From: Penicillus capitatus
Taxonomy: Eukaryota > Plantae > Chlorophyta
DNA length: 64,000 bases
Direction: 5' to 3'
Assembly (NCBI GenBank): GCA_965649825.1
Contig: OZ287704.1
Location: forward strand, 112,101-176,100
Shown here: positions 1-64,000 of the stretch, one piece after another
Layout of the letters: the number at the start of each line of letters is the position of its first letter
Numbering within the stretch: the stretch's first letter is position 1
Program-made: the position numbers and the translations under genes
The notes under the pieces: model-generated
Told to the model about the DNA's origin: nothing
The model's input: only the letters and a program-made list of their open reading frames with translations
Databases searched by the model: none

Positions 1-2602
1 GATCCTGCCTGTGAGCCCTCTATACGGGCGCCATCTGAGATTTCGTTTGCAGTCATATTCAGGCAGAAGGGCGTCAGATCGACGCTTCCGTCATCCGGGT
101 TAACACTGGTGTTGGTGCGCATACGAAATTTTTCTCCAGGACTGCACGAGACCTCGATTCCCGCGGGCTGTGTTGAGAAAATGCCTCCGGCGTACAGTGC
201 CCTGTTTTTCGTTATCGTGACGTTGTGCAGTCCGAAGATCTGACACGTGTCCAGTCCGTACACAGAAGGAAAGCACGAAAGTTTCTCTGTGTTGAGCCAG
301 TAATGTCCTGCCATATGAACTGAGAAGCCACCTGCGAAGACAGCAGTCCACAGAGGAAGCAAGCATCGCGTAGACGTACCGCCGACGGAAGCTTCGTTGC
401 CTGTCACCTCAAGATGCTGGAAGATGATCTCAGCGATGGTGTGATGGCGGACAGCAGTGAGGACGGCGGCGATGCCGCCTCCGTGTCCTTCGTCCACATC
501 CGTGATGAACGTGTAGGGAGTGAGATCGCCGTACTGCTCCGTCGTGTTTGGCATTCTAACTTCAGCCGAAGGCAATGGCTCGTACTGCTCTCCTCGTTCG
601 ACCAGGTCCCGCATCGCTGGCGTCTCCAAGCGCAACGCCTTGTTGTCGACGACCGTGCTGTTCATCATCTGCACACCGAGGCGCAGCCATAGAGACAGCA
701 CTCGGATTCGGAGAGCTCATACTCTGAAGACGATCAGGTATGCTCGTCCTGGCTCGTAATAGAGACCGCCGCCGATGCCAGCTGTGTTGCCGCGGATGAT
801 CGTCGGCTGTTCGTTGTCGTCGGTGGTGATGTTCGTGTTCACCGTTCGCAAGAGAGCAATGCCTCCTCCGGCCAAGGCTCTGTTGCCCTCGATGAGGACA
901 CCCCGGATCAACACCTTTCCGTTGATCTCGTTTCCACGAAGCCCTCCTCCGTGACGAAAGGCCGTGTTGTTCTGGATGACTAAGGCCGTCAGATTCATCT
1001 CATCTGAGCAACACCCGAATACATGCCGAGTGAGAAGCATCGACGAGGTTACCTGCGAAGTCCGCCAAAATCCCGCCTCCGTACATGGCCACATTGTTTT
1101 TCAGGATGCTGAGAGCAGTCAGGTCCGTTGGATCGTGCTCGGTGACAAGGATGGAGCTTTTCCACAGCATAATACCACCGCCGTAGACGGCGCGGCCTTT
1201 TTGGACGATAGTGTTTCTCATGGTCAATCGGACGCACTCGAGGGCGATGCTTCCTCCGGAAGAGAGTGCGACATCCTGTTCGAAGACACACGACTGGATG
1301 ACGTGTTTGGACAGGCGTGGACCCGATGCTCGTATCGCCACGGAGCCTCCGAAGCGTGCACGATTCCTCTGGAAGGACGTGTTGGTCACCGACCACTGAC
1401 TGATCCACTCGGGCCCGTGTTCTCCGTACAACGCACCCCCGAGATGGGTCTCCCCTCTCGGCTCTGGTGGAGAGATCAACGCGTCATTCTGAGATCCGCA
1501 GAAAGCTTGATTTTCTTCGAAGTGAGAATCTGTGACGTTCAAGTGAAAAGTCGAGGTGCCACTGTTGTCGGGTGCGGACGTCAGGATGGCGATGCCACCT
1601 CCACCACGACATCCGACATTGCGTGAGAAAGCCGAACCCATGACCGACACGATAACGACGTTGTGTGCGTAGATGGCCCCTCCTTTGCCGAGAAACTCCA
1701 CCTCATCATTCTTCGTCATCCCCAGGCCCTTCCTTTCGTCTCTGCTGGGCTTCCTGCCGTGCGCTCTGTTGTTCTTAAAAACTGAAGAGCGAATGGCTGC
1801 CGAGGATCTGAGTCGATGGTTATTCATGTAGACTGCCCCACCAGCCAGATCCGCTTCGTTGCGCACGAAGGTTGAGTTGCGGACAACGAGTCGGGTGTCT
1901 TCCAAAAAGAGCGCGCCGCCGATTGACCCTCGGTTCTGAACGAACTTACAGAAACGGATTCGGAGGACACGGCGAGTACATGAGGACCCCTCTGCACATT
2001 CTGCAATTCCCACAGCTGCTCCTCGGATTCCCTTTCCTCTGTCGCCATTTCGGTCGAAGACAACGTTGGCGAACGTCACGTATCTCCTCTCGGATCCATT
2101 ATCGTTCCGCCTGTCCACCAGCACAGCCGAATCCCGGCGGCAGTCCGTGATGGTGAGGGAGCTGATGCCCACACCGCCCTCTCTGAAGACAAACGACGGT
2201 CAGCGAATTCCGCCGGTGCGCGCAACGTCCTGCAACCTGACGACAAAGGCGTTACGCACGAGTTCGCCCGAACAGCGGACAGCTGTTCGATTCTCGCCGC
2301 GTCCTCTCAGCTTCAGCCCAGGTGCGTCGAGCAGGATGGATTCGGTCAGGCGTATCTCCGACGCATCGAGGAAGACTGTTTGGTTTGGACGGATGTTGGA
2401 GAGCTTCTCCCGCAGTTCGGTCTCTGACCTCGCGACGATGTCGCCGCCAGGTCTGTCGTCGGATCGCCTCGTCTGCCCTGTCGGCAAACACATTTATTCC
2501 TTCAGGGCGTCATGGATGTTAGTAACCATGAGCTGAAAAGGCGAGAACGAGAACGAGGATGAGCGTTAAACACAGAGGACATGCATTGCGACAGCCAAAC
2601 AT
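1..2602 (-). CDS. Pmp-repeat (beta-helix) cell-surface receptor-like protein, paralog 1; multi-exon, 3' end runs off the window
   Basis: ATG at 2602 gives the signal peptide MFGCRNACPLCLTLILVLVLAFSAHG. Introns of 49 and 54 nt join the 2200-2493 and 1000-2172 ORF pieces in frame. Repeated GGA(I/L)/FxxN motifs (FVQNRGSIGGALF, FVRNEADLAGGAVY, FQRNRARFGGSV). Later exons (GHGGGIAAV..., CFPSVYGLDTCQIF) align with paralogs 2-4. Confidence 0.85.
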
Positions 2603-3891
2603 TTTGCCTCCACGCAGGTATCGGTCTTTTTGCGAAGTTCAAAAGAACGCGAACCGCCTACACGACCTGATGTCATCATGCATAATAGACAGATTTCGCT
2701 AGAAGTTGCATGATAGACAGATTCCCCATACGGGTCCTGATAGAAGGCCACGGGTCATGTTATACCGAGCGCAAGGTGGTAAAGAACAGACCGGCGAGGA
2801 ACAGAGCTCCGAAGCAAAAGAAATCCGGCGGGTCGAGCTATAGGATGGGATGGACAAGATACCGGCATAGCCAAATGTCCTAAGGGTCGGTCAAGTGTTC
2901 GCAGTCTCTGCTCTACACAAGACAATGGCATTGCCGGTTCTACTCGAGAACAGTGCTTCCGAGTCGAAGAAAGACAGCGATGAAGCAATTTATGTGACGT
3001 TCTGCGCACGGGAGCTTTGGTGGACCACCCTGAGAGGGCCAAGCATTTGATGACGTCGATGAGGTAGGAGTGAATAGCGTCTTCCGCTGTTGTGCGCCTT
3101 TAGATCCTTTTATCTAATAGCGCGCGTCCTGCTAAGCTTCGAAAGTAGGATGTTTCGAGAACTCTGTACTCACCGGGGCATGAAGGCATTGTTTGAATTG
3201 GCGGGCTCTTGTGTAAACATTGACAGATCTTCTAACGATCTCTCGGAGGTACAGATCTTGTTCTTACTCCCTTGATGGATGTCCCCAAATCTGAGTGTCC
3301 GAGAGTGGCCGAGGCGAGAAGGAGTGAGGAAGGGTAAAGTCGATGCCTCCCGATCGTCTTGGGTCTCTTCCTTTGTCTACTGGACCGTACCCGTTGATGT
3401 GACATCGAATCTCCGGCTGACGTGACAGATTCGAATCGTAAACGTATCCAAGGAGCCGTTCGCTTCGCCACAGACCAGCAGATAAGCTCGTGCGATTGTC
3501 ATCATCTAACAATGCGAAGTGTGATCGCTGCATTTTACACAACGGATGTCTTTAGACACTCGCCTTATCGCAGAAGATTGCTCGTGTCGTCGTCGACTGA
3601 CAAGTGCTGCTCGCACTGCAAGAACAATCACGTACATCAGTTCAGCTTCGACGTCTCTTTACCCTGGCTGTGTGGATGGACAACCGTTTTCTTTGCTGTC
3701 CAAAGCATGGGCACGGGAAAACGTGGACGGGACGCGCCGACGATGTCCTGTCAACTGCACGACAGCTAGGACGGCATTCAAGTTCGACCACGCATACCTG
3801 AGGCTGCATTTGATTCGAACCTTGCATTTGAATCCGAGCAAGAAGCGTTTTTTATCTCGCCGTCACACAGATCTTGTTCTTCTGTGTAAAC

Positions 3892-5921
3892 ATGAAGTGC
3901 GCCGCACTACACTCGTGGACATGTCTTCTTCTCGTTCTTCGCGCGACATTCGCCAGTCATGGTACCGCCTCAGAAGCATCCTTCCTTTCAACGAAGCGTG
4001 TTGCGGTGTCAGAAGGAGTTCTGCCGTCCACGGAACTGGACATCGGGGACAGGCATATGCACGTCCACGCCGCCGAAGTCAACCGCGAAACACATCAGGT
4101 AGAATCGCGCAGACGTGAGGTCATTGTAGCCGCGGAAGCTGCCTTCGCAGTCTGTCGGTGGAAGCGACGGGAGCGCTAAAGCGCGCAGCAACGTGGGGCC
4201 GACCCCACTTCACCTGGCAGTGGCGGACGGACGAGCGGATGATGCGAAAGTGCGTCCTGACGTGGAAGAAAATTTTTCAAGGCTAATCGCCTATACAGGC
4301 ACTGCTCCGCGGAGGAGCCGACATCGAAGTCACAGACGAGACAGGACTGACTCCACTCTACTACGCGGTCCTGTCCGAGAAGGTGGAGATGATAAGAGTA
4401 AGTCATCGATTATGCGCAAACGAGTGAGTGTTCGAGTGTTCGCAGGTCATGCTCGCCGAGGGTGCGAAGATCGAAGCTTCGACCTCTACGGGATGGACTC
4501 CACTCTTCTACGCCGTCTGCACTAAAAACGTGGCAGTCGTCAAGGTAACAAACCAGAAGATGATCGAAGCTCTGCGGACAGATGATTCGACAGGCTCTCC
4601 TGCTCGGCGGCGCAAACACCAAGGCGATCGACACGAGACGAAACACCGCGCTCCATTACGCATCGCTTTTCGGGACCGTCGCGACAGTCAAGGCCCGTCC
4701 TCTCTCGAGCCGGACTCTGGGAAGAACAGTTGGTCTCTGCAGGCTCTAATCGATGAAGGAGCGAACCTGATGGCGGTCGGCGAAGGAGGACAGACGCCTC
4801 TCCATCTTGCAGCGCAGTCGAAGGACGCTGAACTAGTGAAGGTGCGTTTTGACGCTTTGGTGAGAGAATTTTATGGTTGCTTCCTCTGTAGGTCCTGCTT
4901 GACCGAGGTGCAACGGTCGACGCAACTGATGATGCTGGACGGACTGCGCTTTCCTGGACGGCATCTCGTGGAGACATCGAAGTTGCAAAGGTGCGATGCC
5001 GATCCGTCCAGGTCTCACCAATGACACTTGTCGATGCAGGTCCTGCTTAGCCGAGGCGCAAAGACTACGATAGCTGACAGTCATGGACGTACTCCGCGTC
5101 AGTGGGCAGAAGTGTCAGGACACTCGAAAGTCGTAGAGGTGGGGTACAGTTCTGCTACGGTCTCGTAGAGATAGGTAGTTGTCAACGCAGACATTCACAC
5201 AGATCGAAGCGACCCGTCGTCAGCAATCTACCCGCCGTCTGATTGAGGCAGTGGAATCCGGAAACGTTGAACTCGTCAAGGTTTGCCGCCCCGACTGTTC
5301 TTTGTTTGTCACTTGGGGCGTGCCCACCCGCCGACGAAGGTCCTTCTCGACCAAGGTGCAGACATTGAAACGAAAGGCTATCACGGATGGACCCTACTCG
5401 ATTACGCAATATCTCATCAAAATCGTCAAATCTTCATGGTATGTCGACGCAACTGCTCCCGGCCTTACGAAAAACGGTCGACGGCACAGGTCCTGCTTGA
5501 CCGAGGTGCAGATATCCAGGCGACTGCCTTCTACCAGTGGACTGCACTTCATCACGCGACAGTATATTGTCGAGGGCCTGAATTCGTAAAGGTGCATTGA
5601 AGCACTCTTTCAAAGTCACCTGATGACGACGGCCGCCTTGCAGATCTTGCTTGCAAGAGGTGCATATGTCAACGCGGCTCTCAGCGACGGACGGACTGCA
5701 CTACATTTTGCAGCAGAATACGCACGTCTTGATACCGTAAAGGCGAGTTGCAGATGTTCGGGTCCTGTGGCATTTAACCTGTTCGACAGGTCCTGCTTGG
5801 TTATGGCGCATCGAAGACGATCAGGGACAAGGAAGGAAAGACACCGTTCAATTACATATGCAAGAGTCGCGGCTGTTCTTCCCAGATTCGATCTACCTTC
5901 CAGTCTCTCTTGCGTCCTTAA
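3892..5921 (+). CDS. Ankyrin-repeat protein with predicted signal peptide, one repeat per exon
   Basis: ATG 3892 MKCAALHSWTCLLLVLRATFASHG. Phase-0 exons 4151-4249, 4299-4397, 4446-4544, 4594-4692, 4743-4841, 4892-4990, 5040-5138, 5203-5280, 5340-5438, 5490-5591, 5644-5742, 5790-5921 splice into one frame. That frame carries LL..GA....D..G.T(P/A)LH.A ankyrin motifs and ends at TAA 5919-5921. Confidence 0.9.
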
Positions 5922-7112
5922 GGTTTGCGACGATGGATTTCTCAAATGACACGTTTTCCGTTTCAACTTGTCATCCGCATGCCATGCACGTTCAACTGGA
6001 TGGAGCTGCTGTATAAAGTTCCATCTCAACTGTTCAACTCTGTCAAAGATGATTGAATGTCTTGATTGTGTCTGCCGACGCGACATTCTCCGATTCTTGC
6101 GCTAAACGTGCGCAAACACGCGGATATTCTGCACAGCGCGGTGGAGCATGGGCCTTTTGGTCGGGAAGTTGTCGCTGCGACGAGTGTATCTATCATCAGT
6201 ACAGAACTTCGGTAGGCGCACCGCTACAGAACGAACTTTTGATGGTCCAAGTTCTCTTTCTTGTCGTTCTGTGTCCCTGCTCGACGACCCTACTGGTAGA
6301 CTCGATGCAAACAGTAAGCACATCTGTCACGCGACGCAAACGGATACGGGTGTCGCCGATCTGGGTCCTCTGGAAAACCGCAAAAGCACACACAGAGTGT
6401 TGTTGAAGATTCAGTTCGTGCAGCGCAGACTTCGAAGCTACTCGAAAACCTGGTCGAACGAGACATTGAACATCAGGAGTCCGAATCTTGAACGATAGCC
6501 AATCGTCATCATCAACACATCATTTGTTTGGTCTTTCAATGTTCCATTGACGTTTCAGTCTTTTGACAGCCTCTTAGGGTTACCTAGTGGGCGGCCTCCG
6601 ATCCCGTGTCTGCGCATCTCTCGTAAGGCAATCAGCTTGTCGCGTCTGATGGAGGGACAAAGGGCGAGAGACTGGCATTTGCTGCCTCCTGTCGACAGCT
6701 TTCGTCGATTTGTCGTTTGATGCGACGGCTTCAGTACAGACGCACGCACCTAAATGCCGGAGACACATCGTCGCATTGTCATGCTCATCGGCCTCAGCCG
6801 CGAGGGTCTTTCCCCCCACTCTTAAATAACCTCCATCGCTAACTGTTTTTGTCTAGCTCGCTCCGCGGTTGCAGAGAAGCTCCGCTCCCTCGGCTGGGCC
6901 GTCGTGCAAGTACACCCTTCCCGGATAACAACTGAAGGAGCTTACGTGACGCGCAGGGACGCCCGAGCAATCCTCTAGTCGCGGAGGAATTCGTCAATTT
7001 AGTCCTGTCTGGACGTGAAGTCGTGCTGGACGAGTATCCGATGCATCCCATGACATTCATCGAACTCGCGTGCTGTTTCTAGACCGAATACTCAACGGAC
7101 AGAACGGCGACA

Positions 7113-8304
7113 ATGGTTTCAATGCATCGAAGAGTATCTGAAGAACAGACTTCTGAAGTAAGGGGCGAGACGGTGGGCACGGTGGTCGATTCTTCTGTCC
7201 AGATGGCCACTGTATTGGATCGGTTTGATGACAGAAGGATCCTCGCGGAACGAAGAGGGCGTCCAGCTAGAGCAAGACGCTTGGCGTGTTGCCGCCCCCA
7301 AGCGCAAGGAAGGCTTCAGCAGCGTTCTGTTTCTCTCGGACCTGCCCTGCGATCCTTCGCTCTACTTTTCGTCCTCCGCTGCCCCTCGATGTCGACACCC
7401 ACCGGCGAATGGCATTCTCCCTCTGGAGGACCGTTTCCAGTTAAGCTTGCGAAGCGTTCGGATACAAGGAGGCGAAACCCGTGTGTCTCTCTCGGCAGAT
7501 GGGATGCAAGCCTTCGGCGCCGCCATCTCGCGGACGGAGATGTGGTTTTGCTCTTCGACCTCAACGGCACGCTCACCAGTCATACAGCTCAGAGGAGATC
7601 GTCCGGGAGGAACAGACTCAGACCGGGGACAGAAGATCTCATGAAACTCAAGGTGCGGGACCTCCTCCCTCTTCTCGCGTGCACATCACACCAGTTGCGT
7701 TTCCCTCCAGGAACGTTTTCGGCTTGGGATATTCAGCTCGTCGACGCCCCGCACCGTGGATACAGTCTTGTCCATGTTCCGAGCGCACCTAGGTGAACAT
7801 CTCTTCGATCCGGAGCTCATTTTCTGCAGAGATCACACGCGACCCGTCAGCAGAAGTTCGTCCCATCGCACACGACGATAACGGGACAGACGTGTCTTCG
7901 TGGCACCAGGTCTTCAGCGGCACTACGGTCTGAAACCGTGGGACACTGTTAAGCCGCTCGGACATCTCTTCAGCGACATCCACCGAGTGGTGCTCTTTGA
8001 CGACGATCACTGGAAGGCGGTGAGAGGAGAGGAGGCAAACATGGTCATAGTACCCTGCTGGGAATCGGAGGATGCACAGGACTCCGTTCTCCGAAACCTC
8101 GTGCGCCATGTCTTGGATCAGTTGGGCGACGTCTCGTCAGATGAAGATCTACGCGGCAGGACGAAGCACCTCACGGACGCCTTGCAGCCATCCGTACCCC
8201 TGCAAGGGAACAACAACATCGCTCCGTTCCCTCAAAAGACCTTTCCGCGGCACAGATCTGCTCAAAAGCCAAAGAGCGCGAAGAATGCGAAGAGAAGATC
8301 TTGA
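7113..8304 (+). CDS. FCP1/NIF-like (CTD-phosphatase family) HAD phosphatase, multi-exon; start uncertain
   Basis: Motif I VVLLFDLNGTL; spliced exon ERFRLGIFSSSTPRTV; DTVKPL...VVLFDDDHWKA...N..IVPCW resembles the NIF domain C-terminal motifs. TGA at 8302-8304. Confidence 0.7.
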
Positions 8305-8627
8305 AGGCGGAGGGTTTCCAGAAGGGACAGATCGTTAACAGAAAGAAACAGTTCAGTGGTTGCTTTTCATGTGCGGGTAGGCGTTCAACATTCTTTCCTG
8401 AGAGGTTTGTTCCTGAATTTCGAGCCCGGATGATGTTATTCCGGAGACTTGGGCGTTTGATGGCTGTGCTCTGCTCTGAACACTGGCTTGTCCACTCTGA
8501 CTTGAGTCGTTGTTAAAATGCGCGGCAATCTGCGGAGAATCCTGCTGCGATTCGACCAAAGCGAGACGACTGCGTCACCTTTCCAACGGTGGAGACGATT
8601 CCTCGAAGCCTTGAGGCAACTGAGTCG

Positions 8628-10759
8628 TCACTGAGGCACGTTCCGATCGTCTGTCTCTGATTGCCCGCATCTAGTATCACACCGTGAGCAATGATCCTGC
8701 TCGAGAGTCGACGTGCTTGGCAGTCGGGAAGGGCCGATTTCGGAACAGGATGCTAGACCTGTCGTCGGGGACACATCACCGTCGGATTCTATGGTCAGCG
8801 CCGTCACTCTTCTTCTGCACCAAATGTACACCACATGAAAAAAGTGTGAGATGTATGGGGTCTGACTGGACAGGGATCATGCTGGGATGAGATCCTTGGA
8901 CAACGAGGGACTCGACGAAGGTTTTCACGGCAGGCGGAATTCTGCTTCTTCCGTTCTCTCGTGCCATTTCTTCGGCGGCTGCACGCGCCAGGTTGATCTG
9001 TATGGCGCCACAAGCTCGCCTGGTGGCCTCATCGCCTCCCGGGTTCCACTTTCTCTTTGCCATGTAGAAGGCAGCACCCGCTGCGAGAACTGCGACGCCC
9101 CCAGTGCAGAGCAGACTGAGAGCGATGCTGAATCCGGCATGCATCACAAAGACAACACCGAGTGCGGCCGTTCCGTACAGGAAAGCTAGAAGAAGCAGAA
9201 ATCGGCCGAGGGTCAACATAAAGAATCTCTGCCCCAGATCCCCAGCTGCCTGAAGAATCCCTTGGAACACGTCATTCTGGAAGCAGTCACAATCATCCAT
9301 GGCCTCTCAAAGAGATCCAGATTTCTTGCCTGGTTCTGCGCATTGGGCTGCAGCTCTGCTCTGGAGCTGGGCACCGTAGCAGTGCTTTGTGGTATACCGA
9401 TCTGCTGAACAGCTGCCGAGGATGATCCGTTTCGCATCTGGTGCCTGTCTGGTGCATCCGTTTCTTCTCGAGACGGCATTTCGCTGTCCGTCTGGATGTT
9501 GGATGCTTCGGGAAACGTTATCTGTCCCGAGCTCTCGGACGGAAGCCTGACTGGCTCACTGGTCTGGCTTCTTGCAAAATCTGCTGCGGAGCTTCTCCAA
9601 ACTTCGTTCATGACGCTCTCGAGCGCAGTCGGATCCTTAACATATCTATCACACTAGGCTCGGTATCGTACAGTAGTCAAAAAGGGGGAGCACCTCTGCA
9701 TGAGTTCCTTGGACTGCGAAATCACCAGATCCATCGATGCCTCTTCGTCATGTTCGGACGACGTATGGCGAAAGAGATCTTGTTCCAGAAGCGTCTGTTG
9801 CAGCATCAGATGCGAGAGATTCCTGGCGCATTCCTCGAGATAGTCAAACAGCTCTACCACGGGCATTTCCGTCTCATCGGGTGCCAGAAGGCTATCGAAT
9901 GTTATTTCGGCCGCTCCAGACAGTAAATGCTGTGTTGTTATGAAGCTCAGACTTCCGTTTCTCTACGCATCACTCTTTCCGAGAAACGTTTCTCACACAA
10001 AACTGCTGACCCGATCGGAGGTTACTGGATTCCAGACCGAACGCACTGAACGCATCAGAATGGATGCGGCGTAAGAGACGACGATAAGATGTGGAACGAC
10101 ACTCAAAATCTCTTCTCTCTTCAGTCCTGAGCGATCACGCATCGTTCTCCTATCACACGCTCTCTATAAGTTCGCAACAGCACACCGTGTACCTCGTGAT
10201 GGTCTCAATCATAGAAGTACACTGTTCGAGAGGGGGAAGGGCGACGACGAAGCACAGGAAGAGAGCAATGGTGCTGCAAGGTATACAATGTTCTCCCTGG
10301 GCTAGAGCGTCGACCACTTCACCGAGCACTGCCTCATCGTACGGTCGGCCGCTAAAAGGGTATTTCCCAGTAGAGTGCGTGACTCGAGGGGCACAGGATA
10401 CCTCTCAACTCTCTTCAGCTCGAGAGATTGCAGCAGACGCCGAGTCTTCTCGATGCATAGGTACTCTTTGTGCTTGAGAAATTCGAAGAGGGAGAGTCTT
10501 CTGTATCGAGCCGATTCCGCGAAGCCTGTGCCATCACGTGACGCCTCTTTGATGAAAGTGTCTGAATCTGGCGGACCCGTTTTTCGGAGGACCTCGTCGC
10601 AGGAAGCCACTTTGTAATCATCGTCCTGTGCAGCAAGAGACAAGAGCGCTGCCACTTCAGGTAGCTGCATCTGCGGTCTATGATATTCGCATTCCTTCGG
10701 CGTTCAGCCGCAAATGCCACGTCAACCGCTGTCGTACCAACTGCGGTTAAAGATTCCAC
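8628..10759 (-). CDS. Hypothetical multi-exon protein(s), including a two-TM segment; one or two genes
   Basis: Collinear minus-strand ORF pieces (10302-10670, 9654-9866, 9213-9611, 8776-9300). The last has hydrophobic helices (FLLLLAFLYGTAALGVVFVM; FSIALSLLCTGGVAVLAAGAAFYM). No family motif recognised and splicing not resolved. Confidence 0.35.
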
Positions 10760-10824
10760 AGGCGACGTCGAAGCGGAGAGAGTGACGTGACATCAGAGAT
10801 GCAGTCGAACTATGGCACGTCTTT

Positions 10825-12297
10825 TCACAAGAGCTGTTTCACATCGATGCCCATAGCCGTAAGGAGAAAGAGAATCGCCAGAACGGTCGAATTCCACATG
10901 CTGTGCATCAGCATCGGCGTGGCAAGGTTTCTGGAACGAACGTACATCAGGCTCCAGACACAACTGCAGCACCATTGAAGGAAGCAAAGGGAGGAATCGT
11001 TGGCCTTACCCGACGGCTGTCAGATAAGGAAGATCTTTCATAGTCAAGTGGGCACCACCGAAGACGATGCTGCTGATGATGATGGCCTGATACGTCGGCA
11101 TCCACTTCATTAGACTTGTTAGCAGAAATCCACGAAAGACGGTCTAGAATGCACAAAGGGTTGCGTTACGAGGCTCTATTCGCATTACCTCTTCGAGGAA
11201 TGGGGCCAGGACGCCCACGACGGTTATCAGAGATAAGAAAGTGACTGGATCCAGGGAAATCATCCCAACGACCGAATCGACTGTCCCCGTGCCCGATCCC
11301 TACGATCTTCGCACAACACTCTCGTCCAGTAAAACAATCGCTGTGCCCTGCCTCGATGCCCAGGCGGGAGAGAAGGATGGCGAGCAGGGCATTGGCAGCA
11401 ATGGAGAGCACGATGCCAATCAGCGCCCAGATGAGCCATCCGTATCTTTTCTCTAAGGGCCTCTGCAGAGAGAAGCGGAACAACTCAGATTCTGCACCGA
11501 TCGTCCACCTCTGCGTCACAACATAAATAATCCCTATCCCTGTCAGCGTCTCCGCTGCCTGCAGCAGATGATCATTTCGTGCATGTCACTCACATAAGAA
11601 ACACGGCATCTCTTAGACCTGGATGCATAGAAGCAGCGTGGCCTGTTGAGAACCTGCTAGCTTGGCGAAGGAGGTCACGCCGACGAGCTTGAAGAGTGAA
11701 GGAATGAAAACGAATCCGACGGTAGCAGAGCCGAAAACCCATCCCGCCATGCCCAGAAAAACAGTCAAGCCATTCCACGGAACCTGAATCCAACAACGTC
11801 GGAAGGTCACGCCTTTTCCGACAGGGAACTTCGAATTTTTCATTGTACGCTTCCCAGCTCAGCCAATCCCATGAGGTCTCCGCTGTCGAACCCTAAGACT
11901 ATGCAGTGAGCCCTCAGATGGATGCAGGATGTTGGCTGACGATGGGATCCGACAGATCAGCGCTCTGGACAACTTCCGCCTCTCTTCCATCTTCTGCAGT
12001 AGAATCGGGATCAAGGCTGCGTGTCCGGAATACAGGCACCTTTTCTCGCAGAGACGGACAGAAGAGACCGCTTCTTGTCGCAGCGTTGTGGAGACGCGTT
12101 GGTAAGTGTGGGCGGCGACCGTTGGATCTTTCGACTGGTCGACAGTTTTCCAGTTGTCCACCTTCGGTGGCAAGATGTCGTGCAGATCGCCTCCATCTGC
12201 ATCTGCATGCCACTGGCCCAGATGCGTTGTTTTCGATCGAAGTGACGTTTGATTTCTGTATCTGCGCGCTTACCCTGCCGACGTACAGACGGCGCAT
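10825..12297 (-). CDS. CPBP (Abi/CAAX type II) family intramembrane metalloprotease, multi-exon; start uncertain
   Basis: Spliced frame gives WEAYNEKFEVPWNGLTV..., VLAPFLEE|TVFRGFLL, SSIVFGGAHL and PMLMHSMWN, matching the EExxFRG, FxxxH and HxxxN CPBP motifs. TGA at 10827-10825. Confidence 0.8.
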
Positions 12298-13755
12298 CAA
12301 AAGGGTGTTCGTTCGTTACTCTAATCCCCCCGTTTCAAAAGGCGACGCAAAAGCACGCTGAAGCAATCAAGAGCTACAAGGAGCATACCTTGGCGGAGCC
12401 TTTCTATCTAGGACTCGACTCCAATAACCGCTGTCTGTTTGCGCGATGACAGTCGCAGCATGGTGTAGTGGTGCCAGAGTTTCGGGACTTCCGTTCCCGA
12501 GTGATTCACAAAATCTAAACGATCTCTTCTAACTCAGCACTCCTGAGCAACAGACGTGAATGTTCCTGCACACTCCACCGCGTCAACCTCATACATGCGC
12601 CGTTTTTTCAGCAGGGTTGTTGCTGACTGGGTACGAACGCGATTATCATCCTTGTCAGTATGGAACAGAGAAAGTGTTGTGCGCGATCGATGATGGATTT
12701 AGACCACAAGAGACTAGATTCGACCATGAAGGGAACAGCATGGCAGAACACGAGGAGAAGAAATTGGGCCGCAAAAGACGGAACGTTAAATACTCTCGAG
12801 AAAGACAAACGAATGTCTAACTAACATGGCAAGCAAGAAGGAAAAAATCAACACGTACCAGATATCTCAAACTCAATCGTCTAACTTTTTCTCTTTCACA
12901 GCGATCTCTCGGTCTCCCTTGGCCTCTGCCGTGCGTGAACGAGGCGTTACGCGATGGTTGCAGACAGTGACCAATGGATCCTATCTATCAACTCTGAAGA
13001 CGCTCACTGGCAGTCGTTTTCTCTGCACCATTAGTCTCGCCTCTTCATTGTCGTTTTTTTGCTCTTTCGTCCGCTGGCGTTGGAAAGAGTGTATGTTGAA
13101 AGAAGGCATTTTTGTCTATAGACACAATGTGGCATCCTACGGTGCCAGAGTGTGTGGCATACCTACCGTACGTCGTGGCAGCTCGACACACGGTGCCCCT
13201 CGCGCAGAGAGCTCCAACAGTTTCAAAGGTCGTCCGGTTGATTCAAGATCGAGGCGAGAGCTATGTCGTTCTTCCTCCATCACTCCTTCGACGGTAAAAG
13301 GAAGAATCTTTTCAAGCTTTGCAAACACATTACCCACGAGGACGTTGCGTTGCTCTGTTGGAAGTACAGCCGAGTGTGCGATGCGGCAGACCTAAACCGA
13401 AAAAGACACGACAGTCCGCCGACTTGAGATTCGCCGCTCCTTGTACTTCGGTAATTAATCCAAATGCGATCTCGCTTCTTCGGCTTAGATGTGGCTCGCA
13501 AAATCAAAATGGTTGCTTTTCAGTGATGTATCTTGTTCGGAGCCCGATCTGCCCTCACTCTTCGCCTGCTTTCTCTAGCAAACTGTGTTGCGAGACGGAA
13601 CGCGGGATCTGCGATAGATGACAGTTGCGCCGCGAGGTTCACCGTTGACGTCGTGTCAATGCCTCGTTGTTAGTCGAGAAAATGACTTGTTCCGCTTTTA
13701 AACAATAAATGCTTAGCAACCATCCTTTTGTACATATTCCATAACGTTTGGCGTC

Positions 13756-14070
13756 ATGGCAGCTCAAAGATACCTCTGCATTGCAAGCTGTGTCATCGTG
13801 ACAGCTTTAAAGGTGTTCAGTGAGACAGCTTACGATTTGAAGGAAGGTTTAGAGTCGCGGAGTCGTACAAAACAGGAAGCCGGATACCACACAGATTCCG
13901 GCATTTACAGAAGATGTCTGCGGTACATCGCCGTTAACAAAGAACCGGAAATCTACCGTTGTCTCAAAGACGTCAGCAGTCAGTGTACCTTCTGGAATGT
14001 GCATGAAGAGAGTCAAGATGGAAGATCCATTACCTCTCCTCCTAGAAATCCATTTTGTAAGGACGCATAG
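13756..14070 (+). CDS. Small hypothetical protein with hydrophobic N-terminus
   Basis: ATG-initiated 104-aa ORF (MAAQRYLCIASCVIVTALKV...). No motif recognised. Confidence 0.25.
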   Translation: MAAQRYLCIASCVIVTALKVFSETAYDLKEGLESRSRTKQEAGYHTDSGIYRRCLRYIAVNKEPEIYRCLKDVSSQCTFWNVHEESQDGRSITSPPRNPFCKDA

Positions 14071-14465
14071 AAGTTTAGACGAAGTGAATGGCTGCGGGAT
14101 GCCTGTCAACGACGTTTCTCGCGCTTCTCGTTACTGGCACCAACTTGCTGGCCGAGGAAGTGAAAGATTCGCAGTGCATGCATGTTTCTCGGCGATGTTG
14201 CCGACGAGAGACTTTCGCATTTATTCGACCAGTCTGCGTTCTGCGTCGCCTCTGCTGCCGAGTGAGCAACGCGTGGTAGCCAAAAGCACATCGAACACGG
14301 GGCGAATCCTTCGCGAAATACGAACAGAGCTTTTCTGTCGATGCTACAAAGGGACTGAGTGTTCGCCGCGCGGTTTCGCGCAACATCGGACAGCGTCCAA
14401 ACGGAAACGAAAGCAGTTTCTTACACTTCTCTTTTTGGATGCAAAAAACGAAAGGGGAAGTCGAC

Positions 14466-14673
14466 AAAAGTTTTTGTCCGGGTGGTGACCCTATCGTCGG
14501 CCCCCGAACTTGGCGCGACGTTGTCCTTTCCCCGCCGTAACCCATCCAACTCGGCGCGGGCTCGCCAGACTCAACCGGGTCAACTCTGATGGGACACCCT
14601 CCTCTGAGTCCGGCGCAGGAATCGAACCCCCGCGGTCGTACTTCTCGAACTGGTCCAACTGCACCATCCGCAT
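14466..14673 (-). ncRNA. Candidate tRNA-headed Pol III transcript or SINE-like element
   Basis: Minus strand has the A box TGGTGCAGTTGG (14666-14655) and B box GGTTCGATTCC (14628-14618), then a G-rich body and a T4 run at 14469-14466. No proper cloverleaf forms. Confidence 0.35.
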
Positions 14674-14727
14674 TCGGGTCGATCCCCACAGTCGAGAAGA
14701 CGCCGACCCCATCGTATGCCCATCGGT

Positions 14728-14869
14728 GACGACTCTCCAGAGGCATTCTTGACGACTTTGTCCGCCGATCGCGTGCATCTACGACGACTTCGCGGACGAC
14801 TTTCTGACGACTTTGTCCGCCGACGACTGTGAGCGTATAACGACTTTGCCAACCACTCTCTGGACGACC
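14728..14869. repeat. Cluster of about 8 (G)ACGACT(TT) motifs, including a 19-nt direct repeat TGACGACTTTGTCCGCCGA
   Basis: Seen directly; the 19-mer occurs at 14750-14768 and 14805-14823. Confidence 0.7.
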
Positions 14870-16286
14870 CGGCAGTAGTCACAAGCCTCGCATGGCGATC
14901 GCAGATACTTATTCTTAGTCGATTATCGGCGGCACCTGTCGTGTGGTATCCAACGCTAGGTTCAAGTAAGAAGTGAAACCAATGTCTGAATTCAGAAAGC
15001 GTCAAAATGAGAGTCAGACTGCGAGTCGCGACGGCGTTTGAGAATCTCTCCGTACACTTGACCATTCGATTCGCATGCAGTCACCCCGGAGAGAGTTTTT
15101 GCAAAATTTGGTATTCTTTAAGGGTTCTCAAGGAGAGCACATTATACTTTTGTTCGCAGTTACCCATACACACTCCTATAATCCGAAACGTGCCCGTGGC
15201 GAACAAATCGTCTCTTAGGAGCAACTAAACCCTCAGCGCAGAGCACAATGACACAACGTCGCGAGCTTTTTGCCTTCAGGACTGTTCACATTTGCGTTTC
15301 ATACAGAAAACAACTATCTTCCTCTTATCTCTCGCTCTGCGTGGGCGTACACCCGTCATCGAATGGTGGTTGTTCCTGCTCCTGGATACCCTGCTGTTGG
15401 CGTCCATACTCTACCACTAGTGGCGAACTGCGTTTTTCTCTATCCGGTACCAATGAAGTTTGTTCTAAACATTTCACTGCTCTTTTCGTTCTTTGACTGA
15501 TTAGAGAACTCTATTCCTTACAGTACAGTCCATGGTATCCTCGCCTGCCACACTATGCGTTCTTCTAAGCAACTTTTTTCGATGATTGCCTTCGCTGACG
15601 CATCCAAAAAGCAACGCGGTCGTTCTGCGCGAGATAGGCAACGGACATCAGACACCTGCCAAAAGAAAAGACATCGTGAAGTGCTGCAGTGGCACGCAAC
15701 GTTATCCCAAAGGCTACGGTCGTCACTAAGTCTAGTCTTCGAGCTTTCGCGTAACGACACCACATAGCCGCCGCCTAACAACTTGTCTGCGTCAGCGGTT
15801 CAGTCGAACGCATATCGCAGAAATAAGCAATATGAACAGAGATGTAAACGTCTCATAATAAGTATAGAAGAAATACGAGCGAGATATGTTCGCGGTACGA
15901 TCCATCTTTCGTTGAATCTCTTCTGACTCAAAGCTGCACGTCGACGACTGTCTGTATCGTCTTCCTGAAGCATGACGAGAGTTTCTCACATTCGATTGCG
16001 TGCATCGTAGAAGCTGTTCGAAGCCCATGCACGTCCCATCACAACAATGCAGTAACCAGTTCTTCCACTACTCTGAGTTATCTGGGCATCGAAACCGGTT
16101 CCCTCTTAAAGGAACCATGTTCTACGCTAGGGGATGTGCTGCGAACTCGGCACCAATACTTTACTGCGCGAGAAGAATCGCGCCGACTTCCTTCCGCTTT
16201 CCCCGTCTTCGTCACACGAGACATCCATCTCGTACTCAATAACACTATAAATGTGTCCTGCGTTCGATCTGCGAAAAGTCTAAAAA

Positions 16287-19200
16287 ATGCGAAACAGCTC
16301 TCTCCGTCTTCGCTTTTTCCTCTTCTCCTTTACATGTGTCGTGTGCGTCGCGCTTAATGAAGGTGACGTGCTGCTATCGTCACGGAATCTGCCGTCGCCG
16401 GAGAGAAACCGCGCCAAGGCCCATGGCGAATGGCACCGTTCTCTGCACCAGTTTGCGCCGGATGGGCCCATGGTCGCAACTCGGACGTTCTGGGAGCTCC
16501 GACGAAGCTTCAACTCATTGCTAGAAAACGGTACCATCGTCATTGACGCTGAGGACCCGCTGAAATTGGAAGAAACGTTGATTGTCGACCTTCCGGGCAT
16601 TACTCTCCGCGGGAGATCCGGTCGGCCGACGACTCTCATCTGTCCCTCCGTCTCAAAACCTGCCCTTATCATAAGGTGTCCATCCAGTTATTCATCCCAA
16701 TGGTGTGACATTTGTGTGCAGAGGGGCCAGGACACGGGTGGAGTCCTTGAACTTTGTAAGATGTGAGAATACTTCGGTCATCGTTGTCGAACTGCCGGAG
16801 AGTGTGACGTCCAACTCTTCTGCGGTTTCATTCATGAATGTAGGCTTTTCTGAGAACCGGAATTTCGGAGGGAGAGGCGCCCTTCGGGCTGTCTCCCATA
16901 CTGGTGATCGATTCTGTTCTTCGCATCGGATCAACGTCGAGAACTGTACGTTCTCAAACAACCGAGCGAAGAAAGGAGCAGCGATATACGTCAAGAATGT
17001 CCATCTCAACATTAGGAACTCCAGATTTATCGAGAATCACGCATACCGTTCGGGAGGTGCCATATCATTTGAATCCAAATGCCGAGATCCGAATGCCTTG
17101 ACGATTAAGAACTCCTCGTTTATCGGCAACCTGGCCGTTTCTCGTCTTGCAGTGGCGGAAGGGGACGATCTTACCGAAGATCTGGCTGGACGAGGCGGCG
17201 CCATTGCGGCCATCAATCCTCGAAACACAAGCTTTCAGGATGTCAGATTTGTAAACAACACCAGCTGTGGCGGCGGCGGGGCATTGTATGTCCGCATGAT
17301 AGAGACAGAAGAACAACGAAATCCGACAGCTGACTTCCAAATCGAGAGATCTCTCTTCGAAGGGAACGGAGCTTATTGCATGGCAACTCCCAGAGCAGAG
17401 CTGAGGAACCCTCGTGATCATAATCATTACGCAGGAGGCGCCTTCCTCTATCGCTCGACCGTCTATCTCCAAATGCACTGGATCGTCCGTAACACAAGAT
17501 TCACTCGGAATCGCGCCGTATACGGAGGAGCTATGCAAGTGTCGGGCCAACCTGAGACGCCGCTCAATTTGGTCGATTCTTTATTAGAAGAAAATGGAGC
17601 GCTGCAGAGAGGCGGTGCCATTTGCATCCCTGGGGCTCAACTCAAAATGCGAGGATCAACACTGCGTAGAAACGCTGCACTGGTAGGAGGAGGCATCGCT
17701 GTCTTACTTGGTGGTCGTCTCATCACTTTACCTCACCCTTCGAATCACTCTTTAGTTTCCATCGTCGAAGAGAACTCTGCTTACTATGGCGGAGGCATCG
17801 GCATCTTTGTGACAGGTCTGTTAGATAACACTTCTTATCCCTCTGCATTTCTGTGTCCTGCATCAGATACGATGGATCTGAGATCTTTGACAGTGCGGAA
17901 TAATACGGCGTTCCATTACGGCGGCGGAATCCGCGTCTTTGCCATCTCGACGATGGTCTACTTTCGTGGGATTACTGTGGAGGGCAACAGAGCCATGGCT
18001 GGAGGGGGATTCGCATTCACTTCGTCCCCTATTGCGCATTTTGAATCGGCTGATGGGAAAGCGATGCATGTCGCCAACAACTTGGCGGCTGTCGGTGGTG
18101 GTCTGCTCTTCGAGATCGGGCATTATGTGCCAATCAATATCACAGTAAGCTGCTCTCAACGACGCCGATCGGTCCAAAACCGAAGCTGTAGATTAAGGAA
18201 GCCGTAATCTCGGGCAACACAGTACGCCATTCTCGGCATCCAGACATCGTGGACCTCCGCAGAGCCGGCGAAAGCTATCTCCCATTGCATTCATCTCCGA
18301 TACGTAATACCTACGATTTCATAGATGGCTTCGATACACGATCGGCTTTGACCACCTGGGTTGGATCTTTGGCTGGTCATGGCGGTGGCATCTGTATGTC
18401 ATTTGTCGACATCCTACCTTTTACTCTGGCCCAAGTCAACCTCCAGGACGTAGTGCTACGGGATAACGAGGCAGTGGTGGGCGGAGGTGCTTCGTTCCAC
18501 TACACGGATCTCCTTTGGAACAAAGGAGACATGAAGTACTGTACCTCCAGTGTATTTGGTATCGAATTTTGTCAACGCATGTACTTCAACAAGATCAGTT
18601 TTCGAGGCAACCGGGCAGACTACGCAGGCGGTCTCTTCATCTCGCATCCAGACAGTGTCATTGTCACCTGCAACATGACAGACGTGCAGCTGAATTCCAC
18701 CTTCGAAGCCGTCTACAACAGAAAGATCCATGCACAGGAAATGCTTGATCCGATGCTGGATCTTCAATGCCTCGTCATTGAGGACAACCACATCTCTGTA
18801 TGTCACTCACCTTGTCAAGACGTGTGTTTCGATGAGGATGGTGCGATGCAGGATGGAGAGACTGTTGATGGAGCGGATGTTGGCACTCTGGCAAGGGCAT
18901 TGGCAATCGATGGCCTAGAGGAAGGAACGGATCTGAGACGCGTGGCCAGTGGGGAGAAACTCTCTCTTCCGTGCGACGAGAAGGGAGAGAAAGCGTCATC
19001 CTGCCTCGAAGGATTCACAGTCTCCGTGTTGGATGCTTTCAACCAGACCATTTCCAGAGGCATCGATGACGCGTCTCTGGAGCTATCTCTGGAATCGCCA
19101 AACATCGGAGGTGCCATTCATTATGTGACAAAGCACGGTGTGGCTCGGATCGACGCGACGATGGCTCGAGGAATCGGCGTCGAGTCTTATGTGACCATCC

Positions 19201-21321
19201 TGAACGACCGAGAGCCTTCCATTCGGACGCAAGCGGTTTTCTCCACAAGACAGTGTTATCCTGGAGAGTTCGTAACGGGCGACAGCTGCCACTCGTGTCC
19301 GGCGGATGTCTACAGCTTCAATGCCTCGCTGGGACAGTGCCATCCCTGCGAGGCCCATGCCAGATGCAGGGGACAAGCATCGCTGGTGCCCGAAGTTGGC
19401 TACTGGCACTCGACGCCCTTCTCTCCCAAGTTCCACCGATGCATTGAAAAAGAGGCGTGTCGCTTTGATGACAGGGAAAAGAACCTGGATGCATTCTACC
19501 AGAACGAGGAACAGCTTCAGAAGGATCTGGACAAGATGAATGCCTATCTCGAAGGAAACGATTCTCTGCCAGAATTCCCAAACTACCAACAGTGTGCCGA
19601 AGGGTACGAAGGCGTGCTCTGTGGCTCGTGTCAGCAAGATCACGGACATGGATTCTCAGGAACCTGCGTCTCCTGTCCATCCGAGAGGGGCAATGCAGGG
19701 ATGCTGTTGGCGGCGGCCATCTTCTGGACTTTTGTCGTCATCGGCGTCAACTGTCTGGTCACTCTGATGTCGGCCAGGACAAGGATTCAGCTGGTCCGCC
19801 ACGAAACACACAACCAGGACAACAATCGCACCGGGACGCTGCAGAGAACGACGGTTCACATTCGCGAGAGCGTATCTGTCAGGATACTTCCATCCCGATC
19901 TTGCACACTGAGCCCTGCCACTTCGGAGTTCAGCGATGTCTTCTGTCGCCAGGTCCTGACGCAGTATCTCGTCACCACTGTCCAGCTGACAGAAACACTC
20001 AAGATCCTCATCAACTACCTGCAGGTCACGAGCTCGGCCATGCGACTCTCCGTCGATTGGAGTCGCGTCCTCGACGGTCTCCTCTCTGTCGAAGGTGCGA
20101 CTCTTGAGATTCCCCCTTCCTGATCTAATGCCTCTATGCGCAGCGGCTTTTGTGGGTGTGACCAGCGAGGCGCTGTCCATTCCTTTCGAATGCAACTTTC
20201 AGGGATCGACGACGCACTGGCCACCTTCGATCCTTGCCATATGGATGCGACTTCTCACCCCTTGCTTGGCGCTGACAGGGCTCATTCTCATCTACGTCCT
20301 CTTCTGGATCATTCGTCACTTGACACGCACCACCGAGTTAGAGTCAACGAGCAATCTCCGAGCCAGCGACCTCATCACAGGCGTCATTATCATCATCATC
20401 GTTGCGGTGCACTTCTCATACATCGACAACGTCCGCGAGATGCTGCGAATCGTTAACTGCATCCAAGTGGATGCAGATGATGCATCTCTGACATCGCATC
20501 CGTACGGACAGTACGCCATCGAAGAAGGTCGTACAGTCTGGGCAGAGGACACCGATCTCATCTGTTTTCAAGGAAAGCATCAAGTGACTGGAATCGCCGG
20601 TATCATCGGATTGGTGCTGGCACTGATGCTCATCATCTTCGCTGTTTTCTGGTTGCCAGCAAACAAGAAGAAATCCACCTCGACGCAGTTTGTCGCGCGT
20701 TACTGGTTCATTTATCAGGCATACAAAAACAAATGGTACACGATTCCATGGGAGGCAGTGATTCTGCTTCGCAAGGCACTCATCTCGGCCGTCATTGTCT
20801 TCTCCTTTCAGCTCGGGCCGAGTCTGCAGGCAGCACTGTGTGTAGGGATTCTGATCGCGGCGCACATTCTCCAAGTCGTATGCCAGCCATTCAAGGTCCC
20901 AGAGAATCATGTCCACGTGCCAGAGTACGCAGGTCACTTCCTCAAGGCAATGCACATGCCGAACGTCGCAGCGCGCTTTGTCCGCTGGAACAACTCCCTG
21001 TCTCTGAACGCCCTGGAATTCGCATCTCTCTTATGTTCATTTTTTATCTTCTACACGGCTGTCATCTTGACGGACAACGATGTTTCCGAAATCGTTGTCC
21101 AGTTAATCTCCATCGCCGCCGTGGGCGCCAACATTCTTTTCTTGCTCTACGTGTTATATCGTCTGTACTGGGGGCTTCACATACTCTTGGATCTGAGGTT
21201 GGAAATGGATAATCCAACCTTTGTTGCAACACATGAAAACGATCCTGGGTGTTTCTATCTAATGCGTAAATTGTATCGTGTCTGCCGTGCCGTCGTCCAG
21301 AGACATCTCCATGAGAGATAA
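16287..21321 (+). CDS. Pmp-repeat cell-surface receptor-like protein, paralog 2 (about 1,500-1,600 aa, complete)
   Basis: Signal peptide MRNSSLRLRFFLFSFTCVVCVA. ORFs 16287-16766, 16705-18207, 18249-20123 and 20095-21321 join through GT-AG introns (e.g. 16676-16721). GGA/FxxN repeats; Cys-rich CYPGEF...CHSC...C.PC...YWHS...C...G..C..C stalk; about 8-9 TM helices with YWFIYQAY..W...WEAVILLRK. Confidence 0.9.
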
Positions 21322-21762
21322 AGGACAACCGAAGGGAGATGGGTGGGATGAACAGTAGTATCGTCTTATAAACGAACAGCTGTTGTGACAATGTTTTGAG
21401 AGGTGTCAGCACCTGAAAGGTGCCAATACCATCCTAGCAGAGATCCATCTGCCATACGCATCCGCGCAAAGAAACGTGTTTGGCACGCTTCAGCAGCTTA
21501 GGAGGTCTCTTCGCCTAGAAACAATTCCCAGTTTCAATGGAATGCCATTGCCGTGACGACAGGCACCTCTCCCTTGTTGGATTCAACGAGATCTCGATCC
21601 AGACGACACATCGTCTGTTGAGGTGGCCGGGCATCTGTTGAGGCAGCCTTCGGCAATACCTGCTCGTCTGATGGACATCACGCATCGAGCGATGTGCAAC
21701 AGGACGAGGATGTTTCAGCAAACGGAGGCACAGGGCATTTTACCGTACAATGCGTACAATAA

Positions 21763-21767
21763 TTACA
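21763..21767 (-). terminator. TGTAA polyadenylation signal for the ankyrin-RCC1 gene
   Basis: TTACA on the + strand, about 130 nt downstream of the stop at 21898. UGUAA is the established chlorophyte poly(A) signal. Confidence 0.45.
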
Positions 21768-21897
21768 ACAGCCCATCAGAATACAAACAATCTGCCTCGA
21801 GGCCTACAAAATCATATCCGAAATACGATCCCGTGACATACAAAGGATCGATCAGGCGACGTGGATCCGTGTACAAAAGAATACAATTCGCAATGGG

Positions 21898-24816
21898 TCA
21901 TCTTTCAGTGAGCGATTTCTTATCTCGGCTATCCCGAGCAGTTCCCGGTTTCACTTTAACGGTGGCTCCCTTGTAGAGAGCAGACAGTTCCTGAACAGCT
22001 CTTTCTTCGATTTGGATGCAGTTAATGGACTGCACTTGAACATCTGTATGCATTTGCCAGCGACTCACTGTACGTCTGGTCTCAACAACTGGCTTCGTCC
22101 CCCAAGCAGATCGCATTCCTGGTCGATGATTCAGCTGCTCTTTCTGGATAGATCTAAACGATTGCTGCTGATCATCAAACCGTAGACCACCCCAGGCAGG
22201 CGTGCTCTCCTTGACAGGCTCCGTCTGCGTTTCTGACAGCGTCTCCTCTGACGCGACCATAAAGTCACCCAGTGACATCTTGCGCACCTCTTTGGAAGGC
22301 TGTGCTTTTGTCACGACAGATCCCCTTGTCTTGGGCTCGGACTGCAGTTCCAGTTTCGCCCATCTTTTCTCTTTGTCAGATTTTTCGTCGGGTGAAAGGA
22401 GAGGCGGATTCGGTCCTGATAGCGGAGGCGGGACCAGTGGCTTCTTTTTTGTTCTGGATGGCTCCAGAAAACGCGGCATCGGTCCAACATCTCGACGTCT
22501 GGGAGGAACGGAGAGAACAGGCCAGAGATTCGGCGACGTCGAGGGTTGTTTCGCAGCCGCCGATATCTTGGGATCCTTAACAGTTGGAGGCTTTGATGGT
22601 TTGACAGCAACAATAGGAGGCGGCGTTTCGGTCAGGATCTTCTGCACGTCCTCGTACGCAACTCCGTTTTCCAGAGCATCAAGCGCCCTCTGATACATAC
22701 CCCGTCGAGCGATCTTCGCTCCTTGTCCACTATCCAGTACATCTCCCGCCGCCATCCGTTGCTCAAGGACAGCAATCTGCTTCAGCTTCAGCCGCATATT
22801 GCACAACAGTTTCTCTGAAGATCTTCGGTTCGGTAAGAATCGATTTGCACTGGCTAAGGGCGTCGTTATGTTTTTCTCTGACGGCGGACTATTGGATGAA
22901 TGGATGGCGGGCGTGGATGGATCGGATTTGGTAAAAGAGTAGTGCGTAGGCCGCCGAGTCATGGACGAGATCTTGTCATCGATGCTCCGCTCCCGGTTCC
23001 ACCAACAATCGCTGTTTGCAGAAGCGTGCATCAACAGCATCTTCTCCTGATAAAGCTGCTCGAGTTCCAAGAGCAGTTCGTCCGGTACGTTCACTAAGGA
23101 CGCGTGCGTTTCGTGCAAGACCAGTGCCAAGTTGTGGACGGCCAGATGCAAAGAGCAGGACTTCAAGAAAGACGAACCCGTTGCGTCGGCATAGCACAAG
23201 AACTGCAATACTGTTCGCGGATTGAGATGATGCCGTGCCACTGCTCTCTCACACAACAACTGCAGCGACGGCGTGTCTCCTGCGACACTCTTTGCCTCTT
23301 TCCTGTTCTTCACCAGCGACAGACATTTGAAGGCATTGCTCTCGTCGCCCAGGTCCACCTCGGATGCCACGGAGACATAGGTGGAAGGGTGGGTGAGAGC
23401 AGATTCGGATCCAGTTTCGGATAAGCCAGGAGATAAGGCAACGGATGCCGGTATCCATTTCTGCAATGCGACGATGTGCCGCTCGCCCACAGCCACCGAT
23501 GATGCATTTCGCATTCCTGGAATCAACTCTGGCTTAGGAAGGTCCTCACAGGATGTGACTGTCCAGCTGTAGACGCGTCCATCTTTCGTCACCGCTGATG
23601 TGACTGCCTTTCCAGCTGAGATACACGTGACAGCTTTTCCAGAGAGCTTCCCGCCAACTTCCCGCGCACTTCCATCTGTCGGTTGCGCAGATTTCCAGCA
23701 GAGCACGGCGCCAGTTGTTGTCAGACAGTAAGACTCGAGCACACCGGCAGCGATCATGATCGCGATTGGCTTACGAACTTTGCGCGATCCTCGGTGAAAA
23801 TGAATGAGATCTCCTTTGCGATTGATGCTCTGCTGATCACGACTTCCCTGTAACAGGATCCTCTTTGGCGCGACACACTTGTGTCCCCAAGAGTACACAT
23901 CTCCCTCCTTTGACAATGCCAGAGAATGTCTCTTAGCCAAAGACACCTGTGCGACAAACTTGTGCTTCAAGCCCTCGACGCATCGCGGTTCAGGATTCGA
24001 TGCGGAATCCGATGTGCCGTAACCCAGCTGCCCGTGAACATTGCTGCCCCATGTATAGACCATCCCCACTTGGTTGATGACGGCTGAGTGTTTGTTGGCG
24101 GCGGATGCCTGAATGACGGAGACTCCTTTCAGGGCCTCGATCTTTCTGGGCACCACTTGTTTACTGGTGCCTGTTGCATATCCCAGGCGCCCGTCGCGAG
24201 AAAGACCCCACGAAAAGACCTCGCCCGTTTCAGCCACTGCCAGAGAGTGATGTTTAGCTGCGGACACAGAAACGATACGTCGTTGGCCGAGTCTCCGAAC
24301 AAGCCTCGGGAAAATCTCCGCGCCGTTCTCGCTGTGAAGCTTTCCTTCTGGATGACCCAAACGACCACCCAGACCCCATCCCCAAGTATACACCTGTCCG
24401 TCAGCTGTCACGGCCATACTATGAAATTTACTGGCGGCTACGTCCACCACCGTCGTCTGCGCCAGCGTTTCCAATCGTCTGGGTTGTGTCTGCAATCCCG
24501 TATGTCCTGTACCCAGCTGATAGTTGGCACCACTGCCCCAACTAAAAACATCTGCCCTCGTGTCCGCCATCAATGGAAGCTCTTTCGAAATCAGTTCCAA
24601 CGGCGTTCTATCTTCGAGATCGGTAGCTTCCAAGTGAGCATGTGCCTCCAGTAGTCGCGCGGCCACACGTAGATTTCCATAATACAGTGCCACGTGCAGC
24701 GGCGTCCATCCAGATTCGTCGTCGACCTCATCGACGCAAGAAGGCTGCTCGTTGAGAGCCTTGGCGACGCCCTGGATGTCGTTGCGCCACACTTGGCGAT
24801 GCAAGAGGCCAGACAT
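21898..24816 (-). CDS. Ankyrin + RCC1-repeat protein (IBTK-like / plant ANK-RCC1 family)
   Basis: Uninterrupted 972-aa ORF. N-terminal ankyrin (SGWTPLHVALYYGNL), several RCC1 repeats (VFSWGSGANYQLG, VYTWGWGLGGRLGH, VYTWGSNVHGQLGYG), BACK-like helical segment, coiled-coil LKLKQIAVLEQR. Confidence 0.9.
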   Translation of the reverse strand: MSGLLHRQVWRNDIQGVAKALNEQPSCVDEVDDESGWTPLHVALYYGNLRVAARLLEAHAHLEATDLEDRTPLELISKELPLMADTRADVFSWGSGANYQLGTGHTGLQTQPRRLETLAQTTVVDVAASKFHSMAVTADGQVYTWGWGLGGRLGHPEGKLHSENGAEIFPRLVRRLGQRRIVSVSAAKHHSLAVAETGEVFSWGLSRDGRLGYATGTSKQVVPRKIEALKGVSVIQASAANKHSAVINQVGMVYTWGSNVHGQLGYGTSDSASNPEPRCVEGLKHKFVAQVSLAKRHSLALSKEGDVYSWGHKCVAPKRILLQGSRDQQSINRKGDLIHFHRGSRKVRKPIAIMIAAGVLESYCLTTTGAVLCWKSAQPTDGSAREVGGKLSGKAVTCISAGKAVTSAVTKDGRVYSWTVTSCEDLPKPELIPGMRNASSVAVGERHIVALQKWIPASVALSPGLSETGSESALTHPSTYVSVASEVDLGDESNAFKCLSLVKNRKEAKSVAGDTPSLQLLCERAVARHHLNPRTVLQFLCYADATGSSFLKSCSLHLAVHNLALVLHETHASLVNVPDELLLELEQLYQEKMLLMHASANSDCWWNRERSIDDKISSMTRRPTHYSFTKSDPSTPAIHSSNSPPSEKNITTPLASANRFLPNRRSSEKLLCNMRLKLKQIAVLEQRMAAGDVLDSGQGAKIARRGMYQRALDALENGVAYEDVQKILTETPPPIVAVKPSKPPTVKDPKISAAAKQPSTSPNLWPVLSVPPRRRDVGPMPRFLEPSRTKKKPLVPPPLSGPNPPLLSPDEKSDKEKRWAKLELQSEPKTRGSVVTKAQPSKEVRKMSLGDFMVASEETLSETQTEPVKESTPAWGGLRFDDQQQSFRSIQKEQLNHRPGMRSAWGTKPVVETRRTVSRWQMHTDVQVQSINCIQIEERAVQELSALYKGATVKVKPGTARDSRDKKSLTER

Positions 24817-24866
24817 ATGTGTTACAAATCGAACGATGCCGAATCTGTCCCATCCGATTCTCTCTC

Positions 24867-25860
24867 ATGCTTCGCATCGACTCGGCGCCGCACCGTATCG
24901 TCTGTCGCGACCATCCCAGACGGTCTCGTCTCAGAACCCGAGCCGTATCGTCAAGGCACGTCGATCTGGCCCATCGACTCGCCGATGCCGCCGGCCATAT
25001 CACGCGCAAGGCCTTTCGGTGCTGAAAACCGCAGCTCGGGAGGATGCCGATAGTGACGTGGTCTAAATGTAGAAAACCGATAAGTGTTGTGGATAAGGAT
25101 GATCAAAGTCCTGTCACGCAAATCGATCGACATGTGGAGCAAACGCTGCGCGGAATGATCCGAGAGACATTCCCAGGCCACAGCATCTACGGGGAAGAGT
25201 TTGGCATGGACATGGGTACAGGAGATGAGAAACATGATCTCTGGGTTATCGATCCCATCGATGGGACCCTCAGCTTCATTACAGGTGTGACATCCATGTC
25301 CCTGTCGTATGAGCCATGGCGTTGCTCCGACAGGCAAGCCGCTGTTTGGCACACTCATTGCTCTGCTGCATCGCGGACGGCCAATTCTGGGCGTCATTGA
25401 TCAGTCGGTCCTTCGAGACCGATGGATCGGCGTCGAAGGGCAGCCAACATTGTTCAACGGCCGTCCTGTCCAGACCAGAAAATGCACCTCACTCTCTGCG
25501 GCTTACGTCGCCTCGACCACACCGGACATGTTCAGAGGCGATCGAGCAGCACCGTATGGAGCTCTTCAGTCCGCTGTCAAATCGCATCTTTTTGGTTCCG
25601 ATTGCTATGCCTATGGATTATTGTCGATGGGTATGCTGGACATCGTTTTCGAGGCTGATATGAAAGTCTTTGACTATATGGCAATGGTGCCTATTGTGGA
25701 AGGAGCGGGTGGCGTCTTGACGGACTGGTCTGGGCAAGAGTTGCGTTGGGATGGCGTCGAGAACGACGGCGCGCCGTCCTGGGCGACGAAGACACTGGCG
25801 GTGGGCGACCCCGCACTGCACAATGACGTCATTAAATGCATTGACGTCGCAGACACTTGA
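24867..25860 (+). CDS. Histidinol-phosphate phosphatase / inositol-monophosphatase-like (HISN7/IMPL2 type), copy 1
   Basis: AHRLADAAGHITRKAFR|KPISVVDKDDQSPVT, WVIDPIDGTLSFITG|KPLFGTLIAL, GSDCYAYGLL, DYMAMVPIVEGAGG. Two introns. Arg/Ser-rich N-terminal extension resembling a transit peptide. Confidence 0.88.
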
Positions 25861-26212
25861 AAAAAAACCACGTGTGTCTTCGTTTACCATCTGTCCTGCC
25901 CTTCGCCACAGATGCGATGGCAGAAACGACGCTTCGTGCAAAACGGCATTCTCTCCACTCCGTCGAGTGACAATCACATATCATAAATATGATATCGATG
26001 AGATATCACAGTTTGAGGGAATGTCCATTGGTCGACGCCTGAATATTAAAGGGACTCTTTTTCGTCGGTACATTTAACAGTCGCTCAAAGCCTCTATCCT
26101 CCATCGTTCGCTATCCACTCGCCATTTCCTGAGTGTTCCGTTACGGAGCGTATCTGCTAAGTCGCGAGGCGCGTCATCGTGTTATCGTATTGCTTGTCTC
26201 TGCGGTGTACAT

Positions 26213-29200
26213 ATGTCGCCGTTGCGTTCCCTCTTACTGCTAACGGTCTTGACTCAGGCAGCGCGTCCAAGCACCGGTAAAAAAACGTTCTCTTGCGCCG
26301 ACAGCATATCTGTGTGTCGTCGTTTAAGGTCGCGGCCTGCGCCTAGAGAACCAAAGGCCTGTGATCGTTACAGGCGCAACGGACATCCACGAGGTCCTTT
26401 CCCGAGTAGAAGACGGACAGACCGTCGTCTTTGAGACCGAAGAGATCGTGCTGAACCGTACCCTGGTTATTGCGCAATCAAATATCACGCTTCGAGGTTC
26501 AGACAGTGGCAACACGACGCTTCGTTGTCATCCGACAGCACGTCTCGGTGCACTGCTCATCCGGTGAGCGTTGTCCCCTATCGCCTCGAAATGCTGACAC
26601 CGCTGCGGATGACGCCGTCGCAGGCAGGGCGAAACGCACATCGAGAATCTGAGCTTTGCCGATTGCCATGGAGCACCGGCCGTGTCGATAGAACCCACAC
26701 AAGGGGGACGGAAAGCATGGAACGTGCGTTTTGAGAGAGTGCGTTTCGAGGGGAATGGAAAACAGGGCGAAGGCGTTTATGGAGCGGCAGTGTCACTCAA
26801 TGTCCACGATACGGCGTCGCATAACGAGACCTGCTTCGTGCATTTCACATCCTGTCACTTCTCGAAGAATCGTGCCGCTCTCGGTGGGGCCATTTACGTC
26901 ACCGATGCTCACGTCTACATCACCAACTCGACATTCGATGAGAACAGAGCCGACGTTTCTGGAGGGGCTGTTTACATTCAGGGCACGCGAGAGGTTTCGC
27001 TAACGATCGATGGATCTTCATTTTCGAACAACAGCGCCCAAGGCAAAACGGATCAGTTGAAAGCGGTGGATGGGAAGCTGCCGTGGATCAAAGACGAGAC
27101 ATCGGCGGCTATCGGAACGGGCGGCGCTGTTCTTGTCAACTGCTCTACCAATGTCTCCATCACTGCATCGGTTTTTCGCAACAATGTCGGGCATAGGGGT
27201 GGCGGCGGACTGGCCGTTGTGCACATGCAATCCCAGCCCTACGATCAAGAACAAACCTACACCATCATTAACCGTTCTCATTTTGAGGCGAATTATGCCT
27301 ACTGCCATGAAGAAGGAGAAGTCAACAATACAGACGTGCAAGGACTGTCAACATACTTTGGTGGTGCGATCTACTACGATCACTCCAGTAACCATCGGCC
27401 AGGCAGATGGGAAATCAATGCGACAGAATTCCTGCGGAATGAGGCAGCTGGTGGCGGCGCCATCTGTCTGAGATCGCACATACGATCCAGATCTCCGAAC
27501 ATGATTCTTTACTATTCACTCTTTAAGGAAAACTTTGCTAAGTACATCGGCGGAGCCATCTTCACCGACTCGTTGAACATCAACGTGTTCAGCACCGCCT
27601 TCAGAAAAAACGAGGCACAGTATGGCGGCAGTCTTTTCTTGTACCAATCTCCTGCCACGCAATTCTGCCACAACACAGAGGATCCGAAAAATGTCAGTGT
27701 GATTGAAGAGTCGGTGGCCTACTACGGTGGTGGGATGCTCGTCAATGCCCACGAGAGTATGTCCCTCTCTTCTTCCCTCACTCATTTCTCGACGATCTGT
27801 TGCTGTCTGCAGGTGGCATCAGCCTCACTGCGCTGAACGTCACCAGAAACAGTGCCTATTTCAGTGGAGGAGGCATCCTCGTTGAGAGCCTTGGTCAGCC
27901 AGTCATCATTCGGGGCATCGTCGTTGAAAAGAATAGGGCGCTGCTTGGGGGTGGCATTGCCCTTATTGCTGTGGCCAACTTCACCATTGATTCGAGCAAC
28001 CAAACCCGCACCATCATTCAAGAGAACGATGCTGCTGTGGGTGGTGGATTGCACTTTCAACCGGTGGAATCCAGTCCTATCTTGGATGTCACAGTAAAGA
28101 TGATGTGACTTGGCGAATGCCTCTTCGAGAGTGGTGTAGATTGCCGGTGCAGATTTTCGAGGGAATCGTGCCCGACGAACAGACGACATTGGATCGGAGC
28201 TTCAAAACATACAGAACATCAGAACTGTACATAAGAAAAAATTGAGCGACGCCGACCTGCATCGATTGATCAAAATTTCTGCTGGCAGTGGTGGTGGGAT
28301 CTGTACGTGCGTACACCACATTCGAGAATTAGCCGCTGCCGAGATCAAATTCCACGACCTTCGCATCGAAGAGAACACCGCATTGGTTGGCGGTCGGTCA
28401 CTCTTTTCACGCATTCTCCGGTGATGTGACGGATGTGACAGGTGGTCTGTTCTTTCTTATGAGGGATCATGATTGGAATAAAGACGGCGGCTACAACAAG
28501 CCCTCTTGCTTTCCAGCCAATTTCGGCATGGAGCATTGTCGACGATTCCTGTTCTTCAATGTCTCCGTCATGAGGAACAGTGCCAGTCACGCCGCCGGAT
28601 GGTTCTCCTCGTCGCCGGACGCCCTTGTCACAATCTGCAATATCTCTGAGGAAGATCGAGCGAACATTATGGAGTCTCAAGGGAAGACCATTGAAATCAA
28701 GCACCGCCATCAATGTGAGAACATCACCGACAATCACTTCCTCGATGGGTCCGGCGGCCTGAGTGCCGACTTCGGAACCCGTGCCATACGCTTGGCGATG
28801 GAAGGCTGGGACGGTCGACTGAAAGAGGTGAAGAGTCAGGAGACATTGGTCGTGCCTTGTGCAAATAACAGCGACAGCTCTTGCACATCGCGTCCACTAC
28901 GCATCGCCGTGAAAGATATCTTTAATCGGACGATCGCGCAGGGCATCGATGATGCGAATCTGACACTGCTGCTCGAATCGGATGCCATTTCAGGAGAACG
29001 GAGGTATACAGCTGTCAATGGCATTGCCGAAATTAGATTCACTAAGGCCAAAGGCTTCGGCGTCAGCAGCAATCTGATAGTTCTCAGCGAACGTGACCCA
29101 GAGCTGCACGTCGACATCCCATTCTCGATCAGGGAGTGCTATCCAGGAGAGATTCAGGGAGACACGTGCACGAGCTGTCACATGAATCAGTACAGCTTCC

Positions 29201-31406
29201 GTCCTGAAGAAGGATCCTGCCAACCTTGTGAAAGAGATGCGATCTGCAAGGGAGGGGCGAATCGAGTCCCAAAGCAGGGCTACTGGCATTCCACACCCTT
29301 TTCGCCAGTCTTCCGTGCATGTATCCAGAAAGAGGCCTGTAGCTACGATGGTCGAGAAGACAGCCTGGGGAATTTGCTGAACGGCACCGATGATGATCCG
29401 AAGGCCGTCCATCTTCAGGAGATCCTTCGCGAGTTCGATGAGAGTCGTGACTCTGGACAGCCTCCTCCGGACTTCTCCGTGATCTATCCCCAATGCCGCA
29501 CGGGATATCGCGGATTGCTCTGTGGATCCTGTGCCCCTCGATACGGCCGTTCCGTGTCGCGATCGTGTCGATCGTGCCCTGAACATCATGCAACGTGCAC
29601 CATATACATCTGTCTTGTCATGGGATGGCTGTTTCTCTTGATTGGATTCAACTGTGGCATCACACTGGCTTCCATGAACTCCAGAGTCGATCTCGTCCAG
29701 TACGAGCAGGAAAAAAATCTTGCCAGTCGACAGGAATTGCCTCTAAGTCACCAAAACGCAAGAAAACAGTTAGAACAGCCAACAACTGGCATTCTCTCAA
29801 CTGGTACGGCGGCAGTGCTGCCCCTCCTCTGTTATACGAAGAGAAACGCGTGTTTGGTTTTGTTCAGGGCGTCTAAGTGCGTTAGATTTTCGTGGAGATC
29901 CTCGTCGGCAGAGGATCTTCGCCCAACAGCTCATTGCTACGGTTCAGTTGACTGAAACACTAAAGGCATTCAGCATCCACTTTGCACCAACAAGGCTCAG
30001 GTTTTCTGTGTAGATTCTGATGAACTACTTGCAGGTCACGGGAACGGCCTTGCGTCTACAGACGGACTGGAATCCACTTCTTAAGGGACTGTTGACATTC
30101 GAGAGTAAGCTATCCTCCCGTGGCAGTCACAGATCGATGGTGTCGCGTTTCTGCAGATGGTGTCGCTGGATTGCCGATCGATTTTCTGTCGGTACCGTAC
30201 GAGTGCATTTTCAGGAATGCCACTTTTCCGTCCGTTCCTGCCTCCTGGATACGTCTAGCCATTCCGTGGTCGATCCTCGTCGCCCTGGAAGTGGCTTTTC
30301 TCCTCGTGGCTCTCTTCTTGACGCTTCTGGATGCCTATCGACATCGCACACTTCGTCTGCCGTTCTGCAGCAAGGAACGGATTATTACTTACATGATCGT
30401 GATATCCATCGTCTCGATGTACTTTTCATACATCGATGTCGTTAGGGAGCTCCTCAGGGCGCTCAACTGTATCAAAATCAAAAAGTCAACAGAGAACGCG
30501 GCAAGAAACCACACTTACCTTGACTATGCAACAGAGACCGTGGATGTACACGTCTGGGCGGAGGACACTGGAATCGTCTGCCTCAGGGGCAGCCATTTGC
30601 CCATCGGAATTGTGAGCCTGCTTGGACTCATCCTCTCACTCGGCGGCATCGTTTCCATCGCCCTCTGGCTGCCACTGAATGAACAGACAAGGACGCGGCC
30701 GGAATTTGTGGCACGCTACTGGTTTCTCTACCAGGCTTACCGACCGAAGTGGTATACAGCGGCCTGGGAGTCGACCATTATCTGCCGAAAGTCATTGCTG
30801 GTTGGCGTCATTGTCTTCTCCTCCCATATGGGGCCTTCTCTCCAAGCAGCCATGTGTGCAGCAATCTTGACAGCTGCTCTATTTCTGAATGCCGTGCTGT
30901 CGCCTTTCAAGATTCCAGCAAATCACCAGAACGTACCAACCTATGCCGGAAAACTCTTCGAGATTGTTCACCCGCGATTGGCTGCTGGCTGGATAAAGTT
31001 CAATAACTCGATGCATCTGAATACTGTGGAGTCTGTCTCGCTGATCTCTTCGATCGTCATGTTCTACTGCGCCATCGTTCTGCAAGATAGCACTTCCTCT
31101 CCAACTGGACGCATGATGATGATTTCCTTCGCTTTCATTGTCAACGTGACGGTGCCATTCTACCTGGTCTACCGACTCTACGCTGGACTCCATTTTCTCC
31201 TAGATCTCAAACTGGAACTGATCGGTTCTGGCATTCCGGGAGCGCAGAATAAAATGACGATTCCGAAGTTCATCCGGAAAATGCTGTGGTTGATTAAAGC
31301 ACGAAGAGCCAGACGCGAATATTCGCGAACCATCCATGAATCTTCATCACATACCGATATGTCTGCTGTGGTTCATATGAGCGGCCGCATTCCGAGTGAT
31401 CCATAA
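26213..31406 (+). CDS. Pmp-repeat cell-surface receptor-like protein, paralog 3 (complete)
   Basis: Signal peptide MSPLRSLLLLTVLTQAARPSTG. Spliced frame is continuous through ORFs 26361, 26682, 27800, 28387 and 30120, including a GC-AG intron at 29966-30013. Same beta-helix / Cys-rich / multi-TM layout as paralog 2. TAA at 31404-31406. Confidence 0.9.
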
Positions 31407-32137
31407 AAGAAGCACGCATGGCGATCCTAGCATTTCACTTGAACTCTAAAGGAGGAGATAGATCCCCCTCTTATGTCAAACGCCCTCGCTTTAAGTGTCG
31501 ACCTATTGACGGCGGGTGCATCCAGATAGACTCTCTCTTATCTTAGGCGGTGTCAGGAAGTGCGTCGAGTGCTCTATGGTATCGTCGACAGATCCACGAA
31601 ATGGAAGGCGTTGTTAAGAGACGACGCGCGTTGATGTGACATGCTAAACGGCGATTGGCTGGTAGTGGTCTATTATAGTTTGCGCTGCAGCGAAGCTGCC
31701 AGAGATGCCAGCTGTCGTCGATGACCGTCCTGTTTTACGCCAAGAGTTGATGCGCAAAAAGGCGAAGTGGACGCCGAAGCGCTGCAAGAACGGCCGCTGC
31801 TTTCTGCACTGGTTTCTTCGGCTGTTATTTGACACCACGTCGCGTCCAGTGCTGTCTGTCGACCACATCACATTTTTGAATCCAACTCACATCATCTCCA
31901 TCGTACACGTGGGTTTGTGCAGAGATGTCCTAGCCACACCCGTTAGCTGGCGTTGCTCGTAGCCCTTTTGCGACCAACCGTACCGCATTGCAGATTGTCC
32001 ATTTCTTCATCATTCTTAGGCAAGAGTTCCATTCCATTTTCACATTCACGCGGCCGCGTCGCTGAAAGAGAAGCGCTTTGTTGTGGCGTACATCTTATTG
32101 TTGAGACCGCGGCCAAAACCGCACAACGCGCAATAGC

Positions 32138-35100
32138 ATGACACACCGATTGGCAGTGCTTATCGCGGCCTTCTTGGTACTGTCAGACATTGTCGATGGA
32201 CGCGAAGAAGACAGGAAGCCATCGCTTACTGTGAGAAATCTACGGACAGACCTCGATACTCCTCTTCGCCGGAACGCGCGCCGATTACAGCAAGACGACG
32301 AAGCGCCGTCCGTTGTTTTCGTGAGCAGCGCAGAGACGCTCCGCGAGGCATTGGCACGTTCGCAAGGAAACCAGATGTTCGTGCTGAATACTTCGGAAAT
32401 TGTTCTCGACGCGAAGCTGGTCATCGAGAAATCGAACATCTCTTTGGAGGGCTCGAGAGAACACCCAACCACGACCATTCGCTGCTCACGCCACGCAACA
32501 GAGAGCGCGATTCACGTCCGGTATTATCTCAGCTCTGTGTGACGGTGTGAAGAGACCGCGCACGTAGGGCGGGTCGGACGCGGTTTGCCCGTCTGTACTT
32601 TGATGGATGTCGTCGACCATCCGTTATTGCGATTAAGACTCCGAAAGAAGGCCCTCTGTCGAAAGTGGATGTCAGGTTTGAAGACGTCGAGTTTGTTGGC
32701 AACGGAAACGGCGACGGTCGCTTCCGTGGCGGCGCTGTTCGTGCGGCAGCATGCTCTAACGCAACGTGCCCTCGACTCGCTCTCCGTTTCGTCTCTTGCC
32801 GTTTCGCACAAAACAGCGCGGCTTTCGGCGGAGGCGTTTTCGTCTCAGCGAAGAATGCCACCATCCGTATTCGCAATTGCACATTTGAAGGAAACACTGC
32901 CGACGTGGCAGGGGGTGCCCTCTTCGTCCGAGACGCAGCGTTGACCATCCGAGCATCGCGTTTCGAAGGAAACAGAGCCTTTGGCAATACAGAATCCGAC
33001 GAACGGAGGGACCAGAACACCGACGACGCTCAGGACCCGGCGCAGATTGAAGCCGGAGTAGCAGGAGGTGCCATTCGGGCCGTCAATCCTCTCCGCATTC
33101 GAATACTGAGCTCGAACTTCACCGGCAATGTCGGCTGCGAAGGCGGCGGTGCTCTGAGCGTCTCCAGCGCGAAGCTGCCACAAGACATCGGCGACTCTAA
33201 CGTCTTTAATATCGTGGCATCGCGTTTTGTCAACAATAGTGCATTTTGTGGGCCTCAGCCAAAAGCGCTGGAGAATCATGACGATGGGCAGCAGGAACAT
33301 GTGGGAGGGGCGTTGATGTACGAGGCCCTGGAACTGACGACAGCCGTTTGGACAATTCGCAACACAACTTTCCAAAGAAACATCGCATTCAAAGGAGGGG
33401 CTGTCGGTTTCTATTCTGCCGTCACGTCGACGGCAGACCACAACATTACGGGAAGCCATTTCAGTGAGAATGTCGCTATGGTGATCGGCGGCTCGCTGTT
33501 TCTCTGTCGACTGCGCCTCACCATCCAGAGCTCGTTGTTCCGAAACAGCAGATCGACCTACGGCGGCGGCATTGCTGTGTTTCGCACAGGGAGACTGAAA
33601 TTCGATGATGATCCGAGAAGTGCCGCGCCAGTCAGTGTCGTCGAGGGCAATACTGGCAGCTACGGTGGCGGCATCATCGTGCTTTATCAAAGTGAACATC
33701 CGCGATCCCTCGATCTCGGATCTCACATCCTGTTGTTTTTTACAGGTCAAGTCAATGCTACCGCTCTGATCCTTCGCAGTAATACAGCCCTTCGAAGTGG
33801 CGGCGGCATGCGGATCCAGGAATGTAGTGGACCGATAATTCTCCGCGGCGTTGAAGTGCTGAACAACTGGGCGGTGGTCGGTGGCGGTGTCTCTATGCTC
33901 GGCGTGTCGATTCTGAAGGTAACCTCATCTGAAGTCGCAGATACCGTTTTCGGAAACAATATTGCTGCCGTGGGCGGCGGATTTCTCTTTGAACCGGGGG
34001 AGGAAATTCGTTTTGAACTGCTGGTGAGCACTCAGAGTTTCATGCCGCCGTGTACAGAGAGGACTGCTTTAGATTGAATTCTCTACGTTTGTTGGTAACC
34101 GAGTCTTGGGTCTGGACGATGCCAAGATGTCAGAATTTGTGGAAAAGAGCTTCAACTATACGCTGCTGGAAGAGGCCAACCTCACTGAGACGACGTTGAA
34201 AGAGGATCTTGGCACAGATCTCAACATCGTTCAATTCTTGACCACTGCTCCAGAGGGTCACGGTGGCGGTCTTGCTTTCTCTTTTCTGAATCTCCGACCG
34301 CACGCCATCACCCAAGTCATCGTGCAAAACATCACTGTCACGGAAAACGAGGCCGTTGTCGGAGGTGTGGTCTCAGTCCGGCGATCGTTCAGTGTGCGAT
34401 GTCTGCCGTTCTGTAGGTGGTATAGCGATCGCCATGGCAAAACGCTTCTGGAATAGAGAGATCGGAAAAGAGATGTGCTTTCCAGCCATCTTCGGCTTTG
34501 AAATCTGCCAGATCTTTCGTCTTCATGTGGCGACGGTGACGAAGAATCGCGCCAGCTTCGCAGCGGGCGTGTTCTCTTTATACGCCAGCGGAGTCTCCAT
34601 TTCTTGCGGTCCTGGACACGAAGCAGTGCTTCCAAGTAAAGACCACGAAATGATGCGACAGCCCGACGCCCTCGCTGCATACTGCCTGAATGTAACGGGC
34701 AATGTGGTTTCGGACGGAGAAGACATCGCAGATGCCGCCACCGGAGTGGTGAGCCTAGCCATTGAAGGATGGAATGCAACCGAGCCGTTGATCAATCTAG
34801 AAAGCGGTCAAAACATCGACCTCCCTTGCGAGTCGGCCAAAACCAATACCTCTTGCAAACGCCACCCCTTGCGCGTTGCTGTGAAAGACATCTTCGGTCA
34901 CACAATCGTCCGGGGAATCGACGATGCGAACCTGACACTGATACTCGAGTCAGAGAACATCGTGGGCGAGCTCAGATACACTGCCAAGAATGGCATTGCA
35001 GAGATTAACAGTACCCGCGCAAAGCATCCCAATGTCACCAGCAAGCCGCTGACCATAAGGAGCGAACGTTATCCAGATATCAACATCACCATTTATTTCT

Positions 35101-37385
35101 CGACCCGAGAATGCTATCCCGGAGAAATCGAGACGGATCTCAGCTGTCAGTCCTGTGTTGCCGATCAGTACAGCTTCCATCCCGAAAAGAAATCGTGCCG
35201 ACCCTGCGAAACAGACGCCATCTGCAAAGGAGGGGCTGCACTGGTGCCGAAGGATGGATTCTGGCATTCCACACCTTTCTCTCCTGTCTTCCGTAAATGC
35301 GTAAGTAACAAGGCATGCAAGTATGCCAAACGACAGGATATCCTCGGAGAGTTTTATGACGACGATCAGAAAATGAAGGAATTGCGAGAAGAGCTCGATG
35401 GTCTGTCCATACGAGAGAACACAGACGGCACGATGCCGCGGAACTTCTCCGAGATGTATCATCAATGTCACGAAGGCTATCGAGGGTATCTTTGTGGATC
35501 GTGTGCTCCTGGCTACGGTCGTGCATACAACGGCGATTGCCAGGAGTGTCCTAACGTAGTCTCGCACTACGGTCTGTCTATTTTGCTGACCATTGGCTGG
35601 AGATTTATGCTGATCGGACTCAACTGCGCCGTCACTTTAATGTCGATGAATTCCAGAATCGATCTGGTGAGACATGAACAGGAAGAGAGCGGCAGGGGCA
35701 ACACTCCAAGGATCCTGCGAAACCAGCATAGTCGAAAGGCCATCGTTGTGGAATCGCCTCGATCTAGCAGAATTCGAGGTCACATCAAACGGATCTCTCT
35801 CATACGATGGCAAGATGTCGCTTTCCAGGTCGACCTAGCGCAGAGGATTTTGATAATGACCCCGGTGGCCGACTTGCTTTTTCGCAACAACTGGTTGCCA
35901 CGGCTCAACTGACAGAAACGCTGAAGGTGGGATGAACAGCGGAGGCAGAAAACAATGCTGTGTTGCTTAGATTCTGATTAACTACCTACAAGTGACTGGC
36001 ACAGCGCTGCGACTACAGGCAAATTGGAGTACCCTTCTCAGAATCTTCTTGAGGATTCAAAGTGCTCGGGACGCTTTTTTGTTTTGCTTTCGCATTCCAG
36101 CCCTGTCTGCTGTCTAGATGGCTTTGCAGGATTGTCCGATGAGCTGTTCGCCGTTCCGCACGAGTGCAATTTCGAGAACAGCCACATTCACGATTCCATC
36201 GGTGCCATATGGGTTCGCCTGGTGTCACCATGGATCGCCCTCATCGCCATGGAAGTGGTCTTCCTTGTGGTGACGTTCATTCGCCGATCGATCCGTCGTT
36301 GCCGTAACGCGACAAATCTCCACCGTCGTGTCAACGGGGAGCGCTTCTTTACCTTCATTATTGTGATTGCCGTGGTGTCGATATACTTCTCATACATCGA
36401 CGTCGTCAGGGAGCTGCTCAGAGCTCTCAACTGTATCAGGATTCAGGATTCGAATGAGAATGAGGAAACACCCAATCCTTACCTTAACTATGCAACCGAG
36501 ACAGTGGACGTGCACGTCTGGGTGGAAGATACCGATTTGGAGTGCCTCAGAGGAAGCCATCTCCCAGTTGGCATCGTCGGCATCGTGGGCCTCATCTTCT
36601 CTGTATGCGGTATTGTCTCCATTGCTCTGTGGCTCCCGCTGAACAAGCGAAGCAAAACCGATCCTGAATTCGTGGCACGGTATTGGTTTCTCTATCAAGC
36701 TTACAAGCCACAATGGTACACCGTGGCATGGGAATCCACTGTGCTCGCCAGAAAATCGTTGCTCGCCGCTGTGGTTGTGTTTTCCAATCATCTCGGTCCA
36801 TCACTCCAGGCATCGGCGTGCGCTGGGGTACTGACGGTGTTCCTGTCACTACAGGCTTTCTTTTCGCCTTTCAAGATTCCTGAAAACCATCGCAACGTTC
36901 CTCAATACGCTGGCGGTCTTCTGAGAGCTATCAGATTTCCGAGAGGCGCCGATCAATGGATCCGTCTCAACAACGGATTCCATCTCAACATGTTAGAATC
37001 TGCATCGCTGACGGCGTCGATCGTTATGTTCTACTCCGCCATCGTCTTGCAGAGTTCAGCCTCGACGATCTTGGGCTGTTGCTCCATCGAAGTTCTGGCG
37101 TTTTCTGTGAACCTTGCCTTTCTATTGTACATGTTCTACAGACTCTATGCCGGCATGCATCTCTTGCTAGACCTCAAACTCTCGTTAGTCATCGAGGAGC
37201 GCGTCTTGTTTGAAAACAGTTTGGGTCTCATTAGTTTTGTTAGGAAAGCCTTTGCTCTTCTTCAGATTCGAAGAAAGGCACATCAAACGAACGATTCGGT
37301 CCATGTCTCTGCCCGTTCTTCGGCCTATGAGCGTGGATCGCCTTCGACAGATCATTCGACATTTGATTCTGTGGAAAATGCATAA
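32138..37385 (+). CDS. Pmp-repeat cell-surface receptor-like protein, paralog 4 (complete)
   Basis: Signal peptide MTHRLAVLIAAFLVLSDIVDG. Spliced frame is continuous through ORFs 32138, 32665, 34106, 34356 and 36024. Same architecture. TAA at 37383-37385. Confidence 0.9.
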
Positions 37386-38830
37386 ATAGATTCTCTTTAT
37401 TCGTGGAGAAGAGTGAGAGTGGTGATGTCTCGTTCTTATCTTCTCACACTTTACATCAGACTAGCTTAACTTCAAGACGTCGCACACCATGATGCAGTGC
37501 ATTTCCAAGCGCATCTTTAGTGCTAAATAAATCCCGGGAGAGCGCTAATGTCTGCCTTTGACGCTGACGCTCTCAATGTACCGTGGGTGTAAAATGGGCC
37601 GTCCACCGTGAGGAAACACCATTGGGATTACCGTCTTCTTCTGACGTGCAATTTTGTTGCCAAAACTGAACATTTGAACATTGATCTGAACGATTTTAAG
37701 TGGATGAACGGTCGTCAGTTTGTTGCATTGTTTCTCAAAAGATCATTGTTCCACATTATAATACTTAAATGCATGACAATGTCGTCTGTGTGGTGTGACG
37801 TGTCTCACAAGATAGAAGCGCCGACGCGTGTGAGGAACGCATGCCGAACCATTGTCACACTTCTCCGAGCGGTTACGGATAAGACGCCAGAAGGATGAAG
37901 TGAACAACGAGGAAGCAGGCTCGAGGAGCGTCGATGCGTCAAGTGTGGTCGTCCAGAAAGACGTCACGTTGTGGCTCGCACAATCCAGCGCACGCGTGAA
38001 CCCAGCGCACCACCGAATCCGCCTACCATCCAACCACTTCGTCTAGGTCATTCTCTCTTGGGAATTGCTTATGGTATTTACAGTGTGTCAACGTTCGAAG
38101 GAAAAGTATCTCTTCTCTAGGTTATCGTCTTATCTATCTGCAGCCACGGCAGTGATCGTCGCATTGCCTTTGGCCTTCTGCTTACCCAATCTTTTGCAAC
38201 AAAGCGAGGCGAGTCGGTGCTTACTCACGGATCACACATGCCGCATAGAACCCCATTCCATACCTGCCTTCTTTCAAGGGTATTCACGCGGAATGATCCT
38301 GTCCACCATTGAGGATTTCAGCTCTCGCTGCCAGACCATGTACGCTTTCTTTCTTCGTTTAACTTCGATGTCTCCTAATCAAGATCCGCCATCCGTTTCT
38401 GACCAAAAGGAATCACATCATGTCGCCTCTACTCATGCACAGCATCTGTCATTCGCATCTACTATGCACGTGTACGCGGCCGATAGCGGACGGCCACGTG
38501 TCTTCCGGCGGCATCCAGATGTTCTCTTAATCTGCGAGAAATGTGGAGAGAGTCTTTCATTCGACAGCGCGTTTCGCTCTGCTTTCACCGATTTCTTCGG
38601 CGTCGTTGTTTTCTTCTCTGACGTCCTGTCCTGCATCGCGTTTTCGTCGAATCTGACTGCGGAGCGCGTATGACAACGTCGATTTCCACTCAAGTGTTGT
38701 TGCCGAATAACTAATACGGCTGAGTATCCAAACAGCATATACTCCGTATCCCCTAAGCAACACCTCGGACCGCAGCACCGGTCGATATTTCTCCCTCGAC
38801 TTGCGTTTTCAACTCTTGCTTCAGGTCAAC

Positions 38831-39800
38831 ATGGCGGCGTTAAGACCAGCGACGCACACGGCGACCATTACTCTGGAAAATCTCCTCACTGACGAAGACA
38901 TAAGCTTTGCTGCGTCTCTTGCCGACAGCAGTGGCGAACTGGCTAGGCACTACTTCAAGTCCATCACTTCTCCGCAACCATCTCGTTCGTAACGCCCCGT
39001 GCTGTAGTCAGAAGATTGAGATTAACGACAAGGCCGACGAGAGTCCGGTCACGCGAGCCGACCTCGAAATCGAAACGGCCTTGCGTCGAGCCATTCTCGA
39101 ACGCTACCCTGACCACAGCATCTTTGGCGAGGAATTCGGCTTGACCCTCGGCACAGGAGATGACAGGCGTTTTCTCTGGGTACTGGATCCGATTGACGGG
39201 ACACTCAGTTTCATCACAGGTGATCGCAATAACGACGCTCCATTCTGACAGACGTCACATCATGCCACAGGAAAGCCCGTCTTCACGACTCTCATCGCAC
39301 TGCTCTACGATGGTGTGCCAATTCTCGGCGTCATCGATCAGCCTATTCTCAGAGACCGTTGGATCGGGGCACATGGCAGAGAGACCCTGCACAACGGTGT
39401 CCCCGTCACCACACGTCCCTGTCGTCAGCTCTCCAACGCTTACATGTACTCCTGTGCACCGGAGATGTTCTGGGATCATCGCCAAGACGCCTTCAATCGT
39501 CTTTCGTTTCGAGTCAAGCAGCAATGCTGGGGTGGCGATTCCTATAACTATGGACTGATGGCGAGCGGATGGATAGACATGGTCTTGGATGCGGATATGC
39601 AGGTTTACGATTACATGGCATTGGTCCCCGTCATCAAAGGCGCAGGAGGATGCATCACGGACTGGAAAGGCGACGAATTGACGTGGGATGGTGTGGCGTT
39701 GAATGGAAAAGAAGAATGGGCAGCGGAGGTATTAGCATCAGCAAATCCCGATTTGCATCAACAAGCACTCGCACTCATGGACTGGAAACAACACAACTGA
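38831..39800 (+). CDS. Histidinol-phosphate phosphatase / inositol-monophosphatase-like (HISN7/IMPL2 type), copy 2
   Basis: SLADSSGELARHYF|, KADESPVTRADLEIE, WVLDPIDGTLSFITG|KPVFTTLIAL, GGDSYNYGLMASG, DYMALVPVIKGAGG. Introns at the same two positions as copy 1. Confidence 0.88.
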
Positions 39801-39869
39801 CAATGAATTGTCTACTACGGCATGCTCATTGCTTGTGCATTATTGCTTCTTGTGCATGAAGCACCTGGA

Positions 39870-39898
39870 TTACAGGATAACTGACGGTTCGTCTGTAA
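39870..39898. terminator. Opposing TGTAA poly(A) signals of convergent genes
   Basis: Minus-strand TGTAA at 39874-39870 and plus-strand TGTAA at 39894-39898, between stops at 39800 (+) and 40059 (-). Confidence 0.5.
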
Positions 39899-40058
39899 AT
39901 TCGTGCAAATAACGTGAAACAGCAGATGCAAAAAATGTGATGAATGGGTCATCGTCCATTGTCGGCGTTTCACGACGGTCAAACAGCAAAACCTGTTCTT
40001 TCCTTTTATGTCAGAACAAAAAAAGACGTCGACAGGGGTAGGGAGGATTCAGGCAAGG

Positions 40059-43000
40059 CTACATAGGGTTGGAGCGTAGAAGATCGGTGTAGGGCAATGG
40101 TTTCGTCGAATCGGGGAACATCAGGATTTCGGGCAGATGTCTGGTGAAATCTTTCACGGCCACGGTGTTCTTCCTCCCGCCGTTCGTTCCAACGATAAAC
40201 GTTCGTTCCTTGGGAATGCCGACTTTCTCATACGCCTTAATGTCTGTTCCTGTATTGCCGTAAGCTGCATAGAGCTCCAGTCCTTTGGATTTGAGTTCTT
40301 CCATGTACTTAATCTTGAAATGTCCAACGGAGACGTAAACGGGCAGCGTCGGAAGATGTGTGCGTGTCAAGTGAATGGGTCCTGGAGGATAGCCATGCTT
40401 AATGAGCCAGTCCAGCGTCATATTGTATGCAGAACCTTGACGCCCACTCAGATAAACAACTTGATATCCTTTGGCGGCCCATGCACGAACACACATCAAG
40501 GCATTCGTCCGTGCACGGATATCGTAGCTTCGGCCAATTCCTGAACCAATCACTGTCGAAACGGAGACGGAATCCAGAATCGTCTGTGCCACCACGTGGA
40601 CGTCACTTGTCGTGATGGTACCATCCAAGTCAAAAACGACACACTTGGTGCCTTTCTCCAAGAGAAAGAGGGAGCCATGACCGAATGTATTATCATCCGG
40701 GAGCATGGCCATAACGTTGTAGTGTCCCGGAACGCATTCCATCGATCGCGGAACAGGATGCACCAACCGTCCATGTTTGCTAGTCCTATGCTCTCCCATA
40801 TATATGGTGCTCAGTCCAGAATATCCGCGCGTCGAAGAATTGTCGACTCTCCTGGCAAAGAGATGGACACCACGTTGCGATGCAGGACGGTAAGCGCCGT
40901 ATTCAAACTTTCCGTTGATGCACGGCCTTGTCGGCCGTTCTCGTTTAGACTCTTGAATCTTCATCATTCCTGCAATCTTCTTGACGATAACACACTGTGT
41001 CGGCGGCGAACTTTTGCTGCTGCTCGCCTTGACGGACGTCAACTGATCTTTGTGTAGAGTTGGAGAGGCTGGAAGCGAAGCCGTTTCCGTTTCGGAGGAG
41101 ACAGAACTCTCATCGGAATCCTCTTCTTTGATGAGCTCCTCCGGAGTTTGATCGTAGTCATAGTTCACTTCTTCGTCCAGGACACTGGATGAGGCACCTT
41201 CCGATCGCTCCGACATTGTTAAAGCGTTCTGCCAGTTTTCGACACCCAGACTCCCAAAAGATGCTCTGGTCAAGGAGGACCCTACGGAATCGAACTCCTA
41301 AACGACAATTATCAGAGAAACGGCAAAGAGCGTTCGTATGATCCGACCTCGAGCTTCGACCAATCTGCTGTTCCCGCTGTCATTTGGAGGAGTTCTGCAG
41401 ATGAGAGGGCGGGTTGATCATCGTCTTCTTCGCGGATGGCCTCTTTGACCTTAAAGGTAGTAGGAAGGGCATCGAGTTCCTGTGACTTCCCCTCCAAGTC
41501 ATACACAGCGATGGAGCTCGATTGGTTTCGTTCTCGACGCAAGGCCTCACGGACAATATCTGCGAAATCTGGTGCGGTACACCAGACGTTATCATGAGCA
41601 CAGAGCCAGTGGTTCACTTTCCACAGACGCTCGACAGCTTGACTCGGTCTGTTAGAAGAATGTCTTAGAAAAAAGAGTGAGAACGTGTGAGACTTGCGTT
41701 GTTCCTCTGATCTTGCGGGATGGCATGATCAAAATCTCGGGTCCAGTATAGCCGCCATAATCGACAGTATCCCGCATCCATTGGTAACCAACCGTCATGT
41801 TCATCTTCCCCATCACTTCTCCAGACGCCGACTTTATGTCTTCATCACGATCAGCTGTCCCCTGAGCAAAGGACTGTAGCAGAATAGTCACCTATCATTC
41901 TCACTCTTTATCGGTCTGCATATACATCCTAACGTTTGTTTACCCTCCCTATGATACGCACGGCAAATTCTAAACTCTGCAGCACTTCTATGATCAGGAC
42001 AGAGTTGCTTCGAAGGGCGACGTTAACAAAAGTGGCGTTGTGATTGTATCGGATAATGTGATCTTTGTCTTTGAATCCTGGAACGTTGCTGCTGGTATCT
42101 CCATCAAATTTCGTCCGGAGTAGTGCTGTTCTAACTAGACCACCACAGCAGAGTCGCCGTCGTCTGCATTGCTCCATTCTGGTCCACAAACCTCCGGACA
42201 AGTGATGAATGGTGTTGACGCGAACGATGAGCAATCCGATGAATGGAGCAGCATCAGGCCACTTCATCTGCCAACGAAACAACATACCACCATGACGCAC
42301 GCACAAACAGAACACGATACTTCCAAGTTCATTTTATCCAGCGTTTGCAGAGATTCAAACAGGGAACGCGCCTTGTAGCGCCGAAAGGCAGCCTGCAGAG
42401 AAGAGACATGGCCTTACAGTTAACCTCTGGTCGACGAAATGCATCATGCCTGGATTTTTACAACGGCTCTTTCGTCCTGATGGGGTTTTCTTTGCACCTC
42501 CAATGTGTCACCATCGGGTCCTGGCTCGAGGCCTACTTGAACAACCTACCACCACCGACGCGTACAAAAGTGAAGAGTAAAGTCAGGAGTGCTGTCGGCG
42601 TACCTGGCTATTACCAATTTGGACCTTGGCCGGTGCAACATACGGAACGCTATCGTTCAGAGACGTGTCGCGGAATGAGGGGAATCTGTTCAGTTTGAAG
42701 AAATTGCGTAAAGATTTTGGGACAGCTTTGAAAAAACGCTCTCTCTTTGAGCGGCGCGTTTGAGGTTGTTCGGTACTCCCCTGGTGAGATGACATCGCGA
42801 GGAAGAAGCACTGCAAGCGCTAGCGAACAGATGAGAGAACGAGAAAGGATGACAAAACACTCTCCTAATTTGACGTTTAAATACGATGGTAGCTGAATCA
42901 ACCGTAACCGTACGTACCGTCGTCGAAGCTTCTCAGGACACCGGGTGATAGACATGTACTTATCTGAAAGCCACAGAAAACCGTCCATAGGAGAACCGCT

Positions 43001-43400
43001 TTCTGTCTCGACGCATGCAAGGCAGTTGGAGTGAGTGCTATCAGTTGTGTGAACAGATGTGTGATGACAAGCTGTCAGAGTTTTGCCCTTCAACGGCGAA
43101 GCTCACAGGTGACTCTCGAAGATGCTGAAGAAAAAGGCCATCGGTATGGGAGTCGAAAGGGTTAGGGTCGTTCAAGAGTAGTACTGAAACTCAAAAACAG
43201 CACCAGCCGTTCTCACACACCCCGCCTTGCCTGTAATGTTTACCCAGTCATGGATGAAACGCATTCGGAACGCAGCTGACAAGGGCAATGCCAACCCAAG
43301 GTGTAACAAGGGAGGACTGGAATGTACATGGCTGCTCTCCTGTACATAGAGTTCCCTCATCTGTTGTGATAGGACGATGGCTGTTCTGGATGGCGCATGA
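40059..43400 (-). CDS. LNS2/SMP2 (lipin-like HAD) domain protein with upstream IQ motif and C2-like domain; 5' extent uncertain
   Basis: Last exon VVFDLDGTIT...VVYLSGRQ...PPGPIHL...YAAYGNTGTDIKAY is LNS2-like. Upstream exons give AVVKIQ|AAFRRYKAR (IQ motif, across GC-AG intron 42449-42393) and GLLIVRVNTIHHL...SVLIIEV (C2-like). Confidence 0.75.
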
Positions 43401-45505
43401 TCTGAATCCTTTTCCAGATCTGACTATCTGCAAAGGTCGTGGATCAATAAAGCTGTCCAGATTTGGAGCTTTTCAGAGAGATGTCTTCTCTCCTGGGCAG
43501 TGCGAAGAAGCCTCCTTCCTGTTCTGCCGCTTTGCCATCAGACTTTTCACAAGTCGATGAGTATTTACTGTGTCTTCTTAGAAACATTTGAGCGTCGGCG
43601 CGCTCTGCTTAAAAGAAGTTTTATCAATCGAGACACAGAGGGTGGTATTGATTCCAAAGCCTCCGCATTCATAGCGTCGGTCGGTTATCGAAAACAGATA
43701 GATACCTGATCGCATCGCATCGTTTGTTTTCCTCCGATCGTGTATCGACATTCATTTGAGGATTGAGTGTTTTCGAACGCAATGTATTTTCTAAGAAGAC
43801 GCTCCGTTCGGAAAAGAAGGTCGCCGATCGAAGTCAAAATGAAATTCGCCCATCCAATGCAGCAATTGTCGCCTCCTTCTCTTCGTGCGATGTCTATGAT
43901 GTCATAGCGAAGACGACTGACAGCCGTCAGCATCATCCCACGATACACAGGATGCCTCACCTTGGCCAACAGGCGCTGTGTGGATGGATAATGGTCGTGT
44001 GCGTTGCGATATGGGATCTCAGAATCTGTGATCACATGGGGGCGTTATCATCGTGCGACATGCCGTCATTGCATGCCATGTCGATGATCGCTCTGCGAAC
44101 GCCTTTCGTTCCGAAGGCGAATCGACGCGGTTTCGTGTCTAAGAATCGCGAGGGCGGCGGCGCATGACCGTCTGCTTTACTGTGGGTCAAGATCTGTTCA
44201 CTGCTGGCGAGCGATGATCGTCTTGGAAGAAAAGGAGCTTGTGTATGAGGGCAAACTCCTCGAATTTTTTAAGAGTCACATTCATCAGCCTATATCTGTC
44301 ACAGACAACATTTTGTAAAATCTATGGAGCACAAATCACCGAAAGTCATGGCATTGGATCCGCGAGTGCAACTTCCAGCGTTTTTAAGATGAAGATGTCG
44401 TGCTGAACGAATCGAATGCCATCGTAACAGATATGAAGCAACGAAACTACAGTTATTTTATGGCCGGATATCGATCTGTTTATCAGCAGGAAGCATCTAA
44501 ATCGTGTCACAGAAGAAGGAACTGGAAAACCAATATGCTTAACAGCAGATCGATGAAGTTAAAGTCTTATCCACCGACTGGAGCATCAGATCAGCACCGT
44601 GTGCTTCCCGGCAGAGATAACTCTGTGGGATGCACATCTGGCTGCGCAGAAACACGCAGCAACAGACGCATCACTCTCGCTGGTACTGCTCTTTGGCAAC
44701 CGGTGCTGTCTACAAGTGCCACGTTTCGCTAGATGCGATGTTGGCGCCGGTGCTCTTGATTCTAGCAAGGTTTGGAACGAACTTCTAAGACTATCCTAGC
44801 ATCAAATAGCACCTGCGACACGATACGGGCAAGTGCAGATCTTTCTTGTTCGTCCATGAGCTATGTGTATTCAAGAGTTTCCATCTGTGATGAAGACCTC
44901 TCTCCCATACGGGGTTGGTGCCGAACCTGCATACTCATTCATCAGTTTTTTGCAGTCTTGGATCTTCTTTCTTGAGTTTTGAATGACAGTCAGCAACAGA
45001 TGCATTTGGGTGGCAGCAGTATACGATTAAACTGCTTTGTGATCCTCTGAGTCATGCAAATTTAAACCGAGTCGATCGAACAGCTCTAGCAACCTGGACT
45101 GGGATGCATAAGCGACGTTTTATTTTGCGTTTTCGACGCGTTCGTTATCGCGAGCTACATCGTCTACTGTGTCAGTACAATTGCCATAAGTGAATGGCCT
45201 AAACGGCTTAACAGGTGTCTGTACATTTGCCACAAATGAGATGGCCTAAACAGAGAATCCCTCTTTTTATTAAACCAAACGGACAGAATGTAATAGATTC
45301 AGTACTACGTCATCAAGATTGTAAAATCTAGTTTGTACAAGTCCAGCATTTTAGATGCTCGAAGTATAAAAAACTGGCAAAAAGATATGCAGAAATGTCA
45401 TATGATTATTCATGTAGATGTGATTGAAACTGACCCACAACAACTGAAAAGTACGTGATCGGCTGGATAATAGACTGTTTGCTGTCGGTTATCAAATCAA
45501 GGCTG

Positions 45506-45760
45506 TCTGCTGCTGCTGGAGGCTTCATCGATCATAAGTTATCGTCTTCATCACAAACGGTCGAGTGTCGGATCAGAAATGTTGTATGCTGCTGGAGGCT
45601 GCTGGAGGCTTCATCTTAGGTAAGTCATCTTCATCACAAACGGTCGAATGTCGGATCAGAAATGTTGTATGCTGCTGGAGGGTGCTGGAGGCTGCTGGAG
45701 GCTTCATCTTAGGTAAGTCATCTTCGTCACATGCTGTCGAAATGTAGGATCAGAAATGTT
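45506..45760. repeat. Degenerate tandem repeat of about 90 nt (about 3 copies) with internal GCTGGAGG(C/G)T iterations
   Basis: GCTTCATC...AAGT..TCTTCATCACAAACGGTCGA.TGTCGGATCAGAAATGTTG recurs directly. Confidence 0.75.
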
Positions 45761-45764
45761 GTCG

Positions 45765-46760
45765 TCTTCATAGCACGCAGTGGTTTTCATCGGAGGCTCT
45801 CGGATCTCGGATCAGATAGGTAGTCGTCTTCATAGCACGCAGTGGTCTTCATCGGAGGCTCTCGGATCTCGGATCAGATAGGTAGTCGTCTTCATAGCAC
45901 GCAGTGGTCTTCATCGGAGGCTCTCGGATCTCGGATCAGATAGGTAGTCGTCTTCATAGCACGCAGTGGTCTTCATCGAGGTAGTCGTCTTTTTTGCAGG
46001 ATCTCAGATGTCAGATCGAATAGTTTATCTGCTGCTGGAGGCTGCTGTGGGCTTCATCTCGAGTAGTCGTCTTGATCACAAACTGTTGGATGTCGGATCG
46101 AATAGGTTGTCTGCTGCTAGAGGCTGCTGCTGGCTTCATCATTAGGTATTGGACGTTTAATCGCAGGTCCTGGTCTTCATCGATGGCTCTCGGATCTCGT
46201 ATCTGATGGGCAGGGGTCTTCATCAATGGCTCTCGGATGTCTGATCGAATAGTTGATCGTCTTCATCGCAGGCAGTGGTCTTCATCAGAGGTTCTCGGAT
46301 GTCCGATCTGATAGGCAGCTGTCTTCATCGATGGCAGTCGTCTTCATCGAAGGCTCTCGGATGTCCGATCGAATAGTTGATCGTCTTCATCGCAGGCAGT
46401 GGTTATCATTGATGGCTCTCGGATGTCCGATCGAATAGTCGATCGTCTTCATCGCAGGAAGTGGTCTTCATCGGAGGCTCTCGGACGTCCGATCTGATAG
46501 GCAGCTGTCTTCATCGCAGGCAGTGGTTATCATCGAAGGCTCTCGGATCCCGGATCAGATGGGCGGTGGTCTTCATCGCAGGAAGTGGTCTTCATCGAAG
46601 GCTCTCGGATGTCCGATCGAATAGTTGATCGTCTTCATCGCATGTCCTGGTTCTCATCGATGGCTCTCGTATGTCCGATCTGATAGACAGCTGTCTTCAT
46701 CGCAGGATCGCAGATGTCCGATCGAATAGTTTATCTGCCGCTCGAGGCTTCATCACAGGT
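45765..46760. repeat. 62-bp minisatellite array
   Basis: Three near-identical units at 45765-45950. Seven exact-length 62-nt units at 46260-46693, each starting TCTTCATCG. Degenerate related sequence lies between them. Confidence 0.9.
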
Positions 46761-47509
46761 TACTGGAGGCTTGATCGTTGATTGTTGTCTTCATCTTCGC
46801 CCATTGCCGCCACAGACCTGGCTGTCTCATGACCTCTGAAAGAGTCGATGGGTCCAATCTCAACCCCGTCCCTAGAGCCCGGACCCATCAGGTGGATCTA
46901 AAACACAAAATAGTTAGCACACGTGAGAAATAGATGAGAGAGGAACTTACTGCATCAAGAGAGTGATCCCCCAGGCTCCGGAAACAGTCCCACGTGCCAC
47001 TCGACACAGTTGCAACGGCTTTCCACCTTGGGGGCGTCTCTCGGCGAAATAAAAAACGCACCGCGCAGAACGTAGAGAACGCATCGAGATCGAAGCCGGA
47101 CATGCAGAAAGGGAGGAAGAGGAAAAATACAGAAAACAGAAAAGAAAAAAAAAACAGAAAAAACGCAAAGGTAAAAGGCGCGGGTGAGAAAAAAAAAACT
47201 GAAAAAGGGACAGGTCCATGTCCCAGACACAAAACATCACTAAGAAAAAAACGCGCATACGTGTCATGAAGGCACCATCGCATCGAAAAAAAGATGCGAT
47301 GGTGGCATAAAAAACAGTCAATGAACGAAAAAGTAAAAAAAAATAGCGCGCTCGCGAAAGTACCGCAGAAAAAAGATAACCCTGCCCACGGCCAGAATAG
47401 AAAAAAAATAAAAAACGGCCAATAAAAAACGAACGATCGAGCGCGGACCAGAATTCAAAAAGGCCGCAGGCAGGGCTCGCCTCGCTACGCTTGCCCGCGG
47501 AGTACCGAC

Positions 47510-50500
47510 CTACAGCTCCCGGTACTGGACAACGCAGGCGCCCCTCGGCACTGGTTTCACACCCCCCCTGACGCCCTTAAAGTGTCCCGGGCGCCAGCTC
47601 CCCACTAGGGGAAGCTGGTCCTGCAAGCAGATGGCAGTTAGATGCGTGAAAGAACGCATCGAAAGACTTACTTGGCGGGACAGGGTTGAGTGGACCCATC
47701 TTGTCCGTTGAATAGTCGATCTGGCGACAGAGACTTTGACGATGGCTCTATCCCTCCCACCGCCGCGTTCGCCCGTCCAGGTAGCGACAGATCGGGTCTC
47801 CGTCATCGTCGCCTGGTAGAGGAAACATGGTATCTTCCTCGTCGCTGTCGCCGTTTTCCAGCAGCGTTGTCTGCATGTCGTTATCATTCACATCATCATC
47901 TGCCACAGGCGCCGCGTCGCTGATGACGACGGCGTGTCGATCGGTGACGGCGTCGCTTCTCATCAGACCCTCGGGAGCTTCCGGTCCGTCAGTATCAATC
48001 CACTGTCGCTGCAGTCCTGTCTCAGATGTCTGCGGCTCGCCAGCACTGAAGGTCCCCGGCGTGTCGACTCGGACTACTGCCCGGCGTTTCCATTCCTCTT
48101 TTCGGCAGAATGCCAAAACGCTCACTCCATCTCTGACGTGACTCGCTCAGAAAAGCACGAGGAGCGAGTTCTTGAGGTTTTTCGTGCATACGACGCAGGA
48201 GAACGCGGCCATCCATCGAGCTGATGACCCGGAAGACGCAGCACATCCGCCACATACGCTCCCCATTCGAATCCAGGCTTTTGCTGAGCGACAAATGCAC
48301 TCGTCCAGATCCTACTCAGCACACAACACCTTCTCCACGCTACCACCCATAACAAAGACCTCACCGAATGTATCTAGTTCTGAGACGGAGGCCATTCAAA
48401 CTAATTTCTCGAAAGCTCCGCGTCTCTTTGCCATACTAACAGTACGTCGTATAGAATTCAGGCTGCGTCAGATGTTCCTGTAGCACTGTCGAAGAAAGAA
48501 CATGTTGGAACACATCGATCGACGCGGCTTCTTACTGACCTGTTGTGTTACACCTGTTGGCCTTGATGAAGTTCGTTGTCTCGGCATCTGTTGCAAAGCG
48601 CCACCTACGCAACGCGAATGATTGTTCTCGATGCTGTCTTCTGATTCAAGAGCGTCGTTCGAGAAACGCAACCCGTTTTAGGGTTTGCTCACGAACGAAC
48701 ATACCTTGGCGCTCTGCCCTTTGGTTGTCCGGCCTCGTTTCCCACCGACAGGATACTTTTGCATCCGGGGAATCGTCGTAATGTCTGTCTGAGCCGGATG
48801 GACGCAAAACGGACGACCAATCATCTCGTCCAAAGCGACATCGAAAAACGGGGATCCGACGGCGACCATCTGGATCCACCATGGCGCTCCGTCAACCGTC
48901 AGACCACCCTCAAGCGCCATACCACGATGCGGTACCTATTCCACTGTCCTATTCTGAAATCACCTTGTCTATTGATTTGAGGACAGTTTGGTACCTGCAT
49001 GGTCCACTGGGTTCTCCCAGATGCATCATCCTCAGCTGCATCTGTCGATGCAGACGTCAACCGTCCCATGCCTCGCGTCTCCGAGCCCTGGCAGTCCAAT
49101 GAACAGCCGCACCGGGTTCCATTGTCGAGTCCACGACGCCGATGACCCGCCTTCTGAAAAGTGCCTAGTCGATGCCTTTTCAGCCGCGGAGGACGAATTC
49201 CGTCAACTGGCGACCTGCAAGACGCAAACGAAGGGTGGGTAATTTGAACGAATTGCCCACGAGGGCAGGAGGAGAGAATCGACTTACTGTCGAAAGCGTG
49301 CAGACGGAGTGCCGAATGGTTGAAGTCGGCACAGATCTCTTTTAAGCAGATTGCTGTCGGAGGGCGAGTGCGACGAAAAGCAGTGTCTTGGACGGCGGTA
49401 GATGGAAAATCGTAAAGAAGGCGGCGACTGGAAAGCGATTCAGCGGAAAGGGTAAACGTAGCGCGAAACGTCCAAAACTCAAAAGATACTGCGAAAGCAA
49501 TACAACTCAGGAACGTCGATGATTTTTGACGGCAAATGGAAATCGCAACCGTATGTGGGTGGAAGTTGATGATGGCGACGTAATCACCAACGATGAAGCC
49601 GCCATGCAATAAGCAAGCTCTAAGTGTGTCGACTGAAAGGTCTGGCAACACCCAAAGGTCCTGCTATGGAACGGAGTGTCCCATTATCCTGTCGTGTGTG
49701 AAGGAAAGTTACTATTTGAGGATGCAGAAGTGGCGGTTATGAACGGTACATCGGAGGCCGCGTGTAAAAATCGAACTGGATACCAAGCTCTGGAGTGTAT
49801 CAAATCATGTTCTAGAAATCACCCTGCGGACTTACCTATTTCATCCCAGTACTAGTTTGTGACTCACTGTCGAACAAGTATTGAGGAAATGTAATCAATT
49901 GTACTTTTCACCTTCAAGTGGTCAAAGGGCGAGGTAAGAGCCTCCCAAGGATGTCTCCCATCAGAATCATAATCAACGACTTGACAGCACGCCCTGTTAA
50001 TTTCTCGTCTGGATACTCTTCTGGTGATGCGACAATGGCCAACCAACACAGATTGGTTTAAGATGGGATGATTCTGTATCGTGCTGCGAAAAACACATTA
50101 GCATTCAGTTTGCTTAACAGGAGGCATCTGCATCGTGAGATTTGAGACATGTTACCAGTACTTGTGCTGGTTAAGTGTTCTGATGTAAGTCCTCTCTTAC
50201 ATTCGCTGGATGGTCTGTCTCTCTGTATGTGTCGGGTGCACTCATTCGACCCGATGTCAGCTTTGTCTGAGAATCAGGCAGGTGAAGCTCCATCCATTCG
50301 ATCACACTTTATGTGCATGTCTGTCGTTCTCATTCTGCATTAAGCGTCTAAAAAGGTGAAAGAGAAGTCGCCTTCAAGCATCGTTTTCGATGTCCCATGC
50401 GGCATGACAGTACGGTTCTTTTGCTGTGTCGAAGCAAAGTCTCGTCATTCATTTCGCGGTTTAAATCGTCAAGTCTTTCACAAGAGTAAATCCAGCCTGA

Positions 50501-52210
50501 GGTGTCCATCACAATCAACCTAGATCTTCGCACCTTGTATGTCACATTTAACAATGTTTTTGAACTCTCAAAAGTTAGCTGCTACTGAGATTGACATGAA
50601 ACAGTGATCGTTATCCAATCTCGAGGATGAATGGTCCTTCGAGAGGCAGAACTGCTGACTGTGTCGTGATCGAGTACAAAACCCACCGCTACTGGCCGCC
50701 GTTTTTAACAAGAAATGACCAATCTCGGTTAGAGGTCGAGGCATCGAAAGTTCGAAGATGATCCCAGAAGTGTTTTAGAACCTGCTGCTTACCGAAGAGA
50801 CAAGAGGGCATCAGATGGCAGCGACCGCTCCCCAAGCCCTCCTCCAAGAGACATCCAACAAAGATCGACAAAGATCTCAGTGCTTGAACTTGGATGCTGT
50901 TGCTTCCGAGGCCCCTTGTTATTGGCAGCAGTTCCCGGCATTTTCGGCTGTCTATCGACGAAGCCCTGTATGTCAACGATAGTTATCCAGTGCGCTTCTG
51001 ATCACCTACCTGGATAGACAATCTGTTATCTTCTGGGTGTGTCCTTAGGTCGCTTGCTACCCATCGATCACATGACCCATTTCATCTGTCTGCATTGAGA
51101 ATGTGGATGAAGTCACTGCATCGAAAGGACACATTGCTGAGTTGCTTTCAAATTCTCTACTTCGCTGTCGAAACAAAATAAACGTCAGAGGCCTTTGATA
51201 CCTGTCCACTATGTTCATCTGACGAAATATTGCCCGTTTGATCCACCATCGCCACGAACGAACACATGGCTGAATTTCGAAAGGGATGTGCTTTGCGTTC
51301 TCCTCATCCATGTTGTATTCCACCAGTCGTTAAGTTGTCGTTTATGAGAGAGACATTATCGGCGAAGATCCTACTCACTTCTACGGGCGCTTGAAACATC
51401 CAAAGGCAGATGTGCTATAGAAGACAACTAACTCGACAGACATAGTGCATAGATGAGAGTGAGTTCACCGCCGCCCGTTCGCTTCAGAAAAAGACATTTC
51501 CCGCAAGTACGTACGAAGCTTCCGTGGCTTCTCCGCTGTCGTCCGACGAACACCTTCGCCTGATTTCGCAAGGGGCAACATTCGGATCTCTAAAGGATGT
51601 GTTGTCGCAGAAGTTAAGAGGACTCCATGTCCGCAGCGCACACGCGGGTCGTCGTCCCCACAGGCACTGAGAGGATTGCGCTAGAGTGAGCAACCGCGAC
51701 AAGTTTTCACAAGACGGCCCCGAGCCGTTTCTCGCTGCCGTCAATTTAAATCTATGCAGATCGTCAGAACAAGGATTACCAGGGTTCCAATGAACCACGA
51801 CTATTTCCAGTGTTACATCTGAGTCGTGTCTGACACGTTCCTTCCCGGAAAACCCGACTTCTCAGAAAACGCCCAACAGATAGTATCTTACAGATGTCAG
51901 ACCGATCGAGACAGTATTGTATCAGAAACCATGACGTTTTCGACAGGTTGGTAGCAGAGTGCATGCTAAATCAGTCGACAAAAGGGCCATTTGATAGGAC
52001 GAATGCGGACATCCGTGAGGGATGTCTGGAAAATCATTTTTCTCTGTGGACATTAATGGTCTGTCATTCATTGACTGTTCTCCGTGCGTTTTACCTGTGT
52101 CGACCTGTAAGTCGAGACAGAATCGGTTTCTCTTGACGGACGAACGACGACTGGAGCTCATTTTCACGATCCGGTGCAAGCATTCCTCATCACACTCTTT
52201 CATTCCCACG
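47510..52210 (-). pseudogene. Decayed intron-containing coding sequence(s), possibly transposase-related
   Basis: Short introns with GTAAGT/GTATGT/GTAACT donors join protein-like frames (e.g. ELGIQFDFYTRPPMYRS*PPLLHPQI|QDLWVLPDLSVDTLRACLLHGGF...). The frames are broken by several in-frame TAA/TAG/TGA. Confidence 0.5.
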
Positions 52211-54864
52211 TCTTAATCTCCTGCGATGATCTCACACGTTTTCTTTTTACGACTCGCGTCTGTATCTCGACCTTCATCTTCAAAACAGCGTCGGAAGGAA
52301 GTGCGATCGCGTTTAGAAATCAAGGAGACGCAAAACTTTCCCTCCCGGAGAGACTCTTTGTGCGCCTCTTGTCAACGAAAGCGACACAGAAGGAACGAAC
52401 GCAACGCTCGAGGTATGACCCAAAATGCGTCAGGCGATACTCGGAGATGGAAATGCGCGAAAGTGCTGCGACGACAATCAGAAAAAGGGAGTACATAGGC
52501 TTCGCACATCCGTCTGCCCTGCCTCTCTAGAAAATTCAATTCGATTAAGTTCGTCGCCATTCCAGTTCCGGTCTCGTTCTTCGGAGCGCCATCTACCTCA
52601 CTCTGTTCTCTAACGTTGGATGCTTAACTTCGCTTGCAGAAGAATGCTAGTTGCTCAGGGAAGGCGCGATAACCGGATCGTCTGGACATAGGACACGAAT
52701 AAAGCTAAGTCATTCCGATGGATTCGTTGCAAATGGATTCAACTCGCGACAGAGAAAACGATGAACACGGGAAGACGATGTGGAGTTGCAATTCCATCGG
52801 AACTGTCTTTGTTTGTCGTTGTCGGCGACATATCACTAGGCGGATATTGAGCAGCTCTGGGAGATTCCGAGTCACGACGCAATCGGCTCGAAGTCACTTC
52901 TTTTGGTCGAAGTATCGACGGCTCCTGGCAACCTTTGGTTACACTGTGGGTGTCTGTTGTTTCGCATCCTTAAATGATGGTTCTTTTGAGTTTCTCCCCA
53001 AAGAGCTTTGTTGCGTTAAAAGAACTGATTCTCAAAACAACTAATGTAACAACGCTTCCTCAAGGATCGTTGCTGCTAATGTACGACGTGACCAAGGGAT
53101 ATCGTGTCCAACAGAACCCGCACAACACAAGACGTTAGACGTTAGGTTCGGTCAAACTTAGCACATCAACAGGGCTCTTATCAGTCACTCTTTCCTCGCC
53201 GTTTGGTCGACACAGCCTCTACGGGTCTATTCTCATCCAGGCACGCTGCCGAGAGCTTCGTCTTTACAAGGACATCCTACGCTCGGGAGTATGCCTTTCG
53301 AACAGAGGCTTGGCACGGCAGTGTCGGCAGGCTGGCAACAGTGCGACATATAGCGAGCTGAACAACTAGTCATCCGCGGTCTCACAGCCTCATGTGTTTA
53401 GCCAGTTTCGAAACCTTTGTCGATGGTGCCCACTCGGAGTACCCGTCGTCCTTGTCCATCGGCGGAAGCGGAGACACTAACGAGATCTGTAGATTCGAGC
53501 CGTCTTCGCCGGCAGATGGCGCCAAGCTCGGTGATGCAATGCGTGCCGCAACAGTCCTAGAACAGTCAGGAAAGCGTCGAGGTTTTAGCGTTCCGTCGTC
53601 GGCACATAGCTCACACGCGTCGTAACGGGAACGGAAATCCATTGGACAAACAATTCTTGCAAACAGTCACTCTTTTAAAAAGTGTGACGTCCAGAGAGAA
53701 GTGATATCAAAGTGTAGTGTCGAGCACAATATTCTAAAAAAGGTGGAGCATGGATGAAGAGATGCCCACCCCGCCACAGTGTCTACAAAGAAAGAGTGAG
53801 GAGACAGTGAGTTTGCGATGGAATGACTTACGGTCGGCGAGCGGCGCCTCACAGTGCGGCGCGGGAGGTCTCCCTGAACGAGCACTGACACCGATTCCAG
53901 TCAGGGTGCGCGAGGAGAACGAATGCAACTGATGGTCGACTAATAGGAGGCAGTCGTGCCACTCTCGATACGGCGACGCGCTGCGCGGACATGCAGGTAA
54001 GGGGTCCGTGACATGAAAGAAGGAAAAAGGAACCCGAGAAACACACAGTCAGGGCAAAGAAACAGAAAAAACACAGCAGAACTGAAACATGCAGGTGAGC
54101 AAACAAGCAGAGCAAGAAAAAGCAAAGGTAACAACACAGAAACACAGAGGAGACAGGCAAACAAGGAAGGAAGAGAGAAAACAAGAAAGGTAAAACTGAC
54201 AAAAACAAAGAAGGGGAGACACAAGAGACACCCAGGAGAGAGAGGAGAAAGGCAAAAGGTAAGAAAAGACGATCCTGGGTGTGTGAGAGCAACGCGCTAC
54301 CGCCGTTCATCGGCAGTGTACACCCGCCTCCCCATGTGTGCGACCCCGAAAGGTGGGCAGGTCGCCAAGGCCCTACCCGCTAGTGCCGCGAGGGTTGTGC
54401 GACGCCGCTGCCTCGGGGTGGGAAGAGGCAGCACACAGCTAGCGTGTGGATACGGTCCTTAAGTCCTCTGGATGTTGAGATGGACGTGCTTCAGCTTCAT
54501 GCATGCTCCCTTGTTCATGCAACCTGTCGTCAGTCACAAATCTTGGACTCTTCGTGCGCTCAGTCGGTTTGCTGTCCGGAGTCTATTATTCAATCGGATG
54601 TCTAAACAAGAAAAGAGATGGGTAGCTGTCTCACTCTTGATTAGATGATTCGGTGATAGGTCTCTTGGCTGTGTTGAACACAGAAGTGGATTGTGGGACG
54701 ATCCTGATTGGCCAAGAGTCGATGATAGCACCGACAAAGCAGCCGACAATGATCTTCGTCTGGTGATGAACTCGAGCAAGCTTCTATGTTCTGTCTTCAT
54801 GTTCCGACTGACCACCGGCTTCGATGTTTTCAGTCCCCGTTCGTCCAAAGGAGGAATGCTTCGA

Positions 54865-55125
54865 TCTGTGGATGACCGAATTTCTGAGAGCTTGATCTTC
54901 CTGCAGCCATATCTGCTGGGACACATCTCTCCAGCAGAGAGTGGTTATCTCGTCTCTGCAGTCCTCGGTAGCCATCGGCTTCGATTCCTGTCTCCGTTCG
55001 TCCACAGGAGGATGTCTGAATCTGTAGATGACCGAATTTCTGATAGCGGCCACTTCCATCGACCATGTCTGCTGAGCCGCATCTCTCCAGCAGAGAATCC
55101 TTGTCTCATCTCTGTGAACTACTAT
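54865..55125. repeat. Imperfect tandem duplication, 156-nt period
   Basis: TCTGT(G/A)GATGACCGAATTTCTGA.AGC at 54865 and 55021; ATCTCTCCAGCAGAGA occurs in both copies. Confidence 0.75.
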
Positions 55126-55149
55126 ATCGTTTAGAAAGGAGAGTCTGTG

Positions 55150-57250
55150 TAAAGAATGGTCTAACCTTTAGATTGCATCGTTCGAACAGGCGCCTGTTGG
55201 AGCAGACACAAATCTGATAGCCAGCATCAGCTTCAGTCCAGAAGTGCTTCTACTGATGGGTCGCGTTCAAGACTGACATCTCTGTTCCGGCGGTATTGGT
55301 AGTCGGTCGGGAGAAGTCCTTCCCACTGAGACTGTAGTTCAGCGGACAATTCATTGATGCCTGGATGAGGAACCCTGACTGATTTGAGAGACGTCACTTC
55401 CCTCCAATCTATAATTACGCCTTTGTTGCTCTTCGAGAGACATCTGTCCACTGCATGGCAAAAATGGTCAAACGATCACTATGGTTTTAAGTGTGACTGA
55501 CCTAATTACGCAAGAGTTTTCTATTGGGAGATCAAGCATGGATGGACAGCTGCTGTGGATCTGTCGGCGTGTCTTGGTGATCATGTCAATGCGAAGTCCA
55601 CGATCCCAGAATGTCACACGACCAATCTCTTTTCTTCGATGATCGTGGACCCCTTGTCTTGTTTTGACAGAGAGAGATCTGGCAATCTCCTCAACGGCAT
55701 CCCTATCTTCGAAAGGACCTAGGGAATATCATCCAACCATGGGATTCCATTTGTTGACCTCACCTGTGAGGTACAGCACTGTTGTCATCGTATGCAGACT
55801 TCTTGAGATATGCTACCCTAGCACAATTGACAAGAACTGTATGCCGGCCAATAGATTGAAACTTGAGCAAGCAAGTATGGCATTTCTAGACTTGACGATA
55901 AGCTTTCTCCAGTTACAAGAGATAACTCATAAAAGGCGATCCGGTCCTCTACTGGGTGCTAAACGACTGTGCAGAAGAAACTGCGCTTGATTCCACTGGC
56001 TGCATGAATGACACTTGGTGTACGTGTGTTCGTCAGCTGGATTCCAAATGGTTTGTGTCAAGATCAGCTTCTTCATCTTAGCGTATTTCGTACAGACTGG
56101 TTGTTGTTTTGTTTTCCTAGATCGAGAATGACTCAGAGTGACTTCTCCAGATGTGCCTCCCAGATGGACTTTTATGCCAACAGCACGAAGGGTTCTGAAG
56201 AAATGTGACATCTTTGAACTGAGAAAAAGTTTTCCTGTGAAGATCACTCTTAATGACGATCCACTCCCTCTCTTACGTGCTGAATGCTCTCTTTGTTGCT
56301 GTAGAGAACGGCTTGTTCACCTTCGTAGATCCTTCTTTGTATCAGCTGGATTCTGAAGGTCTCGTGAAGTCGAGTGCTTCTTGGTACATCTGGAACGAAC
56401 TGACTTTGTTTAGGTCTCCTGCGAGGGAAAGGATGATCCATGCAGGCTTCTCTGCACGTGCTTTCCAGGATCTTTCGAACAAAGCTTTCATTCCAGACAA
56501 GATAACGGATTCTGGACACATGTGTCTTCTTAGAGCCAGTAAAGCCGTCTCCAGCCTCACGGAAGGGTGACAGATTCAGTTTGTCTGGGAGATCGCAAGT
56601 TGTGGTCGGGTGTCTTGTTGTTATGTGCCGATGTGTCTCCGATGCTCCCTTGACTGAATCCGCTTTGACATGTTCTTTCTTCGTCTCTTGCAGGCACACT
56701 CACTGACTGGATCTTTCCTCCAGACGTTTTCTGCATGGACTGGATCACGATGTGTTCTGAAAACATAACAGATCTTACTGTAAAGGATTTGACAAATGGC
56801 AGTCTATGTCGGTCATCTGGCAGCAAAAGGTGCTCCAACACAGTGTCTGTGCTCGAACAACCATATCTCGTCGTTGCCATCAGAACACGAGCCTCTTTAC
56901 TCTTTTCTTCTTCAACATGTGGTGTGCTTTACTCCATGCATTCCCTGATGTCCAGACTCGCGTAAAACACTGAAGAATGATTCAATAGCTTCCGATCCAG
57001 TGTGCAAACTGGTTGCTTATCATGAGCACTCTAAAACGACAGAAAAGTCAGGAATCTAGGCAACTAACAGGAGTGACTTACTTTCTTTATCTCAACTCAC
57101 TCAACGATTCAAATAACACTTCCTCGATGCAGCAGTTGTGATGTGACCACATGGGTCTTGTATGACAACAGGTAATAACTGGAACGGAACATTTGGTTGA
57201 AAGGTAGGATTTCTTGAAGAGCATGTGCAAAGTGACGTGTATCATTCACC
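55150..57250 (-). pseudogene. Decayed multi-exon coding sequence of unknown family
   Basis: Candidate 48-51 nt introns (GTAAGT, GTAAGA, GTGAGT, GTCAGT donors) link frames such as ...LDRKLLNHSSVFYASLDIRECME*STPHV... and ...VRLETALLALRRHMCPESVILSGMKALFERSW.... Many premature stops. Confidence 0.5.
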
Positions 57251-57270
57251 CACTCAGTAAAACAGTAAAT

Positions 57271-57780
57271 AGGACGAAGACAGCCTCAAAGTGCGAGACA
57301 GCAGATATGGCCGTGACAGCTCCATGCAGCAAATGACTGCAAATCAGACAATAACACTCAGCCTCCATCAACGGCAGACGACAAGTAGGACGAAGACAGC
57401 CTCAAAGTACAACAGCAAAATGGACCGTGAGAGCCTTGATGCATCATAAAACGGAAAAGCAGCAGGTAAGACCACAAAGCCTCCAGCCAAGGCAGACAGC
57501 AAACAGAATGATGACAGTCTCAAAGTGCGGCATAGCAAACAGGACCGCAGCAGCCTCCGTGCATCAAAAACAGCAAAACGGCAAGTCAGACGAGAACAGC
57601 CTCCATTCACAGTAAGACAACAAAAAGAACCCTGATAGCCTCCACTCAGCAAGACAGGAAATAGGACAGCAACAGCCTCCACTTGCAAGACCGCGAACAC
57701 GACCGTGAGAGCTCCATGCAGCAGGACAGCAGATTAGACAATAACAGCCTCCATCCACAGACAAACAGCAGACAAACCCA
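57271..57780. repeat. Degenerate tandem repeat of about 117 nt (about 4 copies)
   Basis: AGGACGAAGACAGCCTCAAAGT at 57271 and 57387, with a variant at 57505; recurring ACAGCCTCC and GACCGTGAGAGC. Confidence 0.7.
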
Positions 57781-57986
57781 CTAAAGTCTCTACATCCGAA
57801 ATCGGCAAAAACAAGCCAACCACTACAAAGCGAAGGTGGAATGGCAGAAAAACAGAAAAGAAAACAGACCCTTGAATCTCTTTGTTTTTTTATTTTTTGT
57901 CACACATTTGAAAGTGTGACGTCATTTTTTATTTTTTTTATTTTTTTTACACAGAAAAGTGTGAAAAGTGAGAAAATTGAAAATTT

Positions 57987-59370
57987 TTATTTTTTTTTAA
58001 TTTTTGACAGCACCCCCAAAAAACAGCTTCCAAAAACCGGAAAAAGAGGCCCGTGAGCTAATCCCGGATAAAAACCTACACAAAAGGAAACAATAGAAGA
58101 GGAGAGAATGAGAAGAGAAAGTCTTACGCATTGCCCAGAGAGAAAGAAGAGACGTTCCGGGATGGCAGCTGAACCCACGGGGACACACTCTCCGGAAAGA
58201 AAAAAGGGACGGGGAGGAATGCCAAGATGGCCAACGGAGAATATGAAGGGGCGAGGAGGGATCACGGGAGGATGGGTGAAGGAAAAGAGAGAGGTGCGTG
58301 GCGGGAAGGCAGGTGGATTAAAGGGGAGGGAAAAAAGAAAAGGACGGGGCGGAATTAGAGGTGGAGGCGTTGCGGGGATGCAGTAGACTTGTGGGCGAGG
58401 AGGGAACAAAGGAGGAAGCTGGATGTTCTGCACGGAGGGAGGCAAGAGAGTGGGCTGGAGAGGTGGAGATGGGGTCCACTGCATTGAGGCCGGAGGCTCG
58501 GACGGCTCGGAGGCCGGAAACACCGTCGGCTGCAATGCCGGAGGCTCGGACGGCTCGGAGGCCGGAAACACCGTCGGCTGCGGGGCCGGAGGATCGGACG
58601 GGATGGCTGCCGGATGCTCAAACGGCACAGAGGCCGGAGGCACTGTCGGCTGCGGCAACGTGCAGGGCGTTGGGGCGTGCGGCTGCGAGGTCGGGGGCGG
58701 GTTGCTCGGAGTTGGCTGTGCATGTGCCTGCAGACACACCTCCTGTCAAGAGACCGTGGCAAACGAGATCTCACCTCCCCGCCACCGATATCCATGGCAG
58801 ACTGGCCTCTGGCTAATCGTTCTCTCCTCTGTTCGGAGGAGAGAACCCTCGCACGACGTCCGCCGCGAGGCTGTTCGGTCTGGGCTCGTGGAGGCCCAAA
58901 CCGAGCAGGAGGGGCCTGCTGCTGTTGCAGCTCACGGCCCCTCTGAGCAGTTGTCTGGGCCTTCATGGCCCAGAACAACTCCTCACGCTCTGCCGTATCT
59001 AAGTTACGGAAGGCCCTGGGTGGTCTGTTACCCAGGACCTCCGGCAACGTGACCTGGGAAAACCTAGATCACACAAGAAAGAGTCAGTAAAGCTGGCAGC
59101 ATAGTTCGTTGCCAGAAACAGTCAGTCAGAAGGAGCAGAGAAGAAAAAGCAGGAAAGAGATGCGTTGGCGAAAACAGGACAACGGCTGTGGTCTCAAGGG
59201 CGCGTAATCGTGAACGAATAGGTATGAGCTTTTCGACTGCATTCGCACGGAAAACGTTCATGTGGCAGACGGAGATCTCAGAGGCGCGCGGCGCGTCAAA
59301 GCATGGCTGCAACTCACGGTTTTCCTGGATAACCATAGTCATCCTCCGTGGTCATGTGAGAGTCTGCCAT
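57987..59370 (-). CDS. Proline-rich hypothetical protein (three exons)
   Basis: ATG 59370 MADSHMTTEDDYGYPGKP; GTGAGT intron 59317-59064; a 47-nt GTGAGA intron after IGGGE joins in frame to the Pro-rich ORF (QPTVFPASEPSEPP twice; several (I/F)PPRP motifs). Confidence 0.55.
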
Positions 59371-59443
59371 CTTCTTCGTTGGTGGAGCACGCAGCAACAA
59401 AGAACTCGGAAACTCGAGTGCGCGTGCTGGCTGCGACAGGACC

Positions 59444-59449
59444 TTTATA
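59444..59449 (-). promoter_or_regulatory. TATA box candidate for the Pro-rich gene
   Basis: CTATAAAG on the minus strand, about 75 nt upstream of ATG 59370, in a GC-rich context. Confidence 0.4.
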
Positions 59450-60429
59450 GGCCGCCTCGGTTGCTGCCCCGCGGCTGGCGAACGGAGGGTACGAACTGTG
59501 GCCGTTCGGCGGCGCGTGCATGCGCCGCCGGACAAAGGAATGGCCACCGGAGGGCCAGAAACGTAGAATGCTGTCGCCGGGACGCGCGATGCGAACGAGA
59601 GAGCGTTTTCGAAAGCTCCTGAGAGTTTTTTACAGGTGAGATTGTCCACAGTCTGTCGGAATGCAGTTCTCTAAGTGTAACTCACGATGCTTTTTACGCG
59701 GCCGTTCTTATGCGAATCTCCGAACGGCGAACCGCTCGAGTCCTCTGAACATTGCCTGGGCAGAGAGATGAGGCAGGTGTTCCCTGTGACATAAGCGGAA
59801 AGAACTCTTCGTCGAGGCGGCCGTCAGTTTCACGCGCTTCTGTCGCGAACGCCGTGGAGATTGCGTTTTCGACGGTGTAACGTGTGTCGGTTTCGGGAGT
59901 TGTCTGTGGTCCTAACTCCCTCGAACGTGGAAGGCAGAACAGAACGGCCGACCTTCACCGCTACGCTTCTCCTGGCGAACGACGACGCCGTGTGCACGGC
60001 ATCGGTTTCTCAATGGATCAACACACGTCGTCGTCGTTGATGATGCAGAAGGTCTTCGAGGATGTATAGGTCAATGGCAACGCGCACGAACCAGAAAGCG
60101 ATGGCCTTCGCAGAGCATCCGAAAAGTCACAGCAGTTCTCGGTGTCCGGTATTGAATGGAACGGCAGTGTGCCATGGGATGGAGATGTTTATCTATGCGC
60201 TTCGCGAATGCGAGTCGGCAGCGTCCGCCGCATGAGTCTCATTGCAAAAAAGAGAGGATGCTTAAACTGAATCCAAACAGAGAGCGACTCTTGCGTCTCT
60301 CTTTTCTGAGTAAGACGTACTAACAAGATGTTTCCGAACATCGAAAGCCAAAAATTGCTCGGATCTCATCTTGAATGAAATGAACATAGGCTGTGCGTAA
60401 GGACCAATTGCCCGTGCGGCTGGACCGCA

Positions 60430-61089
60430 CTAGAAGACAAAGTTTGCAGCCGGCGGCGGATAGACATCTGCAACTCCGTCCGTCGCAACGATGCCGGTGA
60501 CTTCGATGTCCAAAACGGCGCCTTTGGTCAATGCTTGCATGTGATACGTTGGCGTGATCTCGCTGCCACTTTTGGGAATCGTTCCAACCAGACCACCATC
60601 TTCGTAGATCGCAATGTCATTCGTATTGGCAACAATCGTCACGGCATGCGGACCAGTGCCCTTGAGAATTTTGCTGGGACCGACTGTGTTGAATCTGCCT
60701 GTCCAGTAGACCCAGTTCGCCGACTTGCCGTTGTTTGTGGTGCGAAGAATGGCCTGAGACATGACGGTGAACTTGGTCTCCGATGTTTTGTCTGTCTCTT
60801 TCACGTTGATATGGAACGACGTCGCCGCTCCGACTCGCGACGTGGGAGCCAACGACACTCTCGTCCATACATTGCTGCCTTCCAAACCGGGAGTCGTATA
60901 GGTGATGCACGACTCGCACGAACAAGGTCCGACGACTGCGGCGAGATTTGAGCCCTGTGAGATCTGAAACGGCCTGTGGCATTGACTGTCGTTAAAAGAC
61001 GAGATGGTGCGGGCGGGGACTTACAGACGACAATCTTTGGCCTGCGCAGCCACGGCAAGGAAAGCAAGCACAATGAGGAATGTCTTCAT
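60430..61089 (-). CDS. Small secreted beta-strand-rich protein (about 200 aa), possibly lectin/ConA-LamG-like
   Basis: Signal peptide MKTFLIVLAFLAVAAQA. A 51-nt GTAAGT...CAG intron (61024-60974) joins in frame to the 60430-60885 ORF. Segment HAVTIVANTNDIAIYEDGGLVG resembles LamG-like strands. Confidence 0.7.
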
Positions 61090-61283
61090 GTTAAGCACAA
61101 ATCGAGAGATGCGCTGTCAAAGAGTGCTCAAAGCGCGGCGACAATGATGACTTCAGACGCCTGAGCGACAAATGGCGAAAAACCGCGGAAGACTTGCGCA
61201 AAGATAATCCGCTCGTCAAGACAACGTGAATGCGGTTGGAGGTATTTGTAGGCGAATGCCGCCCAGAATATCCTGGTAGATGC

Positions 61284-61376
61284 GCAAATTGTGGGCGGAA
61301 AGGCAAACCGTCTGGTAGGCGGAATGCAAATTGTGGGCGGAAAGGCAAACCGTCTGGCGGGCGGAATGCAAAATGT
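61284..61376. repeat. 42-nt tandem repeat (2 copies plus a partial) upstream of the secreted-protein gene
   Basis: GCAAATTGTGGGCGGAAAGGCAAACCGTCTGG(TA/CG)GGCGGAAT at 61284-61325 and 61326-61367. Confidence 0.85.
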
Positions 61377-62499
61377 TTTGTGCACGAAGGGATTTTTTGG
61401 GTTTATTTTCCGCTGAGGTGATGCTTCTTCTTATTTTTCTTCGAGTTGTACATAACAAATGCGTAAAGCATCGAGATCTTCAGCAAAGATCCGCCAACAG
61501 CAAACCCTAATAGGGAAGAGAGGCCATCGGGGCAAGACGCGCTAAACTCTCCGTGCTGTCGCACACTTAGAAGAAACGTTCGCTAAAACCATCGCTTTTC
61601 ATCAAATACGGCATCGATCGTCCTTGGTCTCAGTCTAGTCATACTCATACTATCGACACCAAAAAATCCTCGAGATCACGGATGATGCTGACAGACGGAC
61701 ATTTGCCCGAGTCTCAAGCCCTCAGGAGATGGATCTTATCTCATGGCAGCACTTGCAAACCGCTCTGTCAAACTCCTCACCACTGGGAACCGAGCTTCGT
61801 TGATATGTCAAAGCCTAGATCTGTTCTCTGCCGGACTGCTGAGACCTGGAAGCTCAGATACGAGGCTGGATAAGAATCGACAAAAAAGCGATCGATCGAA
61901 TAGGTTTTATGGACCGTTACCACCGCCCCACTGTGTTCCACAAGTGAAGCACACTCCCTCCTCAGTCTCACTTTCGAATACTCATAACGTTAGGTGCCGA
62001 AGTCTTTGCAATGCAACTTGCATTCGGTGCAAAATATCTGTCAGCACTGGTCACTCGTTCCTTCATGGCGACTGTTTGACATGCATTTTCTTCATCTGGT
62101 CGGATGTGCAGCAACAGGACATCGAGTGCTTTTGCACAGCAGTGGTAGGAGAACGCAGGCAGAAGATGAGGATGAAGAGCAGGCGTCTGTCTCCCTTCCT
62201 GCGTTTCCAGATCTGCGAATATGGCTGAGGGTTGCATGAAGAAGACATGACAGCAACCGTTTTCGTTTGGTTTCGTCCAACGGTTAGAGCGGTATTGTGC
62301 TGTGCGTCGTGACCGGAACTTACCGTCTCGTGTCGAGGAGATTGCGCCAGGCGAAGTGTGTATGAGCCTGGCATCGAGCCGCTTCAAAATCTGTCAAATA
62401 TCTGCGTTTCTCTCTTTATCCTCCAAAAGCTTCCATCGCCCGTTTCACACTTTGGGCATCCGCAGCGTCTGTCCAGACGTGTGACGCAGTAGCCAGGCA

Positions 62500-64000
62500 A
62501 TGGACTCCCTGCTTCGCACCGTGCAATTGGCTTTGAAGCGGCCTTCAGAGATGTCGATTGGTCAAGCAGCTATGCTATGTCTCATTCTCACACTTTCAGT
62601 CATTCACGTCGCCACAGGTCATCGAATAAAATCGACCATTCCAGATCTATATTCGCTGTGCAGTTGTATGGACAACTGACTGACTGTAGGCGAACAACGT
62701 AGACTGCATCAGCAGCAGGGGAGAAGGCAGTGTGTGATGTCCGAGCGGCAGCTGCAAGAAGCCCTAAGCCAGGCAGAACGAGGAAGCACCATCTGTCTTG
62801 ATGCGATTGCCGTGACTTTGACACATCCCCTCGTCGTCAACGTACCCAATGTGACAATTGAGGGCAGCGCCGAGTCGAGGACCACCATCCGTTGCCCTGA
62901 AAACGGCAGCAGCGGTGCCTTTGTCATCAGGCACGTCTTGAGATCACAGATCTGGTAAGGAATGATGGTGCAGGGAAGAGGGGACGCTCATAAGGTCACT
63001 TAACATCACGTTCTGCAGAAAGCACTCGGCTGTGACGATCGAAGCGGATACATCGGGGCCCAGTAGAAAGATGGAGGTCACATTCGAAGACGTGCATTTC
63101 CTCCGAAACGGCAGACGCAATGAACACATCTTTGGTGCAGCTGTTCGATCAAGCGCCTGTCTGAACAGTCCTTGTCCAAAACGTCTCCTGCGATTCATCT
63201 CCTGTCACTTCTCGGAGAACACATCCTTACAAGGAGGCGCCATCTTTGCGGAGAATGCAGATGTCGAGATCGCGAATTGTGTCTTCGTGCACAACCGAGC
63301 GATGCTGAATGGAGGTGCCCTCTGTGTCCGTCACTCTCAGAGTGCCACTCTCAACATCGTCGATTCGGATTTCGATGGAAATGAAGCACAGTGGGACGAT
63401 ACGCCGTCTTATCTCCAAAACCTCGATCTGCTGGACACCCTGAATCAAACTTTGAGCAGTGTTGGGGCGGGAGGCGCCATCTTTGCAGAGAACCCCGCTG
63501 CCGCTTCGATTGGCCGATCTGTCTTTGCGAACAATACCGGGTGCCAAGGGGGAGGGGCTATTGCCGTTGTCCATGGTGGCATCTTACCTGAACAGAATAG
63601 CACCTATTCCTTGCGCATTCACGATTCCCTCTTCGACGACAATGCTGCCTTCTGTGGCAAACCGACCGATGGTCTGGAAATCGTTTTGGGAAGAATGGAA
63701 GTACGGGGAGGGGGTTCTCTGTTTTACAATTCTCTTGACGAGACGTTGATTGCATGGGACATCCGAAACACATCATTCGAGCGAAACTGGGCCAATCTGG
63801 GCGGCGCTCTGTTTTTTCAGTCCTTCCAACCATCAGCTGCGCAGCATACCATAACCAACTGCTCCTTTTCAGAGAACATTGGATTACGAGCAGGCGGCTC
63901 GTTGATGGCATTGGGCAGTCGGGTTCTCATCAAGAGCAATCGGATTACACAGAGTCGGTCGACTTTTGGCGGCGGGATCTGTTTATGGAACAAGGCTTGT
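62500..64000 (+). CDS. Pmp-repeat cell-surface receptor-like protein, paralog 5; runs off the window
   Basis: Hydrophobic leader (AMLCLILTLSVIHVAT). A GC-AG intron at 62931-62973 sits at the family-conserved AF/LxIR position. The frame is then open to 64000 with FSENTSLQGGAIF, FVHNRAMLNGGAL, FANNTGCQGGGAIA, FERNWANLGGALF. Confidence 0.85.

Follow-up and report, generated by a model that had tools for sequence, protein, structure and literature searches.

The fungal proteins of Pfam family PF06011 ('TRP'), here S. pombe Pkd2, Trp663 and Trp1322, S. cerevisiae Flc1-3, A. nidulans TrpR and C. neoformans Flc1, combine a signal peptide, an extracellular disulfide-bearing beta-rich domain, nine predicted transmembrane (TM) helices and a cytosolic tail, the extracellular domain of Pkd2 being predicted as Ig-like (bioRxiv 10.1101/2022.08.11.503631). 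Reconstituted Pkd2 lets Ca2+ pass upon membrane stretch (PMC9727806), and TrpR and Flc have roles in Ca2+ homeostasis and wall integrity (PMC8618638, PMC9600462). Chlamydial Pmps, which mediate adhesion (PMC2997323), are a paralogous family of bacterial type V autotransporters, in which GGA(I/L/V)/FxxN coils build a right-handed beta-helix as an adhesin-like exposed domain and a C-terminal beta-barrel (PF03797) serves as anchor. Pmp repeats are also found in TvPmp, an expanded family of eukaryotic membrane proteins of the parasite Trichomonas vaginalis. These are said to cross the membrane once, to have a short cytoplasmic tail and to lack a PF06011-like domain; TvPmp reportedly raises adherence (PMC6701047). 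The animal polycystins (polycystin-1 and polycystin-2), with a very large repeat-built ectodomain and a multi-pass Ca2+-linked module, offer a functional analogy only; polycystin-2 has a C-terminal EF-hand.

In the window (the whole stretch of DNA that was analysed, 64,000 nucleotides), all the tblastn matches of the spliced gene A protein fell in five paralog loci (E from 2e-29 to 8.5e-176; Table 1), in the places where an initial annotation of the sequence had put them, and no further sequence of the whole window matched A, B or C. For the first paralog that annotation gave the right place and no strand; the gene lies on the minus strand, from an ATG at 2602. The cluster of five that it described is present in the window, but it is not a closed unit, given at least two additional paralogs on the same contig 57-78 kb upstream and a very large TM-domain family (20,113 clusters at E<=1e-3 in public data clustered at 50% identity). 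Next to the paralogs, a single-exon RCC1/ankyrin gene had its best named match in Caulerpa lentillifera (45% identity, 99% coverage), the next matches being from Trebouxia and other green plants. The host is a green alga nearest the siphonous Bryopsidales and the genes are nuclear, in agreement with the algal origin first proposed.

Gene models were built by hand. Splicing, which the initial annotation had recommended, gave for A, B and C proteins of 1630, 1582 and 1649 aa, each with one terminal stop, from models with 3, 8 and 6 introns, respectively, of 44-70 nt. The gene 1 model is partial, and two more conserved introns lie outside its modelled exon set. A, B and C are intact, tandem, large genes for predicted surface proteins, and strongly diverged ones, as had been supposed: across the full proteins the paralogs share 36-44% identity, against 31-34% for the beta-helix alone and 45-60% for the TM domain.

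Table 1. Features of the five paralogs, in window positions
Feature	Position	Strand	Remarks
Gene 1, partial	1..2602	minus	N-terminal ~800 aa: signal peptide + Pmp beta-helix; runs off window start
Gene 1 exons as modelled	2602-2527, 2477-2237, 2182-1053, 1003-...	minus	
Gene 1 phase-2 intron	2236-2183	minus	
Gene 1 tblastn match	36-2451	minus	E 3e-77, 29% identity to gene A
Gene A, complete	16287..21321	+	1630 aa, 4 exons; spliced model, one terminal stop
Gene A exons	16287-16675, 16722-18144, 18192-20094, 20144-21321	+	
Gene A phase-2 intron	16676-16721	+	after 'PALIIR', 46 nt
Gene A tblastn match	16287-21318	+	
Gene A Pmp-type right-handed beta-helix	16722..18449	+	aa ~130-690, 12 GGx coils; spans intron 18145-18191
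Gene A middle region	18447..19244	+	aa 690-955: last beta-helix coils, low-confidence acidic linker, beta-sandwich
Gene A cysteine-rich stalk	19242..19694	+	aa 955-1105; motifs CxPGE, GYWHS, CxxGYxGxLCGxC
Gene A TM helix 1	19698..19769	+	hydropathy 2.38; long helix, model residues 415-459
Gene A PF06011-like membrane domain, TM2-9	19962..21198	+	aa 1195-1590; spans intron 20095-20143
Gene B, complete	26213..31406	+	1582 aa, 9 exons
Gene B exons 1-5	26213-26276, 26347-26563, 26624-27756, 27813-28093, 28140-28392	+	
Gene B exons 6-9	28442-29803, 29868-29965, 30014-30104, 30157-31406	+	
Gene B phase-2 intron	26564-26623	+	
Gene B tblastn match	26400-31220	+	
Gene C, complete	32138..37385	+	1649 aa, 7 exons; 44% identical to B
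Gene C exons	32138-32520, 32568-34023, 34073-34364, 34417-35778, 35829-35926, 35971-36061, 36118-37385	+	
Gene C phase-2 intron	32521-32567	+	
Gene C tblastn match	32593-37160	+	
Gene E, partial	62551..64000	+	first 445 aa, open to window end
Gene E exons	62551-62617, 62690-62930, 62974-64000	+	
Gene E phase-2 intron	62931-62973	+	GC-AG ends
Gene E tblastn match	62984-63985	+	E 2e-29, 30% identity to gene A

All five paralogs have the phase-2 intron reported before as conserved behind the first AxxIR strand; it follows A-x-x-(I/V)-R. A phase-0 intron at 'xIT|I' is shared by A, B and C and apparently by gene 1, where the partial model keeps one stop at this point; a phase-1 intron ahead of the final exon is found in A, B and C, and both a phase-1 intron at 'VG|GG' and an intron after 'TETLK' are common to B and C. 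Two introns in total have GC-AG ends, the 'TETLK' intron of B (29966-30013) and the phase-2 intron of gene E (62931-62973).

Each of the five N-termini is signal-peptide-like, and the Pmp beta-helix repeats read from the sequence by the initial annotation are real: Pfam PF02415 (Chlam_PMP) matched above its cut-off in A, B and C (E 5.5e-18, 1.3e-16 and 4.2e-6), and the motif count gave 12-14 GG[AGS]x coils per ectodomain, in a Pmp-type beta-helix about 550 aa long. In gene C also Pfam Beta_helix (PF13229) was matched (E 8e-7). No catalytic family was matched in the Pfam search, only repeat and generic beta-helix models. The beta-sandwich of gene A, with strands at model residues 190-283 (AF2 model m9091591f78f0), carries a conserved 'VxVxDAFxQ', and the Foldseek matches of the middle region were weak, to Ig-like adhesin repeats. 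Cysteine density is highest at aa 900-1100, and the stalk noticed earlier in the three complete genes has 13 Cys conserved across A, B and C (aa 959-1099). Against Pfam, the stalk gave DUF7630 below threshold in B and C and a non-significant Ephrin_rec_like; its Foldseek matches to the Cys-rich domain of EphA2/EphA4 were weak (prob 0.5-0.8, E>=0.04), and the disulfide-rich stalk weakly resembles the Eph-receptor domain. From the signal peptide onward, beta-helix, beta-sandwich and stalk are predicted to face outside as a glycosylatable ectodomain of about 1,100 aa, in which 17-23 of the 19-27 N-x-S/T sites fall.

Where about 8-9 TM helices had been estimated, nine were found by hydropathy and in two AF2 models (pLDDT 82.8 and 79.5). 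After TM1 comes a cytosolic loop, basic and disordered, about 70-90 aa long (AF2 pLDDT <50), and in gene A the PF06011-like domain begins at the 'KILINYLQVT' helix (pLDDT 82.8, pTM 0.84). A clade-specific cytosolic insert of 33 aa separates TM7 from TM8, shared among the aligned full-length homologs only by P0001. In the alignments, polar residues are conserved inside TM2 (N16/Q19) and TM8 (N331/E334/S337), and Cys, Trp and Asp residues in the outer loops. Because hydropathy, the AF2 models, the placement of the N-x-S/T sites and the loop charges, which obey the positive-inside rule as read from the sequence, point the same way, a nine-pass membrane glycoprotein with a type-I start, N-out and C-in, is predicted. 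In structure searches the AF2 model of the TM domain matched no solved structure, neither a GPCR nor a channel nor any other fold. The multi-TM part had been called receptor-like; with this result and the relation to PF06011, we ruled out a GPCR-like or generic receptor module and describe it as a relative of the PF06011 'TRP' family.

The relation was established through homologs. Precisely, P0003, a full-length homolog of gene A (E 1e-92, 94% coverage), scored 45.4 bits against PF06011 (cut-off 28.5) over aa 1077-1479, the region to which the TM domain of gene A aligns (BLASTP 1e-41), and P0019 of Chlamydomonas schloesseri scored 44.4 bits. Of 73 TM-only family fragments, retrieved with the window-clade TM profile (all E < 1e-68), 20 matched PF06011 (best 7e-13), any other family being matched by at most 4. 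On these alignments TM1 and the eight-helix bundle together are considered a nine-TM domain homologous to PF06011 (fungal Pkd2/Flc/TrpR), the window proteins belonging to the family transitively, via homologs and profile, as distant relatives. Neither the fungal nor the algal proteins fit the canonical six-TM TRP fold. Compared with the fungal proteins, which have a small ML/Ig-like lipid-binding domain (TRP_N, ~150 aa) in place of the large algal ectodomain, those of the window are sub-threshold in Pfam (no PF06011 match at E<=10) and have the post-TM1 loop and the TM7-TM8 insert. Unlike the chlamydial Pmps, they have spliceosomal introns, a eukaryotic signal peptide and an anchor of nine alpha-helices without a barrel. 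To the polycystins they showed no sequence or fold match, and they lack PKD, REJ, GPS and PLAT domains as well as the six-TM pore fold.

Uncharacterised proteins with the same full-length architecture are present in Caulerpa lentillifera, Bryopsis sp. KO-2023, Ostreobium quekettii and Chlamydomonas schloesseri; they are 24-28% identical to gene A over 82-94% of its length and were the top TM-domain profile matches. The chlorophycean homologs differ from the window genes in that their loops are long and of low complexity and that they have an EF-hand-like tail, in P0019 and P0039 a DxDxDG loop directly after the TM domain (in P0019 Pfam EF-hand scored 18.4 bits, under its cut-off of 25, E 0.0017); the window proteins lack it. 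The C-terminal EF-hand of polycystin-2 apparently has a counterpart in some algal homologs. In the tree, A and B/C form separate deep branches, and the family has expanded separately in Bryopsis and in Caulerpa, in subclades apart from the window genes.

In a relative at ~81% DNA identity the cluster is syntenic, with genes one-to-one and order kept. Against the syntenic ortholog (L002; dS ~0.5) dN/dS was 0.26 for A and 0.38 for B and below 1 in every segment, with 0.32-0.50 in the ectodomain (beta-helix at most 0.50) and 0.20-0.21 in the TM domain; the ectodomain diverges faster, as paralog identity also indicates. The GT/AG ends of all three introns of A are conserved in L002, as are 7 of the 8 GT/GC..AG pairs of B, GC donor included, while the acceptor of B's first intron aligns to CG. 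Given synteny, conserved splice sites and these ratios, the genes are old and constrained, under purifying selection throughout.

These data bear on how the proteins may be read. It is very improbable that the genes are non-functional, be they copies in decay or spurious ORFs read from a metagenome contig: the assembly is metagenomic, with prokaryote-style ORF calls, and the aligned gene B ortholog has one in-frame stop, but this stop falls in a part rich in indels, through which the ORF called in the relative itself runs without a break, three models of ~1,600 aa stay open with no introns other than short canonical ones, and dN/dS as well as splice sites, the rare GC donor among them, speak for constraint. 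We consider unlikely, and do not favour, a variable surface-recognition repertoire, diversified in tandem against microbes, substrate or non-self, with the TM part as generic signalling anchor. The large, repeat-built, adhesin-like ectodomain, the adhesive role of Pmps in Chlamydia and Trichomonas, the higher ectodomain dN/dS, the tandem array and gene numbers elsewhere that seem to form series of neighbours (Bryopsis BSKO_067xx-068xx, with many matches on one 6.7-Mb contig; Caulerpa g35xx-g39xx) would suit it. However, the comparison with the one syntenic ortholog gave no hint of diversifying evolution, which a non-self repertoire would be expected to show, the paralogs are old and one-to-one in the relative, birth-and-death turnover has left no traces in the window, such as young, nearly identical copies or remains of pseudogenes, and the TM domain, most conserved of all parts and of a channel-associated family, is no passive anchor. 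The proteins may sense microbes or non-self, which is pure inference.

Doubtful is a non-signalling role, as wall-to-membrane tether or secretory-pathway protein, in which the beta-helix would be a structural adhesin or a polysaccharide-modifying or -binding module of wall assembly and the PF06011-like domain a transporter of the ER or Golgi, on the pattern of the Flc 'flavin carrier'. Polysaccharide lyases, epimerases and polysaccharide-binding proteins typically have right-handed beta-helices, Pfam Beta_helix was matched and 'pectate lyase' is the name of several database entries; moreover, Aspergillus TrpR resides in the Golgi and affects wall integrity (PMC8618638), and yeast Flc proteins are tied to flavin transport (PMC9600462). 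Against this stand the lack of catalytic family matches, the many N-glycosylation sites and disulfide stalk, of the kind usual in proteins exposed at the surface, and the EF-hand-like tails of the chlorophycean homologs, which suggest calcium.

As the most likely role, with roughly an even chance of being right, we propose by analogy a surface-sensing, calcium-linked channel or regulator. The evidence for channel activity in the PF06011 family comes from a small number of studies in fungi, the original description of the Flc proteins was as flavin carriers, and some members from fungi are located in the ER or Golgi, not at the plasma membrane, so both 'channel' and 'surface' are uncertain. The lack of a match to any solved channel and of an EF-hand in the window proteins also speaks against the proposal. 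The architecture is common in siphonous green algae, where it is uncharacterised, and the newly drawn point is the kinship of its TM domain with PF06011. By analogy with Pkd2 and Flc/TrpR, the membrane domain would either conduct Ca2+ itself or regulate a channel. Outside the cell, the rigid beta-helix would serve as an anchor in, or a probe of, the wall or an external surface, and a calcium signal would follow on strain, damage to the wall or contact with a ligand. Because the paralogs differ most in the ectodomain, the tandem genes may be sensors that share a conserved signalling module and differ in what they recognise outside the cell.

A hand-spliced model of gene A, used as a tblastn query within the window, returned exactly five loci (E 2e-29 to 8.5e-176), which are the five paralogs claimed in the initial annotation; with A, B and C as queries no further paralog was found in the window. 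Once spliced, the models of these three complete genes read through to a single, terminal stop. For the partial gene at the beginning of the window (paralog 1) the proposed locus was retained, and it is now assigned to the minus strand. The window is eukaryotic DNA with a G+C content of about 52% and very short spliceosomal introns. Its 972-aa RCC1/ankyrin protein has an exact counterpart on the ENA metagenome contig ERZ25074695 (ctg340406_44x_l, 593,085 bp), of which the window, judging from the coordinates, would cover roughly 119-183 kb. The introns of the five paralogs are uniformly tiny (43-72 nt, most of them 44-60 nt; 44-70 nt in the complete models; 47 nt for the second intron of gene A), and 2 of about 20 are of the GC-AG type, one in B and one in the partial gene E. 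The phase-2 intron that follows A-x-x-(I/V)-R, already noticed as a shared feature, is present in all five genes; four other intron positions are common to subsets of the paralogs, and two introns are kept in B and C and lost from A.

Coordinates of the features in the window and in its upstream flank (window positions unless otherwise stated)
Feature	Positions	Strand	Remarks
Paralog 1 (partial)	1-2602	-	
Ankyrin-repeat gene exons and weak NIF/FCP1-like phosphatase signal	4193-6000; 7500-8300	+	Phosphatase signal 21.1 bits, just under the cut-off of 21.8
Segment colinear with ERZ26696514	15581-31363		
Gene A	16287-21321	+	1630 aa, 4 exons
Example introns of gene A	16676-16721; 18145-18191; 20095-20143	+	
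33-aa insert of gene A	about 20886-20984	+	aa 1487-1519, between TM7 and TM8
Ankyrin and RCC1-repeat gene	21898-24816	-	972 aa, single exon, IBtk-like
Inositol-monophosphatase-family gene	24950-25860	+	PF00459, just upstream of B
Gene B	26213-31406	+	1582 aa, 9 exons
GC-AG intron of gene B	29966-30013	+	
Gene C	32138-37385	+	1649 aa, 7 exons
Inositol-monophosphatase-family gene	38907-39800	+	PF00459, just downstream of C
LNS2/PITM-type HAD phosphatase ORF	40059-41273	-	404 aa, PF24694, E 6e-24
Tandem repeats	45512-45978; 46209-46707		62-93-nt units, up to 8 copies, 78-97% matches; lower GC, no clear genes
Region with skewed composition	57987-59052		58% G+C, strong G-over-C and A-over-T skew
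24/48-nt tandem repeats	58486-58641		
Lectin-like ORF	60430-60885	-	151 aa, no ATG (TTG), beta-rich look, no Pfam match
Gene E (partial)	62551-64000	+	
GC-AG intron of gene E	62931-62973	+	
Upstream tandem paralogs	6260-11176; 12114-16741 of L004		Full-length; L004 (upstream part of the same contig), record 41153-62448

The two paralogs of the inositol-monophosphatase family stand on either side of the B-C pair, an arrangement that may reflect the old duplication of a segment with a Pmp gene in it. The region with skewed composition carries long overlapping ORFs on both strands, one of them proline-rich (repeated PPASEPSEPPALQPTVF), and could be either a low-complexity exon of a Pro-rich wall protein or non-coding repeat DNA. 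A search of the window for tRNA genes was negative.

In the ectodomain, the signal peptide, the beta-helix repeats and the Cys-rich stalk described initially were all borne out. The N-termini are signal-peptide-like, and the Chlam_PMP repeat PF02415 (cut-off 20.6 bits) was passed by A (63.5 bits), B (59.3 bits) and C (26.9 bits), with E values from 4e-6 to 5.5e-18; C also matched Beta_helix PF13229 (29.2 bits). The first 700 aa of each protein contain 12-14 beta-helix coils, counted as GG[AGS]x motifs spaced roughly 25-50 aa apart, and 7-12 FxxN motifs. The Cys-rich stretch has 13 invariant Cys. Weak hints point to an Eph-receptor-type Cys-rich domain: the stalk scored 23.4-23.9 bits against DUF7630, under the cut-off of 27, and matched Ephrin_rec_like at E 2-7, and Foldseek aligned it with the EphA2 Cys-rich domain with a probability of 0.5-0.82, but at E>=0.04. 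Neither the TRP_N (ML-like lipid-binding) domain nor the autotransporter beta-barrel PF03797 was matched by Pfam in the paralogs, and the ectodomain consists of beta-helix, beta-sandwich and Cys-rich stalk. A type V autotransporter, as the chlamydial Pmp proteins are, was ruled out by the nine alpha-helical C-terminal TM segments, the spliceosomal introns and the absence of PF03797.

The membrane part was assigned through its homologs. No direct match to PF06011 (the fungal Pkd2/Flc/TrpR family, gathering score 28.5 bits) was obtained with the C-terminal halves of A, B and C, even at E<=10, and in a Pfam search of raw ORF pieces and of these halves the TM part matched only GPCR_Sru, PIRT and DUF families at chance level. 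The full-length homolog P0003 matches PF06011 with 45.4 bits over aa 1077-1479, and that of Chlamydomonas schloesseri (P0019) with 44.4 bits; the TM domain of gene A aligns with the PF06011-matching region of P0003 at E 1e-41. Moreover, PF06011 was matched by 20 of the 73 TM-only fragments collected with the profile of the window clade (best 7e-13), and any other family by at most 4 of them. On these homologs and this profile, the TM module of the algal proteins almost certainly belongs to the Pkd2/Flc superfamily, whose PF06011 members include Pkd2, Trp663 and Trp1322 of S. pombe, Flc1-3 of S. cerevisiae and TrpR of A. nidulans (PMC8618638). When homologs were sought a second time with the TM profile, through a word index, only close ORF fragments were recovered and no fungal sequences were reached.

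As regards the topology, AlphaFold2 gave a pLDDT of 82.8 and a pTM of 0.84 for the TM domain of gene A alone (430 aa), and a pLDDT of 79.5 for its C-terminal 941 aa. In the model the last beta-helix coils are followed by a beta-sandwich, the Cys-rich module, a long TM1, a disordered basic loop and eight long helices. The 8-9 helices initially counted are thus nine in both hydropathy and the AlphaFold2 models, which support a predicted topology of nine TM helices with the N-terminus outside and the C-terminus inside. A comparable layout has been predicted for Pkd2, with nine TM helices after an Ig-like domain outside the cell (bioRxiv 10.1101/2022.08.11.503631).

Foldseek returned nothing at E<=1e-3 in the PDB for either AlphaFold2 model, and a transporter reading was dropped for this reason; a sequence-profile search of the PDB with the TM alignment found only a chance poxvirus membrane protein (E 0.06). 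The GPCR, Cav, Nav and TRPM8 matches of Foldseek had TM-scores of 0.1-0.2. We rejected a canonical six-TM TRP/polycystin channel (TM-scores just 0.12-0.14 for TRPM8 and Cav) and a GPCR (nine helices, not seven; TM-score <=0.21, probability <=0.08; 7TM_GPCR_Sru at E 0.09, 12 bits). Since no match was found in the PDB by fold or by sequence profile, we considered the domain as neither a GPCR nor a six-TM TRP, and as having no experimentally solved relative; for the fungal 'TRP-like' proteins too, we know of no experimental structure. Of the multi-TM receptor proposed in the initial annotation, the multi-TM part stands and the generic receptor is replaced by a membrane part that, judging from the PF06011-matching homologs, is Pkd2/Flc-like.

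Within this module, polar residues are conserved in TM2 (N16 and Q19) and in TM8 (N331, E334 and S337). Between TM7 and TM8, A, B, C and the homolog P0001 carry a 33-aa insert (PENHVHVPEYAGHFLKAMH...), predicted to be cytosolic and helical, which among the full-length homologs aligned is confined to the window clade and P0001. In the chlorophycean homologs P0019 (aa 1791-1818) and P0039 a DxDxDG EF-hand-like loop comes directly after the TM domain (for P0019 the EF-hand Pfam match is below the cut-off, E 0.0017); the loop is absent from the window proteins.

The age of the cluster was assessed on a second metagenome contig, ERZ26696514 (1.61 Mb), from a relative. The colinear segment has about 81% DNA identity and the same order of orthologs, namely gene A, RCC1/ankyrin, inositol monophosphatase and gene B. 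Exons are better conserved than introns and intergenic DNA, and the GT/GC..AG intron ends are retained in 3/3 introns of A and in 7/8 of B, including a GC donor. The RCC1/ankyrin protein is 87% identical to the relative's ortholog; its best named match is Caulerpa lentillifera g4070.t1 (45% identity, 99% coverage), followed by Trebouxia, other chlorophytes and land plants. We calculated dN/dS by the Nei-Gojobori method between the genes of the window and these orthologs (dS about 0.4-0.55), and obtained 0.26 for A (beta-helix 0.32, TM domain 0.20), 0.38 for B (beta-helix 0.50, TM domain 0.21) and 0.16 for the RCC1/ankyrin neighbour, considered as the control. A and B are therefore under purifying constraint and evolve faster than this housekeeping neighbour, and the comparison gave no sign of gene-wide or domain-wide positive selection in either of them. 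One apparent stop in the aligned ortholog of B was treated as a probable alignment artefact, since the stretch around it is rich in indels and the ORF called on the relative's contig runs through it unbroken.

Among the paralogs, overall identity is 36-44%; the beta-helix is the least conserved part (31-34%) and the TM domain the most conserved one (45-60%). This divergence, together with the single-stop models, agrees with the intact and strongly diverged genes initially described. Two more full-length tandem paralogs lie 57-78 kb upstream of the window on the same contig, next to MutS and OST3/OST6 genes, an arrangement also seen at the relative's locus (L003); with the five of the window, the family has at least seven members within about 140 kb. 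In a rough neighbour-joining tree, A and B/C fall within one subclade, on deep branches apart from each other. Two genes of Caulerpa and many fragments from metagenomes group in this subclade as well, and Bryopsis and Caulerpa have each a larger expansion of their own. A recent expansion with fast turnover was rejected on the synteny, the dN/dS values and the tree.

The family extends well beyond the cluster. The profile of the TM-domain alignment, searched against 1.84 billion representative proteins (clusters at 50% identity), matched 20,113 clusters at E<=1e-3, 9,313 at E<=1e-10 and 1,706 at E<=1e-30; nearly all top matches longer than 1,000 aa also have many GGA/FxxN motifs, hence the full architecture is widespread. 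Among named sequences, the best homologs of the Pmp genes are bryopsidalean (Caulerpa, Bryopsis sp. KO-2023 and Ostreobium quekettii); with the matches of the RCC1/ankyrin protein, this marks the source as a green alga nearest to the siphonous Bryopsidales. The same domain combination occurs, unnamed and unstudied, in the annotated proteomes of Caulerpa, Bryopsis, Ostreobium and Chlamydomonas. The literature was searched for Pmp or PF02415 in algae, and for TRP and wounding in Caulerpa or Ostreobium, with no relevant result, and the preprint on the Bryopsis genome is silent on the family. To our knowledge, only the single-pass Pmps of Trichomonas and the fungal PF06011 proteins have been studied so far. 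The cluster thus belongs to a known but uncharacterised kind, and the result for the window is mainly the annotation of an ordinary, ancient and constrained gene cluster. What is new is that the TM module can be placed, through its homologs, in the Pkd2/Flc superfamily; the predicted nine-TM topology and the evidence on age, synteny and constraint are also new.

As for the function, stretching of the membrane makes reconstituted Pkd2 pass Ca2+, and in vivo the protein supports Ca2+ spikes (PMC9727806). TrpR and Flc proteins contribute to calcium homeostasis and to the integrity of the wall (PMC8618638, PMC9600462); within PF06011, Ca2+ permeation or a part in calcium homeostasis is known from fungal members only (PMC9727806, PMC8618638). 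Pmp-type beta-helices are adhesins in Chlamydia (PMC2997323) and, reportedly, in Trichomonas (PMC6701047). In the model that we propose, a rigid beta-helix would be in contact with the wall or another surface and would be coupled to a calcium-linked membrane module of the Pkd2/Flc type, and the paralogs would differ in what the ectodomain contacts; the ectodomain does change faster than the membrane module. The model fits the conserved polar residues of TM2 and TM8 and the EF-hand-like tails of the chlorophycean homologs. We give this explanation as a whole about an even chance; its architecture and homology are nearly certain, and the channel and surface sensing, reached by analogy, perhaps stand at or somewhat below even.

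A role in the secretory pathway or in wall assembly, with no signalling, is rather unlikely; the wall-integrity function of TrpR speaks in its favour. The repertoire for non-self recognition put forward in the initial annotation appears improbable: the genes are old and the dN/dS values carry no sign of positive selection. That the genes are dead is scarcely credible, given single-stop models, retained intron ends and purifying constraint. Going further than the calcium-linked model, proteins combining Pmp repeats and PF06011 might be widespread, unrecognised eukaryotic 'receptor-channels', in which a wall- or ligand-binding beta-helix directly gates a calcium pathway of the Pkd2/Flc type, with tandem expansion in giant coenocytic green algae providing fast wound, turgor or contact sensors for surviving injury; we regard this as a long shot.

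The family is very large and prominent in siphonous green algae, and it is now tied, in all likelihood, to the poorly understood fungal 'TRP-like' proteins. Its Pkd2/Flc-like identity would give it a testable function, for which we propose calcium-linked sensing at the cell surface or wall.
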